DNA of 64,000 nucleotides. Source: Stegostoma tigrinum. Taxonomy: Eukaryota. Of the stretch, positions 1-64,000 are shown in pieces; positions within the stretch are counted from its first letter, which is position 1, and the number at the start of each line of letters is the position of its first letter. The notes beneath the pieces are model-generated. The model made no database searches. It saw nothing but the letters and a program-made list of their open reading frames with translations, and was not told the origin of the DNA. A program made the translations under genes and the position numbers. The stretch lies in assembly GCF_030684315.1 (NCBI RefSeq), contig NC_081355.1, forward strand, positions 122,218,674 through 122,282,673, in the 5' to 3' direction.

Positions 1-394
1 CTTAGACAATTTGAATGTTGCTGTTAACTGTGGCAGGAACCCAATTCTGATGATAATCCCCCTCGACTGAGGATGTGTTCCCTTAGACTTTGGAACATAG
101 CCATTTTAGAAAAGCACATGCAATTTATTGTTGGTACATGCTGTAAGTGCATGCTGTACGTGTGATATTAATGTATCACGGTGCAATACAGCAACATATC
201 TGCTCCCTTGGCTTCTTACTGAAGATAACCGTGACAAGCTGGATTTGTGATTGCACTAAAAGGAGAGGAAAGAAGGAAGCCCTATGAGGCTGTAAGTTCT
301 GATTAAGGCATCAATATGCAGAAAGGCAAGGCAGAAATGCTGGAGCATCCAAATAGGTACAAACTGCATGAACAAGCTAAGACCCCTGAGATGC

Positions 395-705
395 ACCCTA
401 AGACCTTAAGATGCAGTAGCAGCACGAGGTCATTCAACCCATTGAGTTTGCTTCACCATTCGACCATAGATGATATGTTTCACAACCACATTCTCCTGCT
501 TTCTCCCTACAATCTTTGATCCTACTAACAATCAAGAACCTATCTGTCTCTGTCTTAAATACACTCAATGATTAGGCCTTCAAATCCCTCAGCAACAAAG
601 AGTTTCACAGATTAACTACTTGCTAGCTGAAGAAATTCCTCCTCGTCTCACTCCCAAAGAGTCTTCTCCACACTCTGAAGCTGTGGCCTCAGGTCCTAGT
701 CTCAC
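395..705 (-). mobile_element. CR1/HER1-type LINE 3' fragment
   Basis: Reverse-strand CR1 3' UTR and ORF2 C-terminus (ggtcattcaacccattgag...gaagaaattcctcctcgtctca), similar to other CR1 tails in the window. Confidence 0.7.
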
Positions 706-1584
706 TGCACCAATGCATGAGATGAGTGCTAGCCTGGCATGCATCCACCCTGCATTTCAGTTACATGATATTCTGTGATTTGTATCCATGAGTTTTTTCT
801 CTCACCAATTGCAAAACCGAGGATACTCAGCAAGATGGTGGGGAGCTTATCCCAACTGCAGGCACATTCATGTCTTTCAGCTAAAAAGGAGAAAAAGAGA
901 GATCTTGGTGCTAAGCAGTAGTGGGCCTATTGAAGGGTGGGGACAGTGAGTCAGGCATGGCCTTAAGCCAGGGTGATGTTGGGGTGGAGCTGGATGTTGG
1001 CTGATATGATAGGTGGAAGGTTTGTGAGCTCAGAATTTGACAGCTGAGAACAGCTTGGTTGCTGGGCTTTTCAATGCAGCTTTGGTTGCTGTGCACTCAT
1101 GCTCAAGCTTGTTCCTAAGATAGATGGTGAATAGTGTAATACTGCGATCCTCATCTTTCTCTGACTCATTGGTAAACAGGCTTGCTTTCTTGGAAAATTG
1201 CCTGACTGGTCATCAAGAGTTTCAGGTGTTCCTTTAAAGCCATTCACTTTGTTGATCCTTTCGACAACAAAAAGCTATTGCAACCATTTATAAACCAGTG
1301 GTGCAAGAAGAGATAATAGCACTGCAACAGAATATACCGGCATAATTTTCAATGTTTGCCGACCTCTACGTTTTATACACCCCACACTGCCCAAAGTATA
1401 TGATACGTCATGACTGCTCGCTAGATTTATCATCATAACGTAGTGTGACTATTGTAAATATCAAGCTTTTTAACATTCCATCGTAAACATGGTAACAAGG
1501 AACGTATCAGTGAGTGATATTGTTAAATACATTTCCCAGTTCCAGTTACTTTGCATAATGTTTTTTGAGGGCCAGGTGGAGAAG

Positions 1585-2050
1585 CAGAATCACAGAAAGG
1601 TTACAGCTCAGAAGAAGGCCATTCAGCCCATTGTGCCGACACCAGCCCTTGAAGTGAGCAGCATTATCTAGTGCTAATCTCCTGTTGTTTCTCTTTGCTC
1701 TTGCACATTATTTTTATCCAAAAAATCAACCAATGCCCTCTTGAATGCCTCACTTGAACCTGCCTTCTCTGGACTTCTTGGCAGTGCATTTCATTTCATT
1801 CCCTAACTACTCTGTGGATGAAGACATTTTTTTTCATTTCGATCTTGCTTCTTTTACAGATACTTTAAATCTATGCCCACTTGGTCTTGATCCTTTTCGA
1901 GGCATAAGCAGTTTCTCATATTTGCTGTATGCATCCCACTCATGAACTTGTAGACCTCTGTAAGATCTCCTCTTAGCCTTCTTCTCTCCAAGGAGAACAG
2001 TCCTGACTTCGATCTATCCTCATAGCTAAAGTTCCTCAGTGCTGGATCTA
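1585..2050 (-). mobile_element. CR1 LINE 3' fragment
   Basis: ORF 1854..2102(-) contains GLFSLERRRLRGDLTEVYKFM, the CR1 ORF2 C-terminal motif. Confidence 0.85.
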
Positions 2051-3150
2051 TTGCTGTAAAGAAAATTGCTGCGCAGAGGCTGGTATCCCATGATCGACTC
2101 ACCCTTTATTTACATGTAGAAGGTCCTTGATACTGATCCAGCTCCCTCAGAGCCAGCTCTCAGAGTGGAGAGGATGCTTGATACTCCTGATCTTTTCTGT
2201 CAACCAGGGCTCCCTGATTGGACCAGATTAACAGCTCCAATCAGAAAACTCACATTCTATAAGGTCCACCGACTGACTTCATTTACAATCACCACATCCT
2301 GTCACCTCTGAGTCCGAAGATGTAGGCTGGCTCTTTTCTTTTGTCGCATCTCCTGGGGCATTTCAGCACTGGCTCAAATTCCTCCAAAACTGCTTTGGAT
2401 ACAGGCAGTGTGTAAAGCACAGTAGCTCACTTCTTGCGCCCAGAGCAACTCACAAAAAATTCATTCTCTTACATGATGACATAGAAACGTAGAAAATAGG
2501 TGCAAGAGTAGGCCATTGGCTCCTCAAGCCTGAACCACTGCATAGCCGATCATGCAATCTCAGTATCCCACTCCGGCTTTCTCTCCATATCTTTGATCAC
2601 TCTCACTTCACCTTCAAATGGGTGTAATCCAGTCTTGTCAACTCTTGCAGCCCATGTAGGTCACTTGGGGTGTCTGGAACATACATTTTTCTCTTCTAAG
2701 GTTTACGTGCTCCTGGGAGAAATATTTCAGGATTATGTCCTTGTTCTCTAAGCGCTCTTTATCTTTAAGCGCTTGTGATCCAGATAAATGGCAGCCTGGG
2801 CTAGACCTTGTAACATGTTTTCCATTGTTAGCTAAAAAAATGCATAGGCTGACAATACCCCAAATGGCAGTTTCATATGTTGGTACAAAAACATATTGTT
2901 CTCAAATCTAGCTGACTTCTGTGAATCTTCATCCAACCACAGGTGAAGGTCCAGCTTCATGAAGGACCGCACCTCTGCCAACTTTGTGTATAAACCTTGG
3001 AAGTGAGGAGTTGGGTATTTATCCAGCTGTGAAAAACTCTGGAGTCCACAGTGAATTTTGTTAAAGTCTGGTTTCTGCGATCACTGAAACAGCCACACCA
3101 GCTTCCTTTAGAACTGGTTGACTATTTAACCAGACTTTAATTTTGATTGG

Positions 3151-3244
3151 AACAAAAACAAAGTTGCTCGAAAAGCTCAGCAGGGCTGGCAGCATCTGTG
3201 AAGGCAAAAAGAATTGACATTTCGGGCCTGGTGACCTTTCCTCG
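3151..3244 (-). mobile_element. Penelope-derived mini-insertion, family B, nested in the Gypsy element
   Basis: aacaaaaacaaagttgctcgaaaagctcagc...gacatttcgggcctggtgacc; TSD ttttgattgg at 3141-3150 and 3245-3254. Confidence 0.8.
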
Positions 3245-4004
3245 TTTTGATTGGTTCTGATTTGGATGTTGCTAAGCAATCTAACTGTTCCAAACCAGAT
3301 ATAGGTGGGCTTTCCTGGATACCAGCCTATGAGTCCTCTTACTCAATTTTGGCCCAGTGGAGCTCTTTTGGCATCTCAAGTCCACATACCATCAGCAACT
3401 AAAATAGCCTGCCGGCCTGGATCCTGAAGAAAATGTTAACCTGTTGGTTAAGGCTTAGCTTTGTTTTGGGGTTTTGCTGTTGGCTCTCCTGCAGTCCCTT
3501 TGTTCAGGATATGTACTGAGTTAGGCTATAAAATTGCCTTCATCCAGGTAGTGTTCCTGAAGGTCAGGCAGACTGGCAAGTATGTCCATTTCCATTGCAA
3601 TACCGTGCAACTCAGGCTCCACTTGCTGCATTTTCCAATTATAAAGCCAGTTAACGTATCTGTTTGAAATCTACTTGGACTTCAGCCAGTGGCACTTTTG
3701 CATGATTGCATCATTAGTCTCACATACCAAATGGTCTCTCAGCATCCCATTAAGGGTTAAACGAGAGTCATATGCCTTTGCCAATCATTTATGCTCAGTC
3801 AAAAATTCTGATATAATTCCCCTGTTTTTTCAAATTGCCAAGTAAAACTAGCAGCACTTCAGAATTAGAGGAGGCTTGGGGTCATAATATTCCATAACTA
3901 AATCTGTCAATTCTTGAAAGATCTTAGTATCTGGTGCCCTAGGCGAAGTCAGGCTGCTAAAAGAACTGAAAAAGCTATGGGTCCACATGCTGTCAGGAGA
4001 ATTA

Positions 4005-4109
4005 CTGAGATAACAAGGTATAGAGCTGGATGAACACAAAAGGCCAAGTCACATCGGAGGAACAGGAAAACTGACGTTTCAGGCCTGGACCCTTTTTTCA
4101 GAAAAAGGA
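4005..4109 (-). mobile_element. Penelope-derived mini-insertion, family A, nested in Gypsy gag
   Basis: Matches the 3' end of the Penelope at 4641-5403; TSD aggagaatta at 3995-4004 and 4110-4119. Confidence 0.8.
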
Positions 4110-4640
4110 AGGAGAATTAATTGTTTCCTTTCATCTGCCCCAGTGTCAATAGCCTGGAAAAGAAAACGCATTCTTTCCACATACTGGGCCCAGGCTTCAA
4201 CACCAGGATCAGATGAGTCAAGCTTCCCAATAATGGCGTGATGCCAGAAATGCTTCCCCCAATTCAAAGATGAGTTGCAAGTGAATTTCTTTAGGAGCGT
4301 GCTTTGTTCTCAGTGCCACTGAAATAAATCCACACAGTTCACTATCCCAACACCAAGTCACTATTATTTACATGTGGAGAGTCCTTTCAAAGATCCAGTT
4401 GCCTCAGAGCCAGCTCTCAGAGTGAACAGGATGTCTGACACTCCTGTTCTTCCCTGTCAGCCAGGGCTCCTGGTTAGACCAGATTAACAGCTCCAATCAG
4501 GGAGCTCATATGCTTTGAGGTCCTCCGGGCTGACCTCATTACATTCACTGCAGAAAATAGATTGCTTTCTGCTTCAGGGGTCAATCAAGCACACGGAGGT
4601 GGCAAGACAACAAAGAACAAGTCATAACACAACATCATTC

Positions 4641-5403
4641 TGGGGACCGCTTTGCAGAATACATTGGGGAAACCAAGCGGAGGCTTGGGGACCGCTTTGC
4701 AGAACACCTCCGCTCGGTTCGCAATAAACAACTGCACCTCCCAGTCGCAAACCATTTCCACTCCCCCTCCCATTCTTTAGATGACATGTCCATCATGAGC
4801 CTCCTGCAGTGCCACAATGATGCCACCCGAAGGTTGCAGGAACAGCAGCTCATGTTCCGCTTGGGAACTCTGCAGCCCAATGGTATCAATGTAGACTTCA
4901 CCAGCTTCAAAATCTCCCCTTCCCCCACCGCATCCCAAAACCAGCCCAGTTCTTCCCCTCCCCCCACTGCACCACACAACCAGCCCAGCTCTTCCCCTCA
5001 CCCACTGCATCCCAAAACCAGTCCAACCTGTCTCTGCCTCCCTAACCTGTTCTTCCTCTCACCCATCCCTTCCTCCCACCCCAAGCCGCACCTCCATCTC
5101 CTATCTACTAACCTCATCCCACCTCCTTGACCTGTCCATCTTCCCTGGACTAACCTATCCCCTCCCTACCTCCCCACCTATACTCTCCTCTCCACCTATC
5201 TTCTTTTCTCTCCATCTTCAGTCCGCCTGCCCCTCTCTCCCTATTTATTCCAGAACCCTCACCCCATCCCCCTCTCCGATGAAGGGTCTAGGCCCGAAAC
5301 GTCAGCTTTTGTGCTCCTGAGATGCTGCTTGGCCTGCTGTGTTCATCCAGCCTCACATTTTATTGTCTTGGATTCTCCAGCATCTGCAGTTCCCATTATC
5401 ACC
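4641..5403 (+). mobile_element. 5'-truncated Penelope-like element (GIY-YIG C-terminus, 3' UTR, hammerhead motif)
   Basis: YIGETKRRLGDRFAEHLRSVRNK...RRLQEQQLMFRLGTLQPNGINVDF; pyrimidine-rich 3' region; ccgatgaagggtctaggcccgaaacgtc at 5276-5303. Confidence 0.88.
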
Positions 5404-5929
5404 AATCATCCTAGTTGGCCCCACTAAAGGGAGAATGGCTGAAAAAGGCATGCACCGATTGGCATACAGGTGGCTATTGGATGTGTGCCAGTTGAAGGGA
5501 GAATGTTGTGGACATATTTGGGCCGTGTTGTAGGTCCAGTAGTGGAAATATCAATATCTTCTGCAGGAAAGGCAGTGTGCCAGGGATAAGGAGGACGGCA
5601 GAGAGGAATGAGGGGTAGGAGGCAATGAAAATCATTATCTCAGGATTGAATTTACTATTTTCTCCATTATTCCATGGAATGTGGGCATTATTGGTAAGGC
5701 TGTCTGTCCATAATTTCCCTTCAAATGACTGGTTGGCCATGCCATTTCAGAGGACAGTTATGAGTCAAATACACAGTTGTAGATCAGGGGTTACAAGTAG
5801 ACCAGATTGGTTAAGGAGGGAAGATTTTGTTCCCTAACAAGTGAACCACTCTGTTTATGACAACAAGCACTGATAGTTGTCATGCTGAAGATAGAATTAG
5901 ATCTGCTGCAGGAGGCTGTATCAATCCAG

Positions 5930-6490
5930 AGTGTACAGTTTACAACATACAAGCTGCTGACAGCCATTGGTTACTGCAGCTTTGAATGTATATGCCTGGG
6001 TTTTGTCAAGTATGGGGCATCATTAATTGCATGGTTGATGAGGCCATCAAGCCACCGAGTGGCAGGTCAGTGAGATACATCAACAACCGGGGCTTCTGGT
6101 TCCTCAATATTAAATTGGTTTACAACCAAACACAAGTTTCCTACACGTGCGCACTCTCTTTCCTGGCAGCTGGTATACTACTTCATCCTTGGTCCTAAAC
6201 CACAGAACTCTTTGTTCCACTCTGCCTTCAATTCTGAGGATTGACTTTAGGGGATAGAGGTTATACCTTGAAGAGACAGCAACTCACCCCTCTACTAGAC
6301 CCTGAGAGAGAGTCATAGAGGCATCAGAAGTGACACCAACTGTTCACAAAGACCACCATTGACTGGATCATTTAGCTTCTGAAGATGCCTTTCTAATTGA
6401 TTAAGGTGTTTGCTCGGCAGCCCAAGGTACAGCCCTACAAGAGACTCCGAGATTATGCTGCTCAATTGCATGCTTCGTAACTTGGTCCTC
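5930..6490 (+). pseudogene. Decayed PIF/Harbinger DDE transposase fragment
   Basis: GFCQVWGIINC...AIKPP...YINNRGFWFLNIKLV (ORF 5986..6198), then LTLGDRGYTLKRQQLTPLLDP. These resemble the Harbinger motifs GFP.V.GAIDCTH.AI..P, NRKGFHS.NVQ and LLGD.GYPL...LMTP. Confidence 0.75.
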
Positions 6491-7217
6491 CAGGGAAGAG
6501 TGCACCTTCAGGAGCATGAGGCCCTAAAATGACACAACTCATCAAAGGAACAGCAAGAGAAGGAGCAGGAAGAGGTTCCCTGGCTGCACAGATAGATGGC
6601 CTGCTTTCTGCTGTCAAAGTCAGGGATCATCTGACTCACGCTCACTTCAGTTCAGTGCTTCTAACCCAGGGGGGCCAGAATGGCCCTGAACTCACTTCGA
6701 GCTGCCATTGAAGCAGCCTGAACTGTTTAAGCATCCTTGGTCCTCTTCATCTCCTTTTTCCAAATGCCACTGTTAAACAATGGAAGCACACACAGCAGGT
6801 ATCATTTATCTCTATTTATGTTGTACTATTTAAAGGAAATGTGCACATTTTTACAGGAGGTAAGCTTGAGTGACCCACTCAGTGCTTGGCCTAAAATGGT
6901 GACCTGCTGTCTCAGTCATTTCTGCCTAACTCTTCTCTTTGGCTGATGACGTGGAGATGACCTGTTCTCATGTCTGCTCAAGGCTGAGGTACAGGTGACA
7001 GCAGTCCTTACTATTGGGTTGCCTGTGGTATCAGCCTCCAGAGATTTCTGCACTTTTGTCACAGTAGGGTCAGCCTCAGTTTCTGGACCCTAGAGAAGGG
7101 GTCCCCATCCTGTTCATTGGCTACTGAAGGTCTTTGTCAGTTTGGAATGTTGTTATAGCATCGTCAGCATAAAGTAACTGCAGAGCAGCTCTGTGATGAA
7201 GAGTGTGCACTTTTTGG

Positions 7218-7575
7218 GGAGATGATGGTATTGTGGTGATGTCACTAGACTGTCAATCCAAAAACCTTGGAGCTGGGATCAAGGATCCAAACCGCTCTAT
7301 GACATTTGATGGAATTTGGATTCAGTTAATAAATCTGGGATATAAAGCTGATCCCATGCATGTTGGTATTTCAGCTATCATTGGTTGTCTAAAAAACCCA
7401 CCTAGTTCACTTATGCCCTTCATAGAATAAAATCTGCTTTCCTTACGCTGTCGGCCAACATGCAACTCCAGGCACCCAGCAATGTGGTTGACTCTCAACT
7501 GCCCTCTGAAATGGTTGGGGCAATTAAAGATGGGGCCACAAAAAGGGGGATGTCAACATCTCATGAAAGAATAAA
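7218..7575 (+). mobile_element. tRNA-derived SINE (second family, not HE1), decayed
   Basis: Head ggagatgatggtattgtggtgatgtcactagact; body aatgtggttgactctcaactgccctctg, shared with the copies at 45185-45530 and 49598-49915. Confidence 0.7.
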
Positions 7576-7869
7576 TAAAAAGATATGAAGATAGAGTTAC
7601 TGAAGAATGGTTACTTGTTGAGGTACAGAACAAAGGATGCTGATGTCTGGGAAATGTTTGACAGCATTCTGTGGAGCTTTGCTGTACATCCCAAATTATG
7701 CAGCAGATTAGCAAAATCTGTAGGATCATTAGGCAGCAAGGCTCATGCTTGCTAAGGTGAATTTTCCTTCTCAAGTCCAAGCATGGTGATCAGCTATAAA
7801 TAAATAAACAGTGGCAGACCACGGTCTGACAATCCAGTTGAAATTCCAGAATTCTTCACAGATCCACTT

Positions 7870-8100
7870 TGATCTCTGAATCTTCAAAGGTGGGGTAAAA
7901 TAGAAGCTGGTTGTTTTTTTAATAACAATTAACAATAATTTTATGATCACCATTACCGAAACCAGCTTCCAATCCTGGAAAGTTTTCAAAACCGAATTCA
8001 AATTTCACCAGCTAGATTTGTGTCTGTGGCACCAGATCATTAGGCTGGACCTCTGCATTCACAGTCCAATAATATTGCTACAATGCCACCATCACTCCTC
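7870..8100 (-). mobile_element. Decayed copy of the second SINE family
   Basis: gaattcaaatttcaccagct...caatgccaccatcactcc is the reverse complement of the SINE head. Confidence 0.55.
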
Positions 8101-8539
8101 TCCAGTAAGGCTCCCCAATTACACTAGGGTGCAGAAGGGCGAAATCACTATGGCCCAAGGATCACATCTCGGAGTTCCTGGCCAATGGTTTGTAACGCAG
8201 ACGTTAATGCATTTCTCCATTTAGTCAATGGCTGATATAAAGCAAAGGCGCTTTTGTTAAAGCATGTGATTGAATTTATATAAGCAAGTAACATAACGAA
8301 TCTCTGAAATTTCATGGTACTCTTTAAACATACATTGACCACTGTCCTGGCTTTTTATTGAACAGCTGTGCTGCTTACATTTGATACTGAATTTCACATT
8401 AATGCCCAACGTTTTTCTCAAGCAAACATGAAATTGACAATATACAATAAAATGCATTCATTCCCTTAGTTCAGCTTGTAAAAAAAATTAGGCTGAAAAC
8501 TACTGTTAGCAATTAGAACTGAGTAAATGCTTAAAAGAG

Positions 8540-9975
8540 TCATGATACATTCACATGTATTTTAACAAAGGAGATTACAAAGGAGATTAGGAAGAAAAAG
8601 GAAGTCCATGTAAATTGTTATCTGTAGGTGAATCATATTTTCAGATAGAATAATAAATAAATTTATGCACTGGCTTGAGCTAAGGAGCAAAAGAAAGTGC
8701 AAAAAATGCAATGTAAAACCAGAGAGGGGAAAGGCTCCTAGAGTGTGTTCAGGGAATTTTCTAGAGCAGGATATATTCAGCCCAGTGAAAAAAAAACACA
8801 GCTCAACCTGGTTCTTAGAAATAAGGTAGCTCAAGTGGATCAAAGTCAGAAGTCACATGACACCGGGTTATAGTCCAGCAGGTTTATTTGAAATTATAAG
8901 CTTTCAAACCTCTGCTTCTTTGTCAGGTGAAATGGATCAAGAGTCAGTAGGGGGACATTTAAGGGATGTTATGCCATAATGTTTAGGTAAGCTATAGACA
9001 AGGACAAGGAACAATCCAGGGTAAGCAGAATTCACTGTGGGAAACCAGCTTCAGTGAGGCAAGATTGGATCTGGTCAAGATAAATTGGGTTCAAAGATTA
9101 GGCAGGAAAACTCTAACGGAACGATGGAATTTAAAGAAGGCGCAACTCAAATCTAGTTAAGGTTTATCCCCATGAAGTGGCCAGATAGTCCAGAGATCCC
9201 TGGATGACAATGGAGATAGAAATGAAAATAAGTAGGAAAAAATGTGTTCATGGCAGATGTCAGCTGGATAATGCAATTGAGAACCAGAATTTACTGGGGA
9301 ACTGATAAAGCGAATACAAAAGTAAAAGAGACAGTAAAATATGTGACAGTCTTCTAATATAATGGGGAATCCAACAATCTTCCATAAATATCAAAGGGAT
9401 GGCTAAAGGAGTTCTACGACAAATTAGTGACCAAAAATATGAAGCAAGAGCCCTGGCTGAGCTATTAAATAAATATTTTGCTTCTAACTGAAGGACTCAG
9501 ATGCCAGATAAGTCATGGTGAAAGAGAAGGCCATGCAGATATTTGAAGAGTTTCAAATTATTTAAGAAAGGTATTGAATTAACCATCAACATTTAAATAT
9601 AATAAGGCACCATGAATAACCAAGATGTGTTCAAGGATACTAAAGGAAGTGAGAGATGGAATTGCAGCAAAACTGGCCATAATTTTCTAACTTTCCTTAG
9701 CCGCAAGAGTGGTTTCAGAACTACTGCATTTCAAATGTTACACCATTTTTCACAAGAGCATGCAAAGCTCAGCAACTATAGGCCAAAGAGTTTGGCCTCA
9801 GTAATGTGGAAGCTTTCAAAAAGAGAATTTGGAATAAAATTCATTATCACATGAAGAAAATGGTGCAAATTTATTAAGGAGACCCAGCTTAGATTTGGTA
9901 AGGGCAAACAATGTTTCGCTAGTTTGCTGGAGTTTTTGAAGAGGTAATAGAGAAGATGGTGATGGCTGTGTTGTA
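8540..9975 (+). mobile_element. Old CR1 LINE ORF2 fragment
   Basis: Degenerate CR1 motifs: caactataggccaaagagtttggcctcagtaatgtggaagctt (NYRP.SL.SV..KL) and ggagtttttgaagaggta. Confidence 0.7.
8844..8932 (-). mobile_element. Penelope-type terminal mini-insertion, family C, with degenerate hammerhead
   Basis: Reverse complement reads cacctgacaaagaagcagaggtttgaaagcttataatttcaaataaacctgctggactataacc; TSD tggatcaa at 8836-8843 and 8933-8940. Confidence 0.6.
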
Positions 9976-10229
9976 AATGCAGTGTGTTTACTGTGTGTTT
10001 TGAAATCTTTTAAATTGTTATATGTAAGTAGCTTAGTTTATTATATTTTTCTTTGCATAATAAACTTCTGTTTTATTGTCAAAACTAAAGTTTGCAGCAT
10101 TGCATGCTTGCATCTCAGTGAAAGACCATCAGATCAATAAAAGCAAAACAACATAAGATCTATCAAGTTAGATTTCAGTCTGGAATCTAAATTGTATGAT
10201 AATAACATCAAGTGGAATCATGTCATATG

Positions 10230-10990
10230 TCTGACTTGTGTCTTGCAGATGCTGGACTGGCATTGACAACTGAGGGGGTGAGTTAATCATTGCATAGTTC
10301 CTAGCCTCTGTCCTGTATTTCTAATTGCAGTATATACGTGGATGATCCTATTCAGTTCCATGTCAATAGTAACCCCTCAAGATGTTAATTGCAGAGATTT
10401 GGCAATAGTAATGCCATTGAACTTCAAGGAACAATAGTTAGATTGTCTCCTGTTGGCGATGGTTATTGCTGAGACTGCAACTTGTGTGGACTAAACATAA
10501 CTTAATGTTTATGAGCTCAAGACTAGATTTTGCTCAGGCCCAGTCATATGCGCACACATAAGGCCTCAGTATCTAGGGTAATGTGAATGGTGCTGAACTT
10601 TGTGCAATCATTAGTGAATATGCTTAATTCTGAACTCGACGTGAAGGGAAAGTAATTGATGAAACAGCTGAAATTTTGCATCTAGGACACTGCCATGAGG
10701 ACCTTGGACTTGAAGGCTTCAGCATTGCATGAGGTTGCTTGCTCCTGGATAACGATGCACTGGCCCTTAGATTCTGACAGGCTTTGTTCTTCTGAGGATG
10801 CTTGCAGTCAGGGATTTCATGAGGAAAGACCAGTTGGTTCGGGGCTTGGGATTCTGACAACCATTAACCATGCTTCTCTGCTAAACACTCTATCTGCATC
10901 TGGTGACAATGTGTTTGGAACTCCAGTTCTGCGTCCAACTGTAGAATGATCAACTCATGGTCAACTTGTATGAGACTGCTATAAAAACAG
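10230..10990 (-). mobile_element. Old LINE (CR1/L2-group) RT fragment
   Basis: Similar to the decayed LINEs at 54830-55490 and 58880-61000 (shared ccccaggatgttga and ccattgaac motifs). Confidence 0.55.
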
Positions 10991-13589
10991 GAGTCTTGGA
11001 GGGAAACCTTAATTACCTGCTTCTGGTCCCGCCAATGCTTTCCTACCTGATCTCGAAAATCCCTGGCCATGTATTTGGGTGATCTTGCTGAAGCCCAAAA
11101 TGTACATCCAAATTACTAAAGGGGTAAGGATAGATTCTTGGTGTACTCTTGAAGAGACAGTGCAACAATATGAAGAGAAGCCATTGCAGGTGGCTAGCTA
11201 TGATAAAGGCTGTGTATAATCCAAGGAGGATGAGGACCATTATTTTCCCATGATCAGAGTCATCAAAGGAGGTAAATTAATTTCATGTTGACCTACCCCT
11301 CTAATTGTTCTGTCCCTTCACGTTCTTTGATTTGGGTTGAAGAAATAAAGAGTCAACCTCGAGATGCAAGTGCCTGTGATGTGATGAATCACAGTCATTT
11401 CTGACTTCAGGCACCTCAGGGTCTATAATGGTGCATGGATCAGTACTGTTTGTTATTTGTACAAGTTAGACTGAAATTTATTAGTCGCATGCATTCTTAC
11501 AGCAGCTGAAGATTAGTACTGTACCACAATAGACTTGCTGAAGTATCATCAAAATACGTTTTGGTGAAGAGATACAATATGAAGTAGATATGAGCAATGT
11601 TGTTGGTATTGAGTTATTTTTTGGACAAGCATATTGAGAAGCATATTGTTGAGTGTCAGAGTCCTAATATCAGCTGCATCAAACCACTCACAATTTCTCA
11701 GCTAAACAGCTGTGGCACCTGTTTTTTCTGCCTCTTTATTTTTCTGTAGTTACGAGTCCCTTGACTACCTATGGTTCCCTTCCAGTGGGTTTAATTGTCA
11801 ATTGCCTGAGTTCAATTTTCTCCCTGGTGGTTTTCTTGACAGAGCTGAATATGTTACCAATGCCTTGCTGTGCTGTTTCATTAGTGGTGATTGCAGCGAG
11901 CTCTTTGACAAACTCCTACCATCGCTCCTTTTACTGTGCTTTTGGGAGGACGGAGAATAAATGTTAAAATGGTTGTCCTCCTAGTCATCACATCTCATGT
12001 GGTGAGGACTCTTTCTAGCTTGCAAAAACCAACCTTCCTACTTACATGCACAATATTCCAGAAATCTCTGCTCAGTTGCCCTGCTTTCATTACTACTTGC
12101 TAACTGCAGGGGATTTTAAAGTTTTTTTTATTTGTTGGAATGACTATCAAAAATGTGTGCCGAAGGGATTGAAAGCATCATTTTTTGGTGTATTTCAGTG
12201 ATGAAGGAAAAGGAAAATCTTAAAAAATCCATAAAAATGATACTGTACATAATGTCCACAGGATGTTCTTGTAAGAGCTGGTACTTGTTTTCACCTCGCT
12301 GCAAGTGTGATTCTGGAGACTTTAGACTGGGCATCGCTCTTAAGTACAAACTGATCCTTGCTGTGGCCTTGACAAGTGATCAGTGGCATCCATAAATGAG
12401 GCAAGAAAAAACACAGAGCTATATTTTGGTGACAGCAGAAATGTCCTCCCACTAGTCACAAAGGGAGATGTAACCTCTCTCACTTCAGCCAGTGGTAAAC
12501 TCTCAGGCAGAAGGTAGGGTGCCACACAACTTCCTATAGATTATTGTTGGTTGGTTTCTTTATCTGGAGGTTATTTAATCTCCCGAATTTCTTTTGCAGA
12601 ATAACCCCAGCATTTGTGCTGCATGCAAGGAGAATGCTGATTGATTTGATTTATTTGTTGTCACATGTTTCTGGTTACATTATACGGTGAGGAGTTGCAT
12701 TGTGTCACCACTCCCCAGCTCCATCTTAAAACAAAGAAAAATAAACCAAAACATTGACAATAAAGGCTGGAAAAAGAAAACATAAATGAAGTCTCCAAAT
12801 TTACAGTTACTCTTGTGAAGTGTTCTGCCATGGGCCATGGGCCTAGTGTCCAGTCATGAGTCCCCTTTGCTGCACTGCCCCCAGCCAAAGGCAAGTCACT
12901 GCGTTTTGATGTCACCTAGCCTCCACCTGCACCTTCGGCACTATGAGTCCTCACTGGAACTTGCCAATCTAGACCCCACTGATGCTCCCGGGTACTGTAC
13001 CATCCCCAAATTCTAATCCGCCTCTGCCCGAGACTGCTTTGGGTTCACCTCGCCACTGCTGATGTCACCCGGTCACGTACTGGGCCCAAACTCAAATATG
13101 CTGCTGCCTTCATGAATATGCACTGGACACAGATGCTGCCAGGAATGAAAACTTACCTTCCACACCACTGCCATGAGCCTGCAGTGCTGGGCTCACTCAC
13201 CACCACTGATGCTGTCGACACCACAAAGTTTTCACCAAGAGGTAAACAAAATAAAAGAGAGAAGAAAAAAAAACAGAAGAGAGAAAAGAAACAAAAAGAA
13301 AAGTGGATGGAGCAGATGAGCCCTGGGATCAGAAGCCCTACTTCACCATCATGTTACTGGAAGTGGTTGGCAATTGGGCTCTGATTGGCATGAACTGATT
13401 GACAGTTTACTGCCAGGCTTTGTATAAATTTAAAACCAGGTAGGCTGACTCTGATTGATCTAGGTGTTACTATGTGAAGTAAACCAGTGAATTGCTGTCA
13501 CCTATTTGTGGAGTTGAGATGGATACACTTTGCATATATAGGATAACAAAGTATAGAGCTGATGAACACAGCATGAAACAGGCAGCTTC

Positions 13590-14330
13590 ACCTATTGTTC
13601 AAGTTTATAGATGCCTTAACTTTCTCAAGTAATGTGAGGTAGATCAGGCATTTTTCATAATTAAAAGTGACTATCTTAGGCCCATGCAAGAGTTTTTGCA
13701 GTAAAATCTGAGAAATGACCTGAAAAGGGTAGCCAATTTCTAAAAGTCTAGCTTTGATACTCCTTATTTCAGCTTCAGGTTTACATGGTGAACAGATGGC
13801 TAGGACGTGCTTGCGGTAAAACCAATCTTGCCGGATATGAAACTGTAGGAGTCCCAGCGTATATACTGACCAGTGAAGGTAAGTTTGCACTGAAGGTAGG
13901 TTTGCATCAGAAATAGTACAGAATCCATTTTTCAACTTGGACATCAAAGAAAGGGAGCAAATTTCACCTATCCATTTCAAGCATGGATTTAATACAGGAT
14001 GAAGCCCATTAAGAAATAAAGGAACATTTTTACACTTAGCTGTAGATTAAAATGTAGCAAAAGAAATATGTATGTATTTGAAATATGCAAAGGGTTGGAG
14101 GGTAAGTGTCATTTAATGGAAGACACATTTCTCATGGAATCCAACAATGGATGCATTCTCCCTGGCAACACCTTTACCAAACAGAGCCTGCATATCAACC
14201 ATGCACTCATGCAATATAAATGGTGTTTTTTCCTTTATATTGGTATTCTTATGAAATGTCCTGATGAGCACAACATAGAAGTTTAGACAAAAATGTGTAT
14301 ATTATCAGCATACTCAACTTCTGTACAACA
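13590..14330 (-). mobile_element. Decayed Penelope-like element: RT fragment plus inverted terminal segment
   Basis: ORF 13588..13980(-) AICSPCKPEAEIRSIKARLLEIGYPFQVISQ resembles the PLE RT thumb (ICS......E...I...L..NGYP). A plus-strand hammerhead-like tgtc-CTGATGA...GAA-gttta-gaca lies at 14257-14289. Confidence 0.65.
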
Positions 14331-15010
14331 CTGCCACTATTTGTATACCTGAGACAAAGGTATATGGAGGTGCAAGGACCAAATTTGAAATGTTAACATC
14401 ATAGTTCATCTTGCTGGTAAGATAAGCTTCATTTTAAACTAAACCTAAGGTTGTGCCAGTTTACATTTCCGAATGTATTCCATATGGTTAGACAAATTGC
14501 AACACGCATTTTTGAGCCAGTTTTCCACTTACACAATGAAGGATTCCTTTATACTTGAGAAGAACATATCAAACTTATATATCAATGTCAAAGCAGTATC
14601 CATGTATTCATTTGACTTTGCTACCCTATTTATAACATATCACTGAAGAAAGCCAGAGACCTCTGCATGGCAACACTGTGTCTTGTTAATCTGGACTCTT
14701 CACCGTGTCATAAATCAGTATTTGTTGAACTTAGAAACTCAGCAACTTTCACAGTTGAGTCCAGTTTCAATGACACCATGCGTATCTAAGTAGGTAGCAT
14801 TGCCACGGGATCTCTACTGGATCCAGTTCTTGAAAATTTCTCTGTTAGATCCCATGGGAAACATATCTTTGGTGGGAAAAATATCCTATATACAACCTTT
14901 GCATATTTCTGGCAGATAAAACAGATATATGCTACATTTGAATATACAACTACTCATAAGAATCTTCTTCTATGTCTTAATGGACTTCAACTTGCACTCC
15001 AACTTATGTG

Positions 15011-15221
15011 TGTAGAGTGATTGGAACCAGGGCCAGGTGGATCTCTTTGACTATGAAATCCTTGTTTGGGGCTGTTAATCTGGGCCAGTCAGGGAGACCT
15101 GGTAGATAGGTATGAACAGGAGATTTAGAAATTCTCCTGACTTTGACCTGGATGTATACTGTGCACAGGTAACTAAAGGGTGACTTAGTGATGGGATACC
15201 AGCCTATATGCAGTTATTTCA
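15011..15221 (+). mobile_element. Solo LTR related to the Gypsy LTRs at 2055 and 4320
   Basis: tgtag...atttca termini; gctgttaatctgggccagtcaggga and aaagggtgacttagtgatgggataccagcct match the reverse complement of LTR 2055-2296. Confidence 0.72.
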
Positions 15222-15653
15222 GTTTGAAAGGGAACAGTTAACTGAGTTAGTTCTAGTTGAGAAATAGCTGGGGAGGTGACATTTCTTTACTACTGTCTAT
15301 TGCAGACCCACATTTACTGGTCAGCTTACTCATAGCTGATTCCCAATAAGGCCAATCCTATTTTGTGTGGAGCTGTAGGAATCTCAAATGCTGAAACAGG
15401 GCACAAAGACATCCCATTGGGGTAATGGTGACCCTGATCAGATCACTTCTCACTGTATATCACAAACTCATGGAGGGCCCCAAGGGAATCATTCTTGGCC
15501 CTGAAACGTGGCCAATTCACCGCAGATTAACTGGGAAGGAAGTCTTTCAAAGAGTATTAAACATAATGTATCTTTGTAACACTATATTGAAAGCCGTCCT
15601 TTACCAAAGCAGGATGTCTCACTAGATTGTTGTATTTTGTTTTATGAATTCAT

Positions 15654-15980
15654 ATTTCAAAACTCCATATTTAGTTGCTTACTAATTGGTAAAGGGCAAT
15701 AATGAAATTTTCTGCAGATTCCCCTAAAAGCTGAACTCTCCCTTTTAAATGGTTGTCCTTCAGGTACATTTTTGTCCTAAAATTGAAGTGATTATCAAAA
15801 CCATTTAGGACATCTACATTAGCATCTGTACTCTCTAATATTCTATTCATTGCTTCAGTTGAATCCATTAAAAATTGGAGTGTATTAACTGCTCAGCTTC
15901 AGGGTTTGGATTTTACTTTCGAGACATTGTTGTATCATAAGAAATATTGCCTCCTTAATCTTGTGTTTTTTATGGTCATT
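15654..15980 (-). mobile_element. Decayed Gypsy gag fragment (template of the inverted copy at 16227-16553)
   Basis: VLNGFDNHFNFR...RVQLLGESAENFIIALYQLVSN resembles Gypsy gag F..R.Q..GES...FI..L..L. Confidence 0.6.
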
Positions 15981-16080
15981 CTCTGAGCTTAAATCTTTGT
16001 GGAAGTGTTACTTTTTTTTCTCAGTACTTCTGACAATTATTATTGTAGAACTGATTTAAATCTGTATCATCTCAGTACTG

Positions 16081-16753
16081 GGAGATAGTAGGACTGCCGA
16101 TGCTAGAAAATCTGAGGTAACAAGGTGTAGAGCTGGGTGAACACAGCAGGCCAAGCAGCATCAGAGAAGCAGGAAAGCTCACATTTTGGGTCTGGACTCT
16201 TCTTCAGAAACTTTCTGAAGACCATAAATGACCATAAAAAACACAAAATTAAGGAGGCAATATTTCTTATGATACAACAATGTCTCGAAAGTAAAATCCA
16301 AACCCTGAAGCTGAGCAGTTAATACACTCCAATTTTTAATGGATTCAACTGAAGCAATGAATAGAATATTAGAGAGTACAGATGCTAATGTAGATGTCCT
16401 AAATGGTTTTGTTAATCACTTCAATTTTAGGACAAAAATATACCTGAAGGACAACCATTTAAAAGGGAGAGTTCAGCTTTTAGGGGAATCTGCAGAAAAT
16501 TTCATTATTGACCTTTACCAATTAGTAAGCAACTAAATATGGAGTTTTGAAATCTGAGATGAGATAACAAGGTGTAGAGCTGGGTGAACACAGCAGACCA
16601 GGCTGCATCAGAGAAGCAGGAAAGCTCACATTTCGGGTCTGGACACTTCTTCAGAAAGTTTCTGAACAAGAGCCCAGACCCAAAATGTCAGCTTTCCTGC
16701 TTCTCTGATGCAGCCTGGTCTGCTGTGTTCACCCAGCTCTACACCTTGTTATC
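16081..16753. mobile_element. Composite Penelope-derived insertion: family-A terminus + inverted copy of flanking DNA + family-A palindrome
   Basis: 14-bp TSD tcatctcagtactg at 16067-16080 and 16754-16767; internal 16227-16553 is the reverse complement of 15654-15980. Confidence 0.85.
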
Positions 16754-16826
16754 TCATCTCAGTACTGCTTGTGATCTAATGTCACCTAGCTTGTATTCTT
16801 GCATTCACCCATGATGTTTAAATTCA

Positions 16827-16913
16827 ATTATGATATAGATTATTCTAAAAGTGTTTCCTCTATTTGTATTGATATTATGATATAGATTATTATGAAAGTG
16901 TTTCCTCTATTTG
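16827..16913. repeat. Tandem duplication of a 40-bp unit with a 7-bp spacer
   Basis: attatgatatagattatt(ctaa/atga)aagtgtttcctctatttg at 16827-16866 and 16874-16913. Confidence 0.9.
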
Positions 16914-18029
16914 CCAATCTTGATAAATTCTGTATTGCAGTAATATTGCATTAATCTTTCCAACAAAACAATAAATTCTACAAACGGGCTTTTCAGTAGT
17001 GATTTATTGCTTTCAACATTCAAAATTCTATTTCTTTTTGAAATTGTATCTCTGTACTGCTTGCTGGATTTTCCCCCTTTTGGGGGTTTTGCTGCCCCTT
17101 TAAATAATGAAAATGATATTTGGCTGACTTTTTCAGGGTTCCCACTTTCTGCAGCTTACTCAATATTCCATAAGGACACTGGTTGATTTCCCGCTTTTCA
17201 TAGCTTGAAACAACAAACACGTCCTTCGACTCAAATTTTTAATGTTATAAGGACCACAGCCAGAATATCTTCCTACTGAAATGGTTGTTTAATTGGCGAA
17301 TACTACTTGTTTCTCCTGAGTTATTTCAAACAACCTTGGGTAAGTGTGACTTGAACTAGGGCCCCCTAGGTTAGGGGTGGAAAGCACTGCCACTGGACCA
17401 CAAAAGTACTCATAATAAATAGGATTCTTGGGTGCAGGACTGAACACACCCGTCCCTGTGAAGTCTAGTGTAGCACACACTGTCTGTACCTACAGACTGT
17501 GTGTAAAACCTACAAAATTGGTGCATCTGAGTGCAACATAAACTCCTTCAGAACTATTACTTATACAAGATGGAGACAAGGGAATGGCATCATTCTATGT
17601 CAACTGCTGAACATGGTCTTAGGAATATTAGCCAACATGTTTTACACCATACTATATTTTTCTACTGAAGTTCGTGTCTCAAGAGTTTAAACTCTTTTTG
17701 GTCACTCGTTTCCTATTCTCATTTGCTTTTTCTTGGCTTGACATTAAAAATCTTGGAAATATGTTCCAAGTATATAAGAAATATAAACTGTTGTGGAGGA
17801 AAGTCGGCTGCCAATTGTTTGGTTCCCATTTGGTTACTGGCGCAGACCAGTTTCTTCATGGCCTGTAAAACTGGTACAGAAAACAAAAAGTAAATGCTGG
17901 CGGCTGTATGGTTATTTCCAAGGTTTTCACCAACACCCCTTTATATTATACATTTCTGTTCAATAGGAAGTTATTTATTGCTTTTAACATGGCAAATGAT
18001 GAACTTCATTATTTACCTGACTTTGTTGC

Positions 18030-18180
18030 CTGTGAATAACAGCATTGTTGGTCTACATCCAGCACGGGGACTGCAGTGGTTCAAGAAGAAAGGTCATCAC
18101 CACCTTCTGAAGGGCAACTAGGGGCAGGCAATATATGCTGGCTAGTTGGCGATATCCTTGCCTTACAAGAACTGAAAAAT
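18030..18180 (+). mobile_element. LINE 3' tail fragment
   Basis: ggactgcagtggttcaagaagaaaggtcatcaccaccttctgaagggcaactagggg, the reverse complement of the tails at 24640, 54830 and 58880. Confidence 0.7.
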
Positions 18181-18339
18181 AAATAACTAATTATGAGTTA
18201 GTTTGCTTTTTTGTTTGTCGTTTCCAGCTCGACTAATTGAAAGCGATTTACTCACCAACATTACATTATTGTCACTATCACTAATGCGTCCACATCCACT
18301 CAACTAGCATTTATAGCTCAGGCTGTGGAGATTTGTGCT

Positions 18340-18580
18340 CATGGAAATGGCAGCAGTGTCACCTGCTAAAGGACCTCACTTCTCTGCTAGAATTCTTCAT
18401 ATGATAACTGGTGCCTGTACACATCGTTTGATATAGAATAGCCCTGATGTGGAGAAAAGAAGCTGTATCACCAGCAATCACATAACCTCAGCGCAGGAGG
18501 AAATTGTCAAAGATCACTGAATCAGTAAGTCATCCACGTTTGAGAGGTTCAAAGCTTGTTGAGACAAGGTCAATGCCTAA
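18340..18580 (+). pseudogene. Possible decayed Harbinger Myb/SANT-like gene fragment
   Basis: KGPHFSARILHMI...EEI...TFERFKAC*DKVNA resembles .P.FS...L......W.EI...RT..QC..K.NDL; contains stops. Confidence 0.4.
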
Positions 18581-20534
18581 ATTTCAAATGAAATTTAAAT
18601 TTTAAGAGATTGCCTGTGTACTTCTTTGGATTGAATTTGCAAATCTATCTATCACTAATAAATCTCTATCTGTGTAAGTAAGTATTAAATTTCTAATGTT
18701 GCAGCTATCAAGAAATTTTTAATAGTATTTTTTGTCAGGTTTGTGTATTGTGTGGATATGAAAAGCATCAGATTACCTGCAGTTACTAATTAGATCCAAG
18801 TCATGCCCTTCTTTTGGAATTGAATATCAGCCATTTCAGTTATGGTAAAGGAAAAGTCAGAAATATGTGACAATGATACTCATAAATCACACACCACTCG
18901 TGGTGGCCATTCCGCCCATCATGTCTATGCTGGGTCTTCACTCCCCGTCTCTGAGACCATAACATTGCAAATGATTCCTTTTCAAATATATATCAAATCT
19001 GTTATGCGAGCTATTGGAGAGAATAATGAAGCCAATTTGTGAGTGGACTTCTTCAGCAACTTATTAGTTACAGGTAAAATTCATCTGGTACCTGCTTTGG
19101 GTTGATTTGCGCCAATAATTCTATTGAAATTGTGCACAATAAGTGTATAGAGCAGTGCATTTCTTTGTGTTTTCAAATATGAAGTGGTAATCTACTTATT
19201 AATGTTCTGGTATTTCATTATGTTTCAATATTTAAGCAAATATTCTTTGAAATTAGCCAGACAGCCTACAAACTATAGTTAATAACTGCTTTATTTTTTT
19301 AAAATAATTCACTTGAACTGATGATTTGATTAATGTATTGAGTTCAATGTATTGATTATTGATAAAAATGTTCAACTGATAATTTACCTGAACTGACAAA
19401 TTGATTTATGAGTTTGAGGTATTAAGTTTTAGGTTAATGTGTTTGCTGAATTATTTGCGATATGTAAAATTGTTGCAAAGAGCTTAAATCCACACAAGCA
19501 CAGTTGTTTTTTCCATAACAGCTAGCTTACAACATTTTTTTCCTTCTGTCTGAACTTTGCTAATCAATGATTCCCGTACAGCCAATTCTTGTTCCATAAA
19601 TGATCTCCTTCTCATAATGTTATCAAGATGTCAAATCTTCAACTTTAATTTTTATCATTGTAATTGTATAATTTCCAAAATATCCTTTATTTTGTATGTT
19701 TAATTTTCACATTTTGGGATGAACTGATAATGAGGTAAAGTATGTTATTCAGTCATATCACTATTTTCTTTGCAGGAGTTCACAATTAACATGAATCACC
19801 TAACAAGAATAACTAGCTAAGTAGAGTTAACTGTAATAAGAAAATGTAATTAGTTTATCGCGCAGAATTAACTTGATAGTTTAATCTTGATATATTAATT
19901 TAATTAATTCACTTGAATGTTTTATTTTATCAGTTAGAAGTTTTTTTAAATATGTTAAAGGAAGTGGAAACACTGATCTAATTGTTTGATCACAATAACA
20001 AATGATAAAGGAATCCTTGACTGGCTATTTGTCCGAAAGAACAGTGAGCATGGAGAGCATACAGTTCCGTTGTGATTTGATCATAAATTGATTAGCAGTG
20101 TATTAGCCCAAACTACCCTGCATTTGGATTTACTGTTGTTCTAATAGCTACAGAAATGAAAGTGACTAATGTTAGGTCTTCACTTAAAACTAGATATGAC
20201 ATGGACTTTAGCACCAGATAGCCTTATGATCAAATTGTGCTGCAGAATTTTAAGTTTTGGATCTGGTTAGTGTATTGGAAAGTAGCAAACAATGAAAAGT
20301 GATTTTTGATAGCTGAGAAGCTATCTTTTAAAGATATAAATCTCATCAAAATAAGACATTTTGTAGAAACAACAACATCCCATGAGTGAATAACAACTGA
20401 TTATTAGCATACTTCTGCATAAAATTCTTTCATGATTATGCCTTCCCTTGAGATATTTATTTACTTGATAAGCTGAGATGGCAGTTAGTGGAGTTAGATT
20501 TCCTCTACTTATTAGCCGAGGTGTTTGTTTAAAG

Positions 20535-21215
20535 TTTTGGCAAAGTTCTGTAGCTGGGGTTGTGGATGAGGTTGTTGACTTGCTCGCCGAGCTGTTTGTT
20601 CTCATTCAGACGTTTTGTCACCATGCTAGGTGACATCATCAGCGGATCCTCCGATGGGGCGCTGTTATTCTATTCCTCTTGGAATTTATATTGTTTGGAC
20701 AGATATGGTGAGTGCTGTCATTTCTGGTTTTGATCTGAATGGGTTTATATATGGGGTCCAATTCTATATGTTTGTTGATTTGGTTATGGGTGGAAATCCA
20801 TGCCTCTAGGAATTCCTGTGTGTGTCTGTTTTTGGCTTGACTATAGTTACCTTGTCCCAGTTAAACTGATGGCCTTCACTGTCTGAATATACAGATAGTT
20901 TTGCTGTTAGCTGATGTTTATGTACTTTGATGGCTAGTTCTTGTTTGTCTGATGTAATGTTTGTGGCAGTCATTGCATGGTATTTTGTAAGCCACATTGG
21001 TTCTGCATGTTGTGGGAATGGGGTCTTCAATCCTTATAAGTGTTTGTCATTGTGTGGCTGTGAGCTCGTGGACCAAAGCGATTCCCAGTGGTCTTAGAAG
21101 TCTTGTCATCAGTTACGTATGTTCCTGATGTCAGGCAGTGTGGTCAGTGTGTTGGGTCATACTGTGTCCTGTTGTTTGTTATGTAGGTACCTGTGGATGA
21201 AGTTGCGGGGTTATC
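20535..21215 (-). mobile_element. Penelope-like element 3' part, family D: GIY-YIG fragment and terminus
   Basis: Minus strand DPIPTTCRTNVAYKIPCNDCHKHYIRQT...HQFNWDKVTIV; hammerhead motif at 20609-20642. Confidence 0.8.
20609..20642 (-). ncRNA. Minimal hammerhead ribozyme motif (GAAA mutated to AAAA)
   Basis: CUGAUGA U GUCACC uagcau GGUGAC AAAA CGUC, with a perfect 6-bp stem II. Confidence 0.65.
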
Positions 21216-22656
21216 TATTTAAAGCAAGGATTTTGTAAAAGTGCTCTTTCTCTTTCCTGCGTATTTCTGGAGAGTTGTAGCGTGTCTGGGTCCTTTAAAT
21301 AATGTCCTAATGCTGCTCTGTCTGTGATTGTGCAACTTTGATTGAGATTCATAGAACTGGTTCTCCATACCTTTCGAGCTTGATGCACATATTCAAAATT
21401 CATGCACATATCTGACGCATCTTCCAAAGGGAAAAAAACCCTACATTTGGAAAAGGTTTGGAGTATTTATGGATATTACAGGATATTAATGAGTTGTAAA
21501 CGTCATCAATATGTCATTTACGTTTCATCAGGGCTCTCACTTGTGGAGGCCTGAACTCAATCGGCTCTCTGGAAAATGATCTTCTGTGCACCAGTCCTAT
21601 TTAAGCAGAGGGCTTGCTGACTATGGAATTGAGTTTGAATGTTGTAAGGTGCCAAAGTCAGAGCCATTACTTCAGCTGTAGGCTTTCAGGCAACTGATAC
21701 AGTTTACCCCCCTGGTTTCGAGGAAAAGTTTCTTCATTTTGTTTGGGCGTACCAGGCCCCATCTGATGTTCTGTACCTAACAATGGCTGAATTTGGACCC
21801 TTTCAAGTGCTTCATATTTCAGGCACGCTCTACAGGCACCTCGTATCACTGGAGAAGCAATGCCCTCTCAAGGCCCGCCAAATAGACGTAAAAAAAGCTG
21901 TCTAATAGGAGTATCCTCTCCCATGTCGGCCTGCTGAGAAACAGCTTTGAAGATATTCAAGAGATGAAACATCCCCACTAGCTGATGTGAGACCCTGGCT
22001 TGTGACTGAACAAATTAAATTCTGAAAGGCCCCAAATATGCCAAAAGACTTTGTCATGATTATGCAAAGCTGAAGTCTAGTCTGTGGGTACAAACCTTCA
22101 AACAACAACCACGAGCCTTCAGGCAACATGTGGAAGAGCGTGCAGACTCAGGATTAGACTTAACCATTTAGAATGTACCCAGAATGCAGACTGTTTAGAA
22201 AGAGGACAAAAGAGATAGACAACATTTTTTTCCTCATTTAATGTTTGTTATTGAGACAAATCAAAAAAAATTTCAAATGAAAGAGTGAATGCATTGATTT
22301 TAATTTTTTTTTCAAATGACTTTTTGTATAATAGATGAAGCCATAAAATGATTGATGCCCTTATGTGATGTAGGAGAATGCTTACAAAACCTTTGACATG
22401 TTACCAGAAACTTGAACACTAAATGACACGATGAAGCTCTCCAAAATCTCACTAAATACAATATGTCAAAATATGATAAATAGGAAATGTGTTTCAGTGA
22501 GCCAGAAAAGAAACTGACACATTGAGGGAATGAATGGCCTTTGGTGACTCCATTAGTTGGTATATTTACTGATGTCAATAAGCAGACAATCAAGTTATGC
22601 AAATCTGCATTTGGCTGTAAAATCCAATGTTGTTTTGTCATCTGAGGTTTCATTTA

Positions 22657-23116
22657 GAATCATAGAATACCTGTACAGTGGAAGCAGGCTATTCGATGTA
22701 TCAAGTCCACACTGACCCTCTGCTCCTGAGATGCTGCTTGGCCGGCTGTATTCATCCAGCTCCACACTTTGTTATCTCGGATTCTCCAGCATCTGCAGTT
22801 CTCATTATCCCTCCAAAGAGCATCCTACTTAGACCCACCCTACCTATCCTATCCCTGCAAACCTGCATTTCCCATGATTAATCCACCTAGCCTGCACATC
22901 CCTGGGGTACACGATGGGCAATTTAGTATGACCAATCCACATTATCTGCGCACCTTTACACTGCGGGAAGAACCTGAAGCACTCGGAGACAGCACACGCA
23001 AACATGGGAAGAATGTGCAAACTCCACACAGGCAGTTGCCTGAAGGTGGAATCAAACCCGGGTCCCTGGTGCCATGAGGCAGCAGTGTTAACCGCTGAAG
23101 CACTGAGCTGCCCCAT
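22657..23116 (-). mobile_element. HE1-type V-SINE with a nested family-A Penelope terminus (about 22720-22810)
   Basis: Reverse complement: ggggcagctcagtgcttcagcggttaacactgctgcctcatggcaccagggacccgggtttgattcc...tgtggagtttgcacattcttccc, ending in a HER1-like tail. Confidence 0.85.
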
Positions 23117-23354
23117 AGTTACAACAAAAGCATTGACAGAGACCTAGGAAACAGAAGCTTTCACCTGGAGTGAGGACCCATCCTGACTTCACAATAAAAC
23201 TGACTGAGATTGACTTGTTTGTAGATGGCCTTCCAATCTTCATCCTGTGTTAAAGTTAGCATCCAGGCAGGAAGGCTGCCACATTTCTTGCTGCTGTTTG
23301 ACTCCACTTAGTGGGTACGTAACTGAGCTGCTCTTAACTCAACAATCTGAAGCT

Positions 23355-23910
23355 TGATTGATTGATTGGTTGATTTACTTAGTTGATTGAATTATTTATT
23401 GTCACATGTACTGAAATACATTGAAAAGCTTTGTTTACAAGCATTACAGACAGTTCATAGTAAGCAGGGATGTACAGATTAAAGAGACTGAGGCAGAGGC
23501 AGACAGGTCACATTGCATAGGACATGAGCTAGGCAAGATGGGTCATTGTGGGGCATATCCTTCGGGGTCTCCAGTGTTGAGTGTTATTGTGGCGGAGGTG
23601 CAGTTGCCTATCCTCACTGATTGTGGCTTGTGGGTCAGAGAGCTGAGGATCCAGTTTCAGAGGGCGGAGCCAAGACAAAGGTTTTGAGGTCAGTCTGGAA
23701 GGGATAATGGTGTTGAAGGCAGAGCTATAGTCAACGAGCAGGCATCTGACATCGGTGTCTTTATTGTCCAGATGTTCCAGTGATAAGTGAAGGGCTGGGA
23801 TACGGCATCCTCTGTAGACCTGCTATGTCAGTAGGCAAATTGTAGGGAATTGAGTTAGGTTAGGAAACTGGAGTTGATGTGGCCCATGACCATCGTCTTG
23901 AAACACTTGC
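23355..23910 (-). mobile_element. Rex1/Babar-type LINE fragment with (attg)n tail
   Basis: Minus strand [16 protein letters not shown]...[28 protein letters not shown]. Confidence 0.8.
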
Positions 23911-24049
23911 TCACTTCACAATGCTATGTGTTTTAAAGGCCATAAGGCCATGATAATTGTCCATGTTTCCACCAGAAAAAAGAAAAATATGGTACCATTT
24001 AAAAGTTTGCAGCCACTTGTGGGGCAGTCACTTTTTAGCAAAAGGGCAG

Positions 24050-24290
24050 ATTCAGATGGTCAACAGTGAGAAGGGCTCCCATATTTAGATACTTCTGTCA
24101 AAATGCTTATGGCAGAACTGTGGTCCAGCAAGATATTGAGGACTTGCTCTTGGGAAGCAAGCCCTTTTGGAGGCAGGTGTTGTGCAGGCAGGGAGCTAAT
24201 ACTCCACTGCCCAAGATCTTCCACAGAATGCAGTCAAAGGCTCAATGACCTCACAACACTCTCCAAGGTTATTCAAGTATGTGAAGCAAA
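24050..24290 (+). pseudogene. Decayed Harbinger Myb/SANT-like gene fragment
   Basis: RRAPIF...SVKMLMAEL...RSSTECSQRLNDLTTLSKV (ORFs 24066 and 24103). Confidence 0.55.
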
Positions 24291-25461
24291 TGCACATCAT
24301 ATGTCACTTTAGCTTCACTGATCTCTTTTGTCTGCACTGTTGCATTTCCATGCAAACAGCAACCTCTTTCAAATAGTCAGCACCTTTGTCACTCAACACC
24401 ATTATTCCGGTTCATTGTCCATGCCACAACAGTTTCTGCTATGTTGCAAGGGCATTTCATGTAAAAGGACAAAGTACCTTAAAACTTCATTAATATGGCC
24501 TGAAGAACTTAAAAAGGCAGCCATCTCTATAACAGTCAAAGCATCTTCCCTTTATTCTAAGGAAAAAACTGGTATAGTACCACTGGCATTAAAAGCTACA
24601 GAAGGATGACGAAAAGTTAATCAGCATATTTTTAATTATTTTCTTGTTCACAGGATGTCTAGAAATCCTAAGTTGCCCTTGAGAAGTTGATGGTGAGTTG
24701 CCTACTTGAAATGCTGCAGTCCACATGATATAGGTACATCCGCAGTGTACAAGAAAGTTCCAGGATCTTGATTCTGGAACAATGGAACAATAGAGCAATG
24801 ATTTTGTTCCATGTCAAGATGCTATGTTTCACAGAGGCAGCTGGTCATTCAAACCATCAGCGTGGATTTTGATGTGCAGAGCAGACCTGGTATCAGTGGG
24901 CCAGAATTCTTTGGATAGCCAGTGAATCCCTTAGGAAAGGTGAGGTGCCTGTTTGGATTTGGTCACCAGACCCCTTTGCTGGAGGTGAGACTCCCTTTGG
25001 AATTGTTCGTTGTTGGCATAAATACACAAACACTGTATAAACCCATTCTCGTCAGGGGTCAATAGACCTGTCAAAATCAATTGTCAAAACAATCAGGAGT
25101 GCCTATCAAAGATCCTTATCATAGGTTTCTGCCAAAGGTATCAAGGGAACCTCTCAAAGTGTAAGGTTAAAGGGTTTTGTGAATTTAAAACTTTGTACAT
25201 AGCTTGTAAATTCTGAATTCTTAATGAATGAAAATGAGGTCCTAATTAGACGTTTACCTAACAAGATATGATCATCCAGTATTTGTGATTCAAGTGAAAT
25301 TTATTAAGTAAGGTTTTATGAATACCTGTACTTAAAATAATCAGTGAAAATAGGAAGTTTTTTATTCCTCGAGATCAAGGATGTTTTGAAAATTGCCAAC
25401 ACCGACAATACTTTTCCTCTCCTGTTTTTGACGTGCAGTTATGTAAAACTGTGTCTCAGGA

Positions 25462-26723
25462 GTCAGCATGGATTTACGAAGGGGAAATTGTGCTTGACTA
25501 ATCTTCTGGAATTTTTTTGAGGATGTATCTATGAAGTTGGACAACGGAGAGCCAGTCGATGTAGTGTACCTGGACTTTCAGAAAGCCTTTGATAAAGTCC
25601 CGCATAGGAGATTGGTGAGCAAAATTAGGGCACATGGTATTGGGGGCAAAATACTGAGTTGGATTGAAAATTGGCCGGCTGACAGGAAGCAAAAAGTAGT
25701 GATAAACAGGTCCCTTTTGGAATGGTAGGCGGTGACCAGTGGGGTACCACAAGGTTCGGTGCTGGGACCACAGCTGTTTACAATATACATTAGTGATATA
25801 GACAAAGGTATTAAAAGTAATATTAGCAAATTTCCTGATGACACAAAGCTAGGTGGCAGTGTGAAATGTGAGGAGGATGTTATGAGAATACAGGGTGACT
25901 TGGACAGGCTAGATGAGTGGAAGGATGCATGGCAGATGTAGTTTAATGTGGATAAATGTGTGGTTATCCACTTTGGTGGCAAGAACGGGAGGGCAGATTA
26001 CTTTCTAAATTGAGTCAGGTTAGGTAAAGGGAAAGTACAACGAGATCTAGGTGCTCTTGTACATCAGTCAATGAAAGCAAGCATACAAGTACAGCAGGCA
26101 GTGAAGAAAGCTAATGGTATGCTAGCCTTCATAACAACAGGAATTGAGTATAGGAGCAAAGAGGTCCTTCTGCAGCTGTACAGGACCCTGGTAAGACCAC
26201 ACCTGGAGTTTTGCATGCAGTTTTGGTCTCCAAATTTGAGGAAGGACATTCTTGCTATTGAGGGAGAGCAGCATAGGTTCACGAGGTCAATTCCCGGAAT
26301 GGCGGGACTATCATATGTTGAAAGATTGGAGCGACTGGGCTTGTATACACTTGAGTTTGGAAGGATGAGAGGGGATCTGATTGAGACGTATAAGATTATT
26401 AAGGGATTGGACAGTCTGGAGGCAGAAAGCATGATTCCGCTGATGGGTGAGCCCAGAACCAGAGGACACAGTTTAAAAATAAGGGGTAGGCCATTTAGAA
26501 CAGAGTTGAGGAAAAACGTCTTCACCCAGAGAGTGGTGGATATATGGAATGCTCTGCCCCAGAAGACAGTGGAGGCCAACTCTCTGGATACTTTCAAGAA
26601 AGAGATGGATAGAGCTCTTAAAGATAGTGGAATCAAGGGTTATGGGGATAATGCAGGAACAGGATACTGCTGGCTCGAAGGGCCGAATAGCTTACTCCAG
26701 CACCTATTGTCTATTGTCTATTG
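25462..26723 (+). mobile_element. CR1/HER1 LINE, 5'-truncated RT and C-terminus with (ctattgt)n tail
   Basis: VDVVYLDFQKAFDKVPHRRL, SGVPQGSVLGP, ISKFPDDTKL, LYRTLVRPHLE, GDLIETYKI; several stops. Confidence 0.95.
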
Positions 26724-27074
26724 AGAATTACACTACAGAAGCCATGGTAAAACTGTGCCAAAAGATGTTGAGTTTCAGACTCTTATCCCCAATTTCAAGG
26801 GCTAATAATTCCTTCTTATAAAATAGCCTGAATTAAGTCTTTCCATTTACTTAAAACAAGAGTTGGCAGATGTCACCCCACCTCCACAACTAGACTTGTG
26901 TAGGCTAAACACATGTCCATCTCATATTACTAAGCCCCAACATATTTCATTGTGTGGACCAATTACACATACTTGTAGATACAGAGAAGTCATACAAGTG
27001 ATGTTAAATCCTGTTTGCAATAACGCCATTTATAATAAAATCAGTGAGCAAGAATTTCCTGAAATACTAAAGCT

Positions 27075-27475
27075 CTGAGAAACATAGAGGAGTATAGGAG
27101 CTGGAGTAAGCCATTTGTCCCTAGAGCCTGCTCCATCATTTAACATGGTAATGGCTGATCAACTTGTCGCCTGTTTCTGATTTCGCCCCGTGTACTTTGG
27201 TTCATTTATTCCAAGAACGATGTTGACGTCATAGTTTGAAAGTCTTCAATGCTTTGGCCTCAATAGTTTTCTGTGGCAGGGAATTCCACAGGCTTACCCG
27301 TCTGCACGAAGAAATTTCTGCACATCTCTTTTGTAAAAGGCTTACCTGTACCCTCAGGCTTTGACCCATGGCTCTGGGTTACCAGTGTATCCTTTTTGCA
27401 TCTACCTTGTCTATTCCTGTGAATATTTTATAGGCTTCAATAAGATTGTTTCTCATTCTTCTAAACTCTAGTAAA
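27075..27475 (-). mobile_element. Old CR1 3' fragment
   Basis: taggagctggagtaagccatttgtccctagagcctgctccatcatt tail plus ORF2 C-terminal remnants. Confidence 0.7.
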
Positions 27476-27477
27476 GA

Positions 27478-29520
27478 AAGAACATAGAATATTAACAGTA
27501 GAGCATTGGAATGGGCCCTTCAGCCCACCGTGTCTGTACCAACCATGGTGCAATTCCAAACTAACGCCATTTACCTACATAGGGCCCATATGCCTTTATT
27601 CCCTATCTGTTCATGTATCTGTCTAAATGATTCTTAAATGTTGTTATTGTGTTTGCTTTTACTACCTCCCCAGGACTGTGTTCCACCCTCTGTGATGAAA
27701 ACTTGCCTTCATTTAAAAATATTCCCCCTCTCACCTTCATCCTATGCCCCCAGAATTTAACATTTCCACTCTGGGAAAAATTCTCTGACCAACTACCATG
27801 TCCATGCCTTTCATTGTGCTATATACTTCTATCAGGTTGCCTCTCAGCCTGTGACACACTAACGAAGCTATCGCCAGTTTGTCCAATCTCTCCTCACATC
27901 TAGTACACTCCAATTCAGGAGTAAACTGATCCTGGCAAACTTCATTTGCCCCCCTCTCCAAGGCCTTTACATCTTCCTATAGTGTGGCAAACAGAACTAC
28001 TCCAAATATCGTCCAGCTAAAGTCCTGTACAGCTGAAAAATGAATTTCAACCAATAAAGGCAACCATGCTGTATGCCTCTTTACCACCTTATCTACTTGT
28101 TCTGCCATTTTCAGAGAGCTAGCACCCCAAGATCTCCCTGTATATCAATGCTCCTAAGGGTCCTGCTATTTATTGTTTTGCATTTGACTTCCAAAATGCA
28201 TCATCTCACACTTGGCCAGTGAAAGTTGTCTGTGGGGACTTTACTGAAGCATTTAACAAGATCCCTAACAGTAGGCAGGTCCAGAAGATTAAGTCACATG
28301 GGATCCATAGTGATTTGATAATTTGGATACAAAATCAAATTAGTCATATAAGACAGAGGGTAGTTGTTGAGGGGTGTTTTTTTGACTGGAAGTCTGTGAC
28401 CAGTGGTAAAAACTGTGTTGGTTGTAATATTTATAAGCGACTTGAATGAAAATGCAGGTGGTCTGCCATTTCTCCACCCAACTTTCCAATGATCTATATC
28501 CTGCTTTAATCTTTGATAGCTTTCCTCACTATATATTACTCCACTGATTCTCATGTTGTCTGCAAAATTACTAGTCAGACCACCTGCATTTTCATTCAAG
28601 TCGCTTATAAATATTACAACCAACAGTTTTTACCACTGGTCACAGGCTTCTAGCCAAAAAAGCACCCCTCAACAACTGCCCTCTGTCTTATATGACTAAT
28701 TTGATTTTGTATCCAAATTATCAAATCACTATGGATCCCATGTGACTTAATCTTCTGGACCTGCCTACTGTTAGGGATCTTGTTAAATGCTTCAGTAAAG
28801 TCCCCACAGACAACTTTCACAGCCCTACCCTCATGAAACATCTTCACAATTTCATCAAAAATCTCAAATCAAATTTGTGAGCCTAGACCTCCCCATTCAC
28901 AATGCCTTGCTGACCATCCCTAGTAAGTCCATTCTTTTCCAAATGCGAGTACGTCATGTCCCTAAGAATCTTCTCCACTAATTTCCCTACCACCGATGTA
29001 AAACTCACTGGCCTATAATTTCTTTGATTATCCCTGTTGCCCTGCTTAAAGGTTATTCTCCAGTCTCCTGAGAACTCACCTGTTGCTAATGCGGATACTA
29101 CAGTCTCTATCAAAGTCCCATCAATTTCTTCCCTTGCTTCCTTCAGTATTCTGGGATAGACTTTCTCAGGCTCTACCATAATATTTTAAGACACCTCCTT
29201 ATTATTAATATGCCTTAAAATATCAACATGCCCCTCCCTACCATCATCCATGAACTTCACTTTGGTGCTTATTAATATGTATTAATGTATTTACTAAGTA
29301 ATAAATAAGTATTTATTAATAATTAAAGTACTTATTAGTGAGCACCTCACCCACTTGCTCTGCTCCACACATAAGTTCCCTCTTTGGTCCTTGAGTGAAC
29401 CTATGCATTCCCTAACAACCCTCTTGCTCCTCATATACATATAAATGCCTTGGGATTCACCTCAATTCTATTACCAAGGACATTTCATGGAGCCTTGTGG
29501 CCCTCTTAATTCCTTGTTTT
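27478..29520 (-). mobile_element. CR1/HER1 LINE fragment containing a templated inverted insertion
   Basis: VYPRILKEAREEI...NYRPVSFTSVVGKLVEKILRD; DFTEAFNKIP; LRGNLIEVY. Confidence 0.9.
28219..28820. repeat. Inverted repeat, arms 28219-28465 and 28576-28820
   Basis: The arms are near-identical reverse complements; ORFs 28219(+) and 28650..28847(-) give the same peptide. Confidence 0.95.
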
Positions 29521-29539
29521 GTCTTGTTGGTCTTAACTG

Positions 29540-30340
29540 ATTCTGTCTCTCCATGTACATCAGCCCTGCCATTCTCAGGAATCAGTCTGATAAACCTTTG
29601 CTACACTCCCTCAATAGCCAGAACTTCCTTCCCCATATATGGAGGCCAAGATTGAATGCATTACTCCAGTCTTATGAATATCCTACATAGTTGCAGCAAG
29701 ACGTCTCTGCTCCTGAACTCAAATCCTCTTGCAATAAAGGCCATTTGCCTTTTCACTACCTGCTGCACCTGCATGCTTACTTTCAACAACTAGTGCATAA
29801 GAACATTCAAGTCTTGTTACACTAACCCTTTTGTTTGTGTTTTACAAAAACTGCCATATATTTGAGCACTTATTTACTTCGTCCAAATTGTAATGAAGCT
29901 TCTCTGTATCCTCCTTATAGCATACCTCCCACCCAGCAACGTGATCATCTGCAAACCTGGAGATATTATATTTAGTTCCCTCTCTAAATCATTAATATAT
30001 AATGTTAATAGCTGGGTATCTACAAGTTAGAGCCTGCCACTTAGAAAAAGTCCCATTTATTCCTACTTGATATTTCCTATTTGTCAGCCTGTTCTCTATC
30101 CATTTCACTATATGACCTTCAATCCCAGGCACTTCAATTTTCCATGCTAATCTTTTACATGGGACCTTATCAAAAGCCTTCTGAAAGTCTAAGTTAATCA
30201 CATTCAAATGGTCCCAATTATCCATTCTACTAGTTACATCCTTAAAAACCTCCAGCAGACTTGTCAAGCACACATCCCTTCACAAATTCATGCTGACTCT
30301 GTCTTATCCCATCACTATCTTTCAAGTGTTCTGTTTTCAC
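29540..30340 (-). mobile_element. CR1 RT fragment
   Basis: CLTSLLEVFKDVTS...LDFQKAFDKVPCKRL. Confidence 0.85.
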
Positions 30341-32689
30341 AGATTTTGTAAGGACATTAACAGCAAAATGTTTCCAGCAGAATATCAGGATGCCTTCATA
30401 AAAATATAAATGTTTTGTTCTACAGAAACAGTTAATCAACCAAGTCATTAGCAAACTTAAATTTCACAAAATACATGATTTTTATTTAAGTATAGGTGTC
30501 TTTTGGAGTTCAAGCTACAAATTTCAAGCTTTTTGCTTACTTCTTTGCAGTACATAAATAGAACTTGAATTGTGTCAAGAGTAATTATGCAAAAATACAA
30601 TTGCTTAACCCAGTCCCAACGACATGTTTAATTGCATTAAACCAGCAAGACCAGTTCCTCACAAACAGCTATCTTGTTAATTGTCTCACTACCAGAATTC
30701 AAACCAACTATTTATAATACATTCAACCATGAAATGTTACTTCAAACCAATACAATTAAAATAAATAATACTTCAAACCCTGAAAATTAGCAATATTATC
30801 AATATGTTACAGTCCCACCCTGAGAGAGGAAATGTACCAACACTGAATCCTCTCACTACCCAAATATAATCTCAATCTATTTCTGTAAAATTCTGATGTC
30901 TAAAGATCTTGTCAAGAGGAGCAGTCAAAAATATTCATAGGGCCTGTCAAACAGAGCAGCCAAGCCATTTGAAACTCCTGCCCTTCTAAACTTTGGAAGA
31001 CTGTCTGGAGTGTTAAAACAAATAATTTCTTGCCCTATCTGACAACGTGAACTCTACAGCTTCCGATTCTGGAATACCACTGCATTCACAACCATCTGTT
31101 ATTGCATGTCAGTGCCTACGATTTCACAATTTAAGTGACAGTTACAAGTCGGTATATGGAGGTTTCGTTAAACTGTGAATTACAATAATTGTTGCTGGAA
31201 GGGATTATCCACTTGGTTGAAATATTTGTTGCTGTAAGCAATTAGATGAATAAATGTAAATGTAATAAATGTGTCTTTATTAACAAGAGGCTATTTTTCA
31301 TATGGTGAAGTCTGCAATAGACACTTGCATAGAGGTTTTCCCTCCTGAGAGGCTGTGGGAAAGGTGATGGGATGGGCAGGTTGGCACCAGAAAGATCCTT
31401 AACCCTTTCTCACCATTTCAGCAATTCAGATCTGGGCAGGAAGATGTGATATTCCCTTGCCCCAGCCATTCAGTTAATGACCATTTAAAAGGTCTCGCCT
31501 TGTTTGTGCTACAATTAGTTTGCCTCTAAGTAGAATGACGTGAAGTTGGCCTTACCAACTGCAAACAACTAAGGGTCAGCTGTCAGTTTGAGGTGAACAT
31601 CCCTCACCTGCACTAATTTGCATCAAGGAATTTATCCTAAGGCAGTGATGTGGCCTGTCACACCCTTCTTCCCATCTATCCACAATCCTAACTCTGAAGA
31701 ATCCTGTCACCATCAAACAACACCTACCTTTATTGGCACTGACCCAACAACTGGGAGTCTGGGTGATGGTGGCCCAACTGCAGTAATTGCATTATAATGG
31801 TGCTGCCAGGTTAGGAAGATGTTTGTCTCTGATTGGCTGGGAGCTTCAGGTGCTGACACTGCCAGTTTTAGTTTCATAATCCATCTGGCAGCAAATTGGC
31901 CGATTGGCACAATGTTTGGTGGGTTTTCTGAACAAAATAGGCTGTGGGATTTTCTCCACAGAACTTTCCCACTTTTAGACAGTGAAAAATTAGAAATATT
32001 CCACCCTTAGTACTTTATTTCATAAAACTTTATTTCATCAGAGCTGTGTCCACAGCTGGTTTGGCATGTTAGTTGAAAAGACAAAGGTGGTGAACATGGG
32101 CTGACGTTAATTGGTACTAAGTTGTTAAGGGGCCATAAACTGCCATTTATTGGGAAGAGGGACATAGACTGGCATGGAGAGTGTGACTGGCCATAGGTTG
32201 TGAGGGACATAACTTGTCAGATGTCCACTAGTAGCCATATAAGTTATTTTGGAGTACATAGCCTGGCAGAGAGTTGAGAAGGGCCATGGAGTTTGGTTGA
32301 GGAAGCATGGGCCAAAGGGGATTGGTGGAGGAGTGTTTTATTTTTTCTCTTTATTTTAATGTAGGGCATAGAATGCACTAGAGTGCTCCATAATACAAAT
32401 TTTTCACGTGTTCCTGAATGATGAAGAGGACAGAATCACAGAATTGTGACAGCTCAAAAGGATGACATTCAGCTCAAGTGCCAAACTTATTCAAAACTCA
32501 ATTACAAGATTTGAGGCATCTCTAAATTTCTGATGAACTCGTGATGAAAATCAAGGAACTAATGATAGCTGAGAGATGTTCTTGCCTGAAGAGAATGTTT
32601 GATTTCTAGCTGTTATACTTAATTTGTTCAGTGTTCAATAAAGATTTTTCTTTAGCGTTTCTCTAAAGATATTCTGCTTTGTTTCTGGG

Positions 32690-33425
32690 CTTTTGAAAAA
32701 GTTCCATATGAGAGATAAGAATGTAAAATTAAAGCACATGAGATTAGTGGTCGTGTATTAAAACAGATAGAAAACTTGTTGGCGGACAGGAAGCAAAGTA
32801 GGAACAAACAATTCTCTTTCTGAATAGCATTAGTAACTCAGAGGGTTTTGTAAGTATCAATGCTAGAATACCAAACATTCATAATATAAATTAATGATTT
32901 GGATGAGGGAACTAAATATAATATCTCCGCATTTTCAGATGGCCCAAAGCAGGATGGGAGTGTGAGCTGTGATGAGGATGCAGTGGTGTGACTTGGACAA
33001 GCTGAGTCAGTGGCAGATGCAGTTTAAATAGATAAATGTGAGATTATCCACTTTGGGAGCAAAAACAGGAAGGCAGATTATGATCAGAATGGTCATCAAT
33101 TGACAGATGGGAATGTTCAAGGAGACCTAGGAGTCGTTATACACTAGTCACTGAAGGTAAGTATACAGGTACAGCAGGCTTTGAAGAAGGCAAATGGCAT
33201 GTTGAGCTTCATTGTAAGAGGATTCAAGTACAGGAGCTGGGATACCTGGCTGTGTGGATCCTTGATGAGATCATGCTTGGAATATTGTGTACAATTTTGG
33301 TCTCCTTGTCTCAGGAAGGATATTCTGACTATGGAAGGAGTGCAGCAAAGGTTGACCAGACTGATTCCTGGGATGAGATAACTGACAAATAAAGAGAGGT
33401 TGAATCACTTAGGATTGTATTCACA
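32690..33425 (+). mobile_element. CR1 RT/C-terminal fragment
   Basis: KKANGMLSFIVRGFKYRS...LEYCVQFWSPCLRKDI. Confidence 0.85.
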
Positions 33426-33859
33426 GCACACTAATTAGTTTCTTGGTGTGCCTTTGAAAATCTTACGGGAACGCTTAAAATTATTGACAAAGTGACAGTG
33501 ATTATTTCGGACTAGGTTGGAGGGGAATAGTATATTGTCTTGACGCTACTTAAATTTGGACCTCAAGTTAATTCTGAGACATCATGTTCACTAAGTCATG
33601 AAGGTTCTGCACCCAATTGGGCAAGCTCACTGTAGTTTCTGAAGGGATAATAGTCGGTTTCTTACAGTAACAATGTCCAAGTAAGAAGAATTTGCCATGC
33701 ATTAGGAAAGCAAATAGATTGTCAATAAAATTATGAAAAGGATCCTTTGGGGACAGAGTGAGTATATTATGTAATTTATTGCTTGTCTACTTCTATATAG
33801 GCATTAAGAGCAAAGACACATCTAAGCCTGACATTGATCTAATAACAAACCCCTTCTAA

Positions 33860-34313
33860 ATAATAAAATGTGAGGCTGGATGAACACAGCAGGCCAAGCA
33901 GCATCTCAGGAGCACAAAAGCTGACGTTTCGGGCCTAGGCCCTTCATCAGAGAGGGGGATGGGGGGAGGGAACTGGAATAAATAGGGAGAGAGGGGGAGG
34001 CGGACCGAAGATGGAGAGTAAAGAAGATAGGTGGAGAGAGTGTAGGTGGGGAGGTAGGGAGGGGATAGGTCAGTCCAGGGAAGACGGACAGGTCAAGGAG
34101 GTGGGATGAGGTTAGTAGGTAGCTGGGGGTGCGGCTTGGTGTGGGAGGAAGGGATGGGTGAGAGGAAGAACCGGTTAGGGAGGCAGAGACAGGTTGGACT
34201 GGTTTTGGGATGCAGTGGGTGGGGGGGAAGAGCTGGGCTGGTTGTGTGGTGCAGTGGGGGGAGGGGACGAACTGGGCTGGTTTAGGGATGCAGTAGGAGA
34301 AGGGGAGATTTTG
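33860..34313 (-). mobile_element. Young Penelope family-A 3' fragment
   Basis: Near-identical reverse complement of about 52346-52798. Confidence 0.9.
33923..33950 (-). ncRNA. Minimal hammerhead ribozyme motif, intact core
   Basis: CUGAUGA A GGGCC UA GGCCC GAAA CGUC; helix III is the ACGU palindrome; helix I is only about 2 bp. Confidence 0.7.
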
Positions 34314-34991
34314 CTGCACATACAGAAAATCATTAACTGTGACAGTATATCATACTTCAGATCACAAAGAATAGTTTTTCCCCTCAAAGAGAGTTAACTG
34401 TCTACACCTAGTCAGCATGTGTTTTGAAGATCTCTGAGTAAAAGAAAAGGTCTGCTGCATGCTGCTCATTTTGTTTGCGTTAAAAAGAAGTTAATTCAAA
34501 CTTCTGACAGAAGCATTTACTTCTCCAGTTTTTGAGTGATTGACTGACGATTGTGCTGTGATGACATCATGGTTAAACCGACAGAAATAATTCTCATGTT
34601 AGGAGATACTGATCGACACTTTTGAGTCTTGCAAAATCGCTACACTGGTTATTTTATTTCAAGAACATTGCACTCAATTTTCTGACCAGAGTATCTCAAC
34701 TGGTGAACATTTCAATTCTGATTGGAGTCAACGTGCACATATCCTGTTTGTTCCGCTGCTTTGTGCTAAATGGACAACTTACCTACGTTAAAAAGTGCAG
34801 CAAAGCTGCTGTGAAAAAAAACCATTGGATTATTCCCATGCATTTGCAAGATGTTTATTGTGATGGGTCCATAGCTGGAAGGGTCAAACAGCACCCAGCT
34901 CCTCCTAAATTGTCTCACACAAGAAGCATCTTTACTTGAAAACAACCATGTTGACTATTCACTGAATATGCCAAAAACAAGTGTGAAATCT

Positions 34992-35116
34992 GAAGGAGGG
35001 TCTCAACCCGAAACGTCAGCTTTCCTGCTCCTCAGTTGCTGCTTGGCCTGTTGTGTTCATCCAGCTTCAGACTGTTTTATCTCAGATTCTCCAGCATCGG
35101 CAATTCCTACTATCTC
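34992..35116 (+). mobile_element. Family-A Penelope mini-insertion
   Basis: TSD tgtgaaatct at 34982-34991 and 35117-35126; starts at the hammerhead core ctgaaggagggtctcaacccgaaacgtc. Confidence 0.85.
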
Positions 35117-36689
35117 TGTGAAATCTTGTTTGCGTAAATTCTGGAACATTCCTGTGTACCCATTTTGTCACCTCAAAATTTGGTCCTGCGAGATTACTTA
35201 GTTTGTTGTGATCCCCAAAGAGACCTTTAAGCTTTTAAAAGTAAGGACTTCCCCAGGTCCTAATAACGACAAGATTTCATATTTTAACATTTTTACTGCA
35301 AAAAAAATAAAATCAACATAATCAAACCTCATACAACCAAATATGTTTCTTCTGCCTTTGGCTGTATTTGCTGACACCATCAAAATGGTTTTCATTGAGA
35401 TGCCGGGACTGCAGTGTCATCATTCTGTCCCAATCACAGATATCACATGCTTAGTTGATAAGAGTTTTATTTTTATTGATAGGATATTTCATAAAGGGCA
35501 CATATGCAGAAATAATTAGACATTACCACATTAGTAACAGATTGCATTTTAAAAATAAATTTTCATTAACTGCAGTCGAGGTAATAAAGAGAATTTTGAT
35601 CACCATGCTTTGTGCACAGCTATAAAGGTCTTCCAATTGAAAAGGTTAAAGATATTGCTCATATCATCTGAAACTTAAACTGGTCTAAGATTCTGTTAAA
35701 ATGAAAGCTTATGTGTTGAGTAGCCAGTTTCAGGACTGTACAGTAAGGAACTTCTGTCTTTGAGAACTTGGATTTTTTTTGTGTCTCAGAAAGGGAAGAG
35801 GTTTTCCTGTGCACAAATAGAGATCAGAATTAAACCATGAGTCTGTCTTAATTCTAACAAGTTTTTCTTTAGTGTCTTTTGTCTAGCGTATGTCATGTAT
35901 CTCTGAAAGGCATAATTTGCATCTTTTTTGTAGTACTTAATACATTAATCAAACCACCAAAACTATTTATATTGTTTCTTAAAGTCAATAAACTTTGATA
36001 TTATTCATCAGCTCAATATTCTCGCCTTACATTGTTGGTACATCTATGTTAAGCCAGCAACATCTAAAATGCCTAGTTTGAAGGGCGTAATTTGAACATT
36101 TTAGTTTAATCTGCAAAATCAAATTGCAGTAATCTAAATTATGTAAACTCCATTTTAAAACTCACATCAAGAATCTGCAAATGTTGTCTAGAACTCTACC
36201 AGAAAACAAGACTGGGGAAGGGGCCAAAAACAGGCTGATCAAAGAAATTGCAGCAGCATTGATACAGCAGATAAAACCTCATGACAGGTTCCCAATGAAC
36301 ATGCAGACCAGGGCAAAGCTCAGAAAAAAAATACCCTAGATGATTGACAAGCACAGTGCCAAATGAAAACCTGAACATGGATCAAACTTCCCTGCATTGG
36401 GAAACATTTGGTCATGGCAAGCACAAAAATGCCAGAATTGGAGAAAGAGATTCATGATCTCTTGAAATACCCAGGGGTTACAAACATAAACAAAGATCAA
36501 GTCAGTACCTTGATATACCCAGTAGGTAGCATTGCAGGTGGTAGGTTTCCAATGTAAGGGCTAAATAAAAAGATCACAACCTGTAGGAATGAAATCAGCA
36601 CTTTGATGCTTTATTAGTTGAGCACAACATTGCAATTTAGATAACAAAATCCATAAGTTGAAATCAAAGTTCTGACGAAGGCATGGACT

Positions 36690-37030
36690 CCCTCAGTAGT
36701 TAACATGGCTGCCTCACAGCGCCAGGGACCCGGGTTCAATACCACCCTCCGGCAATGGTCTGTGTGGAGTTTGCACATTGTCCCCATGTCTACATGGGTT
36801 TCCTCCAGATGCTCCAGTTTCCTCCCACAGTCCAAAGACGTGCAGGTCAGTAGATTGGTCATGCTAAATTGCCCGTAGTGTTCAGGGATATTTGGGTTGT
36901 GTGGGTTGGACATGGGAAATGTAGGGAGATGGATCTGGGCAGGATGCTCTTCAGAGGGACAGTGTGGACTTGTTGGGTCGAATGGTCTGTTTCTGCACTG
37001 TAGGGATTCTGTGATTCTATTCTACAATTC
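36690..37030 (+). mobile_element. HE1-type V-SINE
   Basis: gctgcctcacagcgccagggacccgggttcaat...gtgtggagtttgcacattgtcccc...ctgtagggattctgtgattcta. Confidence 0.9.
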
Positions 37031-37419
37031 TTCTATGATCATGACCTTTGCAGCTTAGCAGTTAATACAATTATAGAAAACTCAATCAGAGTTAGAGAAG
37101 CAGTTGGAGTCAACTTCTTATGGACTGGGGAAGATCGAACATTGATTATAATGGCACAATTGGCCAGATAGGCTGAGGTCTGAAAACAGAATTGAGTATT
37201 TATTATGGGACAGAAAAACATCCTTTGGACTAACAGTTGAATGCAATAAATATATTGGGTGGGAAATCCTTTATGGCTTTTGTTCTCTGTGATTGAGGTT
37301 ACTCACACAATGTACTCTAAAAGCTTAATTGTGTGCTTTGAAAACTCACTGTTCTCATTTAGTATTAATCTGCTTCTTGTAAGGTTTTGATCACTTCTCT
37401 TAATTCTGGTCACTCCCTT

Positions 37420-37925
37420 ATTTTGTTGAATCATGGCGCAATTCAACTATGAAGAGAGATTAAACAGTCTCGGTTGTTTGCTTGAAAACAGAGATGTCTG
37501 ACGGGCCCGAAACGTCAGCTTTTGTGCTCCTGAGATGCTGCTTGGCCTGCTGTGTTCATCCAGCTCCACACTTTGTTATCTTATGTCTGATGGGTGTCTG
37601 ATTGAGATACACAAAGTCTGAGGGGCATAGGGTAGATAGAGAGAAACCTTTCCCCTTCATAAAAGGGTCAATAACCGAGAGCACAGTTTTACGATAAGGA
37701 GCAGGCAGTTTAGAGGGAAGTTGAGGTTTGTGTGTATCTGAAACTCAATGCCTGAAGGGGTGGTAGAGATGGGAACACTCAGAATACTTACTAATCATTT
37801 AGATGAGCACTTGAAACACCATTGCACATAAGGTTATGGATCAGGTTCTGTAAAATGGGAGTAGAATAGATGATGTTTAATGACCAGCATGGATATAATA
37901 GGCTGAAGGGCCTCTTTCCCTTCAG
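37420..37925 (+). mobile_element. CR1 3' fragment with nested family-A mini-insertion (about 37502-37582)
   Basis: CR1 tail sequence; the insertion is flanked by atgtctga at 37494-37501 and 37583-37590. Confidence 0.75.
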
Positions 37926-38421
37926 AGAACGTGTTCATTCCTGACAATGTATATAAGAAGTTCTCTTGATGATATCAATATCATGATAATAATGATGCAA
38001 TTTGAGAGTTGAACTAAAGGTTAGATCCCCTTCGAGTTGAAATGATTATAGTTAGGATAGTGTATATAAACAATTGTGTTTATAAGGATCTGAGAGCCTA
38101 ACCATATCTCAATTTAGAGTAAGATCCCACAAATATCATTTAGAACATTTGCTCACAACAAGATCTCCAAAAGTTTCCTTATACTTTAAATATTTTAATT
38201 GTAAAATTTTACATTATCTCTACTCCCCAACCTAATTAGGAAGGCAGACTAAAATAACAGAAAATTCATTCACACGTAGACAATTTATACACTTGAACAT
38301 CAAAATATAACTGACGTACAGGTTATTAGATATATTGCCTTAACTATGCTACTACACTTAAGCTAACTTTAACAATTAACTATCCTTGCAGTTATTCTAA
38401 TGGATGTTGCATTGATAGCAT

Positions 38422-38658
38422 GAGAGATAACAATGTGTGGAGCTGGTTGAACACAGCAGCCCAAGCAGCATCTTAGGAGCACAAAAGCTGACATTTCAGG
38501 CCTAGACCCTTCATCAGAAAAAGCTTTTTCTGATAAAGGGTCTAGGCCCGAAATGTCAGCTTTTGTGCTCCCAGGAGGCTGCTTGGCCTGTTGTGTTCAA
38601 CCAGCTCCACAAATTGTTATCTCAGATTCTACAGTATCTGCAGTTCTCATTATCTCTG
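38422..38658. mobile_element. Palindromic (head-to-head) family-A Penelope mini-element
   Basis: Perfect centre tcagaaaaagctttttctga; TSD gcattgatagcat at 38409-38421 and 38662-38674. Confidence 0.9.
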
Positions 38659-40089
38659 ATAGCATTGATAGCATTGTGTTCTTTTTTTAATTGGAAATGC
38701 ATTCATTTTCATTTGTTAGAGTTTAGCATGCTAAAACTCACTTAAATTAACATGGTAAACAGAAATGCCACAGATGCTGAGAACCTTTTGTAGAGGTAAA
38801 TATATTTGAAATGTAAGTCACTTCACTTTTTTTTAGCTTTTTACTTTTACCTCCAAAGTATAGCGAGATAGCACATTGCAACAGAGTTCATTCATTCAAA
38901 TTAAAACCCCATCTAGCCAGAAAGCAACAGGAGAACATGAAAGCTTTTAGTTAATATTAGCACAGCATAAAATATTATCTTTCATAGTTTAGTTCAACTT
39001 TCATGCTAGAATGTACACATTTATAGATAGTCTTGACAACAGTCAGTATCCTGTTTGTTGATCATGTTTTTGGATGTGATTTTACATTCTGTGTGTTGTT
39101 TTCATTGTGAGTGACAACACATCTGTGATTCTTTTATCAGTTGCTTCTAAAAATATCTTCTTAAGGCAAGGTCAAGGATAATTTACTCCTAGCAGCCAAG
39201 GCTGGAGTGTTTTAGATATTGAAGAACACTGTGGCCGTCAACACATAAAGTCTATTGCAGATTGTTAGAGCTTTCAGGCTCACAATGCCTCTGCAGTTTT
39301 AGATTTAATGCAGAACAACAACTGAACATGAGGATATTTTTTTATTCCATAACTTGTCATCTATTTGTATGTTTAGATATTTTAATATCTAGCTTTGTAT
39401 AACATTACTGATTAACTGATCAGCACAGTATGCTATGTACCAGTTTTACAGATCATGTAATCGTGCATTGACAAAAGTTATTCTTAATGTCTGGCTCCCA
39501 TTGATGACTTGCCACAATGCCTGTCTCTCCATTAGACTAATTACAAGTTTAAATATTTCAGTAAATTGTATAATATTAGATTACCACTTGGCTCAAATGA
39601 TGCATAATTTAATAAGTTCCGATCAGACCCATCATTGGCATCTCTAAATAACACGGGAATGTTTTGACTATAGCAAAGTATTTTGAGAACGAATAGCTCA
39701 TGCGGTTAATATGAAGATCTGCACAAACTGTGAGTTTCGTGTACTATAGCATCTTCTCCAGAGTCAGTCTTTAAATCCATGTATTCCTGCACTCAAAGAA
39801 GTTCATCAATGTTTGAGATAGCTTTTTAAAAACATTGTATGAAATCTATGCAGCAGGATTGTGTATTCTAGCCATTTAATGATACCAAATCAGTTTATAG
39901 TTAATATCATCTCTACTGATGCAGTTAAGACTTCCATCATAGGTTGTTGAGCATTTGTTTAGTTGATATGCATTTGTTACGATTATAATCTAGTCTGATT
40001 CATGATTAAGCCCAAGTCTGTTCAAATGAGGTGTTCAGCTCCACGCTGACTGCTTCACCAGTCACTTTTTTGCGAGATAGAAAAGTATT

Positions 40090-40256
40090 CTCTCTCTCTC
40101 TCTGGGCAATGTGTCACCCTCAGTCACCAGCTATCCATTCCACCCTTCCCCAGCTATCTTCAATTTTGATGAATGATTGCTGGACTCGAAATGTTAACTC
40201 TCCTCTCTCTACAGATGTTGCCAGACCTGCCTAGTTTCTCCAGCATTTTCTGTTTG
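40090..40256 (+). mobile_element. Decayed family-B-like Penelope terminus
   Basis: ggactcgaaatgttaactc...acagatgttgccagacctgc; TSD-like tag(a/g)aaagtatt at 40078-40089 and 40257-40268. Confidence 0.6.
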
Positions 40257-40946
40257 TAGGAAAGTATTTAAGTAATGCTAAAGGCCTATTGAAACCTCTA
40301 TAATTAAGTAAAATAAATTGGTAGAGCAGCAGGTACAGTGCATGCATAAATTTATTTATTGTTTTTCTGAAATTATTTGACCACGTTAATTTGGGATGTG
40401 CATTTAAAGCTATATGTAGGGTAATACCATGGAAGAATCTTAATGCATTTGTTTAAAAGTGTGATTTTGAAATATTTCCCTCTGCAAAGTTAATTTCAAA
40501 TTCACTTTAGTGGTGTTTATAGCTTCAGCTGCCACCATTTTTGATAAGGAGCAAAGATCGACTCTGATGCCACATGGCATCCTGGTTATAGCTTTATTTG
40601 GTTTCAGTAATGTAAGCAGATAAAACTGTGAAGTTTGGGTTTTGGTGAGAGTTATGCAAAACCAGACAATGCTAGAAATTCCCAATGGGTCAGATGGTAT
40701 ATGTAAAGGGAAGAGTCAACATTCTGGAAGCATTTCTGGCCCCTAACGCCAAGGACAGCAAGCTCCCACTAGGGTCCTTGGTCCCATCCATTAGGCACTG
40801 ATGCAAACCCTGTTCCAGACCCTACGTGAAGCTAACCTACGCCAACGCAGGCAGCTTGCAGAATTTTTACGGGATCTGTTTTGCACAAAGAGAGCATTCA
40901 GCCAGAAGTAAATGCATGGTTGATTCATCACATGTCACAGCACAGG

Positions 40947-41820
40947 AATAATGGGAACTGCAGATGCTGGCGAATCCGAGATGACGAAGTGTGGAGCTAG
41001 ATGAACACAGCAGGCCAAGCAGCATCTTAGGAGCACAAAAGCTGATGTTTTGGGCCTTCATCAGAAAAGGGGGAGGGGGAGAGGATTCTGAAATAAATAC
41101 AGAGACAGGGGGAGGTGGATAGAAGATGGATAGAGGAGAAGATAGATGGAGAGGAGACAGACATGTTAAAGGGTCGGGGATGGAGCCTGTAGAGGTGAGT
41201 GTAGGTGGGGAGGTAGGGAGGGGATAGATGAGTTCCGGGAGGACGGACAGGCCAAGGGGGCGGGATGAGGTTAGTAGGTAGGAAGTGGAGGTGCAGCTAC
41301 AGGTGGGAGGAGGGGATAGGTGAGAGAAAGAGCAGGTTAGGGAGGTGGGGACGACTGGGCTGGTTTTGGGATGCAATAGGGAGAGGGGAGATTTTGAAGC
41401 TTGTGAAATCCACATTGATACCAATGGGCTGCAGGGTTCCCAAGCGGAATATGAGTTGCTGTTCCTGCAACCTTCGGGTGGCATTGTTATGGCACTGCAG
41501 GAGGCCCCGGGTGGACATGTTGTCTAAGGAATGGGAGGGGGAGTTGAAATGGTTCACGACCGGGAGGTGCAGTAGTTTATTGCGAACCGAGCGTAGGTGC
41601 TCTGCAAAGCGGTCCCCAAGCCTCCGCTTGGTTTCCCTGATGTAGAGGAAGCAACACTGGGTGCAGCAGATGCAGTATACCACATTGGCAGATGTGCAGG
41701 TGAGCATCTGCTTGATGCGGAAAGTCATCTTGGGGCCTGGGATGGGGCTGAGGGGGGAGGTGTGGGGGCAAGTGTAGCACTTCCTGCGGTTGCAGGGGAA
41801 GGTGCCGGGTGTGGTGGGGC
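40947..41820 (-). mobile_element. Penelope-like element 3' part with a largely readable GIY-YIG domain
   Basis: ORF 41297..41866(-): GTFPCNRRKCYTCP...CTSANVVYCICCTQCCFLYIRETKRRLGDRFAEHLRSVRN...GTLQPIGINVDF. Confidence 0.92.
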
Positions 41821-42027
41821 CAGTTTTGTACAACACTAGCTCCACCTGAAGCTTAACCTTCACCACCCAAAGCTAGTCTGCACGTGTTAAAGAGGCATTA
41901 CACTCTGGCTAGCACAGGCACTTCTACAAGTTGTAGAAGAAAATACAAGGAAGAAATGTGCTGACTATGGCACCACATGTAAGGGGCCATGGTTAAAGTT
42001 TCTCTGATGTTGGGCTGCATGCTACAG

Positions 42028-42636
42028 AATATAAAAGCAGTGATGTGCTTCTGAGGCTTTATAAAGCTCTAGTTAGCTCCCATTTAGAATACTGTGCCCA
42101 ATTTTGGGCCCCACACCTCAGGAAGGACATACTAGCCCTGGAGCGTGTCCAGCGGAGATTCACACAGATGATCCCTGGAATGGTAGGTTTAACGTATGAT
42201 GAACGGCTAAGGATCCTGGGATTGTACTCATTAGAGGTTAGAAGGTTGAGGGGAGATCTAATAGAAACTCACAAGATAATGTATGGTTTAGAAGGGGTGG
42301 ACGCTGAGAAGTTGTTTCCTTTAGGCGGGGAGACTAGGACCCGTGGGCACAGCCTTAAAATTAGAGGTATTAAATTTAAAATGGAAATGAGACAACATTT
42401 CTTCAGTCAGAGAGTGGTGGGCTTGTGGAATTCATTGCAACAGAGCGCAGTGGAGGCCGGGATGTTGGATGCCTTCAAGGCAGAGATCGACAAATTCTTG
42501 ATCTCAGAAGGAATCAAGGGCTACGGGGAGAGTGCAGGGAAGTGGAGTTGAAATGCCCGTCAGCCATGATTTAAATGGCAGAGTGGACCTGATGGGCCAA
42601 ATGGCCTTACTTCCACTCCTATGTCTTATGGTCTTA
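42028..42636 (+). mobile_element. Young CR1 3' fragment with uninterrupted ORF2 C-terminus and (tatggtct)-type tail
   Basis: ORF 42045..42551: LRLYKALVSSHLEYCAQFWAPHLRKDILALERVQRRFT...GIKGYGESAGKWS. Confidence 0.95.
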
Positions 42637-42639
42637 ACA

Positions 42640-43560
42640 TGAGGTGCAGAGGAGGAGAGAGGACTACAAAGAACCATAGAGTTCTCCAGGCAAACTCTAC
42701 CAAATTTGTGGAACAGCCTGAGAACCTGGATACAGTTCTGCAAATTCAATAATCTCAAACAACGTCAAGGTCAATGAATTCATGTTCTAATGATGCAATC
42801 TTATAAGCTGCTCACATCACAGTAGCACTACTAGGCTCACGTCCTTCTCAGTGCAGTACACCTTCACCACCCAACCACCAATAATTTCTGTTAATGACCA
42901 CACATGAAATACTTTCATAGCTTCAGTTCAGCTTCACACACTTAACACTGCTCATCTCACAGCCAGCACTCACCGCCAGCTATTCAATCATGTCAGCCAA
43001 AGACATTGCACTCAAAACTCATACACTCTGTTCTTGCAGGGCAATTCGAAACAAAGCCAGATGCAATAGCACTGAAACACCAGAGAACAGACAATTCTGT
43101 ATGCCCCAACCTCATGGAGGAGACAGTGCTCACCGTTATTGGAACAGCCGTACCTAAGGTGTGTCCCACCAAGCAGCTGAAACTAAAGATGACAATTTCC
43201 CCTTAATTAAGCTTATATCTCATATTCCACTTCCTCCTCATCCCACACCTTTCTGATTTACAAGCCACATCCCTTGTTTCCCCTCCTCTCTCAGCCCTTT
43301 GTACCTTAGTGCATCCTGACATTGAAGAAGTGCCACCTGGCGAAACTTTGGAGAAAGAGGTTGATATGCAGGGTGACAGTGATCTTGACACATGGGGATG
43401 ATTCTTTATGTACTGTTGCGGCAAGTACTGAGAAATGTGGGCACGGAGTTTCCTGCGAACTCTGCTGTGCTCGCTTGCCAGGTCTATCCAACCCCTGCTC
43501 CGTTTTGCTAAGTGAAAGACAGCATGAAAAGCAAATTGGATGTAGTGGATAGACATTGGA
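42640..43560 (+). pseudogene. Decayed Harbinger Myb/SANT-like gene relic
   Basis: EVQRRRE...RTWIQFCKFNNL, then LMEETVLTVIG. Confidence 0.5.
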
Positions 43561-43734
43561 AAACATTCAAAGGGTGAATGGATGAACGACAAAAATTGTT
43601 TATTCATGTCTGGTGCAAGAGTGCATAGAGGACAGTGGCCAAACCAAGGCTGATAACAGAAGCTACAGATAGTACTAAGTGCAAGTGTACAAATTATCAA
43701 ACAAAACAATACATCGGAGGATTGTTTGAACATT

Positions 43735-44750
43735 AGGTGAAAAATGGCAGATGGAGTTTAATCTGGACCTGTGTGAGGTGATAAGTTTTAGGAGACCAAA
43801 TGCAACAGTAAATTATACAGTAAATGGCAGGATCCTCAGGACTACTAATATTCAGATGAAGATAGCAAAGTGTAGGGCTGGATGAACACAGCAGGCCAAG
43901 CAGCATCAGAGGAGCAGGAAAGCCGACGTTTCAGGCCTAGACTCGGGTCTAGGTCCGAAACATCAGCCTTCCTGCTCCTCTGATGCTGCTTGGCCTGCTG
44001 TGTTCAACTAGCTCTATGCCTTATCATCTCAGATTCTCCAGCATCTGCAGTTCCTACTGTCTCTGATATTCAGACCAGTCTTGGGATGCAAGTCCATAAC
44101 TCCCCTGAAAGTGGCAACACAACTGGGTAAGGCATGCGTGCCTTTATAGGTCAGGGCATAGAGGAGAAAGGTTGGCAAGTCGTGTTGCTGCTTTGGTCTG
44201 GCCACATTTGGAGTAGTTAGTACAGTTCCAGTCTAGACTAGCTGTAGTTGCTCTAGGATGAACAGGGTTTGGAGAAGCTGTAAAAGAGGTTTACCCAAAT
44301 ATGCCTGGATTGAAGTGTATAAGCTATAGAGAGAGGTTGGACAAACTTGGATTGTTTTTGTTAGAGTGTCAAATGCTGAGGGATGATCAGATGGAAGTAA
44401 ATAAAATTATGAGTGGCACGGATAGGGTGGATAGTTGGAGTCATTTTCCCAGGATGAAAGTTTCAAATACGAAAGGGCATGGGTTTAAGATGATGGGGGG
44501 AGCATTTACAGGAGATGTATGAGGCAAAACTTTGTTTCACACATGGAATGTGCTTCTAGGAGAGGTGGTAGAAGCAGATACGATAGCAACTTTGAAGAGG
44601 CATTTAAATAACACATGAACAGTTAGGGAATTAAGTTTTACTGACCATATGCAGGCTAATGGGATTAGTTTGGAGTGGCATCATAGCCGTCACACATATG
44701 GTGGGCAGGTGGGCAGGTGGGCCTGTTGCTGTGTTGTACAGTTCTATGTC
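43735..44750 (+). mobile_element. CR1/HER1 fragment
   Basis: tggcagatggagtttaat; MPGLKCISYRERLDKLGLFLLE. Confidence 0.85.
43857..44065. mobile_element. Palindromic family-A mini-element nested in CR1
   Basis: Inversion centre lies inside hammerhead stem II (ggcctagactcgggtctaggtcc); TSD atattcaga at 43848-43856 and 44066-44074. Confidence 0.9.
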
Positions 44751-45184
44751 AACAGTTTAGAAGTCAGCAAAGGAGGGCCTGTGGTAAATAGAGTATGAAT
44801 GTAAGCTTGCTGGGAACATTAAATCTGACAGTAAGCATTTCTGTAGGCATCTAAAATGAAAAGAAATGTTGGAACAAAGTAATGTAGGTCCCTTGCAGTC
44901 AGAAACAGAAGAATTTGTAATAGGGAACAGAGAAATGGCTGATGAACTACATTCATACTTTCATTTGTCTTCACAAAGGAAGATATAGGGCTTCCTGAGA
45001 AGAAAGAATAGGACAACTGTATATTAGTAGGAAATGGAGTTGGAGAAATTGAAGGGATTAAAGGCAGATAAATCCCTGGGTGTCAGTCACCTACATCTCA
45101 GAGTGCTTAAGGAAGTGGTCCTAGAAATAGCAGATGCATCGGTGGAGTGACATTGACTACAGGAGTACCGCAGGAATTTTGTTT

Positions 45185-45530
45185 TTCCTTTATTCATTAA
45201 AGGGATCAGGGCGTCTCAGGCTAGGCAGCATTTATTGCCTAAAGGGTGGTTAAGAGTCAACCATAATGCTGTGTGTCCTGAGTCACATGTAGGCCAGACC
45301 AGGTAAGGATGGCAGCTTCCTTTCCTAAAGGACATTAGTGAACCAGATGGGTTTTTCCCGAGAATCAGTAATGGATTCATGGTCATCGTTAGATTCTTAA
45401 TTCCAGATACTTTATTAAAGTCAAATTCCACCATCTGCTGTGGCAGGATTCGAACATGGGTCCCCAGAAAGTTACCAGGGTCTCTGGATTATCAGTCCAG
45501 TGGTAATACCACTAGGCCATTGCCTCCCCT
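45185..45530 (-). mobile_element. tRNA-derived SINE (second family)
   Basis: Reverse complement ggggaggcaatggcctagtggtattaccactggactgataatccagagaccc...catgttcgaatcc, with A and B boxes. Confidence 0.85.
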
Positions 45531-46196
45531 AATAATTGGTATTAGGATCCCAGCTATCTACAATATGTTAACGATTTAGATGAGGGAACTAAATGTAATA
45601 TCTCTTTTTGCAAATGACAGAAAGCTTGTTGGAAAAGTAGGCTGTGAGGAGGATGCAGAGATGACGCAGTGTGACTCAGACAGGCTGAACAAGTGGGCAA
45701 ATGTACAATAGATGCAGTATAATGTGGATAAATGTGAGACTTTTGACTTTGATAGTCAAACTAGGAAGGAAGATTATTATCTGATTGGCTGCAAATTGAG
45801 ACAGGGGGTGTTCAATGAGACCTGGCTGTCCTCAAGCTCTAATCTCTGAGAATAAGTGTACAGGTTCAGCAGTCAGTAAAAGAAGAAATCTGGATGTTAG
45901 CCTTTATAATAAGAGGATTCAAGTGCAGAAACAAGAATGTCTTGCTGCAATTACGCAGGGCATTTGTGGGAGCACACCTGGAATATTGCATGGTCTCCTT
46001 ATCTGAGGAAGGATGTTCTTGCTGGAGAAGGACTGTAGCGAAGGTTTACCAAATTGGTTCCTGGGATGCAGGACTGAGAGGAGAATTTGAGTCTGGTAGG
46101 ATTAAATTCACTTGAGTTGACAAGAATCAGGGAGATCTCATAGAAACCTACCAAATTCTAACAGGAATAAACAGGAAATTGCAGGAAGGATATTCC

Positions 46197-46386
46197 TAAC
46201 AACACAAACAAAAACAAAGTTGCTGGAAAAGCTCAGCAGGTCAGAACTTCTGCGGAGGCGTCACCGGACCCGAAATGTTAACTTTGTTTTCTCCTCCACA
46301 GATGCTGCCAGACCTGCTGAGCTTTTCCAGCAACTTTTGTTTTTGTTCCTGATGTTCAGCATCTGCAGTTATTTTGATTTTTATTT
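46197..46386. mobile_element. Partially palindromic family-B mini-element
   Basis: aacaaaaacaaagttgctggaaaagctcagcaggtc...gacctgctgagcttttccagcaacttttgtttttgtt; TSD aggatattcc at 46187-46196 and 46387-46396. Confidence 0.88.
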
Positions 46387-46944
46387 AGGATATTCCCAAT
46401 GATGGTTATGTCCAGAACCAGGAATCATCGTTTAAGGATAAGGGGTAAACCTGCTGGGATAGAGATGAGGAAAAATTTCTTTACCCAGAGAGTGGTTAGC
46501 CCGTTGAATTCACATCACAGAAAATGGTTGAGGCCAAATCACCTGGTGTTTAAGAAGAAGCTATAGTTCCTATGGCTAACAGGATCAAGGCATATGCGGA
46601 GGTAGGTTTTATGGTGGGGAGGGTTGGGATGGCCAGGACAGGTTTGGGGTATTGAGCTTGGTGATCAGCCACAATCATATTGATTAGCAGAGCAGGCTGA
46701 ACAGGTCAAATGGACCACACTTGCTCCGATCTCCTATGCTTCTATGAAATGGAAAGACAACCCACCAACATACGCACCTTTGTTACATTATACTGGTTGA
46801 AAACCAATTAAAATTTATTGTAAGATGCCACCTGGAATAAGTCAGTCTGCCTCTGGGTTTCCCAAGGTACCAAGGAACAGGCTTGATACCTGCACAGCAG
46901 CAGTTCAAGTTGCCAATGCTCCAAGCAGGCAGTGGTATTTTCCA

Positions 46945-47077
46945 GTGATAACGGGAACTGCAGATGCGGGAGAATCCAAGATAATGAAATGTGAGGCTGG
47001 ATGAACACAGCAGGCCCAGCAGCATCTCAGGAGCACAAAAGCTGACGTTTCGGGCCTAGACCCTTCATCAGAGAGGC
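46945..47077 (-). mobile_element. Family-A mini-insertion with intact hammerhead core (47044-47071)
   Basis: 15-bp TSD cagtggtattttcca at 46930-46944 and 47078-47092; CUGAUGAAGGGUCUAGGCCCGAAACGUC. Confidence 0.9.
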
Positions 47078-47819
47078 CAGTGGTATTTTCCATGTCTGCC
47101 TGACCTCAGCTGTGACTGCAGCCTATCATGTTTTCCCACAAGATGTTAGGCCAGCTGCACAGGGGACTTATTAATGCAAATGTTAAAATTTGGTAAGAGG
47201 AGAATCCAGATTAAGTTGCCCTGTCTTGCTCTTAGCTAGAAACGACAGCCTCTTTAATGCTGCAGATTTGATACTCTAGCTTTAAGAACTACCACACTGT
47301 CCTTAATTAAATAGTAAGCCTGTCCACTGGATACCAGTTGGCTAAATTGTGGATAAAGCGCACTGCTGAGCAACTGCTTCCCACACTGAGCATGCATCTG
47401 ACCCTCATTTGACCCTAAGACTGGGGACTAAATGCTGGAATTTGTTTCAAAGAAAATTTTAACTTGTAAGTACAAATCTAATGTTGTTTATCATTATCAT
47501 CTAACTGAAATCTAGTTTTAATTCTCAAGTTCCCAGCCATGAGCAGGGTTTTGATAAGGACTCCATTGGAAGAGCAGTTCAGCTTGTTAATTAAACAAGT
47601 TTCTGAAACCTGTTCCACTGTAACTGTGATAGGCCATTTGTGTTAAGAGGTTATAAAATTGGCCAATTAGTATGAATTATCACTCCTATTTAAAGTAGAG
47701 TGATGGATTTAGATGATTAAAGGAGATGGGGAAGAAGGAGATAAAAGAAGCTTCCTTTTAAATCCCTGCACCTTTTTAAGTTTCAACAAAAAAAATCCCT
47801 GTTCTGCCAGATGAGAAGC

Positions 47820-47950
47820 TAATTAAAAACCAAAAGAACTGTGGACGCTGTAAACCAGGAACACAAACAGAAGTTGATGGAAAAGCTCAGCAGGTCTGGC
47901 AGCATCTGTGAAGGAAAAATAAAATCACTGTTAATATTTTAGGCCCGGTG
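47820..47950 (-). mobile_element. Family-B terminus
   Basis: aaaaccaaaagaactgtggacgctgtaaaccaggaac...aaaagctcagcaggtctggcagcatctgtg. Confidence 0.75.
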
Positions 47951-47972
47951 TTAAGTCAGGGTTTGATCTAAG

Positions 47973-48080
47973 TTTGATCATCCTTTTCTGATGAAGGGTC
48001 TAGGCCTGAAATGTCAGCTTTTGTGCTCCTAAGATGCTGCTTGGCCTGTTGTGTTCATCCAGCCCCACACTTTGCTATCG
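47973..48080 (+). mobile_element. Family-A mini-insertion
   Basis: ctgatgaagggtctaggcctgaaatgtc at 47988-48015; TSD ttgatctaag at 47963-47972 and 48081-48090. Confidence 0.85.
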
Positions 48081-49597
48081 TTGATCTAAGAGATCAGTTC
48101 AGAGGGAGATAGGTTGGATTTGGTGAGGGGTGAGGGCAGAGAAATTGAGGTGAACAATGTCACGTTGACAGTTCTCAACGAATAGATCGAATGCAGGTAA
48201 AAGGCTGGAGCTAATTGTTTGCTGAGTATCTGGTAGGTAACAAATGTTTATTCTCTTCCTGAGGAGGAAAATAGTTTAAAAACTGGTCCTAGGGCTATTA
48301 TAACAGTTAAAAATCAAACAAAATGATTAAGTAGTTAATGAAAACACATTCAAAATAGTAGGATAGATGATGTGGGATGTTTTGGATTCCATACTGGTTG
48401 AGGACAAATTCATCTGGATCAAATAATGAAATTTACGTTGCTCTGATTCAAAGAGTATGAGCTGGAGGCTGTACTACAGCCTTTGTAATACTTGAATAGG
48501 AGAAATGTTACCTGATATTATTTTTGCACCAAAAGGCAGTCGTAACTCAGGACCTTGGGGACAGGAAGGTGTCACCACCTTCCACCACCAGTGAGGCAGG
48601 TAATGAAGCCAGGAACAGAGCAGCTTCAGCCTTTGCAATTGTTTAATAGGTTTGAGGTTCTTTTCATGAATAGGTGAAAGTGGGTCTGCAGTAGATGAGA
48701 CACATAACCATGAGATCGTGGTGCTGAAATCCGTTCAAATAGAAGCAGGAAGAAATGAAATGGTAACAAGGGGACAGTATAGCCAAAGGATTGAGAAGAG
48801 GGCAAGTCCAGATGGCTGTGTTAGCTGCCTGATGCCACAGTTCCGGTCATCTGCTCAGGCTGAAGAAGAACTCATGGGAGTGTGGAGGAGAACCCACTTG
48901 TCACGGTCCTTATGGGTATGAACAATCAAGGCATGCCAAAGAAGGAAAATTCTGCATAATCAATTTGACAAGCAAGCAAAACCTCAAAGTACATAATCTC
49001 TGAATATTGCTGGAGCTACATGAAAATTGGCATGAGGCAAACCAGATTAAAGAAATGAATGCGTTGCCTCAAGGATTGGTGTGGGACAATCAGATTCTAA
49101 TTCATGCTGCACTGGTATCAGTAATGGGAAGAGTGGGATCTTTACAGATGAGATGATCTCCACCTGAACAATTTTGGGACTGAGATTTTTTTTTGTCAGC
49201 TGCATTACTAGGGAGCTAGGGAGAATATTCAAATAAATAGTGGGATCAAGAGAGCAAATTTGGGATGATGTTGTAAATCAAAGAGCATAGGCAAAGCAAA
49301 AGAGTGAGTTATCAATGTGGAAAATGATGAACAGACAGTGATAGGTAGGGATAGAGAATACAAATCTACAAATAAACTAACAGATAAGACCAGAAGTAGC
49401 AAAAATAATAAAACACAAAATCTGAAGACTGTGTATCTGAAAGCACATAACGTTTGAAATAAAACCAGTGAACTAAGAAAGAAATAATTAAGTATGACTT
49501 GGTAGTCATTAGACTATAAGTCCATAAAAGACAAGAGCAGAAATGAGTCATTTGATGCATCCAGTCCACTCTGCCATTCAATGAGATCATTAACCCT

Positions 49598-49915
49598 TGG
49601 GGAGGCAATAGCCTAGTGGTTTTATCACTGGGCTATTAATCCAACAATTCAAGCAATGTTGTGGGTACCTGGGATTGAATTGCACCATGGTAAATGATGG
49701 AATTCTAATTCAATAAAAAAAACAGAAGAAATCTGGAATTAAAGGTGTGATGATGTCTATGAATCGATTACTGTTAGGAAATTCCCACCCTCACCTGGTC
49801 TGGTCTACATGTTACTCCAGATCTACAACAATATGGTTGACTCTTAACTGCCCTCTGGGCAATTAGGGATAGGCAATAAATGCTGCGAGTCCCTTATTCC
49901 ATTAATGAATCTCAA
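49598..49915 (+). mobile_element. Second-family SINE nested in a minus-strand CR1 tail (about 49515-50070)
   Basis: ggggaggcaatagcctagtggttttatcactgggcta...ggttgactcttaactgccctctgggcaattaggg. Confidence 0.8.
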
Positions 49916-50089
49916 AAAAACTCAATTTTCCTGTTTTTTCCCTATAACTCTTGATTCTCCTACTGATTAAAAATCGATCCGAGTCTTGAATATGCTTAAC
50001 AACTCAGCCTTGAAAGCAATGATTGTCACAGATTCACTAGAAGACAAGAAATTCCTACTCTGTCTGTCTTAAATGGAGAGATTTACCAC

Positions 50090-50760
50090 CCTTACAGGAA
50101 ACCATTTTCAGTTTTCCACCAAGCTCTGGGTGAATAGGTCGATCCTCATATTTCCACTGAGCCTCCTGCCCATTATTTTAAACCTAAGTCCCCAGACATT
50201 AAGCTCTCCATCAATGATAAAAATTACTTGCTGTCTGCCCTATCTACACCCCCCCCCCATAATTTTATATATCTCAATTGTATCCCCTCTACTGCTGGAG
50301 GGAAAACAACCTCAGTATGTCCAACAGAGGTATAACTTCATAACTAGAAGTCTCCAGCACAGGCAACAATCTGGTAAATCTCCTCTGCGCCATCTCCAGT
50401 ACTATCATGTCCCTTTTATAGTGTGGATTCCAGAACCGCACACAGTACTCTCGCTGTGGCCTAACTAATGGTTCATACATTTCAAGCATAACCTCCTAGC
50501 TCTTAATCTCTGTTCTTCAACTAATAAAGGCAAGCATGCCATATGCCTCCTTAACCACTTTATCCACCTGTCCTGATGCCTTGATGGACCAATATATATG
50601 CACAGCAAGGCCCCGCTAATCCTCAGTGTTTTCCAGGGTCCTACCATTCATGATGTATTCCCTTGCTTTGTTTGTCCTTCCCAACAACATCATCTCATAT
50701 TTATCCAGATTGGAATTTCTTTTGCCACTGATCAACCCATCCCTATCTTCGTGTAGCCTA
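50090..50760 (-). mobile_element. CR1 3' fragment
   Basis: MYEPLVRPQREYCVRFWNPHYKRDMIVLEMAQRRFTRLLP. Confidence 0.85.
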
Positions 50761-50819
50761 AGGTTCCATTGGTCCTAGAGAAAGGTAGTTGAACAGATAT
50801 TTTGCATTGATTGTCACTA

Positions 50820-51698
50820 TAGATGGTGCAGAAAGATTTAGACAGTTTAGGAGGGTGGTCCAGGAAATGGCTAATGAAATTCAACATGAGCAAATGTGAG
50901 ATTTTGCACATGAAAAAAAGAATACAGGCATGGACTATTTTCTAAACGGTGAGAAAATTCGAAAAGCAGAAGTACAAAGGGATCTGGGAGTGTTGGCCCA
51001 GGATTCTCTAAAAGTTTACTTGCAGGTAGAGTGCATGATTAAGAAAGCGAATGTAATGTTGTCTTTTATCTCAAGAGGGTTGGAATACAAAAGCAGTGAT
51101 GTGCGTCTGAGACTTTATAAAGCTCGAGTTAGGCCCCATTTAGAATACGGTCCAATTTTGGGCCCCACACCTCAGGAAGGACATACTGGCGCTGGAGCAT
51201 GTCCAGCAAAGATTCACATGGACGATCCCTGGAATGGTAGGTTTAACGTATGATGAAGGGCTAAGGATCCTGGGATTGTATTCATTACAGTTTAGAAGGT
51301 TGAGGGGAGATCTAATAGAAACTTACAAGATAATGTATTGTTTAGAAGGGGTGGACGCTGGGAAGTTGTTTCCGTTAGGCGTGGCGACTAGGACCCGTGG
51401 GCACGGCGTTAGAATTAGAGACGGCAAATTAAAAACGGAAATGAGGAGACATTTCTTCAGCCAGAGAGTGGTGGGCCTGTGGAAGTCATTGCCAAGGACT
51501 GCAGTGGAGGCCGGGATGTTAGATGCCTTCAAGGCAGAAATCGATAAATTCTTGATCTCAGAAGGAATCAAGGGCTACGGGGAGGGTGTAGGGAAGTGGA
51601 GTTGAAATGCCCATCAGCCATGATTTAAATGGCGGAGTGGACTTGATGCGCCGAATGGCCTTACTTCCACTCTATTGTCTTATGGTCTTCTGGTCTTA
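50820..51698 (+). mobile_element. Young CR1 3' fragment, same subfamily as 42028-42636
   Basis: YFLNGEKIRKAEVQRDLGVL...RLRGDLIETYKIM...GIKGYGEGVGKWS; tail tcttatggtcttctggtctt. Confidence 0.95.
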
Positions 51699-52019
51699 AG
51701 TAACATTTCGGAAGCAGCTAGAAATCAGGAAATGGAATGGATGGACGATCTTGGGGGGGAATTACAATCAACCAGAAAGGCGTACTGAGCAAATTGTTAG
51801 ATTAAAAGGCTGATAGCTGCCTGGTTCCTGATTGACTTTGGCCTGGGGTCTTAAAGAAGTGGCTAGTGAAATAGTGGATGCATTGTTTTAATTTTCCAAA
51901 ACTCTCTTGATATGGGAAAGAGATAATGGGAACTGCAGATGCTAAGGAATTCCAAGATAATAAAATGAGAGGCTGGATGAGCACAACAGGCCAAGCAGCA
52001 GCTCAGGAGCACAAAAGCT

Positions 52020-52047
52020 GACGTTTCGGGCCTAGACCCTTCATCAG
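52020..52047 (-). ncRNA. Minimal hammerhead ribozyme motif, intact core
   Basis: CUGAUGAAGGGUCUAGGCCCGAAACGUC on the minus strand. Confidence 0.7.
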
Positions 52048-52708
52048 AGAGGGGGATGGGGAGAGGGAACTGGAATAAATAGGGAGAGAGGGGGAGGCGG
52101 ACCGAAGATGGAGAGTAAAGAAGATAGGTGGAGAGAGTGTAACACCTCCGCTCAGTCCGCAACAAACAACTGCACCTCCCAGTCGCAAACCATTTCCACT
52201 ACCCCTCCCATTCTCTAGATGACATGTCCATCATGGGCCTCCTGCACTGCCACAATGATGCCACCCGAAGGTTGCAGGAACAGCAACTCATATTCCGCCT
52301 GGGAACCCTGCAGCCATATGGTATCAATGTGGACTTCACCAGTTTCAAAATCTCCCCTTCCCCTACTGCATCCCTAAACCAGCCCAGTTCGTCCCCTCCC
52401 CCCACTGCACCACACAACCAGCCCAGCTCTTCCCCCCCACCCACTGCATCCCAAAACCAGTCCAACCTGTCTCTGCCTCCCTAACCGGTTCTTCCTCTCA
52501 CCCATCCCTTCCTCCCACCCCAAGCCGCACCCCCAGCTACCTACTAACCTCATCCCACCTCCTTGACCTGTCCGTCTTCCCTGGACTGACCTATCCCCTC
52601 CCTACCTCCCCACCTACACTCTCTCCACCTATCTTCTTTACTCTCCATCTTCGGTCCGCCTCCCCCTCTCTCCCTATTTACTCCAGTTCCCTCTCCCCAT
52701 CCCCCTCT

Positions 52709-52736
52709 CTGATGAAGGGTCTAGGCCCGAAACGTC
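52709..52736 (+). ncRNA. Minimal hammerhead ribozyme motif, intact core
   Basis: ctgatgaagggtctaggcccgaaacgtc; predicted cleavage after GUC at 52736. Confidence 0.7.
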
Positions 52737-54027
52737 AGCTTTTGTGCTCCTGAGATGCTGCTTGGCCTGCTGTGTTCATCCAGCCTCACATTTTATTATC
52801 TTGATATGGGAAAGCCCCATTTGATTGAAAGATAGCGAATATAACTATTTTTTATTCCAAAAAGGAAGAATACAGAAAGCAGGAAAGTACAGGCCATGTA
52901 CTTCTATATCCGTCTTAAGAAAATGTTGGAAACTATTCATAAGAAGTTATAGCAGCGTGTTTAGGTAAATTCAAGGCAATTCATGCAGTGTCAACATGGT
53001 TTTGAGAAGGGGAAGTTATGTTTTAACAATTTTATTGGTGTTTTTTAAAGGAAGCAATATGTGATCAGGATAAAGGGGCACTTGTAGATGTTCTGTTCCT
53101 GGATTTTGTGAAATCATTTGATAAGGTGGCTCATTAGAGGTCTCATGGAAAATAAGAATTCATGGTGAAGGGGCATATTTGCATGAAAAGAAGATTGGTT
53201 GTCTAACAGGAGTCAGTGTATCAGTGTAAATGGGTCTTTTTCAGGTTGGCAAGATATAGTGATTGATGTGCTTCAGGGATTGGTGCTCGGACATTAACTG
53301 TTCGCAATTTGTATGAATGGCTTGTATGAGAGGACGGAAAGTATGTTGCCAAATTTGCTGATGATGCAATGAAAAACATGAAATGTAATTTGTGAAGCAG
53401 ACGTAAGGAGTCTACAAAAAGATATAGATAGGTTAAGCCCTGGCAAATGGAGTAAAAGTGGGAAAATGCGCAATTGTCAATTTTGACAGGTAAAATAAGA
53501 AAGAAATAAACTAACTAGATGGTGAAAAATTGTCAAGTTCTGGGCTGCAAAACAATCTGGTTGCCCTTCTAAATCTCAAAAGGTTATTGTGCAGGTGGAG
53601 CAGGTAATTCGGAAACCTAATTGAATGTTATTATTATTTCAAGAGGAATTGAATCCAAAAGAAAGGAGGTTAGTCTCCATTATACAAGCCACTAGTGAGG
53701 CTATGTCTGGGAGTACTGTACACAATATTGACCACCTAACTTAAGGAAGGAAGCAACTGCATTGGGGCTAGTTCAGAGAGGATTTGTTAGACTAGTAACC
53801 ACTAAATGTGTTGTCTTTTGAGGAAAGATTCAACAGTCTAAGCTTGTATCACCTGGAGTTTAGAAGAGTAATAGGCATCTTGATTAAAAGCTGAAAGAAT
53901 CCTGATGAGTCTTGATACTGTGGATGTGGAGCAGATGTATCTTCTGTTGGGAGAATTGAGAACTGGGGATCACTGTTCAAAAATAACAGTCACCCATTTA
54001 TAAAAGATAAAGGTTTTTTTATTTTTC

Positions 54028-54165
54028 TGAAGAATGGTCTTGACCCGAAACATCAGCTTTCCTGCTCCTCTGATGCTGCTTGGCCTTCTGAGTGCATCCG
54101 GCTCTACACCTTGTTGCCTCAGATTCTCCAGCATCAGCGGTTCCTACTGTGTCTGTAACAAGTTT
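54028..54165 (+). mobile_element. Family-A mini-insertion
   Basis: ctgaagaatggtcttgacccgaaacatc; low-complexity TSD tttttttatttttc at 54014-54027 and 54166-54179. Confidence 0.8.
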
Positions 54166-54450
54166 TTTTTTTATTTTTCCCTTGTGGACTGTGAAACTTT
54201 GGAGCTCTCTTCTAGAACCTTGGTGGAAGCAGGGGCTTTGAATGTTTTTAATGGAGGACTAGAAAGATTCTCGGTAAGCAAGAGGTTTAAAGATTATTAG
54301 GGATTAAGCAAAAATGTGGATTTGAGGTTCCGATCAGAGCATGCTCCTATTAAATGGTGGAGCAGGCTTGAGGAGACTCCAGCTTCGTGTTTATAAGTTC
54401 ATATGTCAAAGTCCCTGCTGCCTCCTATTTGCAGAGTTCTGTAGGGATCA

Positions 54451-54767
54451 GGCGGCATGGTGGCTCAGTGGCTAGCACTGCAGTCTCACAGCGCCAGGGA
54501 CCCAGGTTCGATTCCAGCCTCGGGTAACTGTCTGTGTGGAGTTTGCGCATTCTCCCCATGTCTGCATGGGTTTCCTCCGGGTGCTCCGGTTTCCTCCCAC
54601 GGTCCAAAGATGTGCAGGCTAGGTGGATTGGCCATGCTAAATTGCCCGTAGTGTTCACTGGTGTGTGGGTTATGACGGAGGGGATGGGTCTGGGTGGGAT
54701 GCTTCAAGGGGCAGTGTGGACTTGTTGGGCCAAAGGGCCTCTTTCCACACTGTAGCGAATCTAATCT
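54451..54767 (+). mobile_element. Full-length HE1-type V-SINE
   Basis: A box tggctcagtgg at 54461-54471, B box ggttcgattcc at 54505-54515, V domain gtgtggagtttgcgcattctcccc, HER1-like tail. Confidence 0.93.
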
Positions 54768-54829
54768 TGTGAAGCAAATCAGGTAAAGGATGGATTGCTT
54801 AAGCACAGCAAGGATTTATTCAAACATAC

Positions 54830-55490
54830 TCTTGTTTATTTAGTCATTAGTGGGATGTGGGTAGCAAGAGCATTGATTGCCCCTCCTTACATCTTTTGAA
54901 GAGGTGATAATGAGGTGCCTTCTTGAACTGCTGCAGTGCTTGTGGGGTGTGTAAACTACCAAGCTGTTAGGGAGGGAGTCCCAGGGTTTTGACCCTGTAA
55001 CATTGACAGAGGAGTGAGAGAGTTCCAAGTTTTACATAGATAATATGCAGATAGTGGTCTTCCCAAGCATTTGTCGTACTTGCCTTTCTAAGTGATTGAA
55101 ATCATGAATGTGGAAGGTGCTAGTGAAGTAGTACTACTGAGTTATTGGAGTGCACCTTATATTCAGAGCACACTGCTGTTCCAGTACATCAATGGTGAGG
55201 GCAATGAATGCCACCCACCCTGCAGCTTGAACAATCAGTGGGCTGTTTTGTCTTGGATACTATCAAAGCTCTTGAGTGTGGTTGGAGCCACACTCATCCA
55301 GGCAAGTGTATTTTATCCCATCACACTCCTGACTTGTGCCTTGTAAATGGTGGACAGGTTTAAGAGAACCCTACACTTGGAACTCTAGTTTTTTTGTATG
55401 GTTGGTGCACCTGAGAGTTTCTTGTCCATGCTAATCCCAGGATGTTGAAAGTTGGGAATACAATGAGGCTAGTGCAATTGAACATCAATG
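54830..55490 (-). mobile_element. Old LINE 3' fragment
   Basis: gccttcttgaactgctgcag tail; gttggagccacactcatccaggcaagtg. Confidence 0.7.
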
Positions 55491-56414
55491 TGTTCTATAT
55501 GGTTTTCCATGTCTGTGGATTATACATTGGAGCCATCCTTAAATAATTCAGCTTCAGTATTTTTATACTTTTTACACGTATATTTTTGAGCACCGCATAT
55601 TCAGTTTATCAGAGTTAAATTCCATCTGTTGTTTGACAGTTGTTAATCCTATTGCAAATCCTTTGCTACCTCCTCTGTCACTGCTACCCTCTCTGTTTTA
55701 GTGCTCTCAGTCAGCGTGACAGCTTGCAATTATTTTCAGTCATCCTAAAAAGTGACGGACTGATTTTAGATAATGCTATTTGTATTTTCCATGGTCAGGA
55801 TGTGAGCAGGAATGCAAGATTCTATGGTAAAAACAAAATGACTCTACACACTCGACAGAAACAAATTTGACAAACATTCTCAGAGGACCCTACCTGTGTA
55901 TTGAAAATGCGTTGCTGAGATTTCTTTTTGTGCACAACCGTGCAATGTCTGCACAGAAGGACATCAAGAGAAGATAGCTGAAAGCATTGATAAATGTTTC
56001 TAAGTGCTGTTATTAAAGCATTTTTACAAAATTGGCCCAGAATCAAAGATGGGAAAGATGGGTTGCCATGGAAATGGAATAGAATTCTAGGAGATAGTAT
56101 GTTGCTCTCAGCAGAGGTCATAAAATGATGCTCAAAATTGCCGTGGCAATTTGTAGCAATGAACATGTGTGGGTGAAGATTTTTTGTTTTTTTGGGAAAA
56201 ATTGAGCCATGTGAGTGTGTGTATGTGAATTTGTTAAAGAAGTACACTATTTTATCTATAAAGTGAATATATAATTACTTGGAATATATATGTACATGGA
56301 GGGGTGGTGAGCAAGATGTAACCAGTATTAAACATAGTTCTTGGAATATGGTTCCTCTGATCCTTCTCCTATTAGATCTAAACAAGTTATCCAGGAGTCT
56401 CTCATTTTTTGTCT

Positions 56415-58118
56415 TTGAGGAAATTGAACATGTCAAGTGTTTACTAAGGAGAAAATCATAGATGCTAAAGAAATAAGGGAAAAATGGGGCTGTTTTGTAC
56501 CCCAGACATATTACTACAGAGGAGGGTGTGCAGTCTTGAAGTGCATTCAGGTGGATAAGTCCGCTGGGCCTGACCAAGTCCATACTCTGACATTGTGGGA
56601 GACTAGGGAAGAAATTGCAGAGGCCCTTGCAGAGATTTTTGCTTCACCTTTAGCCACTGGTGAAGTTTCAGAAGGTTGGTGGGTGGCTAATGTTGTTCCA
56701 TTGTTTAAGAAACGTAGCAAAGACAAGCCAGGGAATTACAGACCAGTGAGCTGGATATCAGTGGTAAACAAGTTATTGGAGAGGATACTGAGGGACAGGA
56801 TCAACCAATTTTTGGATTGTCAAAATCTGATTAGCGATAGTCAGCATGGATTTGTGCATGACAAGTCATGCCTGACAAATCTTTTAGAGATTTTCAAAGA
56901 GGTGTCCAAGAGAATAGATGAGGTTAGTGCAGTAGATGTTGTCTATATGGGCTTTAGTAAGGCCTTTGACAAGGTCCCACATGGCAGGCTAGTCATGAAG
57001 GTTAGGTTGCATGGGATCCATGGACAGATAGCTAATTGGATACAAAATTAGCTCAATGGTAGGAAGCAGAAGGTGATGGTTGAGTGTTGTTTCTCAGACT
57101 GAAGGCCTGTGACTAGTGGTGTGCCACATAGTTTGGTGCTGGGACCTTTGTTATTTGTTATTTATATAAATAATTGGGATGTGAATGTATGAGGCATGAT
57201 TAGTCAGTTTGTAGATGGTACAAAATTAGGAGGTATTGCTGATAATGAAGACGATTATCAAAAATTACAGAGGGATCTTGATCTGATGGGGAAGTGGGCT
57301 GAGGATTGGCAAATGCAATTCAATACAGATAAGTAAGATGTTGCTCTTTGGAAAGTCAAGCCAAGTTAGGACTTATACAGCAAGTGATAAGGTCCTGAGG
57401 GGTGTTATGGAACAGAGGCACCTAGGAGCACAAGCACATAGTTCGTTGAAAGCGGCGTCACAGGTGGATAGGGTGGTGAAGAAGGCATTTAGCATGCTGG
57501 CTTTCATTGGTTGAGGCAATGAGTTTATGATTTGGAACATTATGTTAGAGTTACATAAATTGTTGATGAAGCTGCAATTGGTATATTGTTTACAGTTTTG
57601 GTCATGGTGTTATAGGATAAACTAGAAAGTGTGCAAAGAAGATTTACGAAGATGTTGCCAGGATTAGTAGCCCTGAATGAGAGGGAGGGGTTGGCCAAGA
57701 CAGGACTTTATTCCTTGGAACATTGGAGAATGATGGGTGACTTTATTGAGGTATATAAAATTTTGAGGGGCATAGAGAGGATTAATGCATGTAGTCTTTT
57801 TTCCCAGGGATGGGGAATTGAAATCTAGAGGGCACAGGTTTAAGATCAGAGGGGGAATATTTAAGAGGGATCTGAGGCACAACTTCTTTACACAGAGAGT
57901 GGTGAGTGTATGGAATAGGTGACCAGAGAAAGTGGTTGAAGCAGTTACAATAGCAACATTTAGAAAACATTTGGATAGGTACATGGATGGGAAGGGCTTA
58001 GAGAGATATGGACCAAATGCAAACAGTTGGAGCTAGCTGAGTGGACACCATGGTCAGCCAGGACCAGTTTGGGCCAAAGTGCCTGTTTCCAAGCTGTGTT
58101 ACTCTACGACTCTATGAC
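56415..58118 (+). mobile_element. CR1/HER1 ORF2 fragment, RT to tail
   Basis: ORF 56437..57051: DKSAGPDQVH...PGNYRPVS...FSKAFDKVPHGRL; tail ctctacgactctatga. Confidence 0.93.
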
Positions 58119-58507
58119 CTGAGGAAGTGGTGGATGCGGGCATAGTTACAATGTTTAAAAGACACTTAGATAAATGTATGAATAGGAAAGGGTCAGAGGG
58201 ACATTGGCCGGGAGCAGGCACATGAGACTAGTTTAGTTTGAGATTATGTTCAGCATTGAGTCATTGTGACGAAGTGTCTGTTTTTGTGCTGTATAGATTC
58301 ATAACTGTGATGTACGTGCAAGAATATGAGCTCTCAGTGGATTTAATAACATTATGCTATTTGCAATTAAATAGTTTAGATACATGCTTTAATTAAATTT
58401 AGATTTCTGCGATAGAACGTGTCTTCCTCCTATGTTACTATTATACACCTATTTGTGATGTTTAAGCAACGGGGCAACATACCCAAAACAATTTCTCTAT
58501 TGAATGA

Positions 58508-58605
58508 GATGCTGGAGAATCTGAGATAACAAGGTGTAGAGCTGGATGAACACAGCAGGCCAAGCAGCATCAGAGGAGCAGGAAAGCTGATGTTTCTGGC
58601 CTAGA
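58508..58605 (-). mobile_element. Family-A mini-insertion
   Basis: 15-bp TSD ttctctattgaatga at 58493-58507 and 58606-58620. Confidence 0.88.
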
Positions 58606-58879
58606 TTCTCTATTGAATGATCTGCCCGGGCAGTAAAGCGTTGAACTATGGAATGTAATTTAAAATACCTGCTGATCTGAGTCAAATAAAGCATCATCAT
58701 CTGTAAATTTTTATTTCACCATGAACTGTTGGATTATATGCCATTTCAGATCTCTGATCTCAAAGGCCAGGGTTTGGTAAATAGTATGTCTTTCCAAAAT
58801 GAACTGAGCGAGAGCTCCAGTTGTTGGGAGAGGCATTTCATTAGTGCAATCCTCCATTAAGTGGTAATGTTGCATTTTT

Positions 58880-61000
58880 TAAAAAATTCCCTCATGAGAT
58901 GTGGGCATCGCTGGCTGACAAGCATTAATGCCTGTCCCTAGTTGCCCTTGAGAAGGTGGTGGTGAGCTGCCTTCTCGAACCACTGCCGTCCATGTACTGT
59001 AGGTTGACCCACAGTGCCCTGAGAGAGGGAATTCCAGTGAAAGGGAGGGAAAGGTGATATATTTCCAAGTCAGGATGGTAAGTGACTTGGAGGGGAACTT
59101 GCAGGTGGTGGTGTTCTCTGTGACCTGTGTCCTTCTAGATGGATGTGATTGTGGCTTTGAAAAGTTTTATCTAAGGATTTTTGGTGAATTTCTGCAATGC
59201 ATCTTGTAGGTAGTACACACTGCTGCTATTGAGTGTAGGTGCTGGAGGGAATGGATGCTTGTGGATGTAATGCCAATGAAGAGGGCTCCTTTGCCCTGAA
59301 TGGTGCCAAGCTTCTTGAATGATATTGCAGCTGCCCTCATCCAAGCAAGTGGGAAATATTCCATCCCACTCCTGACTTATGCCTTGTAGGTAGTGTTCAG
59401 GCTTATTGACCAGAAATGATTGCATTTTAACATGGGATTGCATCAGTATTTGAACCCAAGCTGGGCATCAATAGGCAGTTTATTGCTGAGCGGGTGCTAC
59501 TTGATAGCATCGGAGATAATACTTTCCTTCACTGCTCAGACCTTCAACTAATGGACTTGGGATGTCATGCTGATGTTGTACAGGACATTGGTGAGGCCTC
59601 TTATGGAATACTGTGTGCAGTTCTTGTTGCTCTATTGTAGGAAGGATATTAGGAATGACACCTCTTCTTCAGGTATACCTGATGCTGCTCCTGACATGCC
59701 CTCCTGCATTCTCCATCAAAACAGGGTCGATCCCCTGGCTTGTTGGTAATGCTGGGTCATGAGATTACAGGTTGTACTGAAGTACAATTTTGTTGGTGCT
59801 GATAGCCCATGTGGATGTCCAGTCATGAGTTTTTTAAAAAAAATCATTCGAGCGCTGCGGCCATCACTGGCTGAACCTGCATTTAAAATCTCTTTTCAAA
59901 CTGTCCACAGGGTCAACCATATTGCTGTGGGTCCGGAATAGGTGAGGATGTTAGTTTCTTTCCCTAAAGGGCATGAATGTGCCAGATGGGTTTTTTCCAA
60001 CAATCGACAATAGGTTCACAGTCATCATTAGATTCTTAATTCCAAATTTTTATTGGCTGCAAATTCTGCCATTTGCTGTGGCAGGTTTCAAGCTTGTGTA
60101 CCCCTGGAACATTAATGGGTCTCTGGAATAACAGTGAAGTGATAATGCCACTAGGCCACACCTCCCCTTGAGTTGCTGGATCTGTTCAATTTCTGTCCCA
60201 TTTAGCATAGTGATGGTGTCACAGAACATGATAGAGGTTGTTCTCAATGTGAAGGTTAGGCTTTGTCTCCAAAAAGACTGCATGGTGGTCACTCTTACCA
60301 ATACTATCACGGACAGATGCATCTACAGCTGGCAGATTGGTAAGGATGAGGCCAAATATGTTTTCCCTCTCGTCTGTTTCCTCAGCACCTGCTGCAGACC
60401 CAGTCGAGCAGCTATGTCCTTTCCAACCCGACCAGCTCAATCAATAATATTGCCGCCAAGCCATTGTTTGTGGTGGACATGAAGACCCCACCCAGGGTAC
60501 ATTTCATACCCTTGTCATCCTTTATGTTGCCCACCATAGAGGAGTACTGATTCATCAGCTGAGCGGAAATGGTACATGGTAACCAGCAGGAGGTTTCCTT
60601 GCCCTTAATTTACCTGAAGCCAGGAGACTTTATGGGATCAAGAGTTAATGTGGTAGACCTCAAAAGCAACTCCCTCCAACTGTATACCACTGTGCCCCAC
60701 CTCTGCCAGCGGGTCAGGGCATATCCACAGATCTTGATTAATGGTGTCTTGAACATTGCCTGCCTGTAATGGATGATTCTGGCAGTGTGAATATTTCAGG
60801 CTGTTGCTTGACTATTCTGTGAGACAGCTCTCCCAATTTTGGCACTAGCTCCCAGATGTAATCAGGAGGACTTTGCTGAGTTGACAGGGCTGTTTCCGTG
60901 TTGTCTTTTCCAGTGCCCAGGTCGATGCTGCATGGCCTGTCCAGTTACATTTTTATTTGTTTTGGTTGGAACTTCACAGCAATTGTTACAACTGAATGGT
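58880..61000 (-). mobile_element. LINE (CR1/L2 group) remnants with nested SINE (about 59830-60168) and short CR1 piece (about 59550-59655)
   Basis: MEYFPLAWMRAAAISFKKLGTIQGKGA; endonuclease-like RENIFGLILTNLPAVDASVRDSIGKSDHHAVF. Confidence 0.8.
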
Positions 61001-61269
61001 TTGCCAGGCCATTTCAGAGGGCAGTTGAGAGTCAACCACATTTCTGTCAGTCTGGAGTCATATGTAGGCCAGACCAGGTAAAGGTGGCAGATTTCCTTCC
61101 CAAATGTACATTAATGACCCAGATGGGTTTTTTTCAACAATTGACAATGTTTATCAGTAGATTCTGCACATCTGATCAAAAAGCTGCAAGATCAGCAGGG
61201 AGGCTAGAAATCATTGCCATGACATAGCACAACAGGTTGAATATAGCGTCATATTCGGAGAAAAGTCAG

Positions 61270-61490
61270 ACCATCGCAGGATACCAACTCTAGATTTCAG
61301 TGTTGCCTCCTGCGTGTCCTCTTCCAGGCCATCAAGGATTAATAGAGATGTTCTTTTTGAAGATGACATCAGAAGGCAGCCCAGATGGTCGGTGGCAGAG
61401 GAATTGAGCAACACTAGGAAGGACACCTGCTGAACCTGGGTCTTGTGCCAGAATTGAGGCAACGACCTGGTCTTATCCACAAGGGGAAGT
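61270..61490 (+). pseudogene. Possible decayed Harbinger Myb/SANT-like fragment
   Basis: RINRDVLFEDDIRRQPRWSVAEELS...TWVLCQN*GNDLVLSTR. Confidence 0.45.
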
Positions 61491-62923
61491 GCCAATGTCA
61501 CATTTTCAATATGAATCTCCTAAATAATTATTAATAATGTGTACCTGAAAAGAGGCAGTTATTCCAGAGGAGTAAATGCACTATCAGCCTCAATGGCCTA
61601 TACCATTTGAGGCCAAAATATCTGCAAAGCAATTCCCTATTTGTGTTCACTTGGATATAATACTTGAATGAGATCCATCGATATGTGATTGGGATACATG
61701 CAGGCAACAGGGTTAGGTACCACCTGACATGTCACTGACAACGCAATTCATGATGGATGAGCAGACTCCAAATACCAGGGAGAGGAGACGGACAAACAGG
61801 AGGAAAACATCCTGAACTCAGGCTCCTCATGGCAGCCAAGGAGGTGATATTGGGGATTACTGATGAGGGGGGATCAGGGTTAGTGACAGACAGTGAGGCT
61901 GATTGAGCCAGGAGTAGAGACGAAGTGACAATCATCCTGCTGGTGGCAATTGGGCGATTCTTCATCTGGTTCTTTTTGTTTCCACAGCAGAATGTCTCCA
62001 TCCAAGGACAATGCCACAGCCAAAGGGAGTGTTTAAAGACTCCACCTCTGGTGACATAGCAGCCAGTTTGCTGGTGGATGCAATGACATCTGTCTGATTG
62101 GCAATGTCTGCCGTACAGTTATGCCCACACAGTCTGTGGAACATTTCTGTGTACATTCAGGCGGGCAATCTGCTAAGCATAGGCACATGTGTCCCAGCAG
62201 CTAATGGCAGGTGTTCTAGTTGAATTCCCAGATGTTTGAAGGGCTGCTGAAGTCCAATCCCTGCTGGGCCCATTCTTGGTGACAGCTCTCTGGATTTGGT
62301 CATAAGAGCCTGCCATATTCCAAGCATTTGAGTGTATGGCCTCATCCACGAAGTGGATGGCGACTAAGTCAATTATTTGATTATATGCGCTCTGATCTGC
62401 ATTCCATTGCTCTAACCAAGGCTCAGTGCAGCACTGGCCAGGATAAAAGGGGACTAAGACCTGAATCTCCTTCCAGAAGTCACTTTCTCACAGGAAGAAA
62501 GGCAGATTATATTGCTCACCTGGATAGAAGAGGAATATGTGCCTTAGCTCCAAGATATTCATCCCAGGACAGCTGCAGTGTTAGTGACATTTCCTCATCC
62601 CCACCCACCCTTGATCCCAAAATATTCAGCAGGTGAGGCTGGGGATGACACCTTTGCACCTGAGCAGAAGGCTCCCAGTACATTGTAGTTATCAAGGGTC
62701 CATACTTCAGCAGACACCCACGGTCATCTAAAGCAACAGGACATGGCTCTGCAGAGACTCTTTCCACATCAGCTCTGATGTCAGGGTTACACTGAGATGC
62801 CATGAAAGGAAACCGAAATTGAAAGAAATATGAGCAAGAAGTCAGTGCCAGTGATCTTTCGATTTTTGCTCTGAAATGTTAAAATAAACACTGTAATCAA
62901 TCATAATTAACAAGAACTGATGG

Positions 62924-63159
62924 GACAAAAACAAAGCTGCTGGAAAAGCTCAGCAGGTCTGGCAGCATCAGTGAAGGTGTAAACAAAGTTAACATTTCCG
63001 GTCCGATGAGCTTTCCTCAGAACCTGCGAGGAAGGGCCAAGGACCTGAAACGTTAACTCTGTTTTCTCCTTCACAGATGCTGCCAGACCTACTGAGCTTT
63101 TCCAGCAGCTTTGTTTTTGTTCTTGATTTACAGAATATGCAGCTCTTTTGGCTTTTATT
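62924..63159. mobile_element. Palindromic family-B mini-element
   Basis: Two inverted termini; TSD aagaa(c/t)tgatgg at 62912-62923 and 63160-63171; minus-strand hammerhead ggtt-CUGAGGA...GAAAUGUU-aacu at 62987-63024. Confidence 0.9.
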
Positions 63160-63275
63160 AAGAATTGATGGAAGCTTATCATCATTTCAAGTATATTGGT
63201 AACGACATGCCACATGTTTCCCACAATGTGATAGCTAGAGAGAAAAAAAGAGATTCAGATGTTATTCCTGAATGA

Positions 63276-63489
63276 GATAACAAAGTACGGAGCTGAAGGA
63301 ATACAGCAAGCCAGGCAGCATCAGAGGAGCTGGGAAGCTGACGTTTCGGGTCGGGACCCTTTTTCTGAAGAAGGGTCCCAACGCGAAATATCAACTTCCC
63401 TGCTCCTCTGATGCTGTCTACACTGCTGTTTTTCTCCAGCTCCACGCTGTGTTATCTCAGTCTCCAGCATCAGCAGTTCTTACTATTTC
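63276..63489. mobile_element. Palindromic family-A mini-element
   Basis: Centre gggaccctttttctgaagaagggtccc; TSD ttattc(c/t)tgaatga at 63262-63275 and 63490-63503. Confidence 0.9.
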
Positions 63490-64000
63490 TTATTCTTGAA
63501 TGATGTGTGTTGCATTTTCTTGCAGACTTTTTTTGGATGTTCAAGTGAACTGCTGCTTCTGTAGTGATCATTCTGTGGAACACAGCGTTAAATGCAGACA
63601 CAGTTGGCCTCCCACCTCTGCACTCTAATTATCAGCAAAAGTAAGAGAGACTGGTGCTCTTGCATTCAGAGAAATGTTACTGGAGCAGAATACTTCTGCA
63701 AGGCAGGCTATTTCTTCAGGGTCCATGTACCACAATGATGTCCTTTGTAGCAGTACTTGAGCGTGAGTGATAGCACTCAGTCCCCATTCTATTCTGGGTG
63801 ATTGAGAATATAACCATAGAGTTAACTCAGCAAAGGGAAGATGGCATAGTCTTCACTCCAGGAAAATGTTGGAAGTCTGGTGATGGAGCAATAGTGACAT
63901 AGAATCATCATTATTGTTCAAATCTTGTAGAGATCAGGTTGTTCCTGGAGCATTTTTCCATGGAAATGACATTTATGACAGGCTTATTGGAATTAATGGG

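Follow-up and report, generated by a model that had tools for sequence, protein, structure and literature searches.

Endonuclease-positive Penelope-like elements (EN+ PLEs) of the Neptune and Nematis type are described as single frames in which a reverse transcriptase (RT) with a DKG motif and a CX2-5CxxC linker is joined to a C-terminal GIY-YIG domain (PMC8557442; PMC3846280). They are heavily 5′-truncated, form pLTRs by partial tandem arrangement, carry an adjacent inverted 5′-truncated copy and a tail of 30–40 bp on one end, and show variable target site duplications (TSDs) and a hammerhead in the pLTR (PMC8557442; PMC3846280). The linker excludes Penelope/Poseidon and is common to Neptune and Nematis (PMC8557442). 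The insertions that we analyzed in 64 kb of Stegostoma tigrinum DNA (the window) resemble EN+ PLEs in these features. However, they differ in their very high copy number (~5 × 10^5 family-A insertions genome-wide, extrapolated), in that most sampled family-A insertions are stubs of ≤260 bp (130/179), and in the position of the family-A ribozyme, which lies ~165 nt upstream of the likely start codon and does not span it.

The minimal hammerheads of metazoan PLEs contain CUGANGA, an unpaired base before stem II, G10.1–C11.1, GAAA, a palindromic 15.2–16.2 and a short helix I; they are mostly solo and tied to truncated PLEs, and opposite-strand pairs 100–700 bp apart have already been noted (Cervera and de la Pena 2014, PMC4209133). 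The hammerheads in the window share this anatomy, but the helices of family A are shorter (helix I, 2 bp; helix II, 3–4 bp) than those of S. mansoni (4–5 and 7–8 bp; PMC4209133). Sharks are not named in the portions of that paper that we draw on.

For the Anolis Poseidon element PAc (Frangieh et al. 2024, PMC11167929), RT was shown in vitro to start at two neighboring internal sites, which match and define the tail; both strands of AT-leaning targets are nicked and extended, a dimer is predicted, and unprocessed RNA is the main template. The insertions described here are similar, with TSDs that are 64% AT, whereas the ribozyme of PAc overlaps the start codon, unlike that of family A. In the part of the paper covered here, the account of PAc makes no link between the two sites and the two strands of a single insertion, and it leaves inverted copies and stubs unexplained (PMC11167929).

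Origin of the insertions

A first-pass annotation of the window had reported a dense population of about 20 mini-elements of 80–240 bp. The insertions are real, and our BLAST inventory found 23, of which 17 were ≤260 bp and six were longer. Family A accounted for 22 arms in 16 insertions (17 calls), family B for 7 arms in 5 insertions, and families C and D for one copy each. The population is less dense than claimed; 17 family-A calls were made where 114 blind 10-kb tiles predict 10.6 (P ~0.04), a mild excess. TSDs were present at all 14 sites for which they had been cited, 13 by blind scan (8–15 bp) and 47973 by eye (10 bp), compared with 2/189 in a shifted-flank control. The palindromic nature of many insertions was also confirmed: head-to-head pairs occurred at five of these 14 sites (38422, 43857, 46197, 62924 and 63276), and two further palindromes lay at 16560 and 51921. 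The insertions had been described as nested in older Gypsy, CR1 and HE1 copies. Nesting in older repeats was supported at 4/14 sites (3151, 4005, 43857 and 46197) by other repeat copies with collinear empty sites, and the translated flank adjoining 46197 resembled other LINE RT pieces in the window, which we take to be CR1. No Gypsy domain and no transposase domain was detected by Pfam in the 91 window frames of ≥85 aa, and no tRNA gene was found.

The family-A parent, L061, has a 951-aa frame with RT and C-terminal GIY-YIG, and a second frame (L062) has 873 aa. The sequence of the window stubs lies ~140 nt past the L061 stop codon, and the parent frames are colinear with the window copies. 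L061 contains a CX4CX2C linker, GIY-YIG and, by eye, YIDD, DKG and a CCHH-type motif; RVT_1 (E 7e-6) and GIY-YIG (E 0.003) both scored below the Pfam cut-offs. The linker is Neptune-type, but the motif is common to Nematis. The endonuclease piece gave 203,789 first-look candidates genome-wide, and a family-A pLTR formed by partial tandem was seen in L183 and L184. The terminus of family B was linked to a PLE frame in L175 (tblastn E 2e-29) and L079, and that of family D weakly in the related L096 piece (E 5e-4), in which no zinc-finger linker was seen. For family C, neither 34 anchored copies nor 30 loci yielded a linked PLE frame, and its tail and inversion anatomy was the same as in the other families. 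The Penelope origin assigned earlier is therefore shown for families A, B and D and is putative for C. Stub and long-copy majority sequences agreed in all three family-A subfamilies. Read from sequence, the insertions are the ribozyme-bearing 3′ ends (pLTRs) of autonomous PLEs and not a separate cassette family.

MITEs are non-autonomous DNA transposons that are short, palindromic, TSD-flanked and high in copy number. A MITE origin was rejected because the TSDs vary (8–19 bp, mode 13–15 in sampled copies), the ends are unequal, the palindrome centres differ, no transposase domain was found in the 91 window frames, and the sequence is continuous with the RT–GIY-YIG frame of a retroelement parent, in agreement with the earlier reading as retrotransposed termini; moreover, two thirds of the insertions are single-arm, unlike MITEs. 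A self-amplifying SINE-like family was rejected because the three subfamilies showed no stub-specific diagnostic sequence and the stubs begin downstream of the TATA-like box. Non-LTR retrozymes were reportedly described by Cervera and de la Pena in 2020. Like the insertions here, they are short, non-coding, PLE-derived and hammerhead-bearing, and they have been reported in one chondrichthyan with a mean unit of 363 bp (bioRxiv 10.64898/2026.07.22.740005). Tandem 332-bp family-A arrays exist elsewhere in the genome (L212, L213 and L215), and L212 and L213 contain the at least two consecutive tandem hammerhead units that define a retrozyme. The window copies were rejected as retrozymes, as they are single or inverted, with no tandem units in the inventory.

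Insertions in the window

Several single family-A stubs have a changed, broken or missing core: 4005..4109 (minus strand; old, short end, core G8 lost, 10-bp TSD, collinear empty sites in three other repeat copies), 22720..22812 (plus; tailed, starting 3′ of the ribozyme at +35), 34992..35118 (plus; old, tailed, core A9 changed, 10-bp TSD), 37502..37582 (plus; short end, starting inside stem II with no CUGANGA, TSD of at least 8 bp) and 58508..58605 (minus; old, starting in loop II with no core, 15-bp TSD). The core is kept at 47982..48079 (plus; cited as 47973, middle subfamily, from −6 to a short end, 10-bp TSD by eye), where ACGU is changed to AUGU, and at 54028..54165 (plus; old, tailed, 14-bp TSD), where stem II and ACGU have decayed. 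The sole fully intact ribozyme among the window stubs is in a young family-A stub at 46945..47077 (minus; −5 to tail, 15-bp TSD), whose 5′ junction carries one additional G. Family-B stubs lie at 3151..3243 (minus; short end, starting at +2 of the core with CU missing, 10-bp TSD), 40145..40255 (plus; decayed) and 47819..47950 (minus; tailed, starting at +13), and a family-C stub lies at 8844..8932 (minus; core G8 lost, 8-bp TSD).

Among the longer copies, 4660..5400 (plus) is a young 5′-truncated family-A copy with the GIY-YIG C-terminus, 3′ UTR, TATA-like box, tailed end and a ribozyme with U4 changed. A young 454-bp family-A copy with a short end at 33860..34313 (minus) has an intact ribozyme (core start 33950), and a tailed copy of the middle subfamily at 40948..41820 (minus) has a GIY-YIG piece and a deletion in the ribozyme. 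The family-D copy at 20533..20839 (minus) has its TATA-like box at −47 and has lost GAAA.

The inverted pair at 38422..38661 (13-bp TSD) consists of a short minus arm and a tailed plus arm, both starting ~6 nt before the core, and its minus transcript is predicted to form one long hairpin. The pair at 43857..44068 (12-bp TSD) is joined inside stem II, with CUGANGA absent from both arms and collinear empty sites in two other repeat copies. Short and tailed arms are also paired at 46197..46388 (family B; 10-bp TSD, collinear empty sites in two other repeat copies), 62924..63162 (family B; 12-bp TSD) and 63276..63490 (old family A; 14-bp TSD). The three-arm family-A structure at 16082..16756 is one insertion inside a single 14-bp TSD; it comprises a tailed arm, an inverted duplicate of 344 bp from its own left flank and a short-short palindrome, with broken cores. 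The long pair at 51921..52803 (883 bp, 16-bp TSD) has a tailed minus arm from −94 and a short plus arm from −567 that encodes the GIY-YIG C-terminus; two intact ribozymes lie on opposite strands, with cores at 52047 and 52709. Positions 52690–52760, which had been taken for a mini-element, are in fact the 3′ end of this inverted insertion with its partial GIY-YIG. On the plus strand, the TATA-like box position (52675..52682) is −34 from the core, has one base changed and lies 30 nt above the 5′-end pile-up. The minimal type I hammerhead (52707..52738) comprises a 2-bp helix I, CUGAUGA, a bulged A, stem II, GAAA and a palindromic ACGU, with the cut predicted after C52736.

Arm ends and priming

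From 114 blindly sampled tiles (1.14 Mb), we obtained 250 family-A arms after three double calls were removed, with BLAST end points uncertain by ~3 nt. Family-A 3′ ends were bimodal, ~30 nt apart, with short ends at ~+90–97 and tailed ends at ~+125–131. Single arms were divided into 60 tailed and 58 short, and 58/61 inverted pairs combined one tailed with one short arm (30.5 expected, P 1.6e-14). The same combination was found in 21/23 family-B pairs and in 17/22 family-C rows, for which pairing was loose and loci were mostly search-picked. The arm lengths of the 58 pairs were coupled (13 long-long, 44 short-short and one mixed; Fisher P 4e-12), with a rho of 0.71 within the 13 long-long pairs. 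TSDs were detected in 45/61 pairs and 26/116 singles at the sampled family-A loci, against the control rate given above. Insertions consisting of an inverted copy plus a tail have already been published; the blind sample adds the one-tailed-one-short rule, the coupled arm lengths and the 5′ pile-up before the ribozyme.

We think it probable, though far from certain, that stubs and palindromes are 5′-truncated copies made by an enzyme that primes both nicked strands at two start sites and runs off the transcript 5′ end. It is unlikely, in our judgment, that they arise from a self-priming hairpin, in which one strand (antisense RNA or cDNA) folds back and the endonuclease trims the ends 30 nt apart to leave a one-sided tail. 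Antisense-RNA fold-back has been proposed for rotifer PLEs (PMC3846280), and the tail has been attributed most likely to EN-mediated resolution (PMC8557442). Such a hairpin accounts for the coupled arm lengths, for the likeness of the two arms of a pair (50/55 ranked below the median of other copies, a comparison confounded by age) and for the 26/61 junctions that overlap by ≥2 nt; however, 35/61 junctions were blunt or contained extra bases. In 25/58 pairs, the short-ended arm extends further 5′. Simple cDNA fold-back gives no tail on the arm that is shorter at the 5′ end, and copying of the first cDNA alone is insufficient for these pairs because the tail requires another template. In addition, copying of a sense template in vitro starts at two internal sites (PMC11167929). 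The 5′ pile-up was alike in single stubs (29/118) and paired arms (30/122) and was therefore not made by fold-back.

5′ ends and the TATA-like box

The 5′ ends piled up 1–10 nt before the core, ~30 nt below a TATA-like box and not at the cut site: 59/240 family-A ends were at −7..−1 compared with 2/240 at −14..−8, and the pile-up was at −5..−1 in family B (19/91) and −10..−7 in family C (23/63). The TATA-like word occurred at −34/−35 in 163/254 anchored family-A copies and was unique within 400 nt of the A1 reference; the exact word was absent from two of three long family-A references, which represent older subfamilies. On the basis of 2–8 long copies each, the box was at −34 in B (L073; variant in L083), ~−37 in long C copies and −47 in D. 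In family D, the box and the small number of ends observed (−12, −16 and −21) lay upstream together, with the ribozyme unshifted. At seven loci, downstream body sequence was joined to positions −7..+1, and in two of them (L186 and L196) the other arm stopped at −5; in L198, both arms broke at −2.

The pile-up could alternatively mark a hard RT stop, caused by RNA structure or by a protein on the pyrimidine tract upstream of helix I, with the rest of the two-strand priming model kept; we regard this as quite improbable. It agrees with the observation that, in every family, the pile-up borders the ribozyme on its 5′ side, with the long pyrimidine tract at that position in family A, and with the test for cap-derived extra G, which was negative overall (9/32 vs 8.9 expected; 9/19 in singles alone, a post-hoc split). 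However, the TATA-like word lies 29–31 nt upstream of the pile-up in A, B and C, the joint shift of box and ends in D leaves the ribozyme unmoved, and the joins of body sequence to −5 resemble jumps from a template end. RT also usually stops before a structure and not after it, which counts against a hard stop.

A small excess of 5′ ends was found at the cut site (13 at +26..+31 vs 6.6 expected, P 0.018), and some templates may thus have been cleaved RNA. Among 21 distinct non-array read-through copies, eight begin upstream of −14; therefore, other starts or read-through transcripts exist. Penelope of D. virilis has a TATA-less internal promoter with a start well upstream of the ribozyme (PMC2377424; PMC4209133), and the arrangement of TATA box and start is therefore not universal.

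Hammerhead ribozymes

The earlier reading as retrotransposed PLE termini survived its preset sequence tests: TSD length varies, the sequence is continuous with an RT–GIY-YIG frame, and core and helix pairing are kept in four families whose flanks differ. In column majorities anchored outside the core, with CpG-decayed sites read with the help of intact copies, the first helix I pair was U-A, U-A, C-G and A-U in families A, B, C and D, respectively. Helix I measured 2, 4, 4 and 3 bp, consistent with the earlier caveat about family A, and the palindrome was ACGU or AGCU. To judge from the covarying helix I, the minimal type I hammerhead is genuine across the four families. An Rfam search gave no hammerhead match at E ≤5, and a relaxed descriptor gave 41 matches in 404 kb vs 3–12 in 20 Markov controls.

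The description of the insertions as hammerhead-bearing was nevertheless overstated. Core, stem II and ACGU were fully intact at 1/14 cited sites (46945), the core was kept with variants at 5/14 (38422, 47973, 54028, 62924 and 63276), and CUGANGA was broken or missing at 8/14 (3151, 4005, 8844, 34992, 37502, 43857, 46197 and 58508). Of 171 sampled stubs, 15 were fully intact and 140 had a broken or missing core. Approximately 18% of family-A arms (43/244) were intact, which scales to some 10^5 intact motifs genome-wide. In 51 long young copies, core substitutions numbered 2/506 vs 188/6104 at other non-CpG sites (P 0.046, rare variants only), which is explained by selection on source elements.

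In models without tertiary contacts or proteins, the predicted pairing probability of helix I was 0.0 in 5/5 folds, that of stem II was also 0.0 in the two palindromes folded, and a forced dimer of two tandem units cost ~33 kcal/mol more than the free fold. Folding thus predicts no active monomer, and palindromes are predicted to bury the ribozyme within a hairpin; dsRNA hairpins of ~100 bp are plausible if the locus is transcribed. Because the two arms of each palindrome run antisense, they cannot form a hammerhead dimer, and intact same-strand copies in the window are kilobases apart, which leaves the suggested pairing between copies without support. Cleavage of host pre-mRNA by the stubs as ribozyme cassettes, alone or by same-strand pairing, as had been proposed, is highly improbable: the conservation across four families, the number of intact motifs, the low core substitution, the weak dimer activity of PLE minimal hammerheads (PMC4209133) and the protein-assisted cleavage by a PLE hammerhead (PMC11167929) are in its favor, but most cores are not intact, the folds and the dimer penalty oppose it, selection on source elements explains the substitution pattern, a single minimal hammerhead gave no cleavage (PMC4209133), the PAc data in the part covered contain no reads ending at the cut site (PMC11167929), and the window yielded no identifiable host exon.

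Discussion

Under priming of both nicked strands with run-off at the transcript 5′ end, transcription would begin just before helix I, driven by a TATA box within the 3′ UTR of a copy further upstream, and the ribozyme would therefore come first in the RNA. This RNA would carry both RT start sites twice, 95–125 nt from its start and again at the opposite end. Run-off cDNAs of 100–130 nt, i.e., the stubs, would come from priming at the near copy of the sites, and long copies from priming at the far one. If one cDNA were kept, a single stub would result; if both were kept and joined at their 3′ ends, a palindrome tailed on one side would be formed. Stubs, which lack the TATA box, would be dead on arrival. 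The ribozyme likely acts in the RNA of the source element, removing a leader of ~32 nt, and not in host transcripts. We assumed one transcript as the template; two RNAs of the same locus would also fit the data. We give even chances to a more specific version, in which a paired RT primes both target strands at once, with one start site each on the same RNA, near-copy run-offs insert by the hundred thousand, and the ribozyme is a 5′-leader switch that removes the first ~32 nt with the cap.

L1 twin priming likewise produces an inversion, through priming of the second strand on the RNA. Its second primer anneals upstream, however, and leaves the 3′ end unduplicated, whereas the two arms described here carry the same terminus. 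LTR strong-stop DNA is a short run-off cDNA primed near the RNA 5′ end; unlike it, the insertions here involve no tRNA primer, and the run-off product itself would be inserted. If the proposed mechanism is true, the stub run-off cDNAs would resemble strong-stop DNA, and the inverted repeats and one-sided tails of PLEs would be explained by paired-RT priming on both strands.

Insertion population and density

A core scan combined with self-BLAST identified 23 insertions in the window from four unrelated terminus families: 16 of family A (22 arms, an arm being one copy within a single or inverted insertion), 5 of family B and 1 each of families C and D. Seventeen of the 23 were no longer than 260 bp (stubs), and head-to-head palindromes lay within 7. 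The first-pass annotation had cited 14 insertions with TSDs; a blind scan recovered TSDs of 8–15 bp at 13 of these sites and the 14th was recognised by eye in the sequence, compared with 2/189 in a control with shifted flanks, indicating that the insertion population is real. The same annotation described the population as dense and as nested inside other repeats. As 114 blind 10-kb tiles held 189 family-A insertions (166 per Mb), 10.6 were expected in the window; the 17 family-A calls represent a mild excess (P about 0.04), and a strong density was not upheld. Extrapolated from the tiles, the 3.2-Gb genome would contain about 5.3 × 10^5 family-A insertions, provided that large contigs are typical. 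Nesting was borne out at 4 of the 14 sites.

Six requested tiles without a matching stretch were left out of the tile sample, as were 3 double calls; 10 tile-edge arms were omitted from the 5'-end counts and 12 near-edge singles from the TSD calls. Three family-B-like singles were kept in the family-A arm and end counts and removed from the subfamily-majority comparison and later analyses. As objects, the window insertions are ordinary truncated or inverted ends of Penelope-like elements (PLEs) with a known minimal hammerhead, at a density near the genome average. Overall, the initial observation was partly confirmed and its interpretation partly supported.

Parent elements

A GIY-YIG-like frame lies upstream in the window copies at 4660–5400, 40948–41820 and 52143–52803, and this piece gave 203,789 first-look candidates across the genome. 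At L061, a locus elsewhere in the genome, a 951-aa frame carries YIDD, DKG, a CX4CX2C linker and GIY-YIG, and the family-A terminus of the window copies recurs about 140 nt after it. A linker of this type is given as a mark of Neptune or Nematis, absent in Penelope/Poseidon, in PMC8557442. Against PDB sequences, the 951-aa frame had no match at E ≤ 0.1. In the tandem copies at L183 and L184, the terminus extends across the tail and reaches a probable start codon near +165 (numbering takes the first C of the hammerhead core as 0); on the minus strand of L183, the family-A frame probably begins about +165 after the core, and a low-complexity T/A/P-rich repeat region separates its N-terminus from the RT. 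PLE frames were also linked to families B and D, and no linked parent PLE frame was found for family C in the sampled copies and loci. No match was returned when this genome was queried with 60 bases from family B; therefore, family-B counts rest on the tiles.

Stub and long-copy majority sequences agreed within each of three family-A subfamilies (A2 being the young one). Because this majority sequence is common to both, the stubs are not a separate non-autonomous family; the MITE reading was likewise rejected. Very probably, the insertions are truncated and inverted copies of PLE ends, inert for the most part. A Pfam search of 91 frames, which small exons would escape, detected no host exon in the window. 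By eye, a 152-aa frame at 13591–14046 looked like a degraded thumb region from a divergent PLE, and a weak family-A-like end at 13542–13590 adjoins it. Nested inverted repeats at 28214–28825 (203 bp at 97% and 50 bp at 100%) lie in LINE-like RT sequence, are not PLE-derived and point to a recent inversion at this site or to a feature of the assembly.

3' ends and pairing of arms

In the blind tiles, family-A 3' ends clustered near +90–97 (short) or +125–131 (tailed). Head-to-head pairs used both sites, one per arm: 58 of 61 family-A pairs combined a tailed with a short end (30.5 expected, P = 1.6 × 10^-14), and single insertions comprised 60 tailed and 58 short copies. The same pairing was found in 21/23 family-B pairs, in the one family-D pair and, under a loose pairing rule, in 17/22 family-C pairs. 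Arm lengths within the 58 pairs were coupled, with 13 long-long, 44 short-short and 1 mixed (P = 4 × 10^-12), and rho between arm lengths was 0.71 among the long-long pairs.

These patterns are probably explained, with appreciable doubt, by a model in which both target strands are primed at two sites and synthesis runs off the transcript 5' end. According to PMC11167929, a PLE protein cleaves the two target strands and extends each, RT starts at two adjacent internal sites, which define the tail, and the template is unprocessed RNA. Under the model, transcription would start just before helix I and RT start sites would lie near both ends of the RNA. Both target strands would be primed on the same start-site copy, and the resulting pair of cDNAs would be either short run-offs or long; if the two were joined, a palindrome with a one-sided tail would result, and keeping only one would leave a single stub. 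Stubs, which lack the TATA box, would be dead on arrival.

A self-priming hairpin followed by endonuclease trimming, as set out in PMC3846280, is an unlikely origin. The tailed arm reached further 5' in 17 of the 58 pairs, the arms ended within 5 nt of each other in 16, and the short arm extended further in 25; simple cDNA fold-back as the sole route is thus ruled out for those 25.

More complex joins were also observed. In the insertion at 15637–16767, bounded by a 14-bp TSD, a tailed arm and a short-short palindrome occur together with 344 bp copied in inverted orientation from the insertion's left flank (97% identity); the insertion was likely formed by a template jump from an RNA end to neighbouring DNA. 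A recurrent join of about +1246 to −80..−89 at four other loci (L197, L206, L208 and L209) suggests an internally deleted non-autonomous derivative that they share.

5' ends and the TATA-like box

Family-A 5' ends piled up at −7..−1 (59/240), with a cliff upstream (2 at −14..−8); 8 of 21 non-array read-through copies began upstream of −14. The pile-up lies ~30 nt below a TATA-like box: the word occurs at −34/−35 in 163 of 254 anchored copies, the remainder being mostly stubs that begin below it, and two old family-A references were without the exact word. Family B piled up at −5..−1 (19/91) with the word at −34, and family C at −10..−7 (23/63) with the word at about −37; in family D, the three 5' ends fell at −12, −16 and −21 and the word at −47. 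The family-B and -C pile-ups fall on what we take to be initiator-like words.

At the predicted cut site (+28), only a small excess of 5' ends was seen (13 at +26..+31 vs 6.6 expected, P = 0.018), and ribozyme cleavage was rejected as their main source. Body sequence from +270 to +1390 was fused directly to −7..−1 at seven loci (L185, L186, L191, L193, L196, L198 and L211), as expected for an RT jump from an RNA 5' end to another RNA end. That the pile-up marks an RT stop rather than a transcript start is doubtful, more so than the hairpin; in its favour, 5' junctions showed no overall excess of a cap-derived extra G (9/32 vs 8.9 expected). This result, the two references without the exact word and the read-through copies that begin upstream of −14 all count against the run-off model. 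Regarding known promoters, TATA and an initiator are noted for a rotifer pLTR (the ribozyme-bearing PLE terminus) in PMC3846280, and the D. virilis promoter is described as TATA-less and internal, with its start inside the pLTR, in PMC2377424. Four runs from another organism, whose RNA status is a guess, had loose ends at 52708 in three and at 52801 in three, the same boundaries as the window copy; they are silent on expression here.

The ribozyme

CUGANGA, a bulged base, a G-C-opening stem II, GAAA and a palindromic ACGU/AGCU were recovered in all four families, using column majorities anchored outside the core and taking CpG-decayed sites from intact copies. In helix I, the first pair is U-A in families A and B, C-G in C and A-U in D. 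This is the minimal hammerhead described in PMC4209133. The core has decayed: the family-A ribozyme was fully intact in 43/244 arms and 15/171 stubs. The claim that the 14 cited insertions bear hammerheads held in full only at 46945; the core persisted with variants at 5 sites, and CUGANGA was broken or missing at 8. At E ≤ 5, Rfam did not recover a hammerhead family; its matches, all below threshold, were to miRNAs and snoRNAs. In folding predictions, which model neither proteins nor tertiary contacts, helix I probability was 0.0 in five constructs, forcing two tandem units into a dimer gave a structure 33 kcal/mol above the free fold, and the ribozyme was buried in a long hairpin in both palindromes folded. 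That the stubs act as cassettes cleaving host RNA is therefore highly improbable, given this predicted burial and so few intact stubs.

Among 51 long young family-A copies, substitutions were rarer in the core than at neighbouring sites (0.4% vs 3.1%), as were rare variants (0.4% vs 1.4%, P = 0.046), hinting at selection on source elements, with an intact core favoured among mobilised RNAs. This speaks slightly against a "purely neutral" account. In PMC11167929, PLE ribozyme cleavage is protein-assisted and dispensable for insertion, and the ribozyme's role is left open.

Tandem family-A arrays were observed elsewhere in the genome. At L213 (positions 2553–5390 of that locus; NC_081355.1, near 78.63 Mb), a 332-bp unit spanning −87 to +250 contains the TATA-like box, ribozyme, tail and frame start, and the array has 9 cores with GAAAC intact in 6. 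Arrays likewise occur at L212, L214 (unit about 348 bp), L215 and L216, and both inverted arms carry the tandem at L212, L214 and L216. These arrays qualify under the definition of non-LTR retrozymes and make stronger candidates for dimers than the window stubs do. Tandem PLE-derived retrozymes, including in one chondrichthyan, are reported in bioRxiv 10.64898/2026.07.22.740005; such arrays are present in this genome, whereas the window has none.

Significance

Inverted truncated copies, one-sided tails, variable TSDs and the pLTR hammerhead are already published in PMC8557442, PMC3846280 and PMC4209133; the first of these papers calls the mode of formation of inverted repeats with one-sided tails undefined. 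Neither the run-off nor the two-strand account was found in the mostly open-access literature searched; the supplements of PMC11167929 and PMC4209133 may affect novelty. The pairing counts (58/61, 21/23 and 17/22), coupled arms and TATA spacing make sharp tests possible with CAGE data and with the in vitro system already in use. In genome annotation, these insertions, about half a million in all, would be mistaken for MITEs or miRNA precursors; Rfam matches on them include sub-threshold miRNA families. The value of the window insertions is as a fossil record, carried by a testable mechanism more than by the window.

Follow-up and report, generated by a model that had tools for sequence, protein, structure and literature searches.

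A Penelope-like insertion whose palindrome probably gained an inverted copy of flanking DNA after integration

At the centre of a Penelope-like insertion in the window (the whole stretch of 64,000 nucleotides of Stegostoma tigrinum DNA that was analyzed), a block of 447 bases appears to postdate integration; it was probably put there by end joining after a break at the centre of the element's palindrome, a reading to which we assign a probability of roughly 0.58. The flank copy carried by this block is younger than the original arms, it shares changes that its lineage acquired after the split from a related organism (organism A), and organism A shows only one copy of that flank; taken together, these observations make the block a likely scar of later repair. 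The TSD would bracket the whole composite because the later block landed in an element that already had one.

Results

Structure of the locus

The insertion is bounded by a 14-bp TSD, TCATCTCAGTACTG, which is identical at 16067-16080 and 16754-16767, and no net deletion is seen at the insertion site. Between the two TSD copies, positions 16227-16553 are a gapless reverse complement of the 327 bp at 15654-15980 (BLAST E 7e-166 within the window), with four mismatches at 15696, 15767, 15795 and 15960. The source stops 86 bp short of the left TSD, and 246 nt separate it from the copy. Beyond the copy, 16554-16762 form a 209-bp palindrome that is 95% complementary around a 1-nt centre and takes in 9 nt of the TSD in inverted orientation, while a short re-copy, gaccataaatgaccataaa, lies at 16220-16238. 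An initial annotation of this DNA had described the TSD, the inverted 327-bp copy with its 4 mismatches, the palindrome and a short re-copy (9 nt), and each was confirmed.

When 16212-16658 are removed, the usual family-A form remains (arm A1, a single centre base and arm A3, with the TSD on either side); the 447 extra bases sit at the centre of the original palindrome. The added block opens with a hairpin stub of 10 nt; next come an aborted 9-nt copy of the flank, the inverted flank of 327 nt, nine nucleotides of inverted TSD and finally the extra arm A2. Its joints carry the microhomologies GA, AA and CTGA, of which the 2-nt matches are weak taken alone. The CTGA match needs the older base at 15653, which is kept in organism A and in four of four paralogs and which also lets organism A's contig align up to 16557. 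The features are as follows.

15650..15980, plus strand: source flank S, a low-copy remnant of an old repeat; 15650-15653 are included if 15653 is taken in its older state
16067..16080, plus strand: left TSD of the original insertion, 14 bp; junction common to organism A
16081..16112, minus strand: Penelope tail, 32 nt, present on this arm only (A1 end)
16113..16211, minus strand: long arm A1 of the original insertion, with the pLTR end and a decayed hammerhead core on the minus strand; 16211 is the 1-nt centre
16212..16221, plus strand: hairpin stub of 10 nt that pairs with the end of A1; the final GA is the microhomology leading into the flank copy; the added block starts here
16220..16228, plus strand: abortive 9-nt copy of 15977-15969, re-primed 11 nt back via AA
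16227..16553, minus strand: inverted copy of 15654-15980, 327 bp, 4 mismatches
16554..16562, minus strand: first 9 nt of the right TSD, inverted; the first 4 (CTGA) also equal the older 15650-15653
16563..16658, minus strand: extra arm A2 plus centre base 16658; the outer 72 nt equal the right arm and the inner part differs at 5 sites; the added block ends here
16659..16753, plus strand: short inverted arm A3 of the original insertion, tail-less; junction common to organism A
16754..16767, plus strand: right TSD, 14 bp

In the 3.2-Gb assembly the source has 16 matches. Only two of these are near-identical, namely the source and the copy, so the composite is not recurrent, and the 327-bp segment was not seen in the same composite at many unrelated loci; the other 14 of the 16 are old repeats, 65-79% alike. 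The sole near-identical partner of the insert thus lies 246 nt off, at the target, which upholds the earlier proposal of a local, DNA-templated inverted copy as opposed to an RNA 3' transduction. Donor-locus sequence recurring with the element, as in such a transduction, was not found. The window also holds a low-copy 602-bp palindrome at 28219-28820 (87% complementary, distant from the family-A arms) and an old 98-bp inverted repeat pair at 14000-14093 and 14896-14989 (73%, ~800 bp apart), perhaps a decayed DNA transposon.

Family A is a Penelope-like element

In agreement with the initial annotation, the element is Penelope-like, and family A represents its terminal repeat. A profile search of a 1.46-Mb genome sample (seven 200-kb blocks plus the window) found 371 arms in 253 clusters, which extrapolates to roughly half a million family-A insertions genome-wide. 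Compound insertions commonly consist of a long arm carrying a 32-nt tail and, after it, an inverted arm that has none; the blocks, together with 49 loci chosen for their likeness to the studied copy, yielded 67 such pairs, and an exact direct repeat of 9-17 nt stands at the ends of 46 of the 67. Penelope insertions have been described as containing a truncated copy in inverted orientation and, at one end, a tail of 30-40 nt (PMC8557442), and the tail has been placed between two reverse-transcription start sites (PMC11167929). An inverted, 5'-truncated copy and a tail at one end (16081-16112) are likewise present at this locus.

Longer family-A copies, whose arms reach 2.4 kb, belong to a sister subfamily that is ~75-85% like the studied arm. 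A 697-aa frame from a long copy (P0001) contains a DKG motif and matched Pfam GIY-YIG weakly at 557-597 (E 0.0013, 19.4 bits, under the 22.6 cut-off), and its Atlas feature scores to RT/HTH_animal/GIY-YIG clusters were 0.97; a Pfam search at E 0.001 and a PDB sequence search with P0001 returned no match. By these features the family is linked to an ORF with a PLE-type RT plus a GIY-YIG endonuclease at the C terminus. The family-A repeat may resemble one from cartilaginous fish.

Minimal PLE hammerheads have been described (PMC4209133), and a minimal hammerhead core was found in the terminal repeat of 100 of 361 arms, using a core-plus-stem pattern with no shuffle control. At the locus, three of three arms fail this pattern and none has the intact core of CUGANGA ... 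GAAA ... cleavage triplet, so the term "ribozyme" in the initial annotation suits the family but not this insertion. Rfam at gathering score gave 0 matches over the whole window, hammerheads included. In E-value mode, four loci returned only below-cut-off matches to hairpin-type miRNAs, which were judged to be palindrome effects and rejected.

Judging by sequence identity, family A has young members, since a longer two-arm Penelope insertion at 51920-52803 of the window has arms 97% alike and a body 99% like another long copy. Elsewhere, a very young 1.5-kb palindrome (L106, G000:C3:70037778-70039298; 99.2%, tandem 440-bp units, 12-bp TSD) looks like tandem or retrozyme-like Penelope RNA copied off both target strands.

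Age of the added block

The arms of young family-A insertions are 98.9-99.7% alike; arms therefore start equal, and their divergence dates the insertion. The original arms, A1 and A3, have diverged at 7 of 99 positions, against 5 of 331 for source and copy (Fisher p=0.008), which makes the flank copy about fourfold younger than the original arms and speaks against the single integration event that had been proposed. For the whole added block against its donors the count is 8/440 (p=0.010). The copy-source divergence of 5/331 does not differ significantly from that between source and organism A (13/331, p=0.09). A local template in a TSD-bounded insertion, as in L1-type templated insertions, is present at the locus; a copied flank as old as the insertion, as expected when such templating occurs at integration, is not.

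Rare letters at 16137 and 16167 are common to all three arms, indicating that the arms come from one source. A2 and A3 also share rare letters that A1 lacks, at 16150 (4/122 other copies) and 16157 (1/122), and their outer 72 nt are identical, which indicates that A2 was copied from A3 after A3 had mutated. The presence in the extra arm of rare right-arm changes that are absent from the left arm likewise speaks against a single integration event. A rare C at 16180/16627 is common to A1 and A2 (2/121 other copies), and near the centre A2 may be a mosaic with A1; its inner 27 nt and centre require at least 3 later changes under every path tried. Gene conversion could also have made A2 and A3 alike, but it is weak in family A: in the 67 canonical palindromes, whose arms lie no more than 30 nt from each other, the arms diverge by a median of 9.9%, and an identical run reaches 72 nt in none and 50 nt in 6.

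The locus in organism A

Organism A is ~5% diverged, with 45 letters differing over 15300-16111. At the left junction, its orthologous contig (X1 record 1) enters the tail 31 nt past the TSD and ends at 16111; at the right junction, X1 record 7 and X4 record 30 start at 16733 and run through the TSD into the flank, with 21 aligned element letters, which is under our 31-letter rule. Because element sequence is found at both TSD junctions, the insertion predates the split. An empty site, which the initial annotation had proposed to look for in related species, was not found; organism A carries the element.

Over S, organism A has one 953-nt contig each in X1 and X3, with flat depths of 10.9 and 13.6, and when aligned to the copy these contigs continue into the source's own upstream flank. 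Organism A therefore shows one flank copy, and a single event finds no support in TSD junctions that are common to both organisms beside one flank copy in organism A. No junction contig was found among the pieces listed for X1 and X3 when aligned to the copy; the absence of the block is read from this and from the single-copy cover of S, as repeat contigs collapse inside the element. Precise loss of the block in organism A would have been possible by way of A1 and A2, which form direct repeats at a spacing of 447 nt. One X3 contig joins 16221 to 16559, possibly from another locus, and was left out of the evidence.

Across the 331 nt of S, 10 substitutions are found only in organism A, 3 only in the source and 2 only in the copy (chi-square p=0.022). 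A 9-nt indel in S is likewise confined to organism A; the sole paralog at the indel, 63% alike, gives it no polarity. Old paralogs, which are just 65-79% alike, agree with organism A at three of the ten A-only sites (15687, 4/5 rows; 15758, 4/6; 15970, 1/1) and with the own species at seven. The changes at these three sites consequently fall on the own lineage, between the split and the making of the copy, which gives 6 own-lineage against 7 organism-A changes and leaves no need for rate asymmetry. From these polarized sites, the flank copy would have been made about midway along the own lineage. A CpG polarity argument at 15698 was dropped, being contradicted by 7/7 paralogs.

Two neighboring differences were also observed. 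At 16827-16913, 60 bp right of the TSD, the window has a 47-bp tandem duplication; organism A contigs skip 16843-16894 and have ~12 letters there. This duplication likely arose in the own lineage too, possibly near the block in time. At 16730-16732, three letters are unaligned in organism A contigs, and a rare letter stands there in all three own-species arms; if organism A has the common letter, some arm-to-arm conversion occurred.

A model of later repair and its alternatives

Under the repair reading, the ~200-bp palindrome would form a hairpin or cruciform and break near its centre. The left 3' end would fold back on its own strand, prime ~240 nt upstream through GA and copy 9 nt, then slip back through AA and copy 331 nt of flank. 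The right 3' end would fold back at its hairpin and copy ~104 bases, made up of the right arm and 9 nt of TSD, after which the two new tails would anneal through CTGA/TCAG and be filled in. These fold-back directions would fit resected 3' ends acting on their own strand. The parts, the microhomologies and the relative ages can be read from the sequence; the break, the succession of steps and the enzyme at work are proposed. In the SD-MMEJ model, snap-back synthesis at inverted repeats is followed by annealing at a new microhomology (PMC5728401), and the locus has an inverted copy of break-flanking DNA with both primer and joining microhomologies (GA, AA, CTGA). Under this model the event would depend on a double-strand break and on polymerase theta, an enzyme for which 331 and 104 nt make long tracts. 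The template jumping proposed in the initial annotation is borne out by the 2-4 nt microhomologies at the joints, but its placement during integration itself is unsupported.

A rather unlikely alternative keeps the same later timing and invokes replication: a fork stalls at the palindrome and the nascent strand switches template 3-4 times (FoSTeS/MMBIR or ODIRA-like), moving from the centre to the flank, slipping, then from the flank to the right TSD and back to the forward template via arm homology. All of the evidence for later timing fits this account too, as does the absence of a net deletion, and microhomologies of 2-4 nt together with tracts running to hundreds of bases are in keeping with MMBIR. 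The rare C shared by A2 and A1 would be expected from a return to the forward template through A1, yet the centre base of the new palindrome is G, against C in A1. Replication also needs a ~650-nt jump from 15650 to the right TSD, whereas the double snap-back needs just the annealing of tails.

It is quite improbable that everything arose in a single twin-primed integration in which both new ends folded back, one onto the neighboring chromosome and one onto its own arm, with later conversion keeping the copy source-like and organism A losing the block by A1/A2 recombination. Two target-primed ends fit the geometry equally well, and precise loss is permitted by the A1/A2 direct repeats. In vitro, a Penelope protein cuts and extends both target strands (PMC11167929), and the L1 templated insertions reported to arise at integration comprise 22 cases, typically shorter than 250 bp and no more than 15 bp from the site (10.1101/2024.08.27.596794). 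Against this, three extra events are required (S conversion, A2/A3 conversion and loss in organism A), conversion is weak in family A by the divergence of its 67 palindromes, and no further flank capture was seen at 300 inner ends or 346 arm ends.

Read support in the own species

A 60-nt contig identical to 16524-16583, with zero differences and 30 letters per side of the joint (one under the 31-letter rule), is present in X11 and X13, two runs of one own-species sample that may itself be the source of the assembly. In X11 the contig over the source is interrupted where the copy ends, and its depth of 18.8 compares with 10.3 and 11.7 in the flanks; in X10 a single contig of depth 12.7 spans the source without a break. 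Neither X11 nor X13 covers the hairpin-to-copy joint at 16222-16227. Reads thus sustain the second joint of the annotated structure but neither the hairpin-to-copy joint nor, in X10, a contig break at S. Six of the 16 runs were compared, leaving out X2, X5-X9, X12 and the bisulfite runs X14-X16 (three runs, other individuals), and uncovered bins in the compared runs were not taken as absence. An assembly artefact, in the form of a long-read fold-back chimera at the hairpin, would agree with the uncovered joint, the X10 contig and the general proneness of palindromes to such chimeras, but it is highly improbable, as copy and source differ at 4-5 sites with the copy keeping the older letter at three, which a chimera cannot explain, and the second joint stands in the contigs of two runs with zero differences.

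Inverted flank copies elsewhere in the genome

The locus had been suggested as an example of a route to inverted duplications, and no regular pattern of this kind emerged in family A when inverted copies were sought by windowed BLAST in the 1.46-Mb sample. Among 346 arm ends there were 23 inverted matches, 22 of which are the two arms of 11 longer elements pairing with each other and 1 of which is this locus. The 300 inner ends gave 3 inverted matches of at least 30 nt, this locus and 2 within one young tandem element, and hence no second inverted flank copy at a family-A inner end in 1.46 Mb. Four were found at 301 outer ends: this locus, the young tandem element twice, and a 26-nt match between two repeat arms. 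As a control, 30 of 4000 random positions had an inverted match, a count that includes other repeats. The rate of flank copies at element ends has a 95% upper bound of ~1%, with no excess over background.

Nine other low-copy local inverted duplications were tested against a three-sequence Penelope library; one touches a Penelope end and eight have no match within 150 nt. Local inverted duplications are a background process in this genome. At L105 (G000:C3:70021630-70021721 and 70025905-70025996), ~80 bp of flank plus 12 nt of family-A tail recur in inverted orientation 4.2 kb away (94.6%), with a younger Penelope copy of 2.4 kb or longer between them; here too an inverted flank copy is associated with a Penelope end, in this case the outer one. 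At L067 (G000:C2:122055432-122055796), a 45-bp exact inverted copy lies beside a 76-bp hairpin with no Penelope match and is a similar fold-back scar without an element. Inverted duplications of at least 2.0 kb (92%, G000:C5:80012001-80017163) and at least 1.1 kb (95%, G000:C20:25127084-25129648) have ends without a Penelope match.

Discussion

The locus serves as a teaching and cautionary case, in that a TSD around a composite is not proof of a single event. Insertion and duplication could be told apart here by three clocks, namely arm divergence, copy divergence and a related genome, and the outcome suggests that Penelope palindromes can be rearranged later and gain flanking DNA. A broader proposal, which we consider doubtful, is that head-to-head Penelope palindromes are delayed fragile sites, some of which would rupture centrally well after integrating and leave inverted flank copies hundreds of bases in length. 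If so, the present locus would be an instance that can be dated, its fold-back tracts at both ends greatly exceeding those usual in end joining, and a genome-wide enrichment of scars at Penelope palindromes, if true, would raise its importance. A rate below ~1% of element ends, with no excess, means that such a process is rare at most. Were everything instead the product of one event, the locus would likewise gain in importance, as the Penelope polymerase would be copying chromosomal DNA during integration. Literature searches aimed at Penelope gave no paper on scar enrichment at palindromes or on chromosomal copying at integration, which is weak evidence of absence.

Comparison with known systems places the locus among several described processes. 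Like described Penelope insertions, it has a tailed long arm, a tail-less inverted arm and a hammerhead-type motif in the terminal repeat, and family A, like described Penelope-like elements, has longer relatives with an RT plus a GIY-YIG domain at the C terminus. It differs from Penelope insertions, as far as their structure is laid out in PMC8557442 and PMC11167929, in its lack of an ORF, its decayed hammerhead cores and its 447-nt central block. With L1 templated insertions, and with twin priming accompanied by switching, it shares local DNA between inverted arms inside a TSD (10.1101/2024.08.27.596794, PMC11702581). Unlike the L1 cases reported there, which form at integration, the template here is 327 bp long and lies 86 bp away, and the copy appears to postdate the insertion. 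As is generally known for FoSTeS/MMBIR and ODIRA, serial microhomology jumps at an inverted repeat would yield an inverted duplication; unlike those duplications this one is sub-kilobase, and from a single locus such a process is indistinguishable from end joining. Snap-back SD-MMEJ shares with the locus inverted copies of the break flanks, priming at inverted repeats, slipping and re-priming, and a newly made joining microhomology (PMC5728401). In contrast to the few-nucleotide products described for that pathway, the tracts here measure 331 and ~104 nt and both ends apparently folded back (PMC5728401). The locus is a clean, datable single case of an already known type of error.
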